A DNA stretch of 64,000 bases from Nemertoderma westbladi (taxonomy: Eukaryota > Animalia > Xenacoelomorpha): contig JAUCBJ010002753.1 of the NCBI GenBank assembly GCA_032718475.1, forward strand, positions 1 through 64,000, in the 5' to 3' direction. A model generated the notes under the pieces. The model was given only the letters and a program-made list of their open reading frames with translations, was not told where the DNA came from and did not search any database. Both the position numbers and the translations under genes were made by a program. This document shows, piece by piece, positions 1 to 64,000 of this stretch; within the stretch, counting starts at the first letter, position 1; each line of letters opens with the position of its first letter.

Positions 1-3000
1 CAGGTAGGAGAATGTAACGGGATGACATTACCGATAAAACCGTCGCACAGGTAGGAGAATGTAACGGGATGACATTACCGATAAAACCGTCGCACAGGTA
101 GGAGAATGTAACGGGATGACATTACCGATAAAACCGTCGCACAGGTAGGAGAATGTAACGGGATGACATTACCGATAAAACCGTCGCACAGGTAGGAGAA
201 TGTAACGGGATGACATTGCCGATAAAACCGTCGCACAGGTAGGAGAATGTAACGGGATGACATTACCGATAAAACCGTCGCACAGGTAGGAGAATGTAAC
301 GGGATGACATTACCGATAAAACCGTCGCACAGGTAGGAGAATGTAACGGGATGACATTACCGATAAAACCGTCGCACAGGTAGGAGAATGTAACGGGATG
401 ACATTACCGATAAAACCGTCGCACAGGTAGGAGAATGTAACGGGATGACATTACCGATAAAACCGTCGCACAGGTAGGAGAATGTAACGGGATGACATTA
501 CCGATAAAACCGTCGCACAGGTAGGAGAATGTAACGGGATGACATTACCGATAAAACCGTCGCACAGGTAGGAGAATGTAACGGGATGACATTACCGATA
601 AAACCGTCGCACAGGTAGGAGAATGTAACGGGATGACATTACCGATAAAACCGTCGCACAGGTAGGAGAATGTAACGGGATGACATTACCGATAAAACCG
701 TCGCACAGGTAGGAGAATGTAACGGGATGACATTACCGATAAAACCGTCGCACAGGTAGGAGAATGTAACGGGATGACATTACCGATAAAACCGTCGCAC
801 AGGTAGGAGAATGTAACGGGATGACATTACCGATAAAACCGTCGCACAGGTAGGAGAATGTAACGGGATGACATTACCGATAAAACCGTCGCACAGGTAG
901 GAGAATGTAACGGGATGACATTACCGATAAAACCGTCGCACAGGTAGGAGAATGTAACGGGATGACATTACCGATAAAACCGTCGCACAGGTAGGAGAAT
1001 GTAACGGGATGACATTACCGATAAAACCGTCGCACAGGTAGGAGAATGTAACGGGATGACATTACCGATAAAACCGTCGCACAGGTAGGTGAATGTAACG
1101 GGATGACATTACAGATAAAACCGTCGCACAGGTAGGAGAATGTAACGGGATGACATTACCGATAAAACCGTCGCACAGGTAGGAGAATGTAACGGGATGA
1201 CATTACAGATAAAACCGTCGCACAGGTAGGAGAATGTAACGGGATGACATTACCGATAAAACCGTCGCACAGGTAGGAGAATGTAACGGGATGACATTAC
1301 AGATAAAACCGTAGCACAGGTAGGAGAATGTAACGGGATGACATTACCGATAAAACCGTCGCACAGGTAGGAGAATGTAACGGGATGACATTACCGATAA
1401 AACCGTCGCACAGGTAGGAGAATGTAACGGGATGACATTACCGATAAAACCGTCGCACAGGTAGGAGAATGTAACGGGATGACATTACCGATAAAACCGT
1501 CGCACAGGTAGGAGAATGTAACGGGATGACATTACCGATAAAACCGTCGCACAGGTAGGAGAATGTAACGGGATGACATTACCGATAAAACCGTCGCACA
1601 GGTAGGTGAATGTAACGGGATGACATTACAGATAAAACCGTCGCACAGGTAGGAGAATGTAATGGGATGACATTACCGATAAAACCGTCGCACAGGTAGG
1701 AGAATGTAACGGGATGACATTACAGATAAAACCGTCGCACAGGTAGGAGAATGTAACGGGATGACATTACCGATAAAACCGTCGCACAGGTAGGAGAATG
1801 TAACGGGATGACATTACAGATAAAACCGTAGCACAGGTAGGAGAATGTAACGGGATGACATTTCCGATAAAACCGTCGCACAGGTAGGAGAATGTAACGG
1901 GATGACATTAACATTACCGATAAAACCGTCGCACAGGTAGGAGAATGTAACGGGATGACATTACCGATAAAACCGTCGCACAGGTAGGAGAATGTAACGG
2001 GATGACATTACCGATAAAACCGTCGCACAGGTAGGAGAATGTAACGGGATGACATTACCGATAAAACCGTCGCACAGGTAGGAGAATGTAACGGGATGAC
2101 ATTACCGATAAAACCGTCGCACAGGTAGGAGAATGTAACGGGATGACATTAACATTACCGATAAAACCGTCGCTCGGGTAGGAGAATGTAACGGGATGAC
2201 ATTACCGATAAAACCGTCGCACAGGTAGGAGAATGTAACGGGATGACATTACCGATAAAACCGTCGCACAGGTAGGAGAATGTAACGGGATGACATTACC
2301 GATAAAACCGTCGCACAGGTAGGAGAATGTAACGGGATGACATTACCGATAAAACCGTCGCACAGGTAGGAGAATGTAACGGGATGACATTACCGATAAA
2401 ACCGTCGCACAGGTAGGAGAATGTAACGGGATGACATTACCGATAAAACCGTCGCACAGGTAGGAGAATGTAACGGGATGACATTACCGATAAAACCGTC
2501 GCACAGGTAGGATAATGTAACGGGATGACATTACCGATAAAACCGTCGCACAGGTAGGAGAATGTAACGGGATGACATTACCGATAAAACCGTCGCACAG
2601 GTAGGAGAATGTAACGGGATGACATTACCGATAAAACCGTCGCACAGGTAGGAGAATGTAACGGGATGACATTGCCGATAAAACCGTCGCACAGGTAGGA
2701 GAATGTAACGGGATGACATTGTCGATAAAACCGTCGCACAGGTAGGAGAATGTAACGGGATGACATTACCGATAAAACCGTCGCACAGGTAGGAGAATGT
2801 AACGGGATGACATTGCCGATAAAACCGTCGCACAGGTAGGAGAATGTAACGGGATGACATTACCGATAAAACCGTCGCACAGGTAGGAGAATGTAACGGG
2901 ATGACATTACCGATAAAACCGTCGCACAGGTAGGAGAATGTAACGGGATGACATTACCGATAAAACCGTCGCACAGGTAGGAGAATGTAACGGGATGACA

Positions 3001-6000
3001 TTACCGATAAAACCGTCGCACAGGTAGGAGAATGTAACGGGATGACATTACCGATAAAACCGTCGCTCAGGTAGGAGAATGTAACGGGATGACATTAACA
3101 TTACCGATAAAACCGTCGCACAGGTAGGAGAATGTAACGGGATGACATTACCGATAAAACCGTCGCACAGGTAGGAGAATGTAACGGGATGACATTACCG
3201 ATAAAACCGTCGCACAGGTAGGTGAATGTAACGGGATGACATTACCGATAAAACCGTCGCACAGGTAGGAGAATGTAACGGGATGACATTACCGATAAAA
3301 CCGTCGCACAGGTAGGAGAATGTAACGGGATGACATTACCGATAAAACCGTCGCACAGGTAGGAGAATGTAACGGGATGACATTACCGATAAAACCGTCG
3401 CACAGGTAGGAGAATGTAACGGGATGACATTACCGATAAAACCGTCGCACAGGTAGGAGAATGTAACGGGATGACATTACCGATAAAACCGTCGCACAGG
3501 TAGGAGAATGTAACGGGATGACATTACCGATAAAACCGTCGCACAGGTAGGAGAATGTAACGGGATGACATTACCGATAAAACCGTCGCACAGGTAGGAG
3601 AATGTAACGGGATGACATTACCGATAAAACCGTCGCACAGGTAGGAGAATGTAACGGGATGACATTACCGATAAAACCGTCGCACAGGTAGGAGAATGTA
3701 ACGGGATGACATTACCGATAAAACCGTCGCACAGGTAGGAGAATGTAACGGGATGACATTACCGATAAAACCGTCGCACAGGTAGGAGAATGTAACGGGA
3801 TGACATTACCGATAAAACCGTCGCACAGGTAGGAGAATGTAACGGGATGACATTACCGATAAAACCGTCGCACAGGTAGGAGAATGTAACGGGATGACAT
3901 TACCGATAAAACCGTCGCACAGGTAGGAGAATGTAACGGGATGACATTACCGATAAAACCGTCGCACAGGTAGGAGAATGTAACGGGATGACATTACCGA
4001 TAAAACCGTCGCACAGGTAGGTGAATGTAACGGGATGACATTACAGATAAAACCGTCGCACAGGTAGGAGAATGTAACGGGATGACATTACCGATAAAAC
4101 CGTCGCACAGGTAGGAGAATGTAACGGGATGACATTAACATTACCGATAAAACCGTCGCACAGGTAGGAGAATGTAACGGGATGACATTACCGATAAAAC
4201 CGTCGCACAGGTAGGAGAATGTAACGGGATGACATTACCGATAAAACCGTCGCACAGGTAGGAGAATGTAACGGGATGACATTACCGATAAAACCGTCGC
4301 ACAGGTAGGAGAATGTAACGGGATGACATTACCGATAAAACCGTCGCACAGGTAGGAGAATGTAACGGGATGACATTACCGATAAAACCGTCGCACAGGT
4401 AGGAGAATGTAACGGGATGACATTACCGATAAAACCGTCGCACAGGTAGGAGAATGTAACGGGATGACATTACCGATAAAACCGTCGCACAGGTAGGAGA
4501 ATGTAACGGGATGACATTAACATTACCGATAAAACCGTCGCTCGGGTAGGAGAATGTAACGGGATGACATTACCGATAAAACCGTCGCACAGGTAGGAGA
4601 ATGTAACGGGATGACATTACCGATAAAACCGTCGCACAGGTAGGAGAATGTAACGGGATGACATTACCGATAAAACCGTCGCACAGGTAGGAGAATGTAA
4701 CGGGATGACATTACCGATAAAACCGTCGCACAGGTAGGAGAATGTAACGGGATGACATTACCGATAAAACCGTCGCACAGGTAGGAGAATGTAACGGGAT
4801 GACATTACCGATAAAACCGTCGCACAGGTAGGAGAATGTAACGGGATGACATTACCGATAAAACCGTCGCACAGGTAGGAGAATGTAACGGGATGACATT
4901 ACCGATAAAACCGTCGCACAGGTAGGAGAATGTAACGGGATGACATTACCGATAAAACCGTCGCACAGGTAGGAGAATGTAACGGGATGACATTACCGAT
5001 AAAACCGTCGCACAGGTAGGATAATGTAACGGGATGACATTACCGATAAAACCGTCGCACAGGTAGGAGAATGTAACGGGATGACATTACCGATAAAACC
5101 GTCGCACAGGTAGGAGAATGTAACGGGATGACATTACCGATAAAACCGTCGCACAGGTAGGAGAATGTAACGGGATGACATTGCCGATAAAACCGTCGCA
5201 CAGGTAGGAGAATGTAACGGGATGACATTGTCGATAAAACCGTCGCACAGGTAGGAGAATGTAACGGGATGACATTACCGATAAAACCGTCGCACAGGTA
5301 GGAGAATGTAACGGGATGACATTGCCGATAAAACCGTCGCACAGGTAGGAGAATGTAACGGGATGACATTACCGATAAAACCGTCGCACAGGTAGGAGAA
5401 TGTAACGGGATGACATTACCGATAAAACCGTCGCACAGGTAGGAGAATGTAACGGGATGACATTACCGATAAAACCGTCGCACAGGTAGGAGAATGTAAC
5501 GGGATGACATTACCGATAAAACCGTCGCACAGGTAGGAGAATGTAACGGGATGACATTACCGATAAAACCGTCGCACAGGTAGGAGAATGTAACGGGATG
5601 ACATTACCGATAAAACCGTCGCTCAGGTAGGAGAATGTAACGGGATGACATTAACATTACCGATAAAACCGTCGCACAGGTAGGAGAATGTAACGGGATG
5701 ACATTGCCGATAAAACCGTCGCACAGGTAGGAGAATGTAACGGGATGACATTACCGATAAAACCGTCGCACAGGTAGGAGAATGTAACGGGATGACATTA
5801 CCGATAAAACCGTCGCACAGGTAGGAGAATGTAACGGGATGACATTGCCGATAAAACCGTCGCACAGGTAGGAGAATGTAACGGGATGACATTACCGATA
5901 AAACCGTCGCACAGGTAGGAGAATGTAACGGGATGACATTACCGATAAAACCGTCGCACAGGTAGGAGAATGTAACGGGATGACATTACCGATAAAACCG

Positions 6001-9000
6001 TCGCACAGGTAGGAGAATGTAACGGGATGACATTACCGATAAAACCGTCGCACAGGTAGGAGAATGTAACGGGATGACATTACCGATAAAACCGTCGCAC
6101 AGGTAGGAGAATGTAACGGGATGACATTACCGATAAAACCGTCGCACAGGTAGGAGAATGTAACGGGATGACATTACCGATAAAACCGTCGCACAGGTAG
6201 GTGAATGTAACGGGATGACATTACAGATAAAACCGTCGCACAGGTAGGAGAATGTAACGGGATGACATTACAGATAAAACCGTAGCACAGGTAGGAGAAT
6301 GTAACGGGATGACATTACCGATAAAACCGTCGCACAGGTAGGAGAATGTAACGGGATGACATTACCGATAAAACCGTCGCACAGGTAGGAGAATGTAACG
6401 GGATGACATTACCGATAAAACCGTCGCACAGGTAGGAGAATGTAACGGGATGACATTACCGATAAAACCGTCGCACAGGTAGGAGAATGTAACGGGATGA
6501 CATTACCGATAAAACCGTCGCACAGGTAGGAGAATGTAACGGGATGACATTACCGATAAAACCGTCGCACAGGTAGGAGAATGTAACGGGATGACATTAC
6601 CGATAAAACCGTCGCACAGGTAGGAGAATGTAACGGGATGACATTACCGATAAAACCGTCGCACAGGTAGGTGAATGTAACGGGATGACATTACAGATAA
6701 AACCGTCGCACAGGTAGGAGAATGTAACGGGATGACATTACCGATAAAACCGTCGCACAGGTAGGAGAATGTAACGGGATGACATTACAGATAAAACCGT
6801 CGCACAGGTAGGAGAATGTAACGGGATGACATTACCGATAAAACCGTCGCACAGGTAGGAGAATGTAACGGGATGACATTACAGATAAAACCGTAGCACA
6901 GGTAGGAGAATGTAACGGGATGACATTACCGATAAAACCGTCGCACAGGTAGGAGAATGTAACGGGATGACATTACCGATAAAACCGTCGCACAGGTAGG
7001 GGAATGTAACGGGATGACATTACCGATAAAACCGTCGCACAGGTAGGAGAATGTAACGGGATGACATTACCGATAAAACCGTCGCACAGGTAGGAGAATG
7101 TAACGGGATGACATTACCGATAAAACCGTCGCACAGGTAGGAGAATGTAACGGGATGACATTACCGATAAAACCGTCGCACAGGTAGGTGAATGTAACGG
7201 GATGACATTACAGATAAAACCGTCGCACAGGTAGGAGAATGTAATGGGATGACCTTACCGATAAAACCGTCGCACAGGTAGGAGAATGTAACGGGATGAC
7301 ATTACAGATAAAACCGTCGCACAGGTAGGAGAATGTAACGGGATGACATTACCGATAAAACCGTCGCACAGGTAGGAGAATGTAACGGGATGACATTACA
7401 GATAAAACCGTAGCACAGGTAGGAGAATGTAACGGGATGACATTTCCGATAAAACCGTCGCACAGGTAGGAGAATGTAACGGGATGACATTAACATTACC
7501 GATAAAACCGTCGCACAGGTAGGAGAATGTAACGGGATGACATTACCGATAAAACCGTCGCACAGGTAGGAGAATGTAACGGGATGACATTACCGATAAA
7601 ACCGTCGCACAGGTAGGAGAATGTAACGGGATGACATTACCGATAAAACCGTCGCACAGGTAGGAGAATGTAACGGGATGACATTACCGATAAAACCGTC
7701 GCACAGGTAGGAGAATGTAACGGGATGACATTAACATTACCGATAAAACCGTCGCTCGGGTAGGAGAATGTAACGGGATGACATTACCGATAAAACCGTC
7801 GCACAGGTAGGAGAATGTAACGGGATGACATTACCGATAAAACCGTCGCACAGGTAGGAGAATGTAACGGGATGACATTACCGATAAAACCGTCGCACAG
7901 GTAGGAGAATGTAACGGGATGACATTACCGATAAAACCGTCGCACAGGTAGGAGAATGTAACGGGATGACATTACCGATAAAACCGTCGCACAGGTAGGA
8001 GAATGTAACGGGATGACATTACCGATAAAACCGTCGCACAGGTAGGAGAATGTAACGGGATGACATTACCGATAAAACCGTCGCACAGGTAGGATAATGT
8101 AACGGGATGACATTACCGATAAAACCGTCGCACAGGTAGGAGAATGTAACGGGATGACATTACCGATAAAACCGTCGCACAGGTAGGAGAATGTAACGGG
8201 ATGACATTACCGATAAAACCGTCGCACAGGTAGGAGAATGTAACGGGATGACATTGCCGATAAAACCGTCGCACAGGTAGGAGAATGTAACGGGATGACA
8301 TTGTCGATAAAACCGTCGCACAGGTAGGAGAATGTAACGGGATGACATTACCGATAAAACCGTCGCACAGGTAGGAGAATGTAACGGGATGACATTGCCG
8401 ATAAAACCGTCGCACAGGTAGGAGAATGTAACGGGATGACATTACCGATAAAACCGTCGCACAGGTAGGAGAATGTAACGGGATGACATTACCGATAAAA
8501 CCGTCGCACAGGTAGGAGAATGTAACGGGATGACATTACCGATAAAACCGTCGCACAGGTAGGAGAATGTAACGGGATGACATTACCGATAAAACCGTCG
8601 CACAGGTAGGAGAATGTAACGGGATGATATTACTGATAAAACCGTCGCTCAGGTAGGAGAATGTAACGGGATGACATTAACATTACCGATAAAACCGTCG
8701 CACAGGTAGGAGAATGTAACGGGATGACATTACCGATAAAACCGTCGCACAGGTAGGAGAATGTAACGGGATGACATTACCGATAAAACCGTCGCACAGG
8801 TAGGTGAATGTAACGGGATGACATTACCGATAAAACCGTCGCACAGGTAGGAGAATGTAACGGGATGACATTACCGATAAAACCGTCGCACAGGTAGGAG
8901 AATGTAACGGGATGACATTACCGATAAAACCGTCGCACAGGTAGGAGAATGTAACGGGATGACATTACCGATAAAACCGTCGCACAGGTAGGAGAATGTA

Positions 9001-11500
9001 ACGGGATGACATTACCGATAAAACCGTCGCACAGGTAGGAGAATGTAACGGGATGACATTACCGATAAAACCGTCGCACAGGTAGGAGAATGTAACGGGA
9101 TGACATTACCGATAAAACCGTCGCACAGGTAGGAGAATGTAACGGGATGACATTACCGATAAAACCGTCGCACAGGTAGGAGAATGTAACGGGATGACAT
9201 TACCGATAAAACCGTCGCACAGGTAGGAGAATGTAACGGGATGACATTACCGATAAAACCGTCGCACAGGTAGGAGAATGTAACGGGATGACATTACCGA
9301 TAAAACCGTCGCACAGGTAGGAGAATGTAACGGGATGACATTACCGATAAAACCGTCGCACAGGTAGGAGAATGTAACGGGATGACATTACCGATAAAAC
9401 CGTCGCACAGGTAGGAGAATGTAACGGGATGACATTACCGATAAAACCGTCGCACAGGTAGGAGAATGTAACGGGATGACATTACCGATAAAACCGTCGC
9501 ACAGGTAGGAGAATGTAACGGGATGACATTACCGATAAAACCGTCGCACAGGTAGGAGAATGTAACGGGATGACATTACCGATAAAACCGTCGCACAGGT
9601 AGGTGAATGTAACGGGATGACATTACAGATAAAACCGTCGCACAGGTAGGAGAATGTAACGGGATGACATTACCGATAAAACCGTCGCACAGGTAGGAGA
9701 ATGTAACGGGATGACATTAACATTACCGATAAAACCGTCGCACAGGTAGGAGAATGTAACGGGATGACATTACCGATAAAACCGTCGCACAGGTAGGAGA
9801 ATGTAACGGGATGACATTACCGATAAAACCGTCGCACAGGTAGGAGAATGTAACGGGATGACATTACCGTTAAAACCGTCGCACAGGTAGGAGAATGTAA
9901 CGGGATGACATTACCGATAAAACCGTCGCACAGGTAGGAGAATGTAACGGGATGACATTACCGATAAAACCGTCGCACAGGTAGGAGAATGTAACGGGAT
10001 GACATTACCGATAAAACCGTCGCACAGGTAGGAGAATGTAACGGGATGACATTACCGATAAAACCGTCGCACAGGTAGGAGAATGTAACGGGATGACATT
10101 AACATTACCGATAAAACCGTCGCTCGGGTAGGAGAATGTAACGGGATGACATTACCGATAAAACCGTCGCACAGGTAGGAGAATGTAACGGGATGACATT
10201 ACCGATAAAACCGTCGCACAGGTAGGAGAATGTAACGGGATGACATTACCGATAAAACCGTCGCACAGGTAGGAGAATGTAACGGGATGACATTACCGAT
10301 AAAACCGTCGCACAGGTAGGAGAATGTAACGGGATGACATTACCGATAAAACCGTCGCACAGGTAGGAGAATGTAACGGGATGACATTACCGATAAAACC
10401 GTCGCACAGGTAGGAGAATGTAACGGGATGACATTACCGATAAAACCGTCGCACAGGTAGGAGAATGTAACGGGATGACATTACCGATAAAACCGTCGCA
10501 CAGGTAGGAGAATGTAACGGGATGACATTACCGATAAAACCGTCGCACAGGTAGGAGAATGTAACGGGATGACATTACCGATAAAACCGTCGCACAGGTA
10601 GGATAATGTAACGGGATGACATTACCGATAAAACCGTCGCACAGGTAGGAGAATGTAACGGGATGACATTACCGATAAAACCGTCGCACAGGTAGGAGAA
10701 TGTAACGGGATGACATTACCGATAAAACCGTCGCACAGGTAGGAGAATGTAACGGGATGACATTGCCGATAAAACCGTCGCACAGGTAGGAGAATGTAAC
10801 GGGATGACATTGTCGATAAAACCGTCGCACAGGTAGGAGAATGTAACGGGATGACATTACCGATAAAACCGTCGCACAGGTAGGAGAATGTAACGGGATG
10901 ACATTGCCGATAAAACCGTCGCACAGGTAGGAGAATGTAACGGGATGACATTACCGATAAAACCGTCGCACAGGTAGGAGAATGTAACGGGATGACATTA
11001 CCGATAAAACCGTCGCACAGGTAGGAGAATGTAACGGGATGACATTACCGATAAAACCGTCGCACAGGTAGGAGAATGTAACGGGATGACATTACCGATA
11101 AAACCGTCGCACAGGTAGGAGAATGTAACGGGATGACATTACCGATAAAACCGTCGCACAGGTAGGAGAATGTAACGGGATGACATTACCGATAAAACCG
11201 TCGCTCAGGTAGGAGAATGTAACGGGATGACATTAACATTACCGATAAAACCGTCGCACAGGTAGGAGAATGTAACGGGATGACATTGCCGATAAAACCG
11301 TCGCACAGGTAGGAGAATGTAACGGGATGACATTACCGATAAAACCGTCGCACAGGTAGGAGAATGTAACGGGATGACATTACCGATAAAACCGTCGCAC
11401 AGGTAGGAGAATGTAACGGGATGACATTGCCGATAAAACCGTCGCACAGGTAGGAGAATGTAACGGGATGACATTACCGATAAAACCGTCGCTCAGGTAG
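1..11500 (+). repeat. 47-bp minisatellite (CAGGTAGGAGAATGTAACGGGATGACATTACCGATAAAACCGTCGCA)n, about 244 copies, runs off the left edge
   Basis: Near-perfect tandem unit read directly; rare variants include a 6-bp insertion (CATTAACATTA) and GTGAAT, TTACAG, TTGCCG, GCTCGG substitutions; ends at GCTCAGGTAG. Confidence 0.99.
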
Positions 11501-11639
11501 AAAGAGAAAAACAACAAATGTGTGAGTGAGTTTAGTAAATGAACATGTTGTGGGATTGGGAGGACCGAGTATTAGGACATAGTCTTCGCATGTTCGTTTG
11601 TTATTATTTATAATATTGTAGTAATGCATTGTATTACAG

Positions 11640-11763
11640 AGTGAACCCCATTAGAGGAGACAACACTGACAACATGGGAGTCATAGAAATCCTAGATCTC
11701 TTGAATAAACACGTCGCTAGTGGTTTCTCTAGCATTAAACAAGCCTTTCTCTCATTCGATAAT
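11640..11763 (+). CDS. EFCAB6: EFCAB6-like exon 1 (window numbering)
   Basis: tattacag|A GTG AAC ... GAT AAT|gtaagt; (R)VNPIRGD...KQAFLSFDN; preceded by a phase-2 intron. Confidence 0.85.
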
Positions 11764-14700
11764 GTAAGTGAAAGTATTAAATTGGATATATACCAATTTA
11801 TTAAATCGATTCGATGTTGATTCTGTATAGTGTGAATTACTTTCTGTTACTTTCTCGTATATTTTAACAGGATCGAGACGGTAAAATAACCCGAAAGGAA
11901 TTACGCAACATAGTTGAGAGTTTCTGTTTCCGGTTGTCTGACGAACAATTCCGAAATCTCTGCACCCTTCTGGATCCCGAACATAGGAACTTTGTTGATT
12001 ATCAAGCGTTTCTGAATCTGTTCGAAATCACCGAAAATGTTGAGGTAAATAAGATCTTCGTGTTTTACCGTTTCGAATTAGATCCTACATGGGGTTATGT
12101 CCCCCCCCCCCCACCCCTCTAGCCATACGTTGTACCCCGGGCATTCTACCATACGTTGTACCCCGAACATTACGTAGTACCTCCGGACATTCTACCATAC
12201 GTTGTACCCCGGACATTCTACCATACGTTGTACCCCGGACATTCTACCATACGTAGTACCCCGGACATTCTACCATACGTTGTACCCCGGACATTACGTA
12301 GTACCTCCGGATATTCTACCATACGTTGTACCCCGGACATTACGTTGTACCCCGGAAATTCTACCATACGTTGTACCCCGGACATTACGTAGTACCTCCG
12401 GATATTCTACCATACGTTGTACCCCGGACATTACGTTGTACCCCGGACATTCTACCATACGTTGTACCCCGGACATTACGTAGTACCTCCGGATATTCTA
12501 CCATACGTTGTACCCCGGACATTACGTAGTACCCCGGAAATTCTACCATACGTTGTACCCCGGACATTACGTAGTACCTCCGGATATTCTACCATACGTT
12601 GTACCCCGGACATTCTACCATACGTTGTACCCCGGACATTACGTAGTACCCCGGAAATTCTACCATACGTTGTACCCCGGACATTACGTAGTACCTCCGG
12701 ATATTCTACCATACGTTGTACCCCGGGCATTCTACCATACGTTGTACCCCGGACATTACGTAGTACCCCGGAAATTCTACCATACGTTGTACCCCGGACA
12801 TTACGTAGTACCTCCGGATATTCTACCATACGTTGTACCCCGGACATTACGTAGTACCCCGGAAATTCTACCATACGTTGTACCCCGGACATTACGTAGT
12901 ACCTCCGGATATTCTACCATACGTTGTACCCCGGACATTACGTAGTACCCCGGAAATTCTACCATACGTTGTACCCCGGACATTACGTAGTACCTCCGGA
13001 TATTCTACCATACGTTGTACCCCGGGCATTCTACCATACGTTGTACCCCGGACATTACGTAGTACCTCCGGATATTCTACCATACGTTGTACCCCGGACA
13101 TTCTACCATACGTTGTACCCCGGACATTACGTAGTACCCCGGAAATTCTACCATACGTTGTACCCCGGGCATTCTACCATACGTTGTACCCCGGATATTC
13201 TACCATACGTTGTACCCCGGGCATTCTACCATACGTAGTACCCCGGACATTACGTAGTACCCCGGAAATTCTACCATACGTTGTACCCCGGACATTACGT
13301 AGTACCTCCGGATATTCTACCATACGTTGTACCCCGGGCATTCTACCATACGTTGTACCCCGGACATTACGTAGTACCTCCGGATATTCTACCATACGTT
13401 GTACCCCGGACATTCTACCATACGTTGTACCCCGGACATTACGTAGTACCCCGGAAATTCTACCATACGTTGTACCCCGGGCATTCTACCATACGTTGTA
13501 CCCCGGATATTCTACCATACGTTGTACCCCGGGCATTCTACCATACGTAGTACCTCCGGATATTCTACCATACGTTGTACCCCGGGCATTCTACCATACG
13601 TTGTACCCCGGATATTCTACCATACGTTGTACCCCGGGCATTCTACCATACGTTGTACCCCGGATATTCTACCATACGTTGTACCCCGGGCATTCTACCA
13701 TACGTAGTACCCCGGGCATTCTACCATACGTTGTACCCCGGACATTACGTAGTACCCCGGAAATTCTACCATACGTTGTACCCCGGACATTACGTAGTAC
13801 CTCCGGATATTCTACCATACGTTGTACCCCGGACATTACGTAGTACCTCCGGATATTCTACCATACGTTGTACCCCGGACATTCTACCATACGTTGTACC
13901 CCGGACATTACGTAGTACCTCCGGACATTCTACCATACGTTGTACCCCGGACATTACGTAGTACCTCCGGATATTCTACCATACGTTGTACCCCGGACAT
14001 TACGTAGTACCTCCGGATATTCTACCATACGTTGTACCCCGGACATTACGTAGTACCTCCGGACATTCTACCATACGTTGTACCCCGGACATTACGTAGT
14101 ACCTCCGGATATTCTACCATACGTTGTACCCCGGGCATTCTACCATACGTTGTACCCCGGACATTACGTAGTACCTCCGGATATTCTACCATACGTTGTA
14201 CCCCGGACATTCTACCATACGTTGTACCCCGGACATTACGTAGTACCTCCGGATATTCTACCATACGTTGTACCCCGGACATTACGTAGTACCTCCGGAT
14301 ATTCTACCATACGTTGTACCCCGGACATTCTACCATACGTTGTACCCCGGACATTACGTAGTACCTCCGGATATTCTACCATACGTTGTACCCCGGACAT
14401 TACGTAGTACCTCCGGATATTCTACCATACGTTGTACCCCGGACATTCTACCATACGTTGTACCCCGGACATTACGTAGTACCTCCGGATATTCTACCAT
14501 ACGTTGTACCCCGGACATTACGTAGTACCTCCGGATATTCTACCATACGTTGTACCCCGGACATTCTACCATACGTTGTACCCCGGACATTCTACCATAC
14601 GTACTATCCCGGACAATCTACCATATAGTAATTGGTTTTCTTTGATATTTCCCCCCGCTTTATTGAATATCAGAACGTGGTGCTCCTCTAATGGACTTGA

Positions 14701-17700
14701 GAGATACAAAATTGCGACAACCAACCACCATTGAGAATCAACAGAAAGCGCCGATACGCTGAGGATGTAACAAACTTAACTGGGCCGGCCGGCATCATTA
14801 TGAAATGAGGCACTGTTTCAACAATATGTTAACATCGATGCGCATGCGCTTGATATTGTTTATTTAATTTTGAAATGGTTGGATTAAATTTATTATTAAA
14901 TGTAAAACAGAACGACTAAAATAAGGATAATAATTTACAATTTTTTAACGTCTTAGAGTCATAAATGGCTGGATTCGGACCACCGTTATAACGATCAATC
15001 TATGCCACTAATCATGGCGTGGCCCACGGTAGAGGAGATTCTACGCGAGAAGATTACGGAACATTGGCGTGGAGTAGGTGAGCACGTCGCTAAACTAGAC
15101 CCAGAGGGAAAGGGAACGATAAATAGGAACGATTTGAAACAACTCCTCGCAAAGTTCTGCCTTCCTGTTTCGGATGAGCATTTTGACAAGTGAGTTACAG
15201 TTTTAATTTAGTTAGAGATTTCCGATTCCATGTCGGCGTCGGGATAAATAAGAATTAATTTGCTTAAATAGTATTCTTCATGATCATGACTCCCATAATT
15301 TTATGAGTTGAATATTTATTTTCGTAGGTTGTGGAAGCAATGTCCCGAGGATAGCGAGGGGAGAGTGAGTTTCTTTGAGTTTTTGAGTGTTCTCGGGGTA
15401 GAAGCGATTCCAGGCGATACAAAGGGGGTCAGTGAACAAATAACCAAGTCGTCAGAGGAGAGAGAAGGTGATAGACTGGAGGATTTGAGATTACGGTGAG
15501 AAACTATAATTATAGGGAGGGGAGGCTGTCGCATTCAAAATTAAACTCTCCCCAGGGTCAATATCAGTTGATTACGTGTATATATTAAACTGTGGGGCGA
15601 GACACGTAGTCGGCGAGCCTTTGCATACGGTTCATATAGGGTAAATGGGGCATGTCCGTCTGTCTGTCTGTCCGTCTGTCTGGTAAATGTTTGAACGCGA
15701 ATTTCTCGGCATCGCTCGTTCGGAATTGAACCAAACTTAGTAGGTAAGTAGTAGAGAGAAAGTTTAGAAAGTTTGTAAAGTTTGGTGAAAAATCATGCAG
15801 TCTGACGTCAGCTACGACAGATTATGTGGTTTTTAGAAAATGTTAAATTTCTCGGGAAGGCCTCATTTTCCTGAGCTGAAATTTTGGTGGCCTGTAGAGA
15901 ATCATGAAGTCTATCTTTTACGAAATTGAAAAGTTAAGACATTTAATTGGGGATCCGCTAGAGTCTCAGAAGTAATGACATAGGCCTACCGGTACGGTAC
16001 TGCTGTACAGTGCTGCACTGGTAAGTACGAAATTGCAGAATAACAATTTGACACCACCTAGCGGATTAACATATGATTGTATATCGAATGAATACATTTA
16101 TAGCATGGGATATGGGGTCCAAACTAGACATGCCCCATTTGCTCTATATGAACCGTATGCCAAGGCTTGCCGACTACGTGCTGCGCGAAGTCCCCACGAA
16201 CGTGTAACATATTCTATTGCCTTTAGTTTATTGTATTGGTTATAATTAGAGACCATATCCTGCCCCCTCCACTTGTACCATACTCCTATACAATAATGAC
16301 CAATAATTTTTGATATTGAGTTCAATTGTAGTTATTGTTCAGTAATAATAATTATACTGTATAAAACAATTGTAAGGCTTCTAGAACTTATCGGTAATAT
16401 TTATTCATAAATACGCAAAAACATAGAATAATTACTATTTTCTAGAAGTCCTTGGTTTTTATCACGCGTACCATTTAATAATCCATGGGGCATTAGTATA
16501 GTATCTATGCCCAAATTTCAAAAAAAATTGATTAAAATTATTAGTGTTTATAGGTTTATATCATGAGGTTTTTTGTTCTAGAACAAATATTTGGCCATCT
16601 GACAAAAAGATGATAGCTAGTAATTTTGATTTTGTGTTAGCTAGTAATTTTTATTAGCTAGTAAACAATTTAAAATGTAATTTAATCCTCAAATATATTT
16701 GTCAATAAGAATAAGAAATAAATAAGCATTACAACAATAAATAAATTGAAATAAATTGAAATTTATTTTATTTATGTAACCATAGCCTAAACAAAAATAT
16801 ATTATTCTGGAATAAAATTTATAATACAAAACCAAACAACATGTAAAATATCGTATTCCAAAATTTTAACATTACGAAATGATTGTGCATATGCATTATA
16901 AGTGATATATTGTTTACGTGGTAAACCATGACGGCGTTAAGTAATGTCCCCTTAGTGGACATTACTTAACGTCGTCATGCGTCGTCACGTAAACAATAAC
17001 ACCAAAACAATACTAAATGCACAGGCCAATACAATGCTGTAATGTCCTCTAAAGTTGTAAAGTGCTAAATAACAACTCGCTGTAAATACTAACGTCGTTG
17101 AGTAATGTTACAATTTTGGAATAAAATATATTTTCATATAAAAATAAAAAAATTAAAAAAAATAAAAAATTTAGGCATAGATACTATACTAATGCCAATC
17201 CATGGAAACATTATATTCTAGCAAAACATTATTCATAACGTTTTGTTTAATTTGAATAAAAATTACTAAATTAAATACAAAAGTAACTTTTCTTGTAATT
17301 TTACCCGAAAAACAACAACAATAATAATGAATGAAGAAAAGAAACCTTCGACGGAGTACTACAATCCGTATTGGTCGGAATACTATCACGAATACTGCGT
17401 CAAAGGCAACGCCCATCTTCTCAAGAAGAGTCATGTGTTCATGTTCCCACACAGGTGGAATCCCTGGCCTACTTACACACCGTCCAACCTTAGATGGCCT
17501 AGTAGGTTGATCTATTGTAAATCGGAAAGATAATTGAATCGATTGATTGCCACTACTCATAAGGCATCGGTGCGATTCCCAAATCCTCCAAATCTATTTT
17601 ATCAGCTAGTTTTTCTATTTTTTTGTTGTTTAATTTTTAGAACATGATAGTTAGTATTAATAAAGGCAATGTTTTAGAACAAATATTGGTTGTTCTGGAA

Positions 17701-20700
17701 TGTTTCTTTTAAAACTGTTTTTTAAAAATATATTATATCTTAGAAGATTAGCCAACTGTAGGTTATTTTTGTAATTGATTAATGTTTAAAAGCATACTAG
17801 TTATTAACTTTAGCTAGTGTTTTATTAACTTGTAAAATTAACTATATGACAGTCTGTCTGTCATGTAACCTCCGCCTAACCCGAAGTTAAATCTACTTAA
17901 TTTCACATATTCTACTAAAAAACACTAGACCTACTGATTTTAGGGTTATACATGAGCAAAGCCAAACCAACCTGCCTGTAAATACATGACTATATGGGAT
18001 TATACTACATTATCTAAACAAACCAGCAAAGATAACCAAAATACTAAACTTAAATACCTGAATAAACAGGCAGCATAATTGTCAAATTTACTAATCAAGC
18101 ATAATAAACCGTTAAATGCTGCAGTTGGGGCTATTTATTAGAGTGTACTACTGCTGTACAGTTAGTTAGACTATACATTCTTCAACTACAGTGCTACTGA
18201 ATTACACAGAAATGCATGACATCTTTCACTACTGGTAGGGACTGTCAGACAGCTGCTGAGTATCGGATACTCATTTTTTTTGTCCTAAATACCTAATGGG
18301 TTCATAGTTTAACACTTATCTGGCATCCCAGTCATAAATAGGAAACCATAGAACATAATATAATATCATGGCTCATACGGGTGTGCCACGGTGGGGTAGG
18401 TTGTGGCTCATACGGGTGTGGTGCCCCCGTATGCAAAGGGTTAACTACGTCACTCTACCACGTTTATGGAATCCATATCATTGTCTTTAGAATCAGCCAC
18501 GGACAAACAGCGGGCAAGGAACGTACCAAAATAATGTCTGCGGCCGAAGTTATTACAAGAGTGAGGGATCTTATGATACAGAAGTCGAGTAGCATCCGAG
18601 ATAACTTCCTACGATTCGATGGAGATAACGACGGAAAAATATCCAAAAAAGAATTTAGACATGTGAGTTGAACCGGAGGCGAGCTGTATAATTATCATTC
18701 GTTTAGCCTATTTTTTTTAAAAACATTTTATTTTTATTACGCATTGTTTGTTTAATTAAACCATATCACACCATGGCTATTATATTTTGACCCTAAGGAT
18801 CTCTTTAATTTTAAATTGCATTTTTTGAGCGAAAAATACAATATATCCGTAACCATGGAAACGATCCTAATTTTTCTTATACAAATCGACTATTGTCTCT
18901 GGCATGGGGATAATTTGTTACTCCTTCAATAATATTATGACTTCGATTTGTTGATTTAGTTACTAAGTTACCTCGGACTCATCATGGACGCCAAGGTCTT
19001 TGATGATCTCTGTCTGTCTATTCGCTTCCCGTTCTTCGGTATGACGTACACCCAGTTCCTGCAGTACTTCGATGACACACGGAACGCTGGCCCAGGCGAC
19101 GACATCCTCCACTCCGACAATCACAGAGTCAATTCGCACCGCGGCGAGGTCGCCATGGATGCAGGACAGGTGCAGCATCGGTTCCTAAGGAAACTCAGGG
19201 AAAATTTCTCAGTGAGTTTCTCATATTCACATATATTTTTAGTTACAGACGGGGCAAACTTACTCAAGTGATAGTTTTAGTGGTTACTATGTTAAAATCA
19301 TAGAGAAACCGAAAAAGTTACCAAAATATAAAATATAGAAACTCATAACACAGAGGGTTGAAAATGGTCAAATGAATACCATCACATAACTAAAGTAGGC
19401 TCTTTGTAACAAACAGCAGTTCCGAGTTCAGCTGTGTGTGTATACAGAATTGTTTGTTTTGGTGAGGAACATAAGATAAACATAACATGGTAGGTATTAA
19501 TATATTCATTAACAATTAAAATTATTATAAATAATTCAATTAGACCTTGGCTTCATCTACCTGCCTTATACTGTGTATCTAGTACATGGATGGATATTGT
19601 GCATGGGTATGGTATATACTGTCGGTATACCTATAATTTCCCGTAAATGATAGTACAGTACGATGCTTTCCGAGGCGTCATGGTTACAATCCTGAATCAT
19701 TGTCGTTAATTATTTTATTTATTTTTATTTAAATTTGTTCTGTTTTGTTTTTAAGTAGCCCTGAAGACGGGCGTGACGCCCGAAATTCGATTGGAAAGAA
19801 TAATTAAATTTGATCATTAATATTTTTGGTATCGGCACCGTCGGACAGTGCCTACAATAAAGGATTCTAGACAGAAACCCGATTGTGAACCGCGGTTCGC
19901 AAACGACTATTACTTGTAGAGTGGGTAAGCGACCTAAAAGGTTAAAATTGTGACAAAACTGTCAAACTTGTCAAAATGTCTGTACCTTTGGTTTAGATGA
20001 CAAAAATCCAAACTCCAAAAACTCTGACCACATTAACTTTCAATTTCATTTTTCTTTCCTTAGCAACATGGACTTTAGATAGCAACTACAGTAGGCAAAC
20101 TATTGGTGAACTTTTTCCCAAATTTTGTAAAAAACAAACTTTACTCCCATGACTTAGTTAAACTTTAGTCCAATGACTTAGTCGATTGACTGGACTAATG
20201 AACTTCTACATGGTTAGCTATTTAGTGTCCAGAGCATCGAGAATTTATCTAATAATTTACTACGCTTTATTATCATTTGGCTGGTACAATATAGGAAGAA
20301 GCTTATTAACTCAAATTAACGACTAAACGATTGTCGATCTCAATCTCCTTGTTCCTAAAAATTGACTATTCTGGTTTTAAAACTAAAAAAAATTAAATCT
20401 AAATTCAATATAACAATCCCAATTTTATTGTGAAAATTTCCGCATCATTACTGGGAACTATTATTTTTTCCTACGACGGAATTGTATAATTTTAAATGTA
20501 TCAGTTACCTTATTATGTGGGGCAATTTTTGATATTTTTAACAATTTGAAAATTGTATGTTAGACATAGTTACTGAGATATTGCAATTAATATGCTGCAG
20601 GTCAGTGTTCATTTAATTCCTTTCCCATTGAATCACAGCTTATTGCAAAATTTATTAAATTATTAATTCTACATTACTAATTCATAATTACTCATAAAAT

Positions 20701-23700
20701 ATTTGGGACTTTTGTTACAATTTTTTCACTAAGCAAACACTCCATTATATTAGCTGGTGTAGTACAGTAGCACCATATTCCACTGAGTTCTGAATCTTTG
20801 CGACATACTAACAGTAGCTATGCGGTAATAACCTACCGCAGATGCCTTCACAACCAAATGTTGTGTTTACTGGGAAATTATTGGGGGAGGGGATTGGGGG
20901 TTGGGGGAGGGGGTTGGGGGAAGTTGGATGTTCAAGTCACTGAATTAAGACACTATATTCCATGATGGGCGCGGCAATAACTTCCTTCGCCAGTTGCTCA
21001 ATGATACTGTACGGTACCTGTGGAACATCGCTGGCCAAGTGAATTTGGAGAGGTTTTGTTTCTGTATTCAGGTGTTGCAGCAATTCAGACTAACCACCTC
21101 CTACTTGAGTTGGAGCAAATTTGTTAACTATTTTGAAGGCTTCGCCGTGGCTCTTATTAAATTATAAATTAACCAGCAAATCCTTCACCTGGTTTCGTAG
21201 TGTAGTGGTTATCACATCTGCCTAACACGCAGAAGGTCCTGGGTTCGAGACCCAGCGAAACCAGAGGGTCCTGGGTTCGAGACCCAGTGAAACCGAAGTT
21301 CTCCCTTTTTTATAATCAATAAAATTCTACCATCTTCCGATAAACAGTATCTTTGTGACGATTTCAGAATCCACAGTGAATTATCACCTCTTTTTTTTGT
21401 TTTGTTTAGATTAAACTGACACTAAAACCTGTTGGTTTACTAAATGGGTAATTAACATTGTTGATTTATACAGTTGTATTATACAATACTATATTATATA
21501 CGAAGGATGTCTTGAACAATGATATTATTATACAACATTGGTCATAGTAATTGCACAAAAACTGCACAGATGGCGCCCCATTTATATATGTACTGCTGCT
21601 GCTACCAATAAACTATTTACCAACCAAATCTATAATAATTCAACTGGAATACTCGCAAGTACTATTTCTCAGGGACTTCTATTTACTATCATTTATTTCA
21701 ATCTATTATCTCATGGGGGTATAGCTCAGTGGTAGAGCATTCGACTGCAGATCGAGAGGTCCCCAGTTCAAATCTGGGTGCCCCCTTTGAAATTTTTATT
21801 TGCCCTATTTTTTTTTATATTTGTAATCCTTTTTTTGATAAAAATACATTTACATTTAATAGGCTTTAATTGACTATTATCCAGTGTTAATTAGTGTTAC
21901 ATTTGCACATACATATACACTTAATTAGTATAGATAAGAATAAGCTAAAACACAGTACAAAATATTGCGTGCATGCATGTACATTATTAATAAAGTAAGT
22001 AATAAATGATCACGAGAGTAGTGTTATAGCATGGCTAGTGAATCGAGATCGACTGGATCTGGGGGGGGGGGGGGGGGGGGGCGTTTTTAGAAAAGTTAGT
22101 GGTTCTTTATTGGTATTTGTTCTTTGATAGTGGTTTAGTAGTCCTAAAACGAACCGAAAACGCATATTGCAATTGGTTTAGATTTGGATAATTCACCCAT
22201 GGCACCGACCGGTTCAAGAATCGCGAGGAGAAATACTGTAGATAGACCATGTTACAATCGGGATATTGTCAATTATATTATAATTATATTGAAGATGTTA
22301 GTATGGGAAAAAAAGCATTAATGAAAGAATTTTAATATGGTTTTAAATTGTGGAAAACATATGTGTTTTTAAAAGGGACGAGAACGACGACTTTGTTTTC
22401 GCGTTCCTTATACCGAGTGGAATGTCATTCCAGATCGATGGGCCACGAAAGCTGATGGATTGTTGAGAGGAGGTTAGAGAGAATAGAGGTAGGCGGAAGT
22501 CACCGCGTGTAGAAGAGCGAGTAGGGTAGATAGAGTAGTAGAGTAGAGTAGAGTAGGCTACTATGAACAGTAGATGACTTCCTAAATAGACCTACAATAA
22601 CGGGAGGTAGTGTGGCAGTGAGTTTATGAACATCGTACAGTAGTAGACCAACTTGGTGCTTGTAAAGGAGTACGAGTGGGAGAATGCGTAGAGATTTGTA
22701 TATCGGATTATAAGATGCTTGAGAGTCGCTGAAAGTAATGCACCGTAGTAGTTTATTTATTTTGATTCGGAGTGGTTTGATGATAGTTGGGTATGTGCTG
22801 CCCCAAAACATTAGTCCGTATTGTACGTAAGGATGTATTTGTGAGAAATATAGTTGGCGTAGAATATTACGTGGAAATATATAGCGTAGCTTGTAAAAGA
22901 TACCTGAGGTTTTAGATATTTTGCTAATTACTTGTTTGATGCGATCTTTCCAATTTAGATTATTATCAACCCATATGCCAAGGAATTTTGTACTTTCATT
23001 ATATTTTATTTGCTGATTGTTAAATTGTATTGAAGAGGTTAGGTTAGTGATATCGGCAGTGTTGGAAAATATAGTAAATTCGGTTTTGGTAAGATTGAGG
23101 GATAGTTGGTTATCAGCTAGCCAATCAGATATGTTGGTTAATTCATTATTGACATAGGAAACTAGAATGTGGGGATTAATGTATGATTTGTGCATAGTGG
23201 TGTCGTCAGCGAAGAGTGAAGTCATTAGTTTTGTGGTGTTAGGAAGGTCGTTAATGTAGAGAGGGAATAATATGACTGATAGAATAGCACCTTGTGGGAC
23301 ACCAACACACAAGTGGTTTAACACCTTGTGGGACACCAACACACAAGTGGTTTAACACCTTGTGGGACACCAACACACAAGTGGTTTAACACCTTGTGGG
23401 ACACCACACACAAGTGGTTTAACACCTTGTGGGACACCAACGCACAAGTGCTTTAACACCTTGTGGGACACCACACACAAGTGGTTTAACACCTTGTGGG
23501 ACACCAACACACAAGTGGTTTAACACCTTGTGGGACACCACACACAAGTGGTTTAACACCTTGTGGGACACCAACACACAAGTGGTTTAACACCTTGTGG
23601 GACACCAACACACAAGTGGTTTAACACCTTGTGGGACACCACACACAAGTGGTTTGACACCTTGTGGGACACCAACACACAAGTGGTTTAACACCTTGTG

Positions 23701-26700
23701 GGACACCACACACAAGTGGTTTAACACCTTGTGGGACACCAACACACAAGTGGTTTAACACCTTGTGGGACACCACACACAAGTGGTTTAACACCTTGTG
23801 GGACACCAACACATAAGTGGTTTAACACCTTGTGGGACACCACACACAAGTGGTTTAACACCTTGTGGGACACCAACCCACAAGTGGTTTAACACCTTGT
23901 GGGACACTACACACAAGTGGTTTAACACCTTGTGGGACACCACACACAAGTGGTTTAACACCTTGTGGGACACCACACACAAGTGGTTTAACACCTTGTG
24001 GGACACCACACACAAGTGGTTTAACACCTTGTGGGACACCACACACAAGTGGTTTAACACCTTGTGGGACACCACACACAAGTGGTTTAACACCTTGTGG
24101 GATACCAACATACAAGTGGTTTAACACCTTGTGGGACACCACACACAAGTGGTTTATCACCTTGTGGGACACCACACACAAGTGGTTTAACACCTTGTGG
24201 GACACCACACACAAGTGGTTTAACACCTTGTGGGACACCAACACACAAGTGGTTTAACACCTTGTGGGACACCACACACAAGTGGTTTAACACCTTGTGG
24301 GACACCAACCCACAAGTGGTTTAACACCTTGTGGGACACTACACACAAGTTGTTTAACACCTTGTGGGACACCACACACAAGTGGTTTAACACCTTGTGG
24401 GACACTACACACAAGTGGTTTAACACCTTGTGGGACACCACACACAAGTGGTTTAACACCTTGTGGGATACCAACATACAAGTGGTTTAACACCTTGTGG
24501 GACACCACACACAAGTGGTTTATCACCTTGTGGGACACCACACACAAGTGGTTTAACACCTTGTGGGACACCACACACAAGTGGTTTAACACCTTGTGGG
24601 ACACCACACACAAGTGGTTTAACACCTTGTGGGACACCACACACAAACACCTTGTGGGACACCACACACAAGTGGTTTAACACCTTGTGGGACACAACAC
24701 ACAAGTGGTTTAAAGGTTGAGGTGAAATCGCCTATTGACACAATTTGTGTTCTAGAATTAAGATAGCTGGATAATAATTGGTGTGGGAGGCCTCGGATAC
24801 CATATGCGGATAATTTGTGGAGCAAAATGTTATGGTGTAGGGTATCGAAGGCTTTTTTAAAATCGATATATATTGCACAAGTTGAGTTTTTATTGTCTAG
24901 GGCGTATACGATTACACAGATACAACTTATTTACAAACGTCTCGCAGCATCTGTAAATAATGTAATTATTGTAATTTATTTTCCGTTGTAAAATTTTTAT
25001 TATAAAAAATTATTATTAAATTTAAATTATTATATTTTGTTGTTGGATGTGTCACCGCATGGAGAGCCAGCGATCACGATTCGATGATCGGTTACTTAGC
25101 GAAAAAGAGATTTTAGTTTCTATATATTATACCATATATTTTTAATCTTTTATATAATGTTATTTTAACTGTCGATATAAAGTAAATGTTACAGTTTCTG
25201 TAATTTTAATTATAATGTTACTGTCACCAGTTACGTTAGTAACCAACCGATTAAAAAATGTGTAACAAATCATTAACCAAACCAAGTTACGGTATCTTTT
25301 TATTTCTTAATTTCTCAGACATTGCGTGAAGCTTTCTATAAGATGGATGCAGACCACGATGGGTTCATACGACGAGCAGACTTCCGGCAAATAATGGACC
25401 AGTTTATGTTCTACATCGACGATACGCAGTTCAGGAAGTACATGGAGCATCTCGGTATCACACCTAAAAGTCGTCTAGGATATCGGGATTTCCTTAACTT
25501 ATTCGAAGAAAAGGAAACCGCACCAACGTGGCTCGATTCTAAACACAGGTAGGGGTGTTAGAACCAAAGTGGCTCGATTCTAAACACAGGTAGGGGTGTT
25601 AGCACCAACGTGGCTCGATTCTAAACACATGTAGGGGTGTTAGCACCACGTGGCTCCTTTCTAGCACCACACAGGTAGGGGTGTTAGCACCAACATGGCT
25701 CGATTCTAAAAATAGGTAGAGGTGTTAGCACCACTTGGCTCAATTCTAAACACAGGTAGGGGTGTTAGCACCAACGTGGCTCGATCCTAAACACAGATAG
25801 GGGTGTTAGCACCACGTGGCTCCTTTCTAGCACCACTTGGCTCGATTCTAAACACAGGTAGGGGTGTTAGCACCACTTGGCTCGATTCTAAACACAGGTA
25901 GGGGTGTTAGCACCAACGTGGCTCGATTCTAAACACAGGTAGGGGTGTTAGCACCAACGTGACTTGATTCTAAACACAGGTAGGGGTGTTAGCACCACTT
26001 GGCTCGGTTCTAAACACAGGTAGGGGTGTTAGCACCAACGTGGCTCGATTCTAAACACAGATAGGGGTGTTAGCACCACGTGGCTCCTTTCTAGCACCAC
26101 TTGGCTCGATTCTAAACACAGGTAGGGGTGTTAGCACCACTTGGCTCGATTCTAAACACAGGTAGGGGTGTTAGCACCAACGTGGCTCGATTCTAAACAC
26201 AGGGAGGGGTGTTAGAACCACGTGGCTCCTTTTAGCACCACTTGGCTCGATTCTAAACACAGGTAGGAGTGTTAGCACCACTTGGCTCGATTCTAAACAC
26301 AGGTAGGGGTGTTAGCACCAACGTGGCTCGATTCCAAACACAGGTAGGGGTGTTAGAACCACGTGGCTCCTTTCTAGCACCACTTGGCTCGATTCTAAAC
26401 ACAGGTAGGTGTGTTAGCACCACTTGGCTCGATTCTAAACACAGGTAGGGGTGTTAGCACCAACGTGGCACGATTCTAAACACAGGTAGGGGTGTTAGCA
26501 CCAACATGGCTCGATTCTAAAAATAGGTAGAGGTGTTAGCACCACTTGGCTCGATTCTAAACACAGGTAGGGGTGTTAGCACCAACGTGGCTCGATTCTA
26601 AACACAGGTAGGGGTGTTAGCACCACGTGGCTCCTTTCTAGCACCACTTGGCTCGATTCTAAACACAGGTAGGAAGTGTTAGCACCACTTGGCTCCATTC

Positions 26701-29700
26701 TAAACACAGGTAGGGGTGTTAGCACCAACGTGGCTCGATTCCAAACACAGGTAGGGGTGTTAGCACCACTTGGCTCGATTCTAAACACAGGTAGGGGTGT
26801 TAGCACCAACGTGGCTCGATTCTAAACACAGGTAGGGGTGTTAGAACCACGTGGCTCCTTTTTAGCACCACTTAGCTCGATTCTAAACACAGGTAGGGGT
26901 GTTAGCACCAACGTGGCTCGATTCCAAACACAGGTAGGGGTGTTAGCACCACTTGGCTCGATTCTAAACACAGGTAGGGGTGTTAGCACCAACGTGGCTC
27001 GATTCTAAACACAGGTAGGGGTGTTAGAACCACGTGGCTCCTTTTTAGCACCACTTAGCTCGATTCTAAACACAGGTAGGGGTGTTAGCACCACTTGGCT
27101 CGATTCTAAACACAGGTAGGGGTGTTAGCACCAACGTGGCTCGATTCTAAACACAGGTAGGGGTGTTAGAACCACGTGGCTCCTTTCTAGCACCACTTGG
27201 CTCGATTCTAAACACAGGTAGGGGTGTTAGCACCACTTGGCTCGATTCTAAACACAGGTAGGGGTGTTAGCACCAACGTGGCTCGATTCTAAACACAGGT
27301 AGGGGTGTTAGAACCACGTGGCTCCTTTTTAGCACCACTTAGCTCGATTCTAAACACAGGTAGGTGTGTTAGCACCACTTGGCTCGATTCTAAAAATAGG
27401 TAGGGGTGTTAGCACCACGTGGCTCCTTTCTAGCACCACTTGCCTCGATTCTAAACACAGGTAGGGGTGTTAGCACCACTTAGCTCGATTCTAAACACAG
27501 GTAGGGGTGTTAGCACCACTTGACTCGATTCTAAACACAGGTAGGGGTGTTAGCACCACTTGACTCGATTCTAAACACAGGTAGGGGTGTTAGCACCAAC
27601 GTGGCTCGATTCTAAACACAGGTAGGGGTGTTAGAACCACGTGGCTCCTTTCTAGCACCACTTGGCTCGATTATAAACACAGGTAGGTGTGTTAGCACCA
27701 CTTGGCTCGATTCTAAACACAGGTAGGGGTGTTAGCACCAACGTGGCTCGATTCTAAACACAGGTAGGGGTGTTAGCACCAACATGGCTCGATTCTAAAA
27801 ATAGGTAGAGGTGTTAGCACTACTTGGCTCGATTCTAAACACAGGTAGGGGTGTTAGCACCAACGTGGCTCGATTTTAAACACAGGTAGGGGTGTTAGAA
27901 CCACGTGGCTCCTTTTTAGCACCACTTAGCTCGATTCTAAACACAGGTAGGTGTGTTAGCACCACTTGGCTCGATTCTAAAAATAGGTAGGGGTGTTAGC
28001 ACCATTTGGCTCGATTCTAAAAATAGGTAGGGGTGTTAGAACCACGTGGCTCCTTTCTAGCACCACTTGGCTCGATTCTAAACACAGGTAGAGGTGTTAG
28101 CACCAACGTGGCTCGATTCTAAACACAGGTAGGGGTGTTAGCACCACGTGGCTCCTTTCTAGCACCACTTAGCTCGATTTTAAACACAGGTAGGGGTGTT
28201 AGCACCACTTGACTCGATTCTAAACACAGGTAGGGGTGTTAGCACCAACGTGGCTCGATTCTAAACACAGGTAGGGGTGTTAGAACCACGTGGCTCCTTT
28301 CTAGCACCACTTGGCTCGATTATAAACACAGGTAGGTGTGTTAGCACCACTTGGCTCGATTCTAAACACAGGTAGGGGTGTTAGCACCAACGTGGCTCGA
28401 TTCTAAACACAGGTAGGGGTGTTAGCACCAACATGGCTCGATTCTAAAAATAGGTAGAGGTGTTAGCACTACTTGGCTCGATTCTAAACACAGGTAGGGG
28501 TGTTAGCACCAACGTGGCTCGATTCTAAACACAGGTAGGGGTGTTAGCACCAACATGGCTCGATTCTAAAAATAGGTAGAGGTGTTAGCACTACTTGGCT
28601 CGATTCTAAACACAGGTAGGGGTGTTAGCACCAACGTGGCTCGATTCTAAACACAGGTAGGGGTGTTAGAACCACGTGGCTCCTTTTTAGCACCACTTAG
28701 CTCGATTCTAAACACAGGTAGGTGTGTTAGCACCATTTGGCTCGATTCTAAAAATAGGTAGGGGTGTTAGCACCACGTGGCTCCTTTCTAGCACCACTTG
28801 CCTCGATTCTAAATACAGGTAGGGGTGTTAGCACCACTTAGCTCGATTCTAAACACAGGTAGGGGTGTTAGCACCACTTGACTCGATTCTAAACACAGGT
28901 AGAGGTGTTAGCACCAACGTGGCTCGATTCTAAACACAGGTAGGGGTGTTAGAACCACGTGGCTCCTTTCTAGCACCACTTGGCTCGATTCTAAACACAG
29001 GTAGGGGTGTTAGCACCAACGTGGCTCGATTCTAAACACAGGTAGGGGTGTTAGAACCACGTGGCTCCTTTCTAGCACCACTTGGCTCGATTATAAACAC
29101 AGGTAGGTGTGTTAGCACCACTTGGCTCGATTCTAAACACAGGTAGGGGTGTTAGCATCAACGTGGCTCGATTCTAAACACAGGTAGGGGTGTTAGCACC
29201 AACATGGCTCGATTCTAAAAATAGGTAGAGGTGTTAGCACCAACGTGGCTCGATTCCAAACACAGGTAGGGGTGTTAGAACCACGTGGCTCCTTTCTAGC
29301 ACCACTTGGCTCGATTCTAAACACTGGTAGGGGTGTTAGCACCATTTGGCTCGATTCTAAAAATAGGTAGGGGTGTTAGCACCACGTGGCTCCTTTCTAG
29401 CACCACTTGGCTCGATTCTAAACACTGGTAGGGGTGTTAGCACCACTTGGCTCGATTCTAAACACAGGTAGGGGTGTTAGCACCAACGTGGCTCGATTCC
29501 AAACACAGGTAGGGGTGTTAGAACCACGTGGCTCCTTTCTAGCACCACTTGGCTCGATTCTAAACACTGGTAGGGGTGTTAGCACCATTTGGCTCGATTC
29601 TAAAAATAGGTAGGGGTGTTAGAACCACGTGGCTCCTTTCTAGCACCACTTGGCTCGATTCTAAACACTGGTAGGGGTGTTAGCACCATTTGGCTCGATT

Positions 29701-32700
29701 CTAAAAATAGGTAGGGGTGTTAGAACCACGTGGCTCCTTTCTTGCACCACTTGGCTCGATTATAAACACAGGTAGGTGTGTTAGCACCACTTGGCTCGAT
29801 TCTAAACACAGGTAGGGGTGTTAGCATCAACGTGGCTCGATTCTAAACACAGGTAGGGGTGTTAGCACCAACATGGCTCGATTCTAAAAATAGGTAGAGG
29901 TGTTAGCACCAACGTGGCTCGATTCCAAACACAGGTAGGGGTGTTAGAACCACGTGGCTCCTTTCTAGCACCACTTGGCTCGATTCTAAACACTGGTAGG
30001 GGTGTTAGCACCATTTGGCTCGATTCTAAAAATAGGTAGGGGTGTTAGCACCACGTGGCTCCTTTCTAGCACCACTTGGCTCGATTCTAAACACTGGTAG
30101 GGGTGTTAGCACCACTTGGCTCGATTCTAAACACAGGTAGGGGTGTTAGCACCAACGTGGCTCGATTCTAAACACAGGTAGGGGTGTTAGCACCAACATG
30201 GCTCGATTCTAAAAATAGGTAGAGGTGTTAGCACCACTTGGCTCGATTCTAAACACAGGTAGGGGTGTTAGCACCAACGTGGCTCGATTCTAAACACAGG
30301 TAGGGGTGTTAGCACCACGTGGCTCCCTTCTAGCACCACTTGGCTCGATTCTAAACACAGGTAGGAGTGTTAGCACCACTTGGCTCGATTCTAAACACAG
30401 GTAGGGGTGTTAGCACCAACGTGGCTCGATTCCAAACACAGGTAGGGGTGTTAGTGTTAGAACCACGTGGCTCCTTTCTAGCACCACTTGGCTCGATTCT
30501 AAACACAGGTAGGGGTATTAGCACCACTTGGCTCGATTCTAAAAATAGGTAGGGGTGTTAGCACCACGTGGCTCCTTTCTAGCACCACTTGGCTCGATTC
30601 TAAACACTGGTAGGGGTGTTAGCACCACTTGGCTCGATTCTAATCACAGGTAGGGGTGTTAGCACCAACGTGGCTCGATTCTAAACACAGGTAGGGGTGT
30701 TAGCACCAACATGGCTCGATTCTAAAAATAGGTAGAGGTGTTAGCACCACTTGGCTCGATTCTAAACACAGGTAGGGGTGTTAGCACCAACGTGGCTCGA
30801 TTCTAAACACAGGTAGGGGTGTTAGCACCACGTGGCTCCTTTCTAGCACCCCTTGGCTCGATTATAAACACAGGTAGGAGTGTTAGCACCACTTGTCTCG
30901 ATTCTAAACACAGGTAGGGGTGTTAGCACCAACGTGGCTCGATTCTAAACACAGGTAGGGGTGTTAGAACCACGTGGCTCCTTTCTAGCACCACTTGGCT
31001 CGATTCTAAACACAGGTATGGGTGTTAGCACCACTTGGCTCGATTCTAAAAATAGGTAGGGGTGTTAGCACCAACGTGGCTCGATTCTAAACACAGGTAG
31101 GGGTGTTAGAACCACGTGGCTCCTTTCTAGCACCACTTGGCTTGATTCTAAACACAGGTAGGTGTGTTAGCACCACTTGGCTCGATTCTAAACACAGGTA
31201 GGGGTGTTAGCACCAACGTGGCTCGATTCCAAACACAGGTAGGGGTGTTAGCACCACGTGGCTCCTTTCTAGCACCACTTGGCTCGATTCTAAACACAGG
31301 TAGGGGTGTTAGCACCAACGTGGCTCGATTCTAAACACAGGTAGGGGTGTTAGCACCAACGTGGCTCGATTCTAAACACAGGTAGGGGTGTTAGCACCAC
31401 TTGGCTCGATTCTAAACACAGGTAGGGGTGTTAGCTCCACGTGGCTCCTTTCTAGCACCACTTGGCTCGATTCTAAACACAGGTAGGGGTGTTAGCACCA
31501 ACGTGGCTCGATTCTAAACACAGGTAGGGGTGTTAGCACCAACGTGGCTCGATTCTAAACACAGGTAGGGGTGTTAGCACCAACGTGGCTCGATTCTAAA
31601 CACAGGTAGGGGTGTTAGCACCACTTGGCTCGATTCTAAACACAGGTAGGTGTGTTAGCACCAATGTGGCTCGATTCTAAACACAGGTAGGTGTGTTAGC
31701 ACCAACGTGGCTCGATTCTAAGGACAGGTAGGGGTGTTAGCACCACTTGGCTCGATTCTAAACACAGGTAGGTGTGTTAGCACCAACATGGCTCGATTCT
31801 AAACACAGGTAGGTGTGTTAGCACCAACGTGGCTCGATTCTAAACACAGGTAAGGGTGTTAGAACCAAAGTGGCTCGATTCTAAACACAGGTAGGGGTGT
31901 TAGCACCACTTGGCTCGATTCTAAACACAGGTAGGTGTGTTAGCACCAACGTGGCTCGATTCTAAGCAAAGGTGGGGGTGTTAGCACCAATGTGATGTCA
32001 CATATCTCCAGTGCCACAACAAATTTTGTAACACTTCCATTGAATCTCAGTTTCTGAGATTATTGTCGAAAATTCATGTTATGTAGTGTGAATTATAATC
32101 AGAGGTTAATGTGAATTATTTATTAATAATTTTGTTGATAATATGGTTTATTATAAGTGTATAAGCTTAAAACTTCAGTTTATATAATTTCCTAAATATT
32201 ATTTTTTAATAATTAGTAATTATGCGTTAATTAGGTATAATGATACATATGACCCTTGTGAACTCGGTGCGGGTCAGGTTCATGAGATGCTCAAATCTAA
32301 AGCTAGAGGGCGCTTCCATGATTTGTCACGTGCGTTCGGAGCACTGGTCGCACGTGATGGTGGTTACATCACGAAGAAACACTTCCAGCGGATGTTGTGG
32401 CAGTTCAACTTGCCTATGACTCCGGGCGAATTCGATAAGCTCTGGAGGCGGTGAGTTTAATATGGTTGGCTATTTGAAAATATGTCGCGAAATCTATGTA
32501 ATTATTTTACATAATTACAAATAGCCAACCTGCGTCAACGGATTGGTTCTGTGTGCAGGCAGGTAATGCTGCTTGTATCAAGGAATCGTTTGGCCCAGGC
32601 ATGGGAGTCTTACAGAGATAATTATGGGCCCTAGATTCGGCATCCATTGTCATTTGTCATTTCCATAGTATTTCCTTACCAGTTTTAATGTGATAATTTT

Positions 32701-35700
32701 TTTTTATTATTATTTTAATTTTTTTTTATTTTTTTCTTTCAGTTTGTGATATCTGCAAATTCTTACTCGTCCTATTAACGCTTTACCTTTATATTCTCTT
32801 ATATCTTACTGTGGTTTTTAAAATTTAATATTAATTTGTGTAATTTATAGGCCTATTTGGTTTCGTAATATTTTGGTATAATTTAGTGTATTTTAACCAT
32901 TCATCTTTCCTAATATGTTGATTAAAATTTGTGTAATTTAGACAAACGTGTATGAAATTGTGCTGTACACTTTGTGAACTGTATGTATTATTATTATTTA
33001 TTCATTTATTAATTCACAACGATTAACAAATACAAAAATTAATACTGACATTATTTTTATTCTTAAATTGTTACTTTTTCGCTCGAATATACTAGTGGTT
33101 AAACGGGATCAGACTCTTCGGGATTTCCGGGATCGGGACCGGGATTATCACTCTCGGGATCCCGATTTTCGGCATCGGGATTCGAATTTTGAATTCGATT
33201 TTCTTAAAGTTTTCAGTATATTATATTACTGTGTTCGTATAAAACGGATTTTTGGCGAAATTATATCACTTTATTTCATACTGCTGAAATATTTTGTCTG
33301 ATAAAATATAATAAAATTTATTTATAGTTGATTACTGGAATCCAGTAATCCGACAATTCGATGTAATCAATAGATTTCTCTTCATCGCGATTCTCTCGTC
33401 CCTTTATTAACCTCGCTGGCGTTCGTTAAATTAAATGCCTCGGGAATAATGAAAAAAAGTTCTACCTTTTTTTTTTTTTTTAATAAAGATTCTTATTTCC
33501 AGTAAAATAATGCAATTTAGCTATCAGCATTAGGAATTATTGTTGAAAGGGAAATTTTGTGAAATAAGATTTTGTATTGCAGGAAAGATTCTTCCCCTAT
33601 TGAACTCTTGATAATTAACCTAGCTCGCTTCGCAAAGACTACATCACAGTGTCAGGGGGAAAATACCCCTTTGTTTTCCGTGTAATAATAACTAATTATT
33701 TATCTTTTATCTTTCAACGTATAATAGATAAATATCGATGTATTTGGAGAAAGTTTCTCACAATTTTGTTTATCGTTTACTTCATATATTCGCATTTTGT
33801 TTCTCCGTTTAGCTACGATGCGGACGGGGCTGGTAAACTTTCCTTCAAGGCTTTCCAACAGCTCCTCGGGCTGGAGTTCTCGCCTGGGGACAACCACGGC
33901 GTGTCTCGTCGGATAGCCGAAGGTAGTGCGGAGGCGTTCACGGTCCATCTAGCTGGGCAGGAGGAGCGCCAGGAAGGAATGGCGGTCCAACAGATGAGAG
34001 CGACAAGTATACTCACCGCCCGGGAGGTAGAGGAACACCTCAAGTGAGTTGCATATTGTCCTCATATTGTCCTGGACCTTATAGTCTTTATTATCCGCAC
34101 TTTGCGGACACTACAGGGGATATTTTAAAGAAAGAAAATTATGATAATTTTTTTTATCAAACATAATAATTTATTCGTTTAATATTATCGCAGGGATCGT
34201 TTTAGAGATAATTACCAGGACCTCCACGCCGCCTTTAGGAAGGTCGACCTCAATAAAGACGGATTCTTGTCAGTGCAAGAATTCCAGAAAGTTCTCGCGG
34301 ATATGAATTACATTATGGATATGGAGACCTTCATCGAATTACTCGAAAGGTATGTTACCGTGCTTTATGCGAACAGCTCTTTGTACACCAGATATTCCAA
34401 GATATTCAATAGTGTTATGGTTATTGTCATGGAACCAGAGGCTCTTGGATTTTATTCTAGAATATATTTTAATAAACACAATTTAGATATTTTCTACAGT
34501 AGGCCTTTCTGATATTCGAATTGCTAATATAATATTAATCACATTGAATCGGTAATAGTTAATTTTAGAGGTTGTTAAATTTATATTTTCAGTCTCGGAT
34601 CATTAATTCAATAATTATCAATTAATTTATCGAGCTGAATTTTTCAGAGTAGATACCTAAGATCCGAGGAATAACATCGAATTCTACACTCATCATCATT
34701 CTCATCAGTTATATGGCTATAGTACTCTATGCTGATTGCCTGTATATATTTTATAACATATAACATAATAACACTTAGTGTTATATGTCATGAGCAAAAA
34801 GTCTCAAAGACTACTTACTACATTGGTTCAAGGCATTCTAGAACCGTGGAAAATGTCCTAGAACATTGCAAAATATTATAGAACAGTGCTAAATGTTCTA
34901 GAACAGTTCAAAAGCTTCTAGAATAGTGCACAATCTTCTATAGCAGTTCAAAGGGTTCTATATAGTGCCAATTGTTTTATAAAAGTTCAAAAGGTTCTAG
35001 AATAGTGCAAAATGTTCTAGTGCAGGGTAAATGATATTTTTAATTCTATTTATCCGGTTTAGTTTGTATTTATGAATGTGCATGTAGTATATCTACCAAT
35101 TACAAAAAGTAATTACTATTATTATGATGTAGTGCAGGGAGACCTCAAGTGACAATATTATAATATATAAACCACAGTTTTAGCAAGCTTTCACACACAG
35201 GGCTTCTTCCGGCTAAGAGTACAATAAAATTGAGCACCGAAAAAGCTTGGAAAATCTACGTGAAAGCTAGCTAGAACTGTGGGCTATTTATTTGTAGTCA
35301 TTTGAGGTCTCCCCGCATTAGTAATAGTAATCACGATCACACTAGTGGCGAGAGCGGGTCGGTATTTGTATACTGATTACTAAAAGCAGTGTATGAATTC
35401 ATGGTTTCCTGTGTCACATGTTATTCCTGTAGGACCTAGGCAAGTACTTACTCTGAGTAATTCAACTTTATAAACATTTACTTGATATATTTCACTATAC
35501 ATTTTTGGGATTAATCTGCGATAAGTTTATTCTCAACAGCTGTAACTTTTTGAGTCGGTAAGTTTAGATTTTGCTTGAATTGTGTGACATTATTTCCTTA
35601 ACTGGATCTTAAACATTTTATAGGAAAAAGCTCAGTCTGATCAATGAAATCAAACTTTAATAATGTATTACGGTAAATTGTTTATATGTTTTAAATATTT

Positions 35701-38700
35701 TACGGTAAATATTTTAGTCTTATATAGAAATATTTGACCGTTACAGGCTAGGTTTATAGAAACATTTGTCCGTTACAGGCTAGGTTTATAAAAACATTTG
35801 TCCGTTACAGGCTAGGTTTATAGAAACATTTGTCCGTTACAGGCTAGGTTTATAAAAACATTTGTCCGTTACAGGCTAGGTTTATAGAAGCATTTGTCCA
35901 TTACATGCTAGGTTTATAGAAACATTTGTCCGTTACAGGCTAGGTTTATAGAAACATTTGTCCATTACAGGCTAGGTTTATAAAGACATTTGTCCGTTAC
36001 AGGCTAGGTTTATAGAAGCATTTGTCCGTTACAGGCTAGGTTTATATAAACATTTGTCCGTTACAGGCTAGGTTTATAGAAACATTTGTCCATTACAGGC
36101 TAGGTTTATAAAGACATTTATCCGTTACAGGCTAGGTTTATAAAAACATTTGTCCGTTACAGGCTAGGTTTATAGAAGCATTTGTCCATTACATGCTAGG
36201 TTTATAGAAACATTTGTCCGTTACAGGCTAGGTTTATAGAAACATTTGTCCATTACAGGCTAGGTTTATAAAGACATTTGTCCGTTACAGGCTAGGTTTA
36301 TAGAAGCATTTGTCCGTTACAGGCTAGGTTTATATAAACATTTGTCCGTTACAGGCTAGGTTTATAGAAACATTTGTCCATTACAGGCTAGGTTTATAAA
36401 GACATTTATCCGTTACAGGCTAGGTTTATAGAAACATTTGTCGGTTACAGGCTAGGTTTATATAAACATTTGTCCGTTACAGGCTAGGTTTATAGAAGCA
36501 TTTGTCCATTACATGCTAGGTTTATAAAGACATTTGTCCGTTACAGGCTAGGTTTATAGAAACATTTGTCCGTTACAGGCTAGGTTTATATAAACATTTG
36601 TCCGTTACAGGCTAGGTTTATAGAAGCATTTGTCCATTACATGCTAGGTTTATAAAGACATTTGTCCGTTACAGGCTAGGTTTATAGAAACATTTGTCCG
36701 TTACAGGCTAGGTTTATAGAAGCATTTGTCCATTACAGGCTAGGTTTATAGAAGCATTTGTCCATTACATGCTAGGTTTATAAAGACATTTGTCCGTTAC
36801 AGGCTAGGTTTATAGAAACATTTGTCCGTTACAGGCTAGGTTTATAGAAGCATTTGTCCATTACAGGCTAGGTTTATAAAGACATTTGTCCGTTACAGGC
36901 TAGGTTTATAGAAACATTTGTCCGTTACAGGCTAGGTTTATAGAAACATTTGTCCGTTACAGGCTAGGTTTATATAAACATTTGTCCGTTACAGGCTAGG
37001 TTTATAGAAGCATTTGTCCATTACAGGCTAGGTTTATAAAGACATTTGTCCGTTACAGGCTAGGTTTATAGAAACATTTGTCCGTTACAGGCTAGGTTTA
37101 TAGAAACATTTGTCCGTTACAGGCTAGGTTTATATAAACATTTGTCCGTTACAGGCTAGGTTTATAGAAACATTTGTCCGTTACAGGCTAGGTTTATAGA
37201 AGCATTTGTCCATTACAGGCTAGGTTTATAAAGACACTTGTCCGTTACAGGCTAGGTTTATAGAAACATTTGTCCGTTACAGGCTAGGTTTATAGAAGCA
37301 TTTGTCCATTACAGGCTAGGTTTATAAAGACATTTGTCCGTTACAGGCTAGGTTTATAGAAGCATTTGTCCATTACAGGCTAGGTTTATAAAGACATTTG
37401 TCCGTTACAGGCTAGGTTTATAGAAACATTTATCCGTTACAGGCTAGGTTTATATAAACATTTGTCCGTTACAGGCTAGGTTTATAGAATCATTTATCCG
37501 TTACAGGCTAGGTTTATAGAAACATTTGTCCGTTACAGGCTAGGTTTATATAAACATTTGTCCGTTACAGGCTAGGTTTACCAACAAACGAATCTCGCTT
37601 TTCCTACACTCGTTTTCTGGAGGCTATAGACGAAGGAATGCATCCGCGGTTCAAACGCCAAGCCGTTTTCGCAGAAGGTCCTGAACATTTTGAACATATG
37701 AGTGTCAGCAATGCGATGGCGAAGCTCGCTGAGAGAACTACGAACAACATGAAAGCTATCGTTTCTGTGAGTTTCCGTTACTTAGTCCCGGACTTATTGT
37801 TTATTGTTCTGAAACGTTATTTGTTTTTTGCTTTCTAGTAATTATTTAGTAGGCTGTGTTCGTTATATTTCTCGCAACAGTAGGAGTCGGTTTACTAGCG
37901 GAGCGCAAAGAGGCAAGTGAAGTAGACAAGAAGTACTTTTATCAACGGGATTTATGTAATTATATTCAAAAATTGAAACATATATTTCCGACTTTCCGAT
38001 GAGGCACTGTTTAAAATAAAATTAATTAAATATAAATAATTTCATTTACAGGTACCGTACAGTGTTTATCGCCAATACTACTGTTTGATATGCTGATTGA
38101 TACCGGAACAACAGCACAGTATATATTGTATATGAATCTGAAACTAAAATTTTACAATAGCTGTAGTACCGGTACCTTGGTTCACTTATTGTAATAATTT
38201 GAGTGTGAGCGGCAGATAAGGGGATATTTTCGACGCAATAAAAATTCATATTAATTCGCCGGATATTAATTTGCCAACATGGGATTTGCGTCCAGTTTCC
38301 CCCCGGACATAAAATATAAACTTTTTTGACGTTGTTGAAACTGACAGAGGTAATAAATGTTTCAACTTTTTAATAAATAATATTAATAATAATGCTTAAA
38401 ATTGGACCTCTTCAATCACATCCCTACTTCATTAGGACTATATACACATAAATTCTCCCTTGGTTTAACACAACTGGTCTGGCCGTTTACTATTTATTTA
38501 TTTAGGCTTTCCATTCGTTTGATAAAACTGGAGTGGGACGCGTAAAGGGCCAGGATTTCCGACGAATCCTCGATAACTTCTGTTTCCGTCTCAATGACTC
38601 CCAATGGAACGGTCTGCTCTCTCATCTACACGTCTTTGACGATCTCACACTCAACTACAACGATTTCCTCGAAACATTTGTGTCTGAAGATTCAGTTGTA

Positions 38701-41700
38701 AGTAATCTGTGTAAGAATAGGTATCAGGTAACCCAGAATATATGTTGTAATTCGAGTAAAGTATTGTCGATGTTTAATAATCTAACTCGAGCACTAAGGC
38801 CCCTGATGAACATTATACGATACACCATATATAGTCATCATCAATAAACTAAATACAATTATAGTGAAACTGCACTTAATTCAAAGCATTATTTACAGGT
38901 ACATCATTGTGTGCAAATTAGCAGCACTTTGCAGCGTTATGACTCGAGTATATTTATGTACCGAGCGAGCGCAGCGAGGGAGGTTTACATAAATAAAAAG
39001 TGTCTTTAACGCTGAAAAGTGACCTTTGCAAGCAATGATTTATGTAATTTTGTTACATTATGTCAACTTATCAGCGTTCGGTACGCGGAGAAAGTATTTA
39101 CTATCATTCATTACCGTTTGGGAATTTAAATTGGGTTCATTATCGTACCTTGTTTTACTTTAATGTAACAAAGTTTAGTAGTCGAACTTTGTTGCACTTG
39201 TTGTGGTTCGAATGGAGGCACAGAATTAGTCCCACGGCTTGGGCACACTCGGACAGCCAAGCCAAGGATGCAGTTTAAGGCTGCATTTAGGCCCCTGATC
39301 AGGCAGAACTCGGATAATCTGGATGAGCTTATTAATAAGCAGGGTGAGGCCATCTACAATGCCGATGCCAAGAGGCAGGTAATCGCTCAACCTGGTAAGA
39401 AAAGCCAATAAACCATCAATGACCAGGCTGAATCTCTAGCTGACCGCCTCAACGGAAGGGCCCAGGCTGAATCTCCAGCTGACCGCCTCAACGGAAGGGC
39501 CCAGGCTGAATCTCCAGCTGACCGCCTCAACGGAAGGGCCCAGGCTGAATCTCCAGCTGACCGCCTCAACGGAAGGGCCCAGGCTGAATCTCCAGCTGAC
39601 CGCCTCAACGGAAGGGCCCAGGCTGAATCTCCAGCTGACCGCCTCAACGGAAGGGCCCAGGTTGAATCTCCAGCTGACCGCCTCAACGGAAGGGCCAAGG
39701 TTGAATCTCCAGCTGACCGCCTCAACGGAAGGACCCAGGCTGAATCTCCAGCTGACCGCCTCAACGGAAGGGCCCAGGTTGAATCTCCAGCTGACCGCCT
39801 CAACGGTAGGGCCCAGGCTGAATCTCCAGCTGACCGCCTCAACGGAAGGACCCAGGCTGAATCTCCAGCTGACCGCCTCAACGGAAGGGCCCAGGTTGAA
39901 TCTCCAGCTGACCGCCTCAACGGAAGGACCCAGGCTGAATCTCCAGCTGACCGCCTCAACGGAAGGGCCCAGGTTGAATCTCCAGCTGACCGCCTCTACG
40001 GGAGGGTCCAGGCTGAATCTCCAGCTGACCGCCTCAACGGAAGGACCCAGGCTGAATCTCCAGCTGACCGCCTCAACGGAAGGACCCAGGCTGAATCTCC
40101 AGCTGACCGCCTCAACGGAAGGGCCTAGGCTGAATCTCCAGCTGACCGCCTCAACTTAAGGGCCCAGGCTGAATCTCCAGCTGACCGCCTCAACGGAAGG
40201 GCCCAGGCTGAATCTCCAGCTGACCGCCTCAACGGAAGGGCCCAGGCTGAATCTCCAGCTGACCGCCTCAATGGAAGGGCCACTTTGAGAAGCTCCTAAA
40301 CAATTATTGCCTGATAACTTTGTGATACATTGTCTGCTTATGTCTGTACTCCCAAATATTCCCATTGGCGACATCTCCTTTGCTGAAGTCAAGGCTGCTT
40401 CGAAGAGCATCAACACCAATTGTGCCAGTGGATTAGATTACGTATATCCTGAGGTCTTTAAAATACCTGATATAGCGAGTATAGATATAACTAAGAGAGT
40501 CCCACAAGAAATGAAAACAAATAAGTTGGTGCCAGTTCTCAAGAAGGGCAACCTAACACTCTATGGTTCTTTTCGGGGAATCTCGTCGATCTCGATTGCT
40601 GCAAAGCTATACAATATAATTCTATTAAATCGCATCAGGGATCCCATTGGGAGACTGCTCCGTGGAAATCGGAATGGGTTCCGTAAAGGTCGTGGGACCA
40701 TGGAGCCCATTTAGGGAAGGATAATTGAAGAGTTATTTGAAGAAAAAGAAAGATAAACAGACATCTGGTTGCTATGTTTGGTGAATTCTTCAAGGCCTTA
40801 GATTTTCGATTAAGTTTCTCGCTCACGTATGTTCATCATACTTGATTATATGGGATTCCTGGGAAAATTATTGCTACTCTATCAGAACACTACAATAATG
40901 GTTCTACTATGGCATCTGATTAGTATCAAAGCCCAATATTTTTAAACATATTGAATTTTCATCACATAAATTCAATCAATATTGTGCAATTATTGATTCA
41001 ATATTGAATTAATGTGTTGGCAGGTTGGGCAAATATTGAATCAATATGTTAACATGGTGGCGGGTCTGTCAATTACCGACCGAACCTGGGAAAGGACGAG
41101 TTGAAATAAGGTGAACATTGGAACATCCGACCGACCAGGCTAGCAGTAAGAAAAAGCCACAAAATAATATCGTACCAAAATCCCATCTTGACGTAGTGGT
41201 TAAATCATATATCTTTAATTCACATATCTCCCCGGAGGTCGTGAGTTCGATCCCCGTATGGGGGCCAGGGTAGTTTTCGTACGAATGCTTTAAAGGTACT
41301 AACCAGGGAGCATCTTTGTATTGCATCCTTAAATGGTAGCTAAATGAGTACTGGAGTTTCCTCTTGGGAGTATAGTTCTGGGGGGACCGCACTGGAAATA
41401 CGTCGCCAGTTTTTGTGGGTTATCTTTTTTTTTTAATTCGATTAAAGTAAGGGGATTGGGGTGTTAAATATTAAGGGCGATGGTATACAAACATGCTCTA
41501 TATCACTCTTATCTTGGAATCACAATTCATTCATGTGATTCGATTATTCCAGAGGAAATAATTGTTTCTTAAAACTGTAACATAATTATTAACGGAATTA
41601 ATTCAGATTTATTTATTATATTGAAAAAAAAATAATTATCAATCTGCGAACACATGAATAGGATAAAATCTTTTTATTTTAAACTCATTATCTACATTAA

Positions 41701-49588: not shown

Positions 49589-51880
49589 GACAGTGTATCC
49601 TTGTGGCTGTATCCAGGTACAGTGTATCCTCGGCCCTGTGCCTGTGTCCATGTACAGTGTATCCTTGGGCCTGTGTCCATGTCCAATGTATCCTTAGGTC
49701 TGTGTCCAGGTACAGTGTATGCTTGGGCCTGTGTCCATGTCTAGTGTATCCTTAACCTTGAATCCAGGTTCAGTGTATCCTTGTACCTGTATCCACGTAC
49801 AGTGTATCCTTTGGCCTTTGTCCAGGTACAGTGTATCCTTGGTCCTGTGTCCAGGTCCAGTGTATGCTGGGGCCAATGTTCAGGTACAGTGTATCCTTGG
49901 GCCTGTGTTCAGGTACAGTGTATCCTTGGGCCAGAGTCCAGATACAGTGTATCCTTGGGCAGAGTCCAGGTACAGTGTATCCTTGGGCCAATGTCCAGTT
50001 ACAGTGTATCATTGGGCCTGAGGTCAGGTACAGTGTATCCTTGTGCCTGTATCCACGTACGGTGTATCCTTGGGCATGTGTCCCGGTACAGTGTATACTT
50101 GTGCCTGTGTTCAGGTACAGTGTATCTTTGTTCCTGTGTCCAGGTACAGTGTATCCTTGGGCCTGAGTCCAGGTACAGTGTATACTTGTGCCGGTGTCCA
50201 GGTACAGTGTATCCGTGTGCCTGTGTCCAGATACAGTGTATCCTTGGGCCTGTGTCCAGGTACAGTGTATCCTTGGGCCAATGTTCAGGTACAGTGTATC
50301 CCTGTGCCTGTGTCCAGGTTCAGTGTATCCCCCTTATGCCTGTGTCCAGGTACAGTGTATACTTGTGCCTGTGTCCAGGTACCGATACAATGTATCCTTG
50401 GGTCTGTGTCCAGGTACAGTGTATCCTTGTGCATGTGTCCAGGTACAGTGTATCCTTGTACCTGTGTCCAGGTACCGATACAATGTATCCTTGGGCCTGT
50501 GTCAGGTACAGTGTATCCTTGGGCCTGTGTACAGGTACAGTGTATCCTTGGGCGTGTCCAGGTACAGTGTATCCTTGTGCCTGTGTCCAGGTACAGTGTA
50601 TCCCCCTTGTGCCTGTGTCCAGGTACAGTGTATCCTTGTGCCTGTGTCCAGGTACCGATACAATGTATCCTTGGGCCTGTGTCCAGGTACAGTGTATCCT
50701 TGTGCCCTGTGCCTGTGTCCAGGTTCAGTGTATCCCCCTTGTGCCTGTGTCCAGGTACAGTGTATACTTGTGACTGTGTCCAGGTACCGATACAATGTAT
50801 CCTTGGGCCTGTGTCCAGGTACAGTGTATCCTTGTGCCTGTGTCCAGGTACAGTGTATCCTTGTGCCTGTCTCCAGGTACCGATACAATGTATCCTTGGG
50901 CCTGTGTCAGGTACAGTGTATCCTTGGGCCTGTGTCCAGGTACAGGTTATCCTTGTGCCTGTGTCCAGGTATAGTGTATCCTTGGGCCTTTGTCCAGGTA
51001 CAGTGTATCCTTGTGCCTGTGTCCAGGTACAGTGTATCCGTGTGCCTGTGTCCAGGTACCGGTACAATGTATCCTTGGGCCTGTGTCCAGGTACAATGTA
51101 TCCTTGGGCGTGTGTCCAGGTACAGTGTATCCTTAGGCCTGTGTCCAGGTACAGTGTATCCTTGTGCCTGTGTCCAGGTACAGTGTATCCTTGTGCCTGT
51201 GTCCAGGTACAGTGTATCCTTGGGACTGTGTCCAGGTACAGTGTATCCTTGTGCCTGTGTTCAGGTACAGTGTATCCTTAGGCCTGTGTCCAGGTACAGT
51301 GTATCCTTGTGCCTGTGTCCAGGTACAGTGTATCCTTGGGCCTGTGTCCAGGTACAGTGTATCCTTGTGCCTGTGTCCAGGTACAGTGTATCCTCGGACC
51401 TGTGTCCAGGTACAGTGTATCCTTGTGCCTGTGTCTAGGTACAGTGTATCCTTGTGCCTGTGTCCAGGTACCGGTACAGTGTATCCTTGGGCCTGTGTCC
51501 AGGTACAGTGTATCCTTGTGCCTGTGTCCAGGTACAGTGTATCCTTGTGCCTGTGTCCAGGTACAGTGTATCCTTGGGACTGTGTCCAGGTACAGTGTAT
51601 CCTTGTGCCTGTGTTCAGGTACAGTGTATCCTTAGGCCTGTGTCCAGGTACAGTGTATCCTTGTGCCTGTGTCCAGGTACAGTGTATCCTTGGGCCTGTG
51701 TCCAGGTACAGTGTATCCTTGTGCCTGTGTCCAGGTACAGTGTATCCTCGGACCTGTGTCCAGGTACAGTGTATCCTTGTGCCTGTGTCTAGGTACAGTG
51801 TATCCTTGTGCCTGTGTCCAGGTACCGGTACAGTGTATCCTTGGGCCTGTGTCCAGGTACAGTGTATCCTTGGGCCTGTA
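49589..51880 (+). repeat. 29-bp minisatellite (CCAGGTACAGTGTATCCTTG[T/G]GCCTGTGT)n, roughly 75-80 copies
   Basis: Tandem unit read directly; more diverged at the left; a block of about 354 bp is duplicated at the right (ORF starts 51309 and 51663). Confidence 0.97.
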
Positions 51881-52539
51881 ACTAGGTTTTTAGTGTATCA
51901 TTGGGAAAGGGTTAAGGTAATGAAGAGCCAAAGGCGGTTCTCTAGTTTGCAGAAATGTGGACAACCAGGAAAGTTTCCTTTCAATTTGGGTTTAATGGCT
52001 TTGAATAACGCCTCTTTCATTATCTATATAACAATCAATGTCTATTCATATCAATGGCCGTAAGGCCAACACTATTTCCCGTCATTATGAGTGAAAGGAA
52101 AACCAACCCCATGCGAGGGAGTGCCGCATACATTAGGGCCGGCCAACCCAGTATAACACAATGGCTTGGGGCTGCGTTACAAACCCTATGCAACCGCGTG
52201 GATCCACTTTCAATAGATGTGCCGTTATAGTATTGTTGAGCTGATAATGAGATCCAGCCCCATGATCCACTAATGGAAGTGAGATCAATGAACCATCCCT
52301 ATCAGAAAGGCCTTTAATGTAGTCCAATATGCCTATTTTTTATCGGTTATAGATATTATTGCTAATAATGTAGCTTAGCGTAATTAATGGTTTTCTTTTG
52401 GCGACCCCCCCCATGCTGCGTTGAGAGTATATCACTAATTATTGTCAAGTTGGCGTAAAATAAGTCGTGAAATAAAGTATTTAATGTGTTCCTATTGTTT
52501 TGCATTGTAGACTAACGGCGAGTTATATGTCATGGATCA

Positions 52540-54357
52540 TTAAAACCGAACAAACCAACAACCGAAAAAATTAACAAGGTTGAGAAAGCTAAGGACGATC
52601 TTAAATTGGCCTACAACATCAGCCAGGAAAAGTACATACAGGATAAAATTGAAGCAATTACAACTGCTCACATACAGCAACAATCAAAACTTACCCGGCA
52701 AACTGTAAATGAGGTATCTGGTCGGAAAAGTTGTGCAAAGGGGCGCCTCAAAACCGATAGTCCTGAAGAACGTGTTGGGAAGTGGAAAAATCACTTCAGC
52801 AACTTGCTTGGGCAGCCACCAAACTTCGAGGTCAGCCCTACAAGGAAAATATATGACAAGACACTACCTATAGAAACAGGGGACTTCACACCTGCCGAAC
52901 TCCAAAGAAGCATTAAAAGCATGTCCAATAATAAAGCGAGTGGATTAGATGAAATCCCAGCGGAGGTATGGAAAACCGGAGTGCTAAACAGACCATTATT
53001 GAATGTCTGCAACCGGATGTGAAAAGGGGAAAAGCCTCCACCAATTTGGACTAAAGGTCAACTAAAGCCTCTCCCCAAGAAAGGAGACCTCGGTATACCA
53101 ACAAACTATCGTGGGGTCTGTCTGCTTGTGGTAGCTGCCTAAATATACAATAAAATGATTCTATATAGGATTAGGCCTCACATGAGAAACTACTGCGTAA
53201 GAGCCAAAACGGATTTCTACCAAATAGATCAACAATAGCTCAGATACTTGCACTACGGAGACTGATTGAAGGAATTAAGTCAAAGAATCTCCCCGCAGTC
53301 TTGATTTCAAGAAGGCATTCGACACCATCCATAGAGGTAAAATGCTTGAAATCCTAAGAGCTTATGGAATACCAGAAGTAGTTATTGCTGGCATTGGATT
53401 GTTATATTGTGACACAGAAGCGCAGGTACTCTCACCAGAGGCTGAAACTGAGTTTTTCTCAATCCTGGCTGGGGTACTGCAAGGTGACACATTAACACCA
53501 TTACTATTTGTATTTGTGCTGGATTACGCAATGAGGACGGCCACAAAGGGTGAAGATCTGGGATTCACACTTCAAGAACGCAGAAGTAGTAGATATCCGG
53601 CAACTACAGTCACAGACACTGACTTTGCGGATGACATCGCCCTGCTCTCTAATACGCTAGCAGATGCACAGCTTCTACTAAATAAAGTGGAGAGGGCTGC
53701 TGAGGAGGTTGGATTGCATATAAATGCTACCAAGACCGAATGCATGACCTTTAATGTTGATGGAAACTTGACAACCATTGATAATAATCAACTAAGGAAG
53801 GTCGACGACTTCCAGTACCTTGGATCATGAATAGAGAGTAGCAACAAGGACATAGAAGTTAGGAAAGCAGAGGCTTGGGTAGCTCTATCAAAAATGGATA
53901 CCATCTGGAAATCAGATCTCTCCAGGCACCTGAAGACTAAGTTATTTCTAGTCACAGGGGAAAGTGTATTTTTATACGGGGGTGAGACCTGGACACTGCC
54001 TAAATCACTACGCAAGACTACTAAGGGCAGCCCTAAACATCAGCTGGAGACAACACATGACAAACGCCGAGCTTTATGGTACAATACCACCTGTATCAAC
54101 CACACTCCGTGAACGCAGATTAAGATTCAGTGGGCACTGCTGGCGAAGTAAAGACGAGGTCATACCAGATCTACTTCGCTGGCAACCAACTCAAGGAAAG
54201 CGTAGTCGTGGACGACCGGCCATAACATATATAGATCAACTTGAAAGGGATACTGAACTTGGGAGAAACGAAATTGCGACAACTATGGAGAATCGGGAAG
54301 CCTGGAAGATCTCATTTCCACTGTCCGAGTTCGCTCGACCTAGTAGTAGTAGTAGTA
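52540..54357 (+). mobile_element. 5'-truncated RTE-clade non-LTR retrotransposon with a degenerate RT and (TAG)n tail
   Basis: KASGLDEIPAEVWK, PLPKKGDL..NYRG, DFKKAFDTIHR, GVLQGDTLTPLLF, DFADDIALL, FQYLGS, RRLRFSGHCWR, RGRP; stops and frameshifts; TAG repeats at 54341-54357. Confidence 0.92.
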
Positions 54358-55996
54358 TGGTTACTAACTAAATACTATGGTTACAGCTACTGTAGTATGA
54401 TTTGGTATGTGTGTATATGCCAATGCCAGGTTCCCCCCAGGTTAGAACCCCTCTAATGGAAGATGTCAGGAGATTACAGGTGTGTGCGTGCCGGTGATAT
54501 AAATAAACTTAAATAAAAGACACATATATTTTACATAGAATAACCGTATTTCACTTTACGATCTATATAATGAATATTTCAATCACTCAATTCCACTCGT
54601 ACGTTTAAATATTGCCACGTGGCACGGCGTAAAATACGGTCATATTTAACTAAATATAGATGATAATACTTATATACGTTCCGCTTTCATCTCAGATCAT
54701 GAGTCACTCACCACCCAAAAATTGTAGACCCACACAGGTAGGCAGTTAGTTACACGTGTATGGTGCGTGTCATTGATTACATGCATAAATTAAACTCCTG
54801 TCATATCCTCCTGTGTTGGGAGTAGGGGGATTAGCAAATTCGGCAATGACGTCCAGGTGGGATCGAAATGGTGACCTCCAGCATATTTCTTGTAAAAACC
54901 GCAATCTTTCTCTCAGAAGCCAGAAAGCTCCTAAACTATAGCAATTAGTAAATGATTTGTTTCCTCGCCCTTTTCCCGGAAAAATAATTAACCTATGTTT
55001 ACCAAAGTACTGGAACTTCACATAGGACGATAGAACGGCACCTTAAAACATTTAATACTTATAAATGAAAATTGATATAGAATTGATATAGGTTTTTGTT
55101 TATTTATTTATGTTTATTGCATTGTACCCAGCAGACCCACCAGCAGATATGGTGATGGGTTGGATTAATACGCATTGAGCACTGAACTATACACTAGTTT
55201 TACCAAAGAGTTTACCAAAGAGTATTGAACTGAAGTTTATTTAAAATAAATGAAGCAATCGATTAGAACAAGCGGGAAACGGCGCTTTAGAAGAGACGAT
55301 CAATTAAATAAATGACCCTCCCTCAGAGACAGAACTAATGATTGGACACAGTTACACTCTTACTCAATTAGAATTTATGCAGACCCTCTCTATCTTTACT
55401 TTACTGCAATGTTCCACAGCCCCTATTCTACCAACTGTACAGTTATGCACTGCATGCAAACTACAATGTTAAGAAATCATTGACTCTGATTGGTTGGTTG
55501 ACTAGGGCCCAAAGGCGGGAAGCCAATGGAATAAGGTTCCCTCTGTGTTTAGGCATATGATCTGGTTCTGTTTGGTTCTGAAGGCTTGTGAGATATAAGG
55601 GCCCTTCCTTTAAATATGTCATATGTTTAATACTGACACTTATAATAGTAAAACCTGTAAGCAGAAGGCTTCGTATTATTTTTGGTTCCATCTCATCTCT
55701 AGTTTTGTTTGTTGCGTTTGTTTTCCTTAATTTATTTAAATATTGAAGAAGATATTTACAATATTTGATGTGGATGTGATTAACTCAAGGATAAACTTTT
55801 AATAGTAAGTTAAATAAAGTCCAGTATTATTTATCAATATTAATTATACTTGCGTTTTAAATAAAATAATTGTAAAATTGTTTTTCTGAAATATTATTGT
55901 ATAATGTAATTAGTACAATATGACCACCATGTGATTCACATTATTATTTCGGCAGGGGTCAAATGCAATACACTTAATTCTCATTTGTGTTACATT

Positions 55997-56210
55997 GAGG
56001 TGAAAAGGAAATAAAGGGGAGGTGGAAAGGAAATAAAGGGGAGGTGAAAAGGAAATAAAGGGGAGGAAAAGTTAATAAAGGGGAGGTGAAAAGGAAATAA
56101 AGGGGTGGTGGAAAGGTAATAAAGGGGAGGTGAAAAGGAAATAAAGGGGAGGTGAAAAGGAAATAAAGGGGAGGTGGAAAGGAAATAAAGCGGAGGTGAA
56201 AAGGAAATAA
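55997..56210 (+). repeat. 22-bp purine-rich minisatellite (GGGGAGGTGAAAAGGAAATAAA)n, about 10 copies
   Basis: Tandem unit read directly. Confidence 0.93.
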
Positions 56211-59200
56211 ACAGCATTTTTCCATTAGGAACCTTTCCTAACACTCGCATGGTAAATTAAACTTTTAGGGGTCAGTGTGACTGAAGCCTATTTGCTTTTC
56301 CATGTAATAAATAGTTATGTTGACATTCGTTATTTTAATTGCCGGGCCAGTAACCGCAAATAATTATTACAACCTAACCTCAATTACCATTTGTGATTGA
56401 CAAACAATGCTTTTCGCGTACTAATTTAATCCATTATTATCTATTCACATTTGTTTAAAGTGCTTTTATTATCGACCCCGGGCAGCGAGCATTCTTAACA
56501 GCAAAGTGCTTCAGCTGCGAATTAACGACTTAACATACATTAATCAAAGCCATTTTATATCCAAAGTCAAAGCTCATTTGCACAGCAAAGGGTTTTTAGA
56601 TCCTAAAGGGAAAATTCCAATTATTCACGTCTGCAACAGATGCCATCAGAAATGATTTTTTTGCTTCGAAGCCAATTAATTACTGTATTAATAATATATT
56701 TTTGTAAGTTTTGCCATTATTCATTCAGAGTTTCCATAAATTGTAATGGATTTATTAGGAAATGCACTGACACTTTACACCTCATATATTATTATTAAAA
56801 CTGTCGATTTATAATTTTAGTTAATTTACAAGATTCTTGTTGTTTTATCGATGTTATCTGAGGTCGTTGACACATTTTCCATTCTCAGAAAATGATGCCA
56901 TGTTTCAACCTAGTTAGATACAGTAACATGACAATGTTATTTTGTTGCATTTTTCCCATGATAAGAGATAAGTCTTCTGTGACCTTAGTATTTGGCGTGC
57001 TGGTGTGTTGGTTGAGCAAATTTGCTCAAGGTTGGTTCGCCTTGTGTGTTGGTACACTAGTATCCCATGGGGAGAGAGGCCTATAAGACCCCGAATATGA
57101 TCACTCAGTAATACTCAGTGTCCTTATCTTAGTTGAACAAACTTTTACGGTATTGTTTGACTACAATAATGGCGGCCTTAATTTGTAATAATATTGGGGG
57201 TGTAACTCCTACTAAACTCCAATACATGTGCCATTAAATATTTGGAAACGATTGTTCAGTGTTTGGTAAAGATAGCGAGAGTCACCTAAGACATATAATA
57301 TAGTAGGGAAGAAGGTACAAGCCTATTAATATAATAGTTCACCTTGCTTGTTAACTTCTAGTTAATATTTTATCGTTATTATGTTTTAACTTGTCAGTTA
57401 TATTGCATTTGTATACAATAATACCATTCCTACTATACCAGTTTTGATTTTAATCAGGCTGTGCATTTTGTTTCGGTTAGTCTTTCGACAATATAATATA
57501 TGTCTTGTTTATAACTTTGTGGAGCTGTTGTATTCGTGTATTTGAAGACTTTATTTGACTTCCATCATCCCATGTCTTTAGTATGCATTTTTTTCAACTT
57601 AGTCTGAAATTGCCGCCAAAATTTGTAAATATTCAAACTGTTAAATTAGGTAGGCTAACAATTATTTTATCTTATATAGTAAGTAGTCTACAAATCTAAG
57701 TGAATTACATTAACTACATACTACGACGTCGTAAATGCGGGTACAGTAGCTTGCAAGGGCTTTGTCGTATTATTGTCAAGTATTACTGTCGTATCAAGGG
57801 ACCGTCGATTTGATAAATCTATTGAAATTCGGCAATTTAAGTCATAAAATTGGGAATAGGACGGCACGGGCTAGATTTCTTGATATAGAGTTTGATATAA
57901 AAGGGTATAAGGGTCGCGACCTCCAATTAGAGTTACTACTTAGGCCCCCAGAATCTTAGGGATTCTTATTCTACTAGATGTAGCCTATATCGGGCCTCAG
58001 AAAGACCCATTAAACCCTTTCTTTACCCTGGACCTATTGTTCGGTGTTCGGTCAGCTGCATCGAAGCCGCATCAGATATAACTTGTTGTTGATTTCATCC
58101 GGGAAATTAATCTATATATGTGGCCCCATTAGGGGTTCTCTTTCAATTGGTATCTACCCGTAACGCGGGGGGTAGAATAGGGTAGAGGTTGTTGAAATAG
58201 GGCCACAGCATTGTGTCCGATTCCTCTGGTAGGTGGTAGTGGGCACCAAATGCTGTTTAATCGCTCCACTAACTTCGTCCAACAATAGGTAAGCACGGGC
58301 AGATGTTCGTCGTGGTTTTTATCGCATTGCGCTCAGGTCCTTAATTTGACGTTGTCGTTTCGGGGGCCTTATTGCTCCGGGCGAGATTGTGGCTTTGATA
58401 AAAACCCTGACTAGATATTTAGTCATTACCTTTGCCATCATGCGATAAAAAATGCGAATACATTTAGAAAAATTCTTGCATATGTTTCACCTGGACTACC
58501 TACCTACCCGCTATGCCGGTAACTGCACCTCGAAACATTCAACCAAGGTGTTGTTTGAATTCCTGTTCGCTAGGTTTCGTATAGTAGTAGGTCCTCCGAG
58601 CCCCTGTATGTAGTTTCTTGAAGGGCCTTTTGGGCACCTATTTCGTTTCTCCCTGAGCTTTATGGAATTAACGAAACAAACAATGCGTAATTCCTGAATT
58701 GGTGATACCAAAACGAAACTACCCTTTCGTTTATATTTCAACGTATATCAGTGCCATATTTGGTTTTGAAAGCCGGGGGGGGGGGGGGGGGGGGGGCATC
58801 TTCAATTAAGTCAGTAAATTTAATAAACAAAGAAATGCTGTCTAAGTAAGCATTTTTGAGTTTAAAATTTGTGAATTTTAGAATTGTACTTTTATGGACA
58901 GTGGTTGTTGTTACGGACAGTGGTTTATTGGTAGGAAGGAGGTTGGAGGTTGGTGATTTAGCTCACCTCTCTAAGTTGGTTGATATGGGCGTGTAAAGCA
59001 ATAGCAGAAACAAAGAGAGCATAAGGAATCAGGAACAGTATTTTAACGATTTATCGTTCGGTTACCTAACTCACTGTATCCTGCGGGCGGTACTCACAAT
59101 GTTGCCCCTCCCTGCTCAAACAAAATAAATCTACTGCTAAATAAAATACTACAGAATGCCAAGGTACACCCCAGAGTAGCCCACTTACACAGAGGCTTTT

Positions 59201-61031
59201 GTGAAGGTTCATTGCATGCGAACCGCTTTTTGCTTGTCTGAAATCTCAGATGCGCTGTTTTTTCTCATTGAAATGTATTGTTGTTGTCGGTTTGTGGTAT
59301 ATACAGTATATTCGGTGTTAACAATACATTTGTGTAAAACCTATCAATCAGGTACGCCATGTTTGTTTGGTCGACTTCTGTGAAGGGGAGGGAGACGATT
59401 GAAGGTTACATAATAGGTAATACATAATACATAATGGGATTTATTTGGTTTTTTTGCTAATTTGAGAGGCGGTAATAAGTTTAGCAGCCATTTGTTAATT
59501 TTTATTATATTTATTACCTTTTGCGCATTTCATGCACTTTCGAATCCTCTTTTACACTTATCTTTAGACCATCAACTTATTTTATAGCTCTAACATTATT
59601 TTGCATGGGACGACGTTGGGTGACTTTATTGTAAACTGACTTGAAAGAACCGTACTTCAGATGCGACACCGGGGAGGTATACACACTAATTTTCCTACAA
59701 ATATTAATGTTGAAATTTGAACCATTTAGTTTGCAAACTCATCCTGTGTGTGAGTCAGAATATTGAATTTCGTTTTCAAACTTTTTTTACAGGCGCCATT
59801 AATACACATCAATAATGCGCGCCAGTCCCACCATCGCCACATGTATTTGCGAATCTATTTTCCAGCACAGTTACATAAGGTGGCTCTTGAATTTTCGCAA
59901 CAACAGCATATCGCAGAAAGGAAGATGAATGGTGCAATATTGGTTAGACTCTTTTCAAAATGCTTTTATGAAAGTTTTAGGAATGAATATTGAAGTTCAG
60001 ACTTTTCCTTATTAAACTATAATTTAAAATTCTCATTTCATGCGATATAACATGATCATTAAGAATAATCATTTTCACAAAAAATCATTAAGATTTGTAA
60101 AGACACCATAGTAGAGGTAACATTGTGCAATTGGAGTTGTCTTCCATGCCCCGGGGATATGTTGGGCGGGGGTTGTTGTTTAATTCCAGCTTCTAGGGCA
60201 AATACCAATGTTCTAAGATGCCTCCAGGACTTATATGGGTTAACGGGAAGGTTTGGTACGAGGGCATTCATCATTAATTGTTGGAAATATAGATTCCAGG
60301 ATTATATTTGTGGTGATTACAAAGGGACAATCGATTGGTCTGCAGGCTATTACTGTATAGGATGACATATCTTTGGTAGTGAAATAATTTAGATGTTTGT
60401 GTATAAATAGTTGGATACTTGGCATAAATGTGATCCTAAGTAATTATTTCTTACAAAGAACTATCCTATAATATGTTGGCGTTTTGTAATAATATTTTCC
60501 AGGGTCTAGTCCAGTCAACATAATCTTACATAACTATAACCCTATTTTTTCTGTTCATTGTGTATTCCTAAAGATTGTATAGTGAGTGCCAATTCTATTG
60601 AGGGGTTTGTCTAAGTAAGAGCTTAGCCTTCAGTTGATAAACTTAGTATGGCCCTGAACCCCCCCCCCCCCCCCCCCCACCCCCATCCCCCCTCCCATCT
60701 CGTATTAAGTAGTGGCCCAAAGTATAAGTAGTCCTAGAATCGTGTAGATAACGCATTTCCCCAAATTTATTTTGTAACAAATTTATTGTTAAAAATTAAC
60801 CAAAATTCGGAATATTACTATAAAATAAATAATGTGTTAGTTGTAGTATTTAGATAGTTAAAATGCAATTATCTAAATTTTAAGTAATATTTAGTTTTCT
60901 AAATATCAATATTTTTGTATTTTAGAATGAAGTTATATGTTGATGCGATAAATTCTCTCCAATCCATATAATTACATCATATCGTATTTCATTGGCGAAC
61001 TCATTACGGAATAAAACCTTGTCGATCAACC

Positions 61032-63716
61032 ATGTCGGATGCTAAGATATTATTTGGCTCGGAGATGTCTTTCCCGCCGGCATTGATTCCCCGGTGCGAT
61101 ACTGGTCACGTGATCCAGGGCACTGTGGCTTCCGAGACATTCGGTCGGACACCCATGCGGACGGACCCCTCCCAGCAGACAGACCTGTCCTGCCTCTCCA
61201 CCGAATCCTTGTCCCCATTCTACAAAGCGTCTCCCAAGTCCCCCAACCATGAATCTTTCGTATCCAACTCAGATAATCTCAGTAATAGTGCGGTTAATGT
61301 CTCTTCCTTAGCGAATCTGTCAGCTTTCTCTAAAGTCGTTTCATCTTCAGGAATTTTGCCGAATCATTTATCACCTGATGGTGTCGTTGTTCCACCCAGT
61401 AACAATAATTCATCCTCAAACAACTTCGGTATTACACCGCATCCCGGATTATTGATGACGTCACCACAGAAAGACAGTACCATGTTCAATCGAAGCGTGT
61501 TGTTACCACCGCCGAATCTGCCATTGAGTCATCAGATAAATAACTTGCCCTCTACATTCTCGAACCCATTTATGCCCATGATGCCCTTCGCACCAGGGTT
61601 CATGATGCCCCCTCGTGTCCCTCCTCAGCCTTCTTACTCTACCTCTAACCACCAACTTATTTCTTGCACATATTGCGTCTTTCAAACCCATGACACTTTA
61701 ATTATGAACGTTCACGAGCAACTACACCGTAGTCAGGCTGCCAGCGCGCTCCGTCCATTCTCTCAGCCAGTGTCAACATGCGTGGTCTGCGGCGACACCT
61801 TCTACAACACCCACCATCTCATGCAACATATAGACATACACCACAAAGAGTCAGGACTGTACAAGTGCGACCTGTGTCCCTTTACCAGTCTAGATCTTCT
61901 CAAACTATCGACCCATACCAGCGAAAAACACAGTATCATAGGGGGTCGTCTTTACCAGTGTACATATTGCGGATTTAGCACGAAAATGCGGGAATTTTTC
62001 GTCAGTCATATGGAGAGTCACGTGCAGAGAGGGGGAGTGATTCACTCTCCAACCAGTCCCTTCGGCAGTGAAAGTGCTTTCAATAGCTCTATAAGCATTG
62101 ATAATAAGCGTTTTAGTTGTCCCGAGTGCAGTTATTCTTGCGAAGCTCGTCAAACGCTAGAAAAGCACTTGTTCTACCACCAAATAACTCGAGTAAGGGA
62201 TGTTGGTAGTGTGAAAAGTTCCGGTGATGAAGTAGTTGCTAAACCTGAGCATATGAACATAGCTCTTTTCAAATGCGATCAATGTGATTTTACATCATCT
62301 GCTATGAGTGGCATTGTCAGTCACCAGAAGAACCACCAATACACCAGCCATGAGTGCAAGATATGTCACTTCGTGGTGCACTCGCGAGACGCATTGGAGG
62401 ATCACATGAAGGTGCACAAGATAGATGGGGAGTTTGTGTGCGATATCTGCGGGACAATGCTGCGAACGCTGCAGAAAATCGTTCAACACCGACGCACTCA
62501 CACAGGCGAGAAACCGTTCCAGTGTCCGCACTGCAGTTACCGGTGTTCTCGCAAGGACAACCTTAAACTCCACGCTAGACGCCACGCCCTGCGCAAATTC
62601 CATTGTCCCCAGTGCAAGTTTGTCACGGACAACGAGCCCCACCTCCAGAAACATGTGATACGCAAACACCTCACAGTGCCAAGCCAGTTGGCAATCACTA
62701 ATGGCTCTCCCCCATCCGCTTTGCACAACAGCATGAACAATTTTACTACAAGCCATAACGACATGGAGCAAAGATCAAATGCAATCTCCACACACTTTCA
62801 ACTATCTCATGAAGATTATGAAACTGAATTCATTGAACCTTTAGATTTCTCAAAGCATGACTCAGACTCATCAAGGAACTCTTTTGGTGACAATAACAAC
62901 TCGATAAAACCGTATATTTGCACAATGTGCGGTTACATCGGTATGTCAGCCTACAAACTCAACGAACACATGCGGATCCACACGGGCGAGAAACCATTCA
63001 AGTGTTCCATCTGCGAGTTCCGTTGCGCACGTAAAGGGAATCTGGCTTTGCACATGCGCCGTCATTCTGTGGACGGGTTGGTCCCGGGTCGCAATATATT
63101 CCAGTTGAGACGCCAGCTACCGGGCCCCTTCCTGGCGCTGGGAGCGCCCACCGAGTCCGTGTCCGGTCCGCATTCCGCACCGGATCTCAGCGCCTCGTCC
63201 GAGTCCTTCGACGAATATTCCCCGGTGCGTTCCACCACTCCCTTCAACGATTCCCTCCTAATGAACAGCCGAGAATACGAATCCTTCGACGAATCCCCGA
63301 GCGCTAAGAGAAGGAAACTCTTATCAGCAGCGATGGGAACGTCTACCTTTTTGTCAGACCTCCAGCTTCACAACCAATCGCGATCGAATTATTCCTTGTC
63401 CTCCGAGTCGGATAACAGCCAATGTGCGACGAGTAGCCATGACGTCACGGATGAGGTTGATGAAGAAAAGAATCCAATCGAGAACGGTGTCATCAATCTC
63501 AGCCTCAAAGACCAACGTAAACGACGGGTAGTCATAGAAACCGAGGTGCTTGATCTTTGCACGAGTGGCAAACCAGTGGAGAACGGAGTGGCAATGAAAC
63601 CCTTCGTGGATAAGGTTCCCATGTTCACGCCGAAAAAACGTCTGTTGGGGAAATATCAGGCCGAGATGAGGAACTCTTTGGTAGTGGAACACGCCGGACT
63701 GAAAGCCGGGGCCTAA
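61032..63716 (+). CDS. C2H2 zinc-finger transcription factor, 894 aa, 12 fingers, CDS in one exon
   Basis: Twelve CxxC-x12-HxxxH-type fingers, two TGEKPF linkers, Pro/Ser-rich N-terminus; in-frame stop upstream of the ATG; likely 5'UTR acceptor tttttgtattttag| at 60925. Confidence 0.93.
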   Translation: MSDAKILFGSEMSFPPALIPRCDTGHVIQGTVASETFGRTPMRTDPSQQTDLSCLSTESLSPFYKASPKSPNHESFVSNSDNLSNSAVNVSSLANLSAFSKVVSSSGILPNHLSPDGVVVPPSNNNSSSNNFGITPHPGLLMTSPQKDSTMFNRSVLLPPPNLPLSHQINNLPSTFSNPFMPMMPFAPGFMMPPRVPPQPSYSTSNHQLISCTYCVFQTHDTLIMNVHEQLHRSQAASALRPFSQPVSTCVVCGDTFYNTHHLMQHIDIHHKESGLYKCDLCPFTSLDLLKLSTHTSEKHSIIGGRLYQCTYCGFSTKMREFFVSHMESHVQRGGVIHSPTSPFGSESAFNSSISIDNKRFSCPECSYSCEARQTLEKHLFYHQITRVRDVGSVKSSGDEVVAKPEHMNIALFKCDQCDFTSSAMSGIVSHQKNHQYTSHECKICHFVVHSRDALEDHMKVHKIDGEFVCDICGTMLRTLQKIVQHRRTHTGEKPFQCPHCSYRCSRKDNLKLHARRHALRKFHCPQCKFVTDNEPHLQKHVIRKHLTVPSQLAITNGSPPSALHNSMNNFTTSHNDMEQRSNAISTHFQLSHEDYETEFIEPLDFSKHDSDSSRNSFGDNNNSIKPYICTMCGYIGMSAYKLNEHMRIHTGEKPFKCSICEFRCARKGNLALHMRRHSVDGLVPGRNIFQLRRQLPGPFLALGAPTESVSGPHSAPDLSASSESFDEYSPVRSTTPFNDSLLMNSREYESFDESPSAKRRKLLSAAMGTSTFLSDLQLHNQSRSNYSLSSESDNSQCATSSHDVTDEVDEEKNPIENGVINLSLKDQRKRRVVIETEVLDLCTSGKPVENGVAMKPFVDKVPMFTPKKRLLGKYQAEMRNSLVVEHAGLKAGA

Positions 63717-64000
63717 TCATGAGCTACTCTGGTGTTGCTATGTTGCATTAATTTATAAATAATTTCCTTAAATAATTATACTTTTGCCCGACAACAACTA
63801 AAATACAACTTTCGTAGATTTAAGTAAAAATTACTGAGTCCTATTTTTACTTCGAGAATGGCCATTACAAATAATAAGAACCAATTACAACGTAATGTTT
63901 TTGCTATTGATTTGTTGGCCATTGTTGTAACACTCATTGAATACGGATTGACTACGGATTCAATTCAATTATTAACGTCAAAAATACAATTTCCAGATTT

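What the first reader, a model, noticed from the sequence alone, without database searches (positions are those of the whole stretch)
1..48351. Recurrent amplification of exon-intron junctions into minisatellites: arrays of decoy splice sites inside an intact gene
Seen: two unrelated kb-scale arrays have units straddling real junctions (exon-7 donor, exon-11 acceptor). The 47-mer very probably straddles the donor of the exon just outside the window. Two decayed short repeats abut the exon-14 and exon-17 acceptors. Donor arrays grow into the downstream intron and acceptor arrays into the upstream intron, so only the exon-adjacent copy gives an open frame. Established: duplicated splice sites normally compete. 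Inference: local tandem duplication is frequent in this genome and splicing ignores tens to hundreds of near-identical sites, presumably through strict exon definition plus NMD. I do not know of this being described at this scale, but I cannot search the literature.
Basis: partly seen in the sequence, partly recalled or inferred. Interest (0 to 1): 0.9.

Follow-up and report, generated by a model that had tools for sequence, protein, structure and literature searches.

The report
Giant splice-junction minisatellites in EFCAB6
In a calcium-binding-protein gene of what is likely an invertebrate animal, three exon edges with their splice signals have been copied head-to-tail 58, about 142 and at least 243 times, yet a spliced, likely RNA-derived sequence keeps only one copy at the largest array; this is an unusually large case of a known oddity ("mirage" repeats) and likely a tolerated by-product of DNA duplication.

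Summary
The gene is an EFCAB6 orthologue whose 17 in-window exons are frame-compatible and align in order to a sea-star protein. Three young arrays straddle real junctions: a 47-mer (at least 243 copies, donor of the upstream exon), a 41-mer (about 142, exon-7 donor) and a 32-mer (58, exon-11 acceptor). A decayed 19-20-mer also straddles the exon-14 acceptor; the exon-17 repeat is intronic only. One spliced contig joins unique upstream exon, exactly one 47-mer unit and exons 1-3. Every decoy leads to a stop within 11 codons. The kind is published: lancelet "mirages" and human F7, CBS, IFI6, LMNB2 and PDGF minisatellites, with about 3-26 copies, and this scan found it before in other genomes (up to about 105 copies, unchecked notes). 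What stands out is scale, several arrays in one gene, and a rough tenfold difference in 47-mer depth between two DNA samples. Junction enrichment (4 of 9 arrays, 0.55-0.65 expected) is in-window and post hoc; no genome was available. Exon definition plus NMD is untested; position-based choice of the exon-adjacent site fits better. New member of a known kind; interest 0.36.

The parts
1..11500 (+). 47-bp minisatellite, at least 243 copies (runs off the window); unit = last 43 bases of the upstream exon + first 4 intron bases (CAG|GTAG); phase-2 donor array
11497..11639 (+). Inferred ancestral 143-base intron behind the last 47-mer unit
   Evidence: array end and acceptor at 11640
11640..11763 (+). 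Exon 1 in the window (phase 2 in, 0 out)
   Evidence: spliced contig joints 11449/11640 and 11763/11871; aligns to P0001 411-449
11871..12044 (+). Exon 2 (EF-hand); spliced to exon 3 across the 26/46-mer array
   Evidence: loose end equals exon 3 start
12118..14625 (.). 26/46-bp intronic minisatellite, not on a junction (74 bases behind the exon-2 donor)
14957..19211 (+). Exons 3-6 (14957-15189, 15328-15495, 18491-18662, 18960-19211)
23288..24713 (.). 33-bp intronic minisatellite, 43 copies, not on a junction
25319..25548 (+). Exon 7; its donor (phase 2) lies in the first 41-mer unit
25520..31994 (+). 41-bp minisatellite, about 142 units; 29 exon + 12 intron bases; 128 decoy donors; 7-base exact microhomology at the two ends
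32235..34349 (+). Exons 8-10 (32235-32450, 33813-34043, 34194-34349)
34836..35020 (.). Decayed 20-bp intronic repeat, not on a junction
35723..37580 (+). 32-bp minisatellite, 58 units; 22 intron + 10 exon bases; 52 decoy acceptors upstream of the real one at 37571
37571..37766 (+). Exon 11 (phase 2 in)
38506..42015 (+). Exons 12-13 (38506-38697, 41779-42015) with a 39-bp intronic array (39423-40281) between them
42102..42246 (+). Decayed 19-20-bp repeat that straddles the exon-14 acceptor (42231); one upstream copy keeps AG
42231..43451 (+). Exons 14-15 (42231-42434, 43169-43451)
43494..47744 (.). 23-bp intronic minisatellite, 186 copies, 43 bases behind the exon-15 donor, not on a junction
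47964..48151 (+). Exon 16
48206..48351 (+). Decayed intronic repeat of about 30 bases that ends at the exon-17 acceptor; no exon sequence in it
48352..48626 (+). Exon 17 coding part with stop codon; EF-hand pair

Best explanation
Three young minisatellites in an intact EFCAB6 gene each repeat a unit that spans a real splice junction; they likely began as short, microhomology-guided tandem duplications and likely grew by unequal exchange, and splicing likely picks the copy next to the full exon by position while rare errors would be removed as stop-codon transcripts. Shown: unit anatomy, copy numbers, short shared words at array ends (3 bases at the 47-mer, 7 at the 41-mer, 2 at the 32-mer), multi-kb block repeats inside the 47-mer array, stops behind every decoy, and one spliced contig with a single 47-mer unit. 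Inferred: duplications arise all over this repeat-prone locus, those inside exons are purged, and those that span an edge survive because one intact edge remains. For donors the first site met after the exon wins, as shown for human F7. For the acceptor the site followed by unique exon sequence wins. NMD is a likely backstop, not the selector. The arrays likely have no function.
For: Exon model and colinear alignment to EFCAB6. Spliced contig: unique exon, one unit, exon 1, exon 2, exon 3. Array words at depth 4400-5000 against 24.8 for the flank in X1, and 279 against 13.2 in X2: real, and likely variable in length. Five of 9 arrays in the gene lie off any junction, so the process does not need a junction. 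Exact internal repeats of up to 1622 bases at a 5582-base offset. Stops: directly behind both donors (codon at +2..+4) and after 3 codons in 44 or 11 codons in 8 of 52 decoy acceptors. Splice dinucleotides are not eroded in the two donor arrays (0 of 243; 1.4% and 0.7% against 4.2% elsewhere) and lost in 5 of 58 acceptor units through one shared variant: no sign of purging. Precedent: F7 uses only the most upstream of 5-9 identical donors; lancelet mirages are reported not to disturb splicing.
Against: Four of 9 arrays span a junction against 0.55 expected (P 0.0013), or 0.65 when matched for GC (P 0.0023): more than blind placement predicts, although the window was chosen for this. RNA evidence is one contig of depth 11.4 at one junction, from a run listed as 'DNA?' and from a third sample whose array length is unknown; contigs drop rare forms. 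The exon-7 and exon-11 junctions were not seen in RNA. In IFI6 and CBS two pseudo-sites are used besides the real one, so decoys need not be silent. Positional scanning from a branch point would favour an upstream decoy at the acceptor array, so that side rests on inference.
Confidence: 0.72

Rival explanations
1. Splice junctions are real hot spots for the birth or survival of minisatellites in this genome (for example through transcription- or splicing-coupled DNA repair at exon edges), beyond what blind placement plus purging of exonic arrays gives.
For: 4 of 9 arrays of 100 bp or more, and 3 of 7 kb-scale arrays, span a junction; expected 0.55-0.65 and 0.48-0.56 (P 0.001-0.002 and 0.009-0.013); GC matching does not remove the excess. 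Two more arrays start 43 and 74 bases behind a donor.
Against: One window, picked after the fact from a very large scan; n = 9. Of 33 in-window junctions tested, 30 show no clear copy of the edge in the flanking intron (the weakest other case, acceptor 3, had 4 of 200 shuffles as high). Unchecked scan notes report about twofold enrichment in one genome and none in another.
Confidence: 0.3
2. Decoys are used often and the products are destroyed by nonsense-mediated decay, so the clean mRNA is a survivor effect and array length tunes gene output.
For: Every decoy product has an early stop; all three young arrays sit at phase-2 junctions, where read-through of GTAG gives a stop at once (7 of 17 introns are phase 2). 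Rough tenfold depth difference between samples gives the variation needed.
Against: The F7 study found in-frame pseudo-sites unused and a positional rule instead. With 128-242 equal competitors, random choice would leave under 1% correct mRNA per junction. No expression data by genotype.
Confidence: 0.15
3. The arrays are self-erasing: each unit holds AG|GT, so splicing from one unit to the same point of another removes whole units and rebuilds the true junction (recursive, ratchet-like splicing).
For: AGGT occurs about once per unit on the sense strand in all three young junction arrays (1.02, 0.99, 1.0) and in 0, 0, 0.23 and 0 per unit in the four kb-scale non-junction arrays of the gene. 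The final mRNA would look the same as the contig seen.
Against: The AGs of the 47- and 41-mer units lack the T-rich tract of the real acceptors here; 8 of 17 real donors end in AG anyway; both extragenic arrays also hold AGGT (0.89, 0.92 per unit); the decayed exon-14 repeat has none. Recursive splicing is recalled knowledge, not tested here.
Confidence: 0.08
4. The arrays are assembly artefacts or are much inflated by the assembler.
For: X2 suggests only about 21 copies of the 47-mer; X1 may be the source sample; raw long reads were not seen; the 41- and 32-mer arrays were not checked in other runs.
Against: Units differ by patterned variants and sub-families; 47-mer words are present at high depth in two samples of two studies, and both array edges are on DNA contigs.
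Confidence: 0.04

Closest known systems
Lancelet 'mirage' minisatellites (Adh3, globins BflGb6/BflGb9, troponin C, PGBD5). PMC3087553: passages read; PMC3902484: one passage; Canestro et al. 2002 (PMC117041) not held, known only as cited
   Same: Tandem units that span exon-intron edges, on donor and on acceptor sides, many with intact AG/GT, units of 10-72 bp at Adh3, unstable length, reported normal splicing.
   Different: Globin mirages have 3-6 units; here 58, about 142 and at least 243, up to more than 11.5 kb, three young arrays and one old one in one gene. I could not see the Adh3 copy numbers. Somatic instability was not tested here.
Human F7 intron-7 37-bp VNTR, and the IFI6 (6-16), CBS intron 13, LMNB2 and PDGF minisatellites. 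PMC1557585: abstract, introduction and discussion read
   Same: First unit spans the donor; identical pseudo-donors follow; the most upstream site is used; length is polymorphic.
   Different: 5-26 copies and donors only. F7 units are mostly intron (4 exon + 33 intron bases); the 47-mer here is mostly exon (43 + 4). IFI6 and CBS also use two pseudo-sites; that was not seen here, on thin data.
[quoted passage not shown] PMC2630376: passages
   Same: Duplicated acceptor-side junction; splicing strongly favours the site next to the full exon.
   Different: One extra copy, against 52 decoy acceptors here.
Internal tandem repeats at exon-intron boundaries in human segmental duplications. PMC2812944: passages
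   Same: Minisatellite units of about 30 bp at exon-intron boundaries; link to intron gain from AG/GT duplication.
   Different: On average 4 copies and 160 bp, often with alternative transcripts; no new intron was shown here.

Membership tests
Mirage / junction-spanning minisatellite | Tandem unit contains exon and intron sequence across a real junction | tested here: met
   47-, 41-, 32- and 19-20-mers. Not met by the exon-17 repeat, which is intronic only.
Mirage / junction-spanning minisatellite | Many copies keep the splice dinucleotide | tested here: met
   243 of 243 GT; 129 donor-like sites with GT among about 142 units; 53 of 58 AG.
Mirage / junction-spanning minisatellite | mRNA is spliced normally at the authentic site | tested here: inconclusive
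   Met for the 47-mer by one spliced contig; exon-7 and exon-11 junctions not seen in RNA; array length of that sample unknown.
Mirage / junction-spanning minisatellite | Length polymorphism between individuals or haplotypes | tested here: inconclusive
   Depth ratio about 180-200 in X1 and about 21 in X2; the tool warns that contig depth is no copy number, and library bias is not excluded.
Mirage / junction-spanning minisatellite | Somatic instability (reported for Adh3) | not testable with these tools
   Needs single-molecule reads from one animal.
EFCAB6 (DJBP) orthologue | Many EF-hand pairs with EF-hand_11 (PF08976) matches, colinear with named EFCAB6 proteins | tested here: met
   Pfam hits in 8 of 9 exons scanned, PF08976 in 5; hits named EFCAB6; all exons colinear with P0001 397-1545, exons 14 and 15 overlapping in a low-similarity linker.
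Recursive-splicing ratchet points | AG|GT preceded by a strong pyrimidine tract and used as a splicing intermediate | tested here: inconclusive
   AG|GT is in every unit; the T-rich tract is missing in the donor arrays; intermediates were not testable. Definition recalled.
Intron gain by tandem duplication of AG/GT (Rogers model) | A new intron arises inside formerly continuous coding sequence | tested here: not met
   Each array lies in an intron that keeps unique sequence and its own partner splice site when the array is collapsed (143, 252 and 1230 bases).

The most novel reading that the evidence does not exclude
Splice junctions seed minisatellites preferentially in this animal, and arrays of hundreds of copies survive because every unit carries AG|GT: splicing between any two units deletes whole units and rebuilds the true junction, so the array erases itself from the RNA by ratchet-like splicing. 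The tenfold length variation between individuals would make a natural dose series for how a spliceosome handles 20 versus 240 identical sites.
Probability: 0.08. Interest if true: 0.75.

Novelty: new member of a known kind. Interest (0 to 1): 0.36.

Why it matters
How a spliceosome chooses among identical sites has been studied with 2-9 copies. Here 74 donors are identical to the real one over 20 bases and 37 acceptors over 22 bases, in an endogenous gene, with likely natural length variation. That gives a strong natural test of positional scanning against exon definition, NMD and recursive splicing, above all on the acceptor side, where scanning predicts the wrong site. It also shows how short introns (about 143-430 bases when collapsed) can grow 7- to 80-fold by local repeats without transposons, and warns that such arrays can mislead gene prediction and read mapping. 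It does not show a new kind of element.

Tried and rejected
Genome-wide test: no genome held; no earlier notes for this genome. X5 laid nothing. Homologue search with exon 7 found nothing. GC content as the cause of the junction excess: large arrays are GC-rich (0.46-0.62 in 6 of 7 kb-scale arrays against 0.34 for collapsed introns), but matching for GC moved the expectation only from 0.55 to 0.65; rejected as the main cause. My first idea that the real exon lies at the right end of the 47-mer array (an open frame runs into a strong-looking donor near 11525) was rejected by the spliced contig and by the protein alignment. Selection against decoy GT/AG in young arrays: no sign. The exon-17 repeat as a junction-spanning unit: rejected. 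blastn between two LINE-like stretches gave no hit. Literature searches for larger arrays or a genome-wide survey found none above about 26 copies; the library lacks most subscription journals, PMC117041 was not held, and no supplements were read, so larger published cases may exist. PMC10078293 (passages) was not relevant. The organism was placed only loosely: best summed exon scores were to sea star, lancelet and crinoid proteins (20 best shown of the proteins of 600 aa or more).

Full report
Gene. The window holds the last 17 exons of a multi-EF-hand gene on the + strand. Exons 2-17 have AG/GT ends, matching phases and no internal stop up to the stop codon in exon 17; exon 1 is 11640-11763. 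Eight of 9 exons scanned hit EF-hand families. Exon 17 finds proteins named EFCAB6, and every exon aligns in order to the sea-star protein P0001, residues 397-1545. At the three array junctions the alignment leaves exactly one residue, the split codon (409/411, 859/861, 1060/1062), so the junctions are placed independently of the repeats. The best summed scores are to sea star, lancelet and crinoid proteins at modest identity, so the organism is likely an invertebrate animal. No genome was held.

Arrays. Nine merged arrays of 100 bp or more lie in the gene and fill 29,207 of the first 48,626 bases. Four span a junction. The 41-mer (25520-31994) starts 29 bases inside exon 7; 129 sites match the donor within 2 of 12 bases with GT intact, 142 units are found with a 20-base probe, and 74 are identical to the real donor over -10..+10. 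The 32-mer (35723-37580) ends 10 bases inside exon 11; 53 of 58 units keep AG, 37 are identical to the real acceptor over -12..+10 and 8 over -27..+10. The 47-mer (1-11500) has 243 units in the window, all with GT. The decayed 19-20-mer before exon 14 is made of copies of the exon's first bases (best 16/20, 0 of 2000 shuffles), so it straddles the acceptor; only one upstream copy keeps AG. The repeat before exon 17 (4 copies of a 13-mer, spacing 56, 30, 30) ends at the AG but has no exon sequence. Of 33 in-window junctions tested for a copy of the edge in the flanking intron, only donor 7, acceptor 11 and acceptor 14 stood out clearly.

The 47-mer and RNA. The run search listed no RNA holder. 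I laid 4 of the 6 listed runs on 11400-12090. In X4, one contig of 704 bases and depth 11.4 was laid. It covers only exons, with GT..AG joints 11449/11640 and 11763/11871 and a loose end equal to the start of exon 3, so it is likely RNA-derived although listed as 'DNA?'. It carries exactly one 47-mer unit, preceded by 26 unique letters. A DNA contig of X1 shows the same unique letters running into the array. So the array starts inside the upstream exon, the unit is 43 exon plus 4 intron bases, and the spliced product is what use of the first donor gives. No contig with repeated units was laid from X4, but contigs drop rare forms, and the array length of that sample is unknown. X5 laid nothing. 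In DNA runs the repeat words have depth 4400-5000 against 24.8 for the flank (X1, which may be the source sample) and 279 against 13.2 (X2, another study): roughly 180-200 and 21. The tool warns that such depth is no copy number; I take it as support that the array is real and as a hint of length polymorphism.

Origin. The ends share short words, as expected of microhomology-guided duplication: 7 exact bases (10 of 11) at the 41-mer, 3 at the 47-mer, 2 at the 32-mer. The 47-mer array holds exact internal repeats of up to 1622 bases at a 5582-base offset, as expected of growth by unequal exchange; the mechanism itself is inferred. With arrays collapsed, introns 2, 7 and 15 are 430, 252 and 284 bases and the intron before exon 1 is 143.

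Consequences of decoy use. All three young arrays sit at phase-2 junctions (7 of 17 introns are phase 2). Read-through of either donor meets a stop in the next codon, so the 48 of 128 41-mer decoys that are in frame are blocked too. All 52 decoy acceptors give a stop after 3 codons (44) or 11 codons (8). NMD could therefore hide errors (established knowledge; not tested). The splice dinucleotides are not eroded faster than other positions in the donor arrays, and 5 of 58 acceptor units lost AG through one shared variant, so there is no sign that decoys are being purged.

Chance. Placing unit-length seeds at random on the collapsed gene, not wholly in exons, gives 0.55 junction-spanning arrays of 9; 4 were seen (P 0.0013). 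Matching for GC gives 0.65 (P 0.0023); for the 7 kb-scale arrays 3 were seen against 0.48-0.56 (P 0.009-0.013). The window was chosen for this feature from a very large scan, so these values do not show genome-wide enrichment. Unchecked notes on two other genomes report about twofold and no enrichment.

How the right site is chosen. For donors, the F7 study (PMC1557585; abstract, introduction, discussion) found identical pseudo-donors functional but unused, the most upstream site winning, and in-frame pseudo-sites unused too; this fits the X4 contig. For acceptors, CBS 844ins68 shows the site next to the full exon favoured in a single duplication (PMC2630376, passages). Exon length cannot explain the choice at exon 11, since the next decoys would give 228 and 260 bases within the gene's range of 124-283; what is unique to the real site is the exon sequence beyond base 10, so exonic signals are my inference. 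A bolder rival comes from one pattern: all three young junction arrays hold sense AG|GT once per unit, the four kb-scale non-junction arrays of the gene almost never. Splicing between units would then rebuild the true junction. Against it, the unit AGs of the donor arrays lack a T-rich tract, 8 of 17 real donors end in AG anyway, and both extragenic arrays hold AGGT too.

Prior art. A scan note gave the term 'mirage', which I checked: PMC3087553 (passages) describes tandem duplications of both 5' and 3' exon-intron boundaries in lancelet genes, 3-6 units in globins, unstable in length and without effect on splicing; PMC3902484 (one passage) adds troponin C and PGBD5. PMC1557585 lists human cases with 5-26 copies; PMC2812944 (passages) surveys human repeats at boundaries (4 copies on average). 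The original Adh3 paper was not held. Seven searches found no case of hundreds of copies and no genome-wide survey in an invertebrate; the library is incomplete and no supplements were read. The scan has noted this kind in at least six other genomes, up to about 105 copies (unchecked).

Verdict. A real feature and a large one, but a new member of a known kind. Its value is as a natural test system for splice-site choice among hundreds of identical sites. Interest 0.36; best explanation 0.72; most novel reading 0.08.

Noticed in passing
window 21190-21298: A tRNA-Val(AAC) gene in intron 6 whose last 32 bases are tandemly duplicated (2.2 copies): the same local duplication process acting on the edge of another functional element. 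A tRNA-Cys(GCA) gene follows at 21715-21786.
   Followed up: partly
window 11403-11500: The duplication changed the real donor: the ancestral site (now the last copy) reads CAG|GTAGAA, while the array consensus, and by inference the used first copy, reads CAG|GTAGGA and so gains the consensus +5 G.
   Followed up: partly
window 1-11500 and 25520-31994: Both donor arrays arose at the same kind of site, a phase-2 intron after His-Arg in internally repeated parts of the protein, and both share CACAG|GTAG; they are the only GTAG donors among 17.
   Followed up: no
window 37539-37570: The exon-adjacent 32-mer unit carries a variant that removes an upstream AG and the early stop; 8 units share that context, so it does not single out the real acceptor.
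   Followed up: partly
window 52500-54370: Broken non-LTR retrotransposon fragment with a reverse-transcriptase match (PF00078); a second LINE-like stretch by eye at about 39200-40900 hosts the 39-mer array (no blastn match between them).
   Followed up: partly
window 61032-63716: An 894-codon open frame with many C2H2 zinc fingers.
   Followed up: partly
window 49590-51879 and 55997-56211: Two more minisatellites (29 bp and 22 bp) outside the gene; arrays of 100 bp or more fill 49.5% of the window, and most large arrays are far more GC-rich than the collapsed introns.
   Followed up: partly
window 12118-14625 and 43494-47744: Two purely intronic kb-scale arrays start only 74 and 43 bases behind a donor.
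   Followed up: no

Follow-up and report, generated by a model that had tools for sequence, protein, structure and literature searches.

Gene content of the locus and the 47-base array

The window analysed, a stretch of 64,000 nucleotides of Nemertoderma westbladi DNA (assembly GCA_032718475.1, contig JAUCBJ010002753.1, positions 1 to 64,000 of the forward strand), contains exons of a gene that is, as judged from protein similarity, an EFCAB6 orthologue. The last exon matched PDB EFCAB6 chains (E=2.1e-62) over residues 1411-1496 of 1497, a range that includes the C-terminal EF-hand pair, and the exon at 25319-25546 matched residues 747-808 (E=3.5e-44). Pfam matches were obtained for EF-hand_6, EF-hand_7 and EF-hand_11, the last with a score of 28.1 bits (cut-off 21.7). 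EFCAB6 is a multi-EF-hand protein of ciliary/flagellar microtubule doublets. A coding exon (11640..11763, + strand; A + VNPIRGDNTDNMG...SFDN), covered by the X4 contig described below, opens with a single base that completes AG|A (i.e. Arg), in agreement with the phase-2 donor that the initial annotation had required of the preceding exon. The next coding exon (11871..12044, +; DRDGKITRKEL...) encodes an EF-hand, as assigned from the sequence and from Pfam EF-hand_6/_7.

Positions 1-11500 form a single tandem array of period 47 (TRF: 243.1 copies, 97% matches, 1% indels, score 21813), the 47-mer of at least 11.5 kb that had been proposed initially. TRF, a unit parse, donor counts and the loose ends of contigs place this minisatellite at 1..11497 (+) with 243 units in the window; its left end lies beyond the window, whose edge cuts the array. 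The unit parse gave 242 full units and a last one, with spacings of 47 bases in 230/242 cases and of 53 bases in 12/242. Of the full units, 181/242 match the consensus exactly; in the register of the left edge, the consensus starts TAGGAGAATGT... and finishes ...CGCACAGG. The last unit, a variant reading CGCTCAGG, and the right edge of the array occupy 11451..11503 (+; sequence and unit parse), and the CAG|GTAGAAAGA found there is probably the ancestral donor that predates amplification. A TAG at 11498-11500 is a microhomology common to the unit start and the right edge of the array. The unique remainder of the intron (11498..11639, +) measures 142 bases, against an initial estimate of about 140, and ends in the acceptor ...tgtattacAG, as read from the sequence and from a contig splice joint ending at 11639/11640. 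When two units from each of 10 arrays were BLASTed against the array-masked window, only chance matches of 11-12 bases were observed, no array unit being repeated anywhere else in the window. An Rfam search of 1-12100 returned 0 matches. The array was rejected as a coding repeat, since 47 is not divisible by 3 and stops occur in 2/3 unit frames, and also as a structured RNA gene.

Apparent splicing from the first donor and reiteration of the splice site

Contigs of public sequencing runs were aligned to the right end of the array. Four runs (X1-X4) had matching words, all carrying the guessed label 'DNA?' and none being on record as RNA; X4 was generated in a study other than that of the likely source runs. 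One X4 contig (704 bases, depth 11.4) skips 284 bases with GT..AG ends (cut +4), joining 11355|11640, and holds exactly one 47-base unit between unique flank and the exon at 11640. Its junction reads ...CCGTCGCACAG|AGTGAACCCC, as the initial annotation had predicted. In this transcript-like contig (one contig, from one run of inferred cDNA nature), the donor of the first copy is spliced to the exon at 11640. The contig covers 11636-11760 on the exon side, X4 depth over 11364-11635 is zero, the unique intron has no X4 cover, and X4 contains a 0.40 share of the sampled words of 11501-12110, a region that is 49% exon. From the absent intron cover and the exon-like word share, the contig looks like cDNA in spite of the label 'DNA?'. 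No unit-unit junction was found among the X4 contigs, which drop rare variants so that rare isoforms or use of downstream donors could escape them.

The upstream exon lies outside the window and is known from 30 letters of contig ends. The same unique letters precede 11310 in an X1 DNA contig (255 loose letters) and in the X4 contig (26 loose letters), and this flank stays in frame into the first unit (...RFIETFQNP|IGECNGMTLPIKPSH|R|VNPIRGD, hand translation), so that the upstream exon continues into the first unit, as foreseen. The unit reading AAC GGG ATG ... TCG CAC AG|GTAGGAG, present in the sequence, had been taken for an amplified exon end of 35 bases plus a 5' splice site. The copying of an exon end was borne out but the 35-base figure was not: 46/47 bases are exonic, and each unit combines the terminal 46 bases of the EFCAB6 exon upstream with the first intron base, G.

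As only the first intron base (plus the shared TAG) lies within the unit, GTAGGAGAATGT itself copies exon letters, and it takes the meeting of two units to restore the donor. In this way CAG|GTAGGAG is reiterated ~240 times; counts in 1-11510 were 239 for CAGGTAGG, 240 for AGGTA and 234 for CACAGGTAGG, close to the 244 or so copies first estimated. A stop codon (CAC AGG TAG) directly follows every unit donor. Agreement with the U1 consensus extends to 7/9 positions for the unit donor, as compared to 6/9 for the terminal, probably ancestral donor. Recursive splice sites (ratchet points) are defined by a polypyrimidine tract and AG immediately 5' of a GT donor; this class was rejected, as GATAAAACCGTCGCACAG precedes GT in the unit without a pyrimidine tract.

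Sister arrays in the same gene

Two further EFCAB6 arrays copy splice junctions, a 41-mer that reiterates an exon end with its donor and a 32-mer that reiterates an acceptor with the start of its exon. The 41-base minisatellite (25520..31994, +; ~158 units with sub-variants, from TRF and sequence) begins inside the EF-hand exon ending ...TAPTWLDSKH + AG (25319..25548, +; Pfam and PDB EFCAB6), the last 29 bases of which are the first 41-mer unit. In its unit, 29 bases come from the exon and 12 from the intron, with CAG|GTAGGGG as the donor, and 107 CAGGTAGG and 130 AGGTA words occur in the array. The exon after this intron (32235..32450, +) reads G + YNDTYDP..., with AG|G giving Arg. An exon ending ...FIELLE + AG|gtatgt (34194..34349, +; sequence) lies 5' of the intron that carries the 32-base minisatellite (35723..37580, +; 58 units, from TRF and sequence, with 53 TTACAGGCTAGG). 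In the 32-base unit, ~22-24 bases from the end of the intron, among them the acceptor ...CCGTTACAG, precede the first 8-10 exon bases, GCTAGGTT(TA). The last 32-mer unit runs 10 bases into the exon that follows (37571..37766, +; G + LGLPTNESRFSYTRFLEAIDEG...); the paralogous exon text reads LGITPKSRLGYRDFLNLFEE.

Arrays of 26-mers, 23-mers and 39-mers in the same gene are without any splice site. Under a rough model, 8 intronic arrays would be expected to include 0.47 junction-derived ones, as compared to the three present (P ~0.009), and two of these three sit at paralogous CACAG|GTAGG donors. These observations raise the speculative and on balance doubtful idea that splice junctions are hot spots seeding minisatellites in this genome, by junction-directed amplification and not by chance placement of slippage. 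If true, the driving factor would be a sequence motif, or else amplification would be linked to transcription and splicing.

Origin and size of the 47-base array

The 47-base array is interpreted, with a probability of roughly 0.88, as a boundary-spanning ('mirage'-type) minisatellite of the exon end, likely born by slippage and likely enlarged by exchange, of which the transcript-like contig uses the first donor. The exon would have existed first, with the array copied from its end. Birth was likely by slippage at the 3-base TAG microhomology, and enlargement likely by unequal exchange of multi-unit blocks. In a paralogous module at 19122-19133 (+), CACAGAGTCAAT (His-Arg-Val-Asn) is uninterrupted as compared to CACAG|AGTGAAC at the 47-mer intron, indicating that the latter is ancestral coding sequence. 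Between an F-x-x-F motif and His-Arg lies a spacer of 18 residues, both at the 47-mer exon and in the paralogous module. The copied exon end of the 41-mer (TWLDSKH-R|YND) is paralogous to a contiguous KWLDSDHRYND (TGGCTGGATTCGGACCACCGTTATAACGAT, 14966-14995), which fixes the direction of copying for that array. Growth by block duplication is supported by the pattern of variant units, which recurs within the 47-base array at an offset of 118 units (26/38 variant positions), with a nucleotide mismatch of 1.08% at offset 5582 over 5918 bases versus 4.9% at the next best offset; this super-repeat of 118 units may, however, have arisen in assembly.

In the Rogers model, as summarised in PMC3087553, an intron is gained when an exon segment containing AGGT is duplicated in tandem; the 47-mer has in common with it a tandem exon copy that supplies a splice site. 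An intron of this origin would be made up of duplicated exon sequence alone, its two splice sites coming from the two copies. The model was rejected as the birth of the intron because the acceptor and the 142 bases before it are unique sequence. Additionally, a phase-2 intron interrupts a paralogous module at the same codon position (25548|32235), indicating that the 47-mer intron is older than its array.

Several other readings were weighed against a boundary-spanning origin from a pre-existing exon. In the reverse order of events, an older intronic 47-mer would have lost its first unit to the exon by a shift of donor. The 15 residues encoded by IGECNGMTLPIKPSH fit that order, having no detectable similarity to paralogous linkers beyond His-Arg and spacer length and matching none past the final His; the exon-first direction is therefore argued partly by analogy with the 41-mer. 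Word-based protein searches with exon 11641-11763, exon 25319-25546 and longer proteins gave no match, as did PDB searches with the two flanking linker exons, so that no orthologue was found for comparing the unit-encoded residues. A satellite-first history is nevertheless very improbable: an addition of 47 bases to the exon would shift the frame, which is unbroken from the unique flank via the unit into 11640, CACAG|AGTGAAC agrees with its uninterrupted paralog in letters and spacer length, and the copied part of the sister 41-mer is demonstrably old coding sequence. Alternatively, a real array could have been inflated in the window by assembly, the true allele having tens and not hundreds of units. 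Array/unique ratios of contig depth, which is no copy number, are only ~21 in X2 (279.4/13.2) and ~15-25 in X3 (360-575/23.3), and the window array approximates two copies of the 5582-base block, as could result from mis-assembly. Against this, five consensus-unit contigs of X1, the run with all sampled words, reach a depth of 4367-5000 versus 24.8 for unique flank (~176-202 fold, again depth and no copy number), which fits roughly 200 or more units, and 64 differences separate the two block copies, which are therefore not one block read twice; an artefact of this magnitude is considered unlikely. Finally, the label of X4 would suit a joined contig made of processed-retrocopy DNA or of an intron-lacking allele instead of mRNA. 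The exact GT..AG ends of the skip, the wholly uncovered unique intron, a word share about that of exons and the absence of the GT..AG joint to 11640 from the contigs of the three DNA runs leave this the least probable of the alternatives.

Donor choice and function

The 47-base locus comprises a head-to-tail array of short units (within the ~10-160 bp of the class), a first unit with the real exon-intron boundary and a reiterated splice site, as do boundary-spanning minisatellites. In Borensztajn et al. 2006 (PMC1557585), the 37-bp VNTR of human F7 intron 7 is described as having a first unit that spans the exon-intron boundary and an authentic donor ahead of identical pseudo-donors. Under normal conditions splicing uses the most upstream donor alone, as shown experimentally, and the array is polymorphic in length. 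The 47-mer resembles this system in that its first unit spans the boundary, with the authentic donor followed by identical pseudo-donors. It differs from F7 as described there in unit number (at least 243 versus 5-9), in evidence for donor choice (one contig versus experiments) and in unit make-up (46 exon bases and 1 intron base versus 4 and 33), such that the intron part of the donor copies exon letters, unlike in F7. The same paper lists human 6-16 (interferon-inducible), CBS IVS13, LAMIN B2 and PDGF as boundary minisatellites and states that the two nearest pseudo-sites are also used in 6-16 and CBS (PMC1557585). The copy number of the 47-mer is about ten times higher. For the 47-mer, use of a pseudo-site would give an immediate stop and none was seen in the X4 contigs.

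By analogy with F7, the most upstream of the identical donors would be chosen and the downstream donors would be silent; were these used, stop-bearing RNAs would be expected, which nonsense-mediated decay would remove. The array as such would be a neutral and unstable by-product, likely with no function of its own, neutrality being an absence-of-evidence claim. Alternatively, the ~240 donors could act as a functional decoy, either by drawing off U1 snRNP or by switching splicing to stop-bearing isoforms and so lowering EFCAB6 output, in which case array length would tune expression. The donor is intact in 239 of ~243 units and is closer to the U1 consensus than the terminal one, any later donor brings a stop at once, and the use of proximal pseudo-sites in 6-16 and CBS (PMC1557585) is a precedent. 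A decoy is nonetheless improbable, as the X4 contigs lack unit-unit junctions, high unit identity and block duplications fit recent neutral turnover, and other arrays of the gene (26-mer, 23-mer and 39-mer) have no splice sites. Furthermore, ratios of contig depth, although no copy number, differ tenfold between samples, and a likely tenfold difference in copy number speaks against constrained length.

Comparison with amphioxus mirages

This kind of repeat is already known, and the locus is set apart by its scale and by the occurrence of three such arrays in one gene. The row of ~240 donors is a natural extreme test of how the spliceosome chooses among identical 5' splice sites, to which are added the penalty of an immediate stop for each later donor and a matching acceptor array in the same gene. 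The locus is also a warning to gene predictors and assemblers, the true donor being the first of hundreds and array length being uncertain. The arrangement resembles that of the amphioxus 'mirages' described in PMC3087553 and PMC3902484 for Adh3, the globins BflGb6/BflGb9, troponin C and PGBD5. According to these sources, mirages occur at 5' and 3' boundaries, sometimes with several per gene, regular splicing is kept, array length is unstable, and the edges of clusters escape homogenisation. The EFCAB6 arrays likewise occur at both 5' and 3' boundaries, with several in one gene. In the globin mirages reported, units number 3-6 and measure 150-160 bp, and in Adh3 they measure 10-72 bp, as compared to 243, ~158 and 58 units in the EFCAB6 arrays.

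A 47-base array whose unit spans an exon end and its donor

A single 47-base tandem array, lying in an intron of an EFCAB6-type gene, occupies positions 1–11500 of the window (243.1 copies, 97% matches, score 21813 by TRF), and its start lies to the left of the window, giving at least 243 copies. Parsing on a conserved 12-base anchor yielded 243 unit starts with spacings of 47 bases (230 cases) or 53 bases (12 cases). Identical full units accounted for 181 of 242, the remaining 61 falling into 16 variant types, one of which carried a 6-base insertion. Within 1–11510, CAGGTAGG occurred 239 times and AGGTA 240 times. The array ends on the right at 11497 (...CGCTCAGG, then TAGAAAGAG...) and is followed by 142 unique bases up to an acceptor (...tattacAG). 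The forward-strand coding exon beyond starts at 11640, where the first base completes a codon ahead of VNPIRGDNTDNMG..., and the next exon on this strand, an EF-hand exon, starts at 11871. All of the features that the initial annotation had reported seeing here were present; its interpretation, that the repeat is an amplified exon end plus 5' splice site, is right in substance and the finding is real.

The upstream exon lies outside the window and the splice joint was examined using contigs of four public sequencing runs, none of them recorded as RNA, aligned to 11300–11760. A 704-base contig from run X4, with a depth of 11.4, matches 11310–11351, skips 284 bases and resumes at 11636–11760. 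The skip has GT..AG ends with the cut at +4, placing the joint at 11355/11640, and the text across it (...CCGTCGCACAG/AGTGAACCCC) is the string that had been proposed for a search of cDNA. X4 comes from a different sample and study than the two possible source runs and its label, 'DNA?', is a guess. Despite this label we take X4 to be cDNA, because it has no depth over 11364–11635 and contains 0.40 of sampled words from 11501–12110, a stretch that is 49% exon. Exactly one 47-base unit separates flank from exon in the X4 contig, indicating that the first donor was used in that molecule.

Ahead of 11310, the X4 contig carries 26 loose letters and a contig from the DNA run X1 carries 255, the last 26 of which are identical to those of X4. 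These matching flanks indicate that the left edge of the array consists of unique sequence followed by TAGGAGAATGT..., as expected from the prediction of an upstream exon running into the first unit. Flank, unit and exon were translated by hand in the frame set by the exon at 11640 and read without a stop (...RFIETFQNP, IGECNGMTLPIKPSH, R, VNPIRGD...). The F-I-E-T-F of the flank matches the F-L-x-x-F end of the gene's other EF-hand modules (FLNLFE, FLQYFD, FLEAID).

In the register set by the left edge, the unit reads TAGGAG...CACAGG, of which bases 1–46 are exon and the final G alone is intron, and the donor CAG/GTAGGAG is re-formed at each meeting of two units. The initial annotation was thus correct for the exon end and donor but not in assigning GTAGGAGAATGT to the intron: its G alone is intronic, and the remaining letters open the following copy of exon sequence. 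TAG AAAGAG directly follows the last unit, indicating that the copied segment had TAG on either side; to judge from these flanks, a 3-base TAG microhomology probably gave rise to the first duplication through slippage or misalignment. The probable original donor, CAG/GTAGAA, agrees with the U1 consensus CAG/GTAAGT (excerpt of PMC1557585) at 6 of 9 places and the unit donor, CAG/GTAGGA, at 7 of 9, with a G gained at +5. Read-through past any of these donors gives CAC AGG TAG, a stop after one codon, so that use of a later donor would produce a truncated reading frame, and such RNAs would presumably undergo decay. We see no sign that the array itself has a function.

Direction of copying

The final coding exon in the window matched EFCAB6 chains in the PDB at residues 1411–1496 of 1497, i.e. 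the C-terminus (E=2.1e-62), and exon 25319–25546 matched at residues 747–808 (E=3.5e-44). Pfam domains in the gene were EF-hand_7 and EF-hand_11. The protein consists of repeated modules, which permits an internal test of the direction of copying. Module 18960–19211 contains an uninterrupted CACAGAGTCAAT (His-Arg-Val-Asn, 19122–19133), compared to the spliced CACAG/AGTGAAC at the 47-mer intron, and 18 residues lie between the F-x-x-F motif and the Arg in both. The uninterrupted paralog and equal spacing argue that the end of the exon is ancient coding sequence cut by an intron and that the array was probably copied from the exon, not the reverse; this sequence-based argument carries much weight for the final 5 bases and the length, and little for the remaining 41 bases.

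Four paralogous His-Arg linkers were found, two with a phase-2 intron (11355/11640 and 25548/32235) and two uninterrupted (19122–19133 and 14966–14995), indicating intron loss or gain among modules of one gene. Both intron-bearing linkers are filled by junction-derived arrays.

Two further junction arrays in the same gene

A 41-base minisatellite of ~6.5 kb (25520–31994, forward strand) begins within the forward-strand EF-hand exon 25319–25548. Its unit comprises the last 29 exon bases (...A PTWLDSKH + AG) and 12 intron bases, GTAGGGGTGTTA, with the donor; CAGGTAGG occurs 107 times and AGGTA 130 times. The exon after this intron (32235–32450, forward strand) reads G + YNDTYDP. Another module has a contiguous TGGCTGGATTCGGACCACCGTTATAACGAT at 14966–14995, encoding WLDSDHRYND, paralogous to WLDSKH-R/YND, which proves that the part copied in this array is genuine coding sequence.

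A 32-base minisatellite of 58 copies (35723–37580, forward strand) ends within the forward-strand exon 37571–37766. Here the unit combines the last bases of the intron with the acceptor (...TTTGTCCGTTACAG) and the first 8–10 exon bases, GCTAGGTT(TA); TTACAGGCTAGG is retained in 53 units. The upstream exon (34194–34349, forward strand) ends ...GAA AG/gtatgt at 34349, and the predicted join, ...FIELLE-R-LGLPTNESRFSYTRFLEAIDEG, parallels ...YMEHLGITPKSRLGYRDFLNLFEE in another module. As read directly, use of a wrong copy in either the 41-mer or the 32-mer array would bring translation to a stop no more than 1 to 4 codons on; with an earlier acceptor copy in the 32-mer array, 3 sense codons would be read before a TAG. 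The flank of the upstream exon of the 47-mer intron (the loose end before 11310) shares a 15-base identity, TTTATAGAAACATTT, with the 32-mer unit; within the window this string is confined to the 32-mer array (35753–37527; 20 matches, 0 expected).

Growth and length of the 47-mer array

The order of variant units recurs 118 units further on, where 26 of 38 variant positions agree, and at offset 5582 there are 64 mismatches in 5918 bases (1.08%; 98.9% identical) as compared to 4.9% at the second-best offset. What the window contains of the array therefore amounts to approximately two copies of a 5.6-kb block, and a shorter variant motif also repeats inside each block copy. This pattern is as expected if the array grew through unequal exchange of blocks of several units; it could also be a product of assembly. 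Ratios of unit to unique-flank contig depth, where contig depth is not copy number, were ~176–202 in X1 (five consensus-unit contigs), ~21 in X2 and ~15–25 in X3 (all DNA runs). These support a copy number in the hundreds for one sample and hint at far fewer in another, i.e. a tenfold length polymorphism, a difference that library bias could also generate.

Relation to known boundary-spanning repeats

The 47-mer array belongs to a known type of repeat. Excerpts of PMC1557585 describe boundary-spanning minisatellites, list cases in 6-16 (25 pseudo-sites, the two nearest also used), CBS, LAMIN B2 and PDGF, and report, from 50 constructs, choice of the most upstream donor by a 5'-to-3' scanning-type process. 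Amphioxus 'mirages', according to excerpts of PMC3087553 and PMC3902484, occur at 5' and 3' boundaries, leave regular splicing undisturbed and are unstable in length. A genome-wide study of boundary-spanning repeats was not among the matches listed in a literature search (titles and abstract starts). Whereas the excerpted human cases have 5–25 donors (PMC1557585) and the amphioxus globin mirages 3–6 units (PMC3087553), the present array has at least 243 over 11.5 kb. This case stands out for its scale, for its almost wholly exonic unit and because one gene carries three junction arrays, two at donors and one at an acceptor. The two donor arrays occupy phase-2 introns that are paralogous and share the text CACAG/GTAGG.

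Arrays spanning an exon edge numbered 3 of 8, as compared to 0.47 expected (P for 3 or more = 0.0087), under a rough, post hoc model with hand-curated exons (35 exon edges, a gene span of 19.6 kb excluding arrays, and for each array its own unit length). Other intronic arrays lacked exon contact (i.e. the 26-mer at 12118–14625 and a 33-mer, 20-mer, 39-mer and 23-mer); five minisatellites of this kind in or behind the gene lie at 12118–14625 (units of 26/72 bases), 23288–24713 (33 bases), 39423–40281 (39 bases), 43494–47744 (23 bases) and 49590–51879 (29 bases). Tandem arrays make up ~29 kb of the 48.6 kb of the gene in the window, and CAGG is present in most units of these arrays.

Remnants of retroelement reverse-transcriptase ORFs were detected at 22500–23351 (reverse strand; Pfam RVT_1, E=6.4e-11), abutting the 33-mer array, and at 53279–53830 (forward strand; RVT_1, E=3.4e-18). 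The stretch 60972–63716 (forward strand), which lies downstream of the EFCAB6 gene, is one open frame of 914 residues and encodes several zinc fingers of the C2H2 type (Pfam zf-C2H2, E=1.9e-20).

Follow-up and report, generated by a model that had tools for sequence, protein, structure and literature searches.

A minisatellite spanning the exon 7-intron 7 junction repeats the 5′ splice site about 140 times in an EFCAB6-like gene of Nemertoderma westbladi

Intron 7 of an EFCAB6-like gene of Nemertoderma westbladi opens with a 5′ splice site that is followed, almost up to the next exon, by copies of itself. The locus raises the question of which of these donors would be used by the cell, and whether the copies are kept by selection or are a by-product of minisatellite growth. 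We analysed a 64 kb window of genomic DNA containing the gene. Minisatellites make up 48.7% of it. Rfam models matched the window at just two tRNAs, near 21.2 and 21.7 kb, and the repeat itself had no match.

The exon numbers used here are those of the window: exon 7 is the seventh visible exon, not the seventh of the gene. In tblastn alignments the window opens near residue 380-440 of orthologues that are about 1,500 residues long. Exon 7 encodes an EF-hand pair (Pfam EF-hand_7, EF-hand_11) and ends with APTWLDSKH plus the bases AG. The reading frames of all gene exons examined were intact in the orthologue alignments. The nearest EFCAB6 relatives in the protein collection had about 50% identity, and no closer one was found there; a word-based search of longer proteins with exon 7 as the query returned 24 candidates, of which none was significant. 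A neighbouring zinc-finger ORF had generic C2H2 matches only, with 21-34% identity (word-based protein search). The positions of the features are collected in Table 1.

Table 1. Features of the EFCAB6-like gene and its junction-spanning arrays (positions in the window; a slash marks the exon-intron boundary)
Feature	Position	Strand	Basis or remark
Array 1, donor-anchored, 47-nt unit	1..11500	+	Tandem Repeats Finder; start lies off the window
Exon 3′ of array 1	11640..11763	+	(R)VNPIRGDN...; tblastn
EFCAB6-like gene exon 7	25319..25548	+	frame and acceptor read; Pfam; tblastn of orthologues
Predicted authentic 5′ splice site CAG/GTAGGG	25546..25554	+	GT = 25549-25550; contiguous orthologue alignments
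Intron 7, 6,686 nt	25549..32234	+	
Intron 7 minisatellite	25520..31994	+	Tandem Repeats Finder, core scan, pattern search
Intron 7 unique AT-rich tail, 240 nt	31995..32234	+	acceptor TTAATTAG at 3′ end
Exon 8	32235..32450	+	G TAT AAT GAT = (R)YND; orthologue alignments
Exon 10	34194..34349	+	ends ...LLE + AG; orthologue alignments
Acceptor-anchored array, 32-nt unit, 58 copies	35723..37580	+	Tandem Repeats Finder; orthologue alignments
Exon 11	37571..37766	+	orthologue alignments

The first unit of the intron 7 array consists of exon 7's last 29 nt plus the intron's first 12 nt. Its exon part is coding (GCA CCA ACG TGG CTC GAT TCT AAA CAC AG, read as APTWLDSKH(R)) and is followed by GTAGGG, as the sequence-only reading had described. 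That reading had also estimated that the array fills about 96% of the intron and stops about 240 nt before exon 8. The measured share is 6,446 nt, or 96.4%, and the unique tail of the intron has 240 nt, exon 8 beginning directly after TTAATTAG.

A scan with a 23-nt core found 141 donor-position copies, including the authentic one and ending with a copy at 31972, which bears out the earlier estimate of more than 100. One further copy, in a 44-nt unit near 25675, was missed by the scan, making the total 141-142, a number that comes from the assembly of a 6.5-kb repeat and may be inexact. GT was kept in 138 and AGGT in 130 of the 141 copies, and in 88 the whole 9-mer was identical to the authentic site; the donor thus survives in most copies, as proposed. 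The altered donors were CTGGT (seven copies), CAGAT (two), CAGGG and CATGT (one each), the first three being types that the sequence-only reading had named. A search with a 28-nt pattern allowing up to three mismatches gave 140 matches, 60 of them exact, all on the + strand and all inside 25530-31980; 100 shuffles gave an expectation of 0.

The donor copies are spaced mostly by 41 nt (59 times), 40 nt (46) or 61 nt (32), as in a head-to-tail tandem array. The array can be divided into about 174 segments: about 77 are 40 nt long, 60 are 41 nt, and about 35 are 21-nt units that lack a donor, as had been noticed. Tandem Repeats Finder reported it as overlapping rows with periods of 40, 41, 61, 81, 101 and 142, and a higher-order unit of 142 nt is common. 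Twenty-seven 41-mers repeat the first unit without a mismatch, and the nearest downstream copy, 41 nt from the authentic donor, is identical to it over 28 nt. Fifteen copies match the consensus MAG/GTRAGT better than the authentic site does (CAGGTAGGT 14 times, CAGGTAAGG once). The variant AACCAAAGTGG occurs only near the two edges, at 25558 and 31859. No long ORF was found in the array, and the signals AATAAA and ATTAAA are absent from it.

Protein continuity points to the first donor. All three orthologues aligned by tblastn (two, Saccoglossus-like and Clavelina-like, plus a third) are contiguous across the 25548/32235 junction, where WLDSKHR/YND faces WLNSTHR/YNH, WLNSEHR/FNK and WLDSDHR/FNE. 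The junction was also contiguous in six of the 23 best further library representatives, and in two more of these relatives the gap in the protein equals the number of unaligned codons. All three orthologues keep the motif WL(D/N)SxHR at the end of the exon, as do the relatives with alignments that reach the junction. The exon part of the unit is therefore ancestral. Reading through the first donor in frame gives ...WLDSKHR and a stop, and splicing from any later donor would give G TAG..., a stop one codon past the junction. On these alignments, joining 25548 to 32235 would restore the conserved protein, in agreement with the sequence-only reading, which had argued from the internal match to WLDSDHRYND in exon 3, and the first donor alone is probably used by the cell. 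Some leakage to later donors is nevertheless plausible, because the nearest copy is identical, 15 copies are nearer to the consensus, and near pseudo-sites are used in the human IFI 6-16 and CBS genes.

Some other readings of the locus were discarded. Capture of the exon from a satellite does not fit the conservation of the exon end in the orthologues, nor the absence of the unit from the rest of the window. An array that is itself coding or an RNA gene would be expected to show a long ORF or an Rfam match. Recursive splicing at each AG/GT was rejected for its weak pyrimidine tract, the GGCTCGATTCTAAACACAG before the AG being about half purines (judged by eye, unscored).

The mismatch rate among the copies was 0.050 in the donor 9-mer versus 0.021 at the other 23 scored positions. 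Conservation is thus no higher in the donor than in the remainder of the unit, which gives no indication of selection for the donor bases. Multi-unit blocks of the array were duplicated recently: exact repeated runs extend over 425 nt at a lag of 669 and over 344 nt at a lag of 649. Such recent duplications, seen in one haplotype, are indirect signs of turnover.

All three GT losses, which represent two events, lie among the first 17 copies (P = 0.0015 counted as cells, 0.015 as events), and weakened or dead donors were found in 5 of these 17 copies versus 10 of the 123 others (Fisher P = 0.02, cells being counted, not events). General divergence was not higher in the first 17 copies (0.018 versus 0.024). 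The early GT losses could reflect selection against nearby copies, and the array would then not be fully neutral. The three GT losses of this array thus only hint that copies close to the exon lose their signal faster, and a general rule of this kind is not supported: in the acceptor-anchored array of the same gene the 25 copies nearest to the exon all keep AG.

Two further arrays of the gene span a splice junction. Array 1 has at least 243 copies, and all 243 keep GT; its unit translates to ECNGMTLPIKPSHR and a stop, that is, to the end of the upstream exon followed by CAG/GTAGGA. In the acceptor-anchored array the unit contains TTACAG/GCTAGGTT, and the last copy forms the real 3′ splice site with the first bases of exon 11. 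Here AG is kept in 53 of the 58 copies, the losses being at units 6, 15, 25, 29 and 33. The orthologues are contiguous across LLER/LGLPTNESRFSY, the junction of exons 10 and 11. Other introns of the gene are filled by unrelated arrays that contain no splice sites.

The intron 7 array belongs to an established type, the junction-spanning 'mirage' minisatellite, and adds no new one. Mirages of Adh3 were reportedly described by Canestro et al. in 2002. In amphioxus, mirage minisatellites are reported for Adh3, troponin C, the globins BflGb6 and BflGb9, and PGBD5, at 5′ and 3′ boundaries, and are reported to leave splicing undisturbed (PMC3087553; PMC3902484). As described there, they resemble the arrays found here in having head-to-tail, boundary-spanning copies that affect both kinds of boundary, in keeping AG/GT in many units, and in concerted evolution with edge units that escape homogenisation (PMC3087553). 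The scale here is far larger: the three arrays of this one gene have 141, at least 243 and 58 copies, compared with 3-6 units of 150-160 bp for the amphioxus globins (PMC3087553). Whereas splicing in amphioxus is reported as undisturbed, donor use in N. westbladi is predicted from sequence.

The closest human counterpart in these comparisons is the 37-bp VNTR in intron 7 of F7 (Borensztajn et al. 2006; PMC1557585). Its first monomer also spans the boundary, so that identical pseudo-sites come after the authentic donor, and of the 5-9 identical sites the most upstream is reported to be the only one used, also when it competes with stronger pseudo-sites (PMC1557585). The first F7 site gives the normal mRNA, as the first site here is predicted to give the conserved protein. 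The F7 repeat has 5-9 copies, each with only 4 exon bases, whereas the N. westbladi array has about 141, each with 29; site use in F7 was tested with 50 constructs, whereas ours is a prediction (PMC1557585). The same source lists IFI 6-16 intron 2 (25 pseudo-sites), CBS intron 13 (15-20 repeats), LMNB2 (10-15 repeats of 100 bp) and PDGF intron 4 (16-18 repeats of 81 bp), all with a first unit across the exon-intron boundary and all with fewer copies than here (PMC1557585). For IFI 6-16 and CBS, use of the two closest pseudo-sites is reported as well, so silence of the copies is not guaranteed (PMC1557585). Tandem duplication across an AGGT proto-splice site has also been proposed as a model of intron gain (PMC3087553; PMC3265369). 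There, as here, duplication of a segment containing AG/GT makes extra splice signals; the model as outlined creates an intron, whereas our unit already carries 12 intron bases and the array enlarges an existing intron.

We favour, with a probability of about 0.8, the reading that intron 7 carries a junction minisatellite in which the donor has been repeated about 140 more times, probably by slippage or unequal exchange, and which is likely tolerated, the first donor being the one predicted to be used. An intron of about 252 nt, a size we infer from its 12 first bases plus the 240-nt tail, would have been inflated to 6.7 kb. The first donor would win by 5′-to-3′ selection or by exon definition, by analogy with what was shown experimentally for human F7, and rare transcripts from later donors would be removed by nonsense-mediated decay. 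Tolerance appears likely because splicing is predicted to use the first donor only. The array, one of three junction-anchored mirages in the gene, would have no function of its own and would be a by-product, tolerated by the gene, of minisatellites growing in short introns.

Other explanations start from the same donors. If later donors were used substantially, the array would be a mildly harmful load on the gene instead of silent. The identical nearest copy, the 15 copies closer to the consensus, the proximal pseudo-sites used in IFI 6-16 and CBS (PMC1557585) and the enrichment of weak or dead donors in the first 17 copies (by cells, not events) would agree with this, but the strict use of the first site reported in the F7 experiments (PMC1557585), the acceptor array without AG loss near its exon and the intact frames in all examined exons argue against it, and we regard such a load as unlikely. 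Less likely still is a functional device, in which EFCAB6 output would be tuned by a block of about 140 U1-binding sites, either because part of the splicing is sent to later donors, with a stop codon and decay as the outcome, or because U1 is kept on the long intron. GT in 138 copies, the 88 identical sites, the immediate TAG after every later donor and the lack of AATAAA or ATTAAA would suit such a device. The high identity of the donors is, however, explained by recent amplification and not by selection, because variation is greater in the 9-mer than elsewhere in the unit; the donor is wholly lost from about 35 units, arrays free of splice sites occupy other introns, and the F7 pseudo-sites are reported as silent (PMC1557585). 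The first donor also had the lowest predicted pairing among the first 16 sites (0.45 versus 0.51-0.80), but this difference is small and a prediction, and RNA structure as the cause of first-donor choice was rejected on the same ground. An array length produced by the assembly, with copies collapsed or inflated, is the least probable of these explanations. Near-identical long arrays are hard to assemble, and an aberrantly assembled mirage is described from a draft genome (PMC3087553), but the ordered variants, distinct edge units and nested duplications would not be expected from collapse, and the junction-spanning repeat exists whatever the exact count.

It is also conceivable, though quite improbable, that splice-junction sequence seeds minisatellites in this genome, through a CAGG(T)AGG-type motif or through breaks linked to transcription or splicing. 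Three of the seven intronic arrays span a junction, where random seeding in short introns predicts 1.12 (P = 0.063). This is not significant, the window was selected for the feature, and these introns, minus their arrays, are only about 250-400 nt long, so any array must lie near an exon; chance is nearly sufficient. CACAG/GTAGG is common to both donor arrays and the acceptor array has CAG/GCTAGG, but CAG/G is the plain consensus of both kinds of splice junction. On the + strand CAGG is present in six of eight array units, including three of the five non-junction arrays (P = 0.0028, uncorrected for the post hoc choice of motif); correction for the 256 possible 4-mers removes this significance. 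The still bolder proposal, that CAG/G(C)TAGG junctions systematically seed minisatellites, driven by transcription or by the motif, which inflate short introns more than 25-fold while selection disables the copies nearest to the true donor, we consider a long shot. If it were true, junction seeding would lay down hundreds of live splice sites.

Under the favoured reading of a tolerated junction minisatellite, what stands out is scale: this is a very large but ordinary example that calls for no new mechanism. With about 140 copies here and at least 243 more in another intron of the same gene, few natural arrays of identical 5′ splice sites that follow a real one may be larger. Such minisatellites are described by the F7 authors as an outstanding physiological model (PMC1557585), and the N. 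westbladi gene offers a strong test case for first-donor choice. The array is a trap for gene predictors, and it indicates that one repeat can grow a short intron, likely of about 250 nt, to 6.7 kb.

The donor of exon 7 is the first of a long series of in-register copies, and the array that they form is a junction-spanning minisatellite. With a 23-nt core that encloses the donor as the scan query, 141 copies were counted, the authentic site (GT at 25549) being the first and the site at 31972 the last. GT is kept in 138/141 copies and AGGT in 130/141. The 9-mer of the authentic donor, CAGGTAGGG, is present in 88 of the 141 (a count that includes the authentic position). The other 9-mers are CAGGTAGGT (14), TAGGTAGGG (10), TAGGTAGAG (9), CTGGTAGGG (7), CAGGTAGGA (4), CAGATAGGG (2) and CAGGTAGAG (2), with CATGTAGGG, CAGGGAGGG, CAGGTATGG, CAGGTAAGG and AAGGTGGGG seen once each. 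An additional donor copy, visible by reading in a 44-nt unit near 25675, lies outside the 141 of the core scan. A 28-nt pattern allowing up to 3 mismatches gave 140 matches (60 exact), all on the + strand and all within 25530-31980; 100 shuffles gave an expectation of 0.

Tandem Repeats Finder described the region as overlapping arrays with periods of 40, 41, 61, 81, 101 and 142. By unit length, the array contains 41-nt units (60), 40-nt units (about 77) and a truncated 21-nt form that lacks the donor (about 35); 41-21-40-40 (142 nt) is a frequent order, and 27 41-mers are identical to the first unit. Intron 7 is 6,686 nt long, with 6,446 nt (96.4%) of array and a unique tail of 240 nt. The sequence-only reading, which had described a donor amplified more than 100 times and an intron consisting to about 96% of decoy donors, thus had the anatomy right, and all its numbers for the array hold.

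Features of the window
Feature	Position	Strand	Description
Array 1 (donor array)	1-11500	+	47-nt unit, at least 243 copies (visible part), GT in all 243; start beyond the window
Array without junction	12118-14625		
tRNA-Val(AAC)	21190-21264	+	intron 6
tRNA-Cys(GCA)	21715-21786	+	intron 6
Reverse-transcriptase ORF	22500-23351	-	LINE-like element, intron 6
Array without junction	23288-24713		33-nt unit
Exon 7	25319-25548	+	end GCA CCA ACG TGG CTC GAT TCT AAA CAC AG, then GTAGGG
Exon-7 donor array	25520-31994		
Exon 8	32235-32450	+	preceded by TTAATTAG
Acceptor array	35723-37580	+	32-nt unit, 58 copies, TTACAG/GCTAGGTT; AG kept in 53/58
Array without junction	39423-40281		39-nt unit
ORF	40289-40714		resembles part of a retroelement protein
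Array without junction	43494-47744		
Array without junction	49590-51879		
C2H2 zinc-finger protein	61032-63716	+	single ORF, 894 residues

The host is a multi-EF-hand gene on the + strand, present in the window from its middle to its 3′ part, and its exons match EF-hand families, EF-hand_11 among them. The named proteins that match it best are 'EF-hand calcium-binding domain-containing protein 6-like' of Saccoglossus and Clavelina (51-58% identity in the last exon), and tblastn with three such EFCAB6-like proteins gave a colinear exon chain from 11640 to 48636. In relatives of about 1,500 residues, the start of the window corresponds to about residue 380-440, so that 'exon 7' counts exons from the start of the window and not of the gene. 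In two homologous internal protein repeats the intron position differs by about 9 codons (12044/14957 and 25548/32235), the intron lying before SHKWLDSDHRYND in one repeat and after WLDSKHR in the other. The zinc-finger protein downstream of the gene has only generic zinc-finger relatives.

Comparison with relatives is what points to the first donor as the one that probably yields the protein. All three orthologues aligned through 25548/32235 without a gap: WLDSKHR/YNDTYDP in the window corresponds to WLNSTHR/YNHIKDP, WLNSEHR/FNKTRSS and WLDSDHR/FNEVIDP. With exon 7 as the query, a full HMMER search yielded 293 relatives, and the best 23 of these were mapped to the window. Six of the 23 are contiguous at the junction residue; in two, both sides end early and the gap in the protein is as long as the unaligned codons; four differ by 1-8 residues. 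Six take their best matches from different internal protein repeats, which is uninformative on the junction, and five lack one of the two flanking matches. Read-through past the first donor gives CAC AGG TAG, therefore splicing from any later donor would place a stop one codon beyond the junction. Use of a later donor would cost the protein its C-terminal 40%. Transcripts with such a stop would be degraded, as is general in nonsense-mediated decay.

Minisatellites take up 48.7% of the window (31,167 nt) in eight arrays, whose units measure 23-47 nt; seven of the eight are intronic to this one EFCAB6-like gene. The unit of array 1 translates as ECNGMTLPIKPSHR followed by a stop, which corresponds to the end of the upstream exon plus CAG/GTAGGA. 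At this position orthologues read EGNGQTIPIKWNHK/VNPIR, and the next exon in the window begins (R)VNPIR. By this agreement, array 1 is a donor array as well, and larger than that of exon 7. The last copy of the acceptor array provides the real 3′ splice site and the first bases of exon 11, where orthologues are contiguous across LLER/LGLPTNESRFSY; reading from an upstream acceptor copy gives G CTA GGT TTA TAG, a stop.

The other five arrays contain no junction. Those at 43494-47744 and 12118-14625 start 42 nt and 73 nt past a donor, and their introns without the arrays would measure about 260 and 400 nt. The 33-nt array lies inside the reverse-transcriptase ORF and is the same kind of expansion within a transposon. 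The 39-nt array directly adjoins the retroelement-like ORF and may belong to a putative retroelement. The two tRNA sequences of intron 6 may represent either tRNA genes or the head portions of repeats derived from tRNAs.

Three of the seven intronic arrays span a junction, against 1.12 expected if the first duplication lands at random (P=0.063, in a window picked for this very feature). CAGG occurs on the + strand of 6/8 unit consensuses (nominal probability 4.5e-6) and in 3/5 arrays not spanning a junction (0.0028), the motif having been chosen post hoc in both cases.

The donor shows no protection within the array: its 9-mer departs from the consensus at a mismatch rate of 0.050, against 0.021 at the remaining 23 positions scored. 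Very recent copying of large blocks is evident from stretches that recur exactly, 425 nt long at lag 669 and 344 nt long at lag 649. The variant AACCAAAGTGG is confined to two places, 25558 in the first unit of the intron and 31859 close to the far end; this agrees with old units at the edges of a homogenised centre, the pattern described for the amphioxus 'mirages', minisatellites that span splice junctions (PMC3087553). The intron pre-existed the array, because the unit holds 12 intron bases; with the 240-nt tail, the original intron would have been about 252 nt long. Several of the gene's array-bearing introns measure only 250-400 nt once the array is subtracted.

It had been proposed to look for faster GT loss in copies close to the exon. 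All three GT losses (25797, 26061 and 26203) fall within the first 17 copies; those at 25797 and 26061 go back to a single event, doubled by a duplication of 264 nt. The probability of this placement is 0.0015 with cells counted and 0.015 with two events. Divergence elsewhere in the unit is not raised near the exon (0.018 in the first 17 copies versus 0.024). Sites weakened at position -1, +1, +2 or +5 number 5/17 near the exon versus 10/123 elsewhere (Fisher P=0.02, cells counted rather than events). The clustering has no echo in the acceptor array, where AG has been lost from five of the 58 units (6, 15, 25, 29 and 33) and is intact in all 25 copies nearest the real acceptor. Proximal GT decay in the exon-7 donor array is no more than hinted at.

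Junction-spanning minisatellites are an already known kind. The amphioxus mirages are described at both kinds of boundary, with splicing unaffected (PMC3087553, PMC3902484). Human F7 has a 37-bp repeat in intron 7 whose first monomer straddles the boundary; as reported there, only the most upstream of 5-9 identical sites is used, even with later ones improved, and once that site is destroyed the following ones come into use one after another (PMC1557585). The same source names IFI 6-16 (25 pseudo-sites), CBS, LMNB2 and PDGF as other human cases, the two nearest pseudo-sites being also in use in IFI 6-16 and CBS.

In summary, what is notable here is the scale: about 140 copies in this array, at least 243 and 58 in its sister arrays, and donor repeat over 96% of the intron. 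The array is most likely a tolerated by-product of minisatellite growth, and its harmlessness would come from choice of the first donor together with the stop codon behind every copy.

Follow-up and report, generated by a model that had tools for sequence, protein, structure and literature searches.

A boundary between an intron and exon 11 of a gene resembling EFCAB6 occurs 58 times, head to tail, within the 64,000-nt stretch of DNA analysed here (the window), and the only transcript assembled splices to the last AG of the resulting array, with exon 11 starting at 37571. In our judgement the array is very probably a boundary-spanning minisatellite of the kind called a 'mirage', whose last copy is spliced and whose extra copies serve as no device but arose from repeat instability and are tolerated. 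It is likely to represent an unusually large case of a known boundary repeat and not to indicate a new splicing mechanism. The features on which this reading rests are listed in Table 1.

Table 1. Positions in the window of the acceptor array, its flanking exons and signals, and the other tandem arrays (a slash in a motif marks the exon junction).
Feature	Position	Strand	Basis or remark
Exon 10 (10th in the window), EF-hand, donor GTATGT at 34350	34194..34349	+	sequence, contig joints, Pfam
Intron, 3,221 nt, GT..AG	34350..37570	+	contig joint
32-nt acceptor array, 58 copies, head to tail, gap-free	35723..37580	+	repeat finder and decamer count
Predicted branch-point A (UUUAU) at -23 of the real acceptor, located in unit 57's exon-derived decamer	37548	+	motif scan
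Acceptor AG in use, last of 53	37569..37570	+	joint 34347/37569, cut +2, GT..AG
Exon 11, 196 nt, LGLPTNESRF...KAIVS, donor GTGAGT at 37767	37571..37766	+	sequence and contig (joint 37766/38506)
Donor-side array, 41-nt unit (CACAG/GTAGGGGTGTTA; 29 nt from the exon end and 12 nt from the intron start), about 158 unit lengths	25520..31994	+	repeat finder, contig
Second donor-side array, 47-nt unit with CAG/GTAGGA, at least 239 copies (239 CAGGTAGG)	1..11500	+	runs off window start
Intronic array copying no junction	12118-14625		begins 73 nt past donor
Intronic array copying no junction	43494-47744		begins 42 nt past donor
33-nt array, 43 copies, inside the reverse-transcriptase frame (RVT_1) of an intronic retroelement	23288-24713		minus-strand ORFs 22500-23351 and 24619-24930
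Array beside an ORF, no junction copied	39423-40281		
Array 3' of the last coding exon, no junction copied	49590-51879		

Tandem Repeats Finder describes the acceptor array with a period of 32, 58.1 copies, 92% matches, 0% indels and a score of 3177, and returns exactly the limits within which the first-pass annotation had placed an acceptor amplified about 58 times. The figure of 58 comes from the window's assembly alone, the short-read contigs of three DNA runs (X1-X3) breaking within the array; they enter it from both flanks, reaching 35716-35767 on one side and starting at 37521/37551 on the other. Each unit joins the last 22 nt of the intron to the first 10 nt of exon 11 (GCTAGGTTTA). This decamer is found 58 times, from 35747 to 37571, at a spacing of exactly 32 nt in all 57 intervals, and its final occurrence (37571-37580) coincides with the first 10 nt of exon 11 as defined by the transcript contig. 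The dinucleotide before it is AG in 53 of the 58 copies and AT in the other 5, in agreement with the earlier remark that a few units carry CAT in place of CAG. The further statement that every unit contains the 24-mer TTTGTCCGTTACAGGCTAGGTTTA holds for the decamer but not for the 24-mer, which is exact in only 36 of 58 units. There are 14 unit variants. Across the 58 units, 10 of the 22 positions that derive from the intron are variable, while the 10 that derive from the exon are all constant. A test of this exon-only invariance gives p ~0.01, or 0.08 when four singleton sites are removed, and the constancy of the decamer in all units may be due to chance or to a young array.

Judging from protein comparisons, the host is an EFCAB6-like multi-EF-hand gene on the + strand. 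For the last coding exon three matches were obtained in all, each a named EFCAB6 protein: those of a starfish and a sea cucumber share 53% identity with it, and a seal's shares 44%. No near-identical protein turned up in the database, and the echinoderm character of the best matches weakly suggests that the organism stands near echinoderms and is probably not an amphioxus. A tblastn search with starfish EFCAB6 places residues ~397-1545 in colinear order along the window. EF-hand families of Pfam were detected on four of the five exons scanned, exon 11 being the one without any, and the repeated EF-hand pairs, which include EF-hand_11 (PF08976), lie colinear with named EFCAB6 proteins. The exon-11 peptide, searched among longer proteins, gave no match. 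In the sea-cucumber protein (P0124), exon 10 corresponds to residues 141-190 and exon 11 to residues 193-255. Exon 10 ends with two nucleotides (AG) of a split arginine codon, which reads AG/G across the junction, and the last glutamate together with this arginine fills the two residues between; the alignment (ELLER/LGLPTNESRF against ELLHR LGLPTDKSRL) thus crosses the exon 10/11 junction with no indel. Exon 11 is flanked by introns of 3,221 and 739 nt. The 57 extra units make up 1,824 nt of the former, which leaves an ancestral intron of about 1.4 kb. In the latter, positions 38224-38397 show a word depth of 9,400-19,000 in the DNA runs against ~25-35 nearby and belong to a very high-copy repeat. 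Elsewhere in the gene, the intron between the exons that end at ~19208 and start at 25319 contains genes for tRNA-Val(AAC) (21190-21264) and tRNA-Cys(GCA) (21715-21786) on the + strand. These two tRNAs were the only Rfam matches, and the array had none.

The evidence on the site in use comes from one contig of 2,537 nt, assembled from run X4 at a depth of 55.6. It covers 33812-34043, 34194-34347, 37569-37766 and 38506-38698. It is the only contig, and X4 the only run, to provide RNA evidence; X4 is labelled 'DNA?', and no run recorded as RNA contains the stretch. The contig has three GT..AG joints, namely 34043/34194, 34349/37571 and 37766/38506, the second of which skips 3,221 nt including the whole array. 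All three are absent from DNA runs X1-X3. Because the joints follow GT..AG and the joined form is missing from X1-X3, we take the contig to be spliced RNA and not a retrocopy; in addition, X4 contains a fraction of 0.14 of the sampled words, close to the exon share of the stretch. The first-pass annotation had proposed to weigh the junction 34349/37571 against acceptors shifted by 32 nt, and it is 34349/37571 that the contig displays. No joint into a decoy copy occurs among the joints listed. Assembled contigs lose rare variants, so minor or even substantial use of decoys, combined with decay of the products, is possible.

What a decoy would yield can be read directly. When the frame of exon 10 is continued into the upstream copies, a stop is met in 57 of 57, after four residues (R-L-G-L) in 49 of them and after 12 residues in eight. 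The earlier statement that no AG but the last is productive thus holds, and the transcript uses that same AG. Its companion, that the final copy alone continues in frame as LGLPTNESRF, is confirmed by reading the sequence. Of these 57 upstream copies, 52 retain the AG, each with a branch-point match. Mis-splicing to any of these decoys would run into a stop within four or 12 residues, and nonsense-mediated decay would probably clear the product.

A motif scan finds a single yUnAy match per pair of units, TTTAT (UUUAU), with its A at -23 from the exon start. It arises where the exon-derived GGTTTA abuts the first T of the next unit. As the match is made by the preceding decamer, each interior unit supplies a branch-point match to the next AG. 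The expectation that a branch point farther upstream than about 22 nt must fall in the repeat is thereby borne out, since the only match lies in the decamer of the previous unit. The stretch between the match and the AG is pyrimidine-poor. The last unit is of type H, a variant with eight occurrences, and is accordingly identical to seven other units; the first base that distinguishes the real site from the decoys is +11. Given that the signals from -23 to +10 are all shared with decoys, the mark of the real site must lie beyond +10, in the exon. Masking of the decoys by RNA structure was unsupported: folding gave z = -0.20 when the last units were taken together with the start of the exon, and z = +1.68 for internal units.

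The real site would thus be told by sequence past +10, that is, by the body of the exon and the donor 196 nt downstream, which is predicted to amount to exon definition at an acceptor that is weak and poor in pyrimidines. Acceptors of this weak type rely on exon-bound activators and on the downstream donor. Under exon definition with long flanking introns, the splice sites with the shortest distance between them over the exon are preferred, according to a study on human data (PMC9225289), and the long introns on both sides of exon 11 resemble the situation to which this rule applies. In the same study, where human 3' sites of equal strength compete at a spacing of 20 nt or more, the upstream site is preferred, and exon definition reduces this preference but does not reverse it (PMC9225289). 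As the upstream preference is merely reduced in these human data, proximity alone would be no guarantee that the last of 53 AGs is used exclusively. The first-pass annotation had drawn two conclusions from the arrangement. One, a difficulty for simple first-AG scanning, does not follow: a scan sets out from the branch point, of which every unit has a match, and the array is therefore compatible with scanning; the question becomes which unit of branch point and AG is picked. The other, exon-anchored selection, would come down to ordinary exon definition.

Repeats of this kind have been described in amphioxus. The mirages there duplicate intron-exon boundaries and keep AG or GT in many copies, while regular splicing is undisturbed; the cases named in two papers are Adh3, troponin C, the globins BflGb6 and BflGb9, and PGBD5 (PMC3087553, PMC3902484). 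The array shares their traits: a tandem unit that contains the boundary, an array that ends in the real exon, AG in 53 of 58 copies and use of the exon-adjacent copy. As to the length variation of mirages, the X1-X3 contigs break within the array and internal block duplications show past turnover only. As far as the published descriptions consulted go, the closest match is the BflGb6 mirage, which consists of the 3' intron end plus a 5' portion of exon 2 and thus has the same boundary-spanning head-to-tail unit. In both systems AG is present in many copies and the exon-adjacent one is spliced, and both 5' and 3' boundaries can be affected in amphioxus, as they are in the EFCAB6-like gene. The scale differs: there are 58 units of 32 nt here, and the sister arrays have about 158 and at least 239, compared with three to six units of 150-160 bp reported for BflGb6.

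The other precedent is human. In intron 7 (IVS7) of F7, the first element of a 37-bp VNTR spans the exon 7/IVS7 boundary and the pseudo-sites are functional but silent; the authors explain use of the exon-adjacent donor by 5'-to-3' scanning (PMC1557585). The likeness is that a boundary-spanning minisatellite repeats identical splice sites, of which the exon-adjacent one alone is used. The F7 repeat is a donor array of few copies, whereas the array described here is acceptor-side, where 5'-to-3' scanning would favour the wrong, first copy. The true counterparts of F7 are the donor arrays of the EFCAB6-like gene. A full-text literature search for boundary-spanning arrays yielded amphioxus and human F7 only. 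Two more familiar arrangements resemble the array in part. NAGNAG acceptors are spaced by 3 nt, the choice between them falling at the second catalytic step, and recursive sites require AG/GT. As at NAGNAG sites, several AGs compete for one exon; the units here differ from both arrangements in lying 32 nt apart, in each having a branch-point match of its own and in reading AG/GC at the junction.

The acceptor array does not stand alone. The window contains eight tandem arrays with units of 23-47 nt and lengths of 0.9-11.5 kb, which together amount to 48.7% of its sequence, and five of the eight lie in introns of the EFCAB6-like gene. The array with the 41-nt unit carries 156 AGGTR sites, of which the X4 contig uses the one in the first copy (25548/25549), joined to the exon start at 32235. 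The earlier observation that the acceptor array mirrors the donor arrays is therefore sound, as the first copy is used in the donor array of the same gene. The 47-nt unit encodes ECNGMTLPIKPSHR, which matches residues 397-410 of starfish EFCAB6, and the exon at 11635-11763 matches residues 409-450, right after them; the array that runs off the window start is thus probably a third boundary array whose true exon lies outside the window. The units of both donor-side arrays read CAG/GTAGG, an AG/GT layout of the recursive type, and could in principle be removed stepwise with the mRNA unchanged. The introns holding the arrays at 12118-14625 and 43494-47744 measured only ~285-450 nt before expansion. 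Since one array sits within an RVT_1 frame, minisatellite growth is not confined to splice junctions. The ORF beside another array (40289-40714) looked similar to a reverse transcriptase and was rejected as one, having no Pfam match. Downstream of the gene, reverse-transcriptase frames of a non-LTR-type retroelement extend over 52516-54371 (RVT_1 match on 53279-53830). Further on, an intronless C2H2 zinc-finger ORF of 894 aa occupies 61032-63713 on the + strand; among named proteins it comes nearest to ZNF827-like and further zinc-finger proteins of vertebrates, at no more than 34% identity, and no close orthologue was found.

The array probably originated through unequal exchange or slippage. 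A TTA precedes each of the two breakpoints (GTCTTA^TATAG... upstream and GGTTTA^CCAAC... in the exon), which would fit a microhomology-mediated first duplication. Multi-unit blocks are repeated within it: a block of nine units, 5-13, recurs as units 14-22, and four-unit motifs recur further on, so that the array would have expanded by multi-unit blocks. The five AT copies are one variant unit, type D, which has spread by block duplication, as expected under neutral turnover.

The alternative with most bearing on function is that the array throttles gene dosage: the 52 decoy AGs would be used, the stop-containing RNA degraded, and the copy number would set the amount of productive EFCAB6-like mRNA. 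We consider this unlikely. It draws on the branch-point match and AG retained by 52 of 57 upstream copies, on the exon-derived decamer unchanged in 58 of 58, on the stop behind every decoy and on the general upstream preference among 3' sites seen in human data (PMC9225289). The sole transcript seen nevertheless takes the last AG, the type D units that have lost the AG have spread in the manner expected of neutral turnover, and comparable arrays without any splice site are found in the same genome region. Invariance of the decamer could hint at constraint on the decoys, but the test is weak (p 0.01-0.08). It is equally improbable, in our view, that such a throttle would be heritable and tunable by copy number, with the decamer, as supplier of the branch point, conserved by selection that keeps the decoys competent. 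If the throttle were real, each added unit would divert more of the pre-mRNA to stop-containing transcripts. Minisatellites might instead be started preferentially at junctions by some process tied to splicing or exon boundaries, hence the three boundary arrays, and this we hold to be quite unlikely. Three of the five intragenic arrays that are not linked to a transposon span a junction against 1.16 expected, and for the acceptor array alone the chance of spanning one is 0.044; given the short ancestral introns, though, the probability of three or more of five is 0.067 and not significant. Arrays also occur within a reverse-transcriptase frame, next to a different ORF and past the final coding exon, and random seeding followed by selection against wholly exonic arrays suffices for the pattern.

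That the array or its length is an artefact of mis-assembled long reads is very improbable. No short-read contig crosses it, yet contigs of the three DNA runs, which come from two studies, pass from the unique flanks into the first and last units. Unit-only contigs have depths of 179.8 and 230.7 against ~25-31, and the spliced contig requires the last unit exactly as assembled. Least credible is a recursive removal in which decoy splicing regenerates a donor and the array is taken out in steps, leaving the mRNA unchanged. The AG/GT layout of the donor-array units (CACAG/GTAGGG) speaks for such a route, but a junction in the acceptor array would read AAAG/GCTAGG and offers no GT; the neighbouring CTAG/GTTTAT would add five bases and break the frame. 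The AG/GT of a recursive site is absent here, the sequence being CAG/GCTAGG in all 53 AG copies.

The array amounts to a natural experiment in splice-site choice: 53 acceptors are alike between the branch-point match and +10, and only the one that touches the exon is used in the mature RNA that was seen. The mirror problem is posed by the donor arrays of the same gene, which have ~158 and at least 239 copies. Such arrays will trip up gene predictors as well as assemblies of short reads, which makes them a hazard for annotation. The locus also extends the mirage repeats to a probable non-cephalochordate and to copy numbers far above those in print, and it provides a clean substrate outside the vertebrates on which exon definition can be set against first-come-first-served or scanning models.
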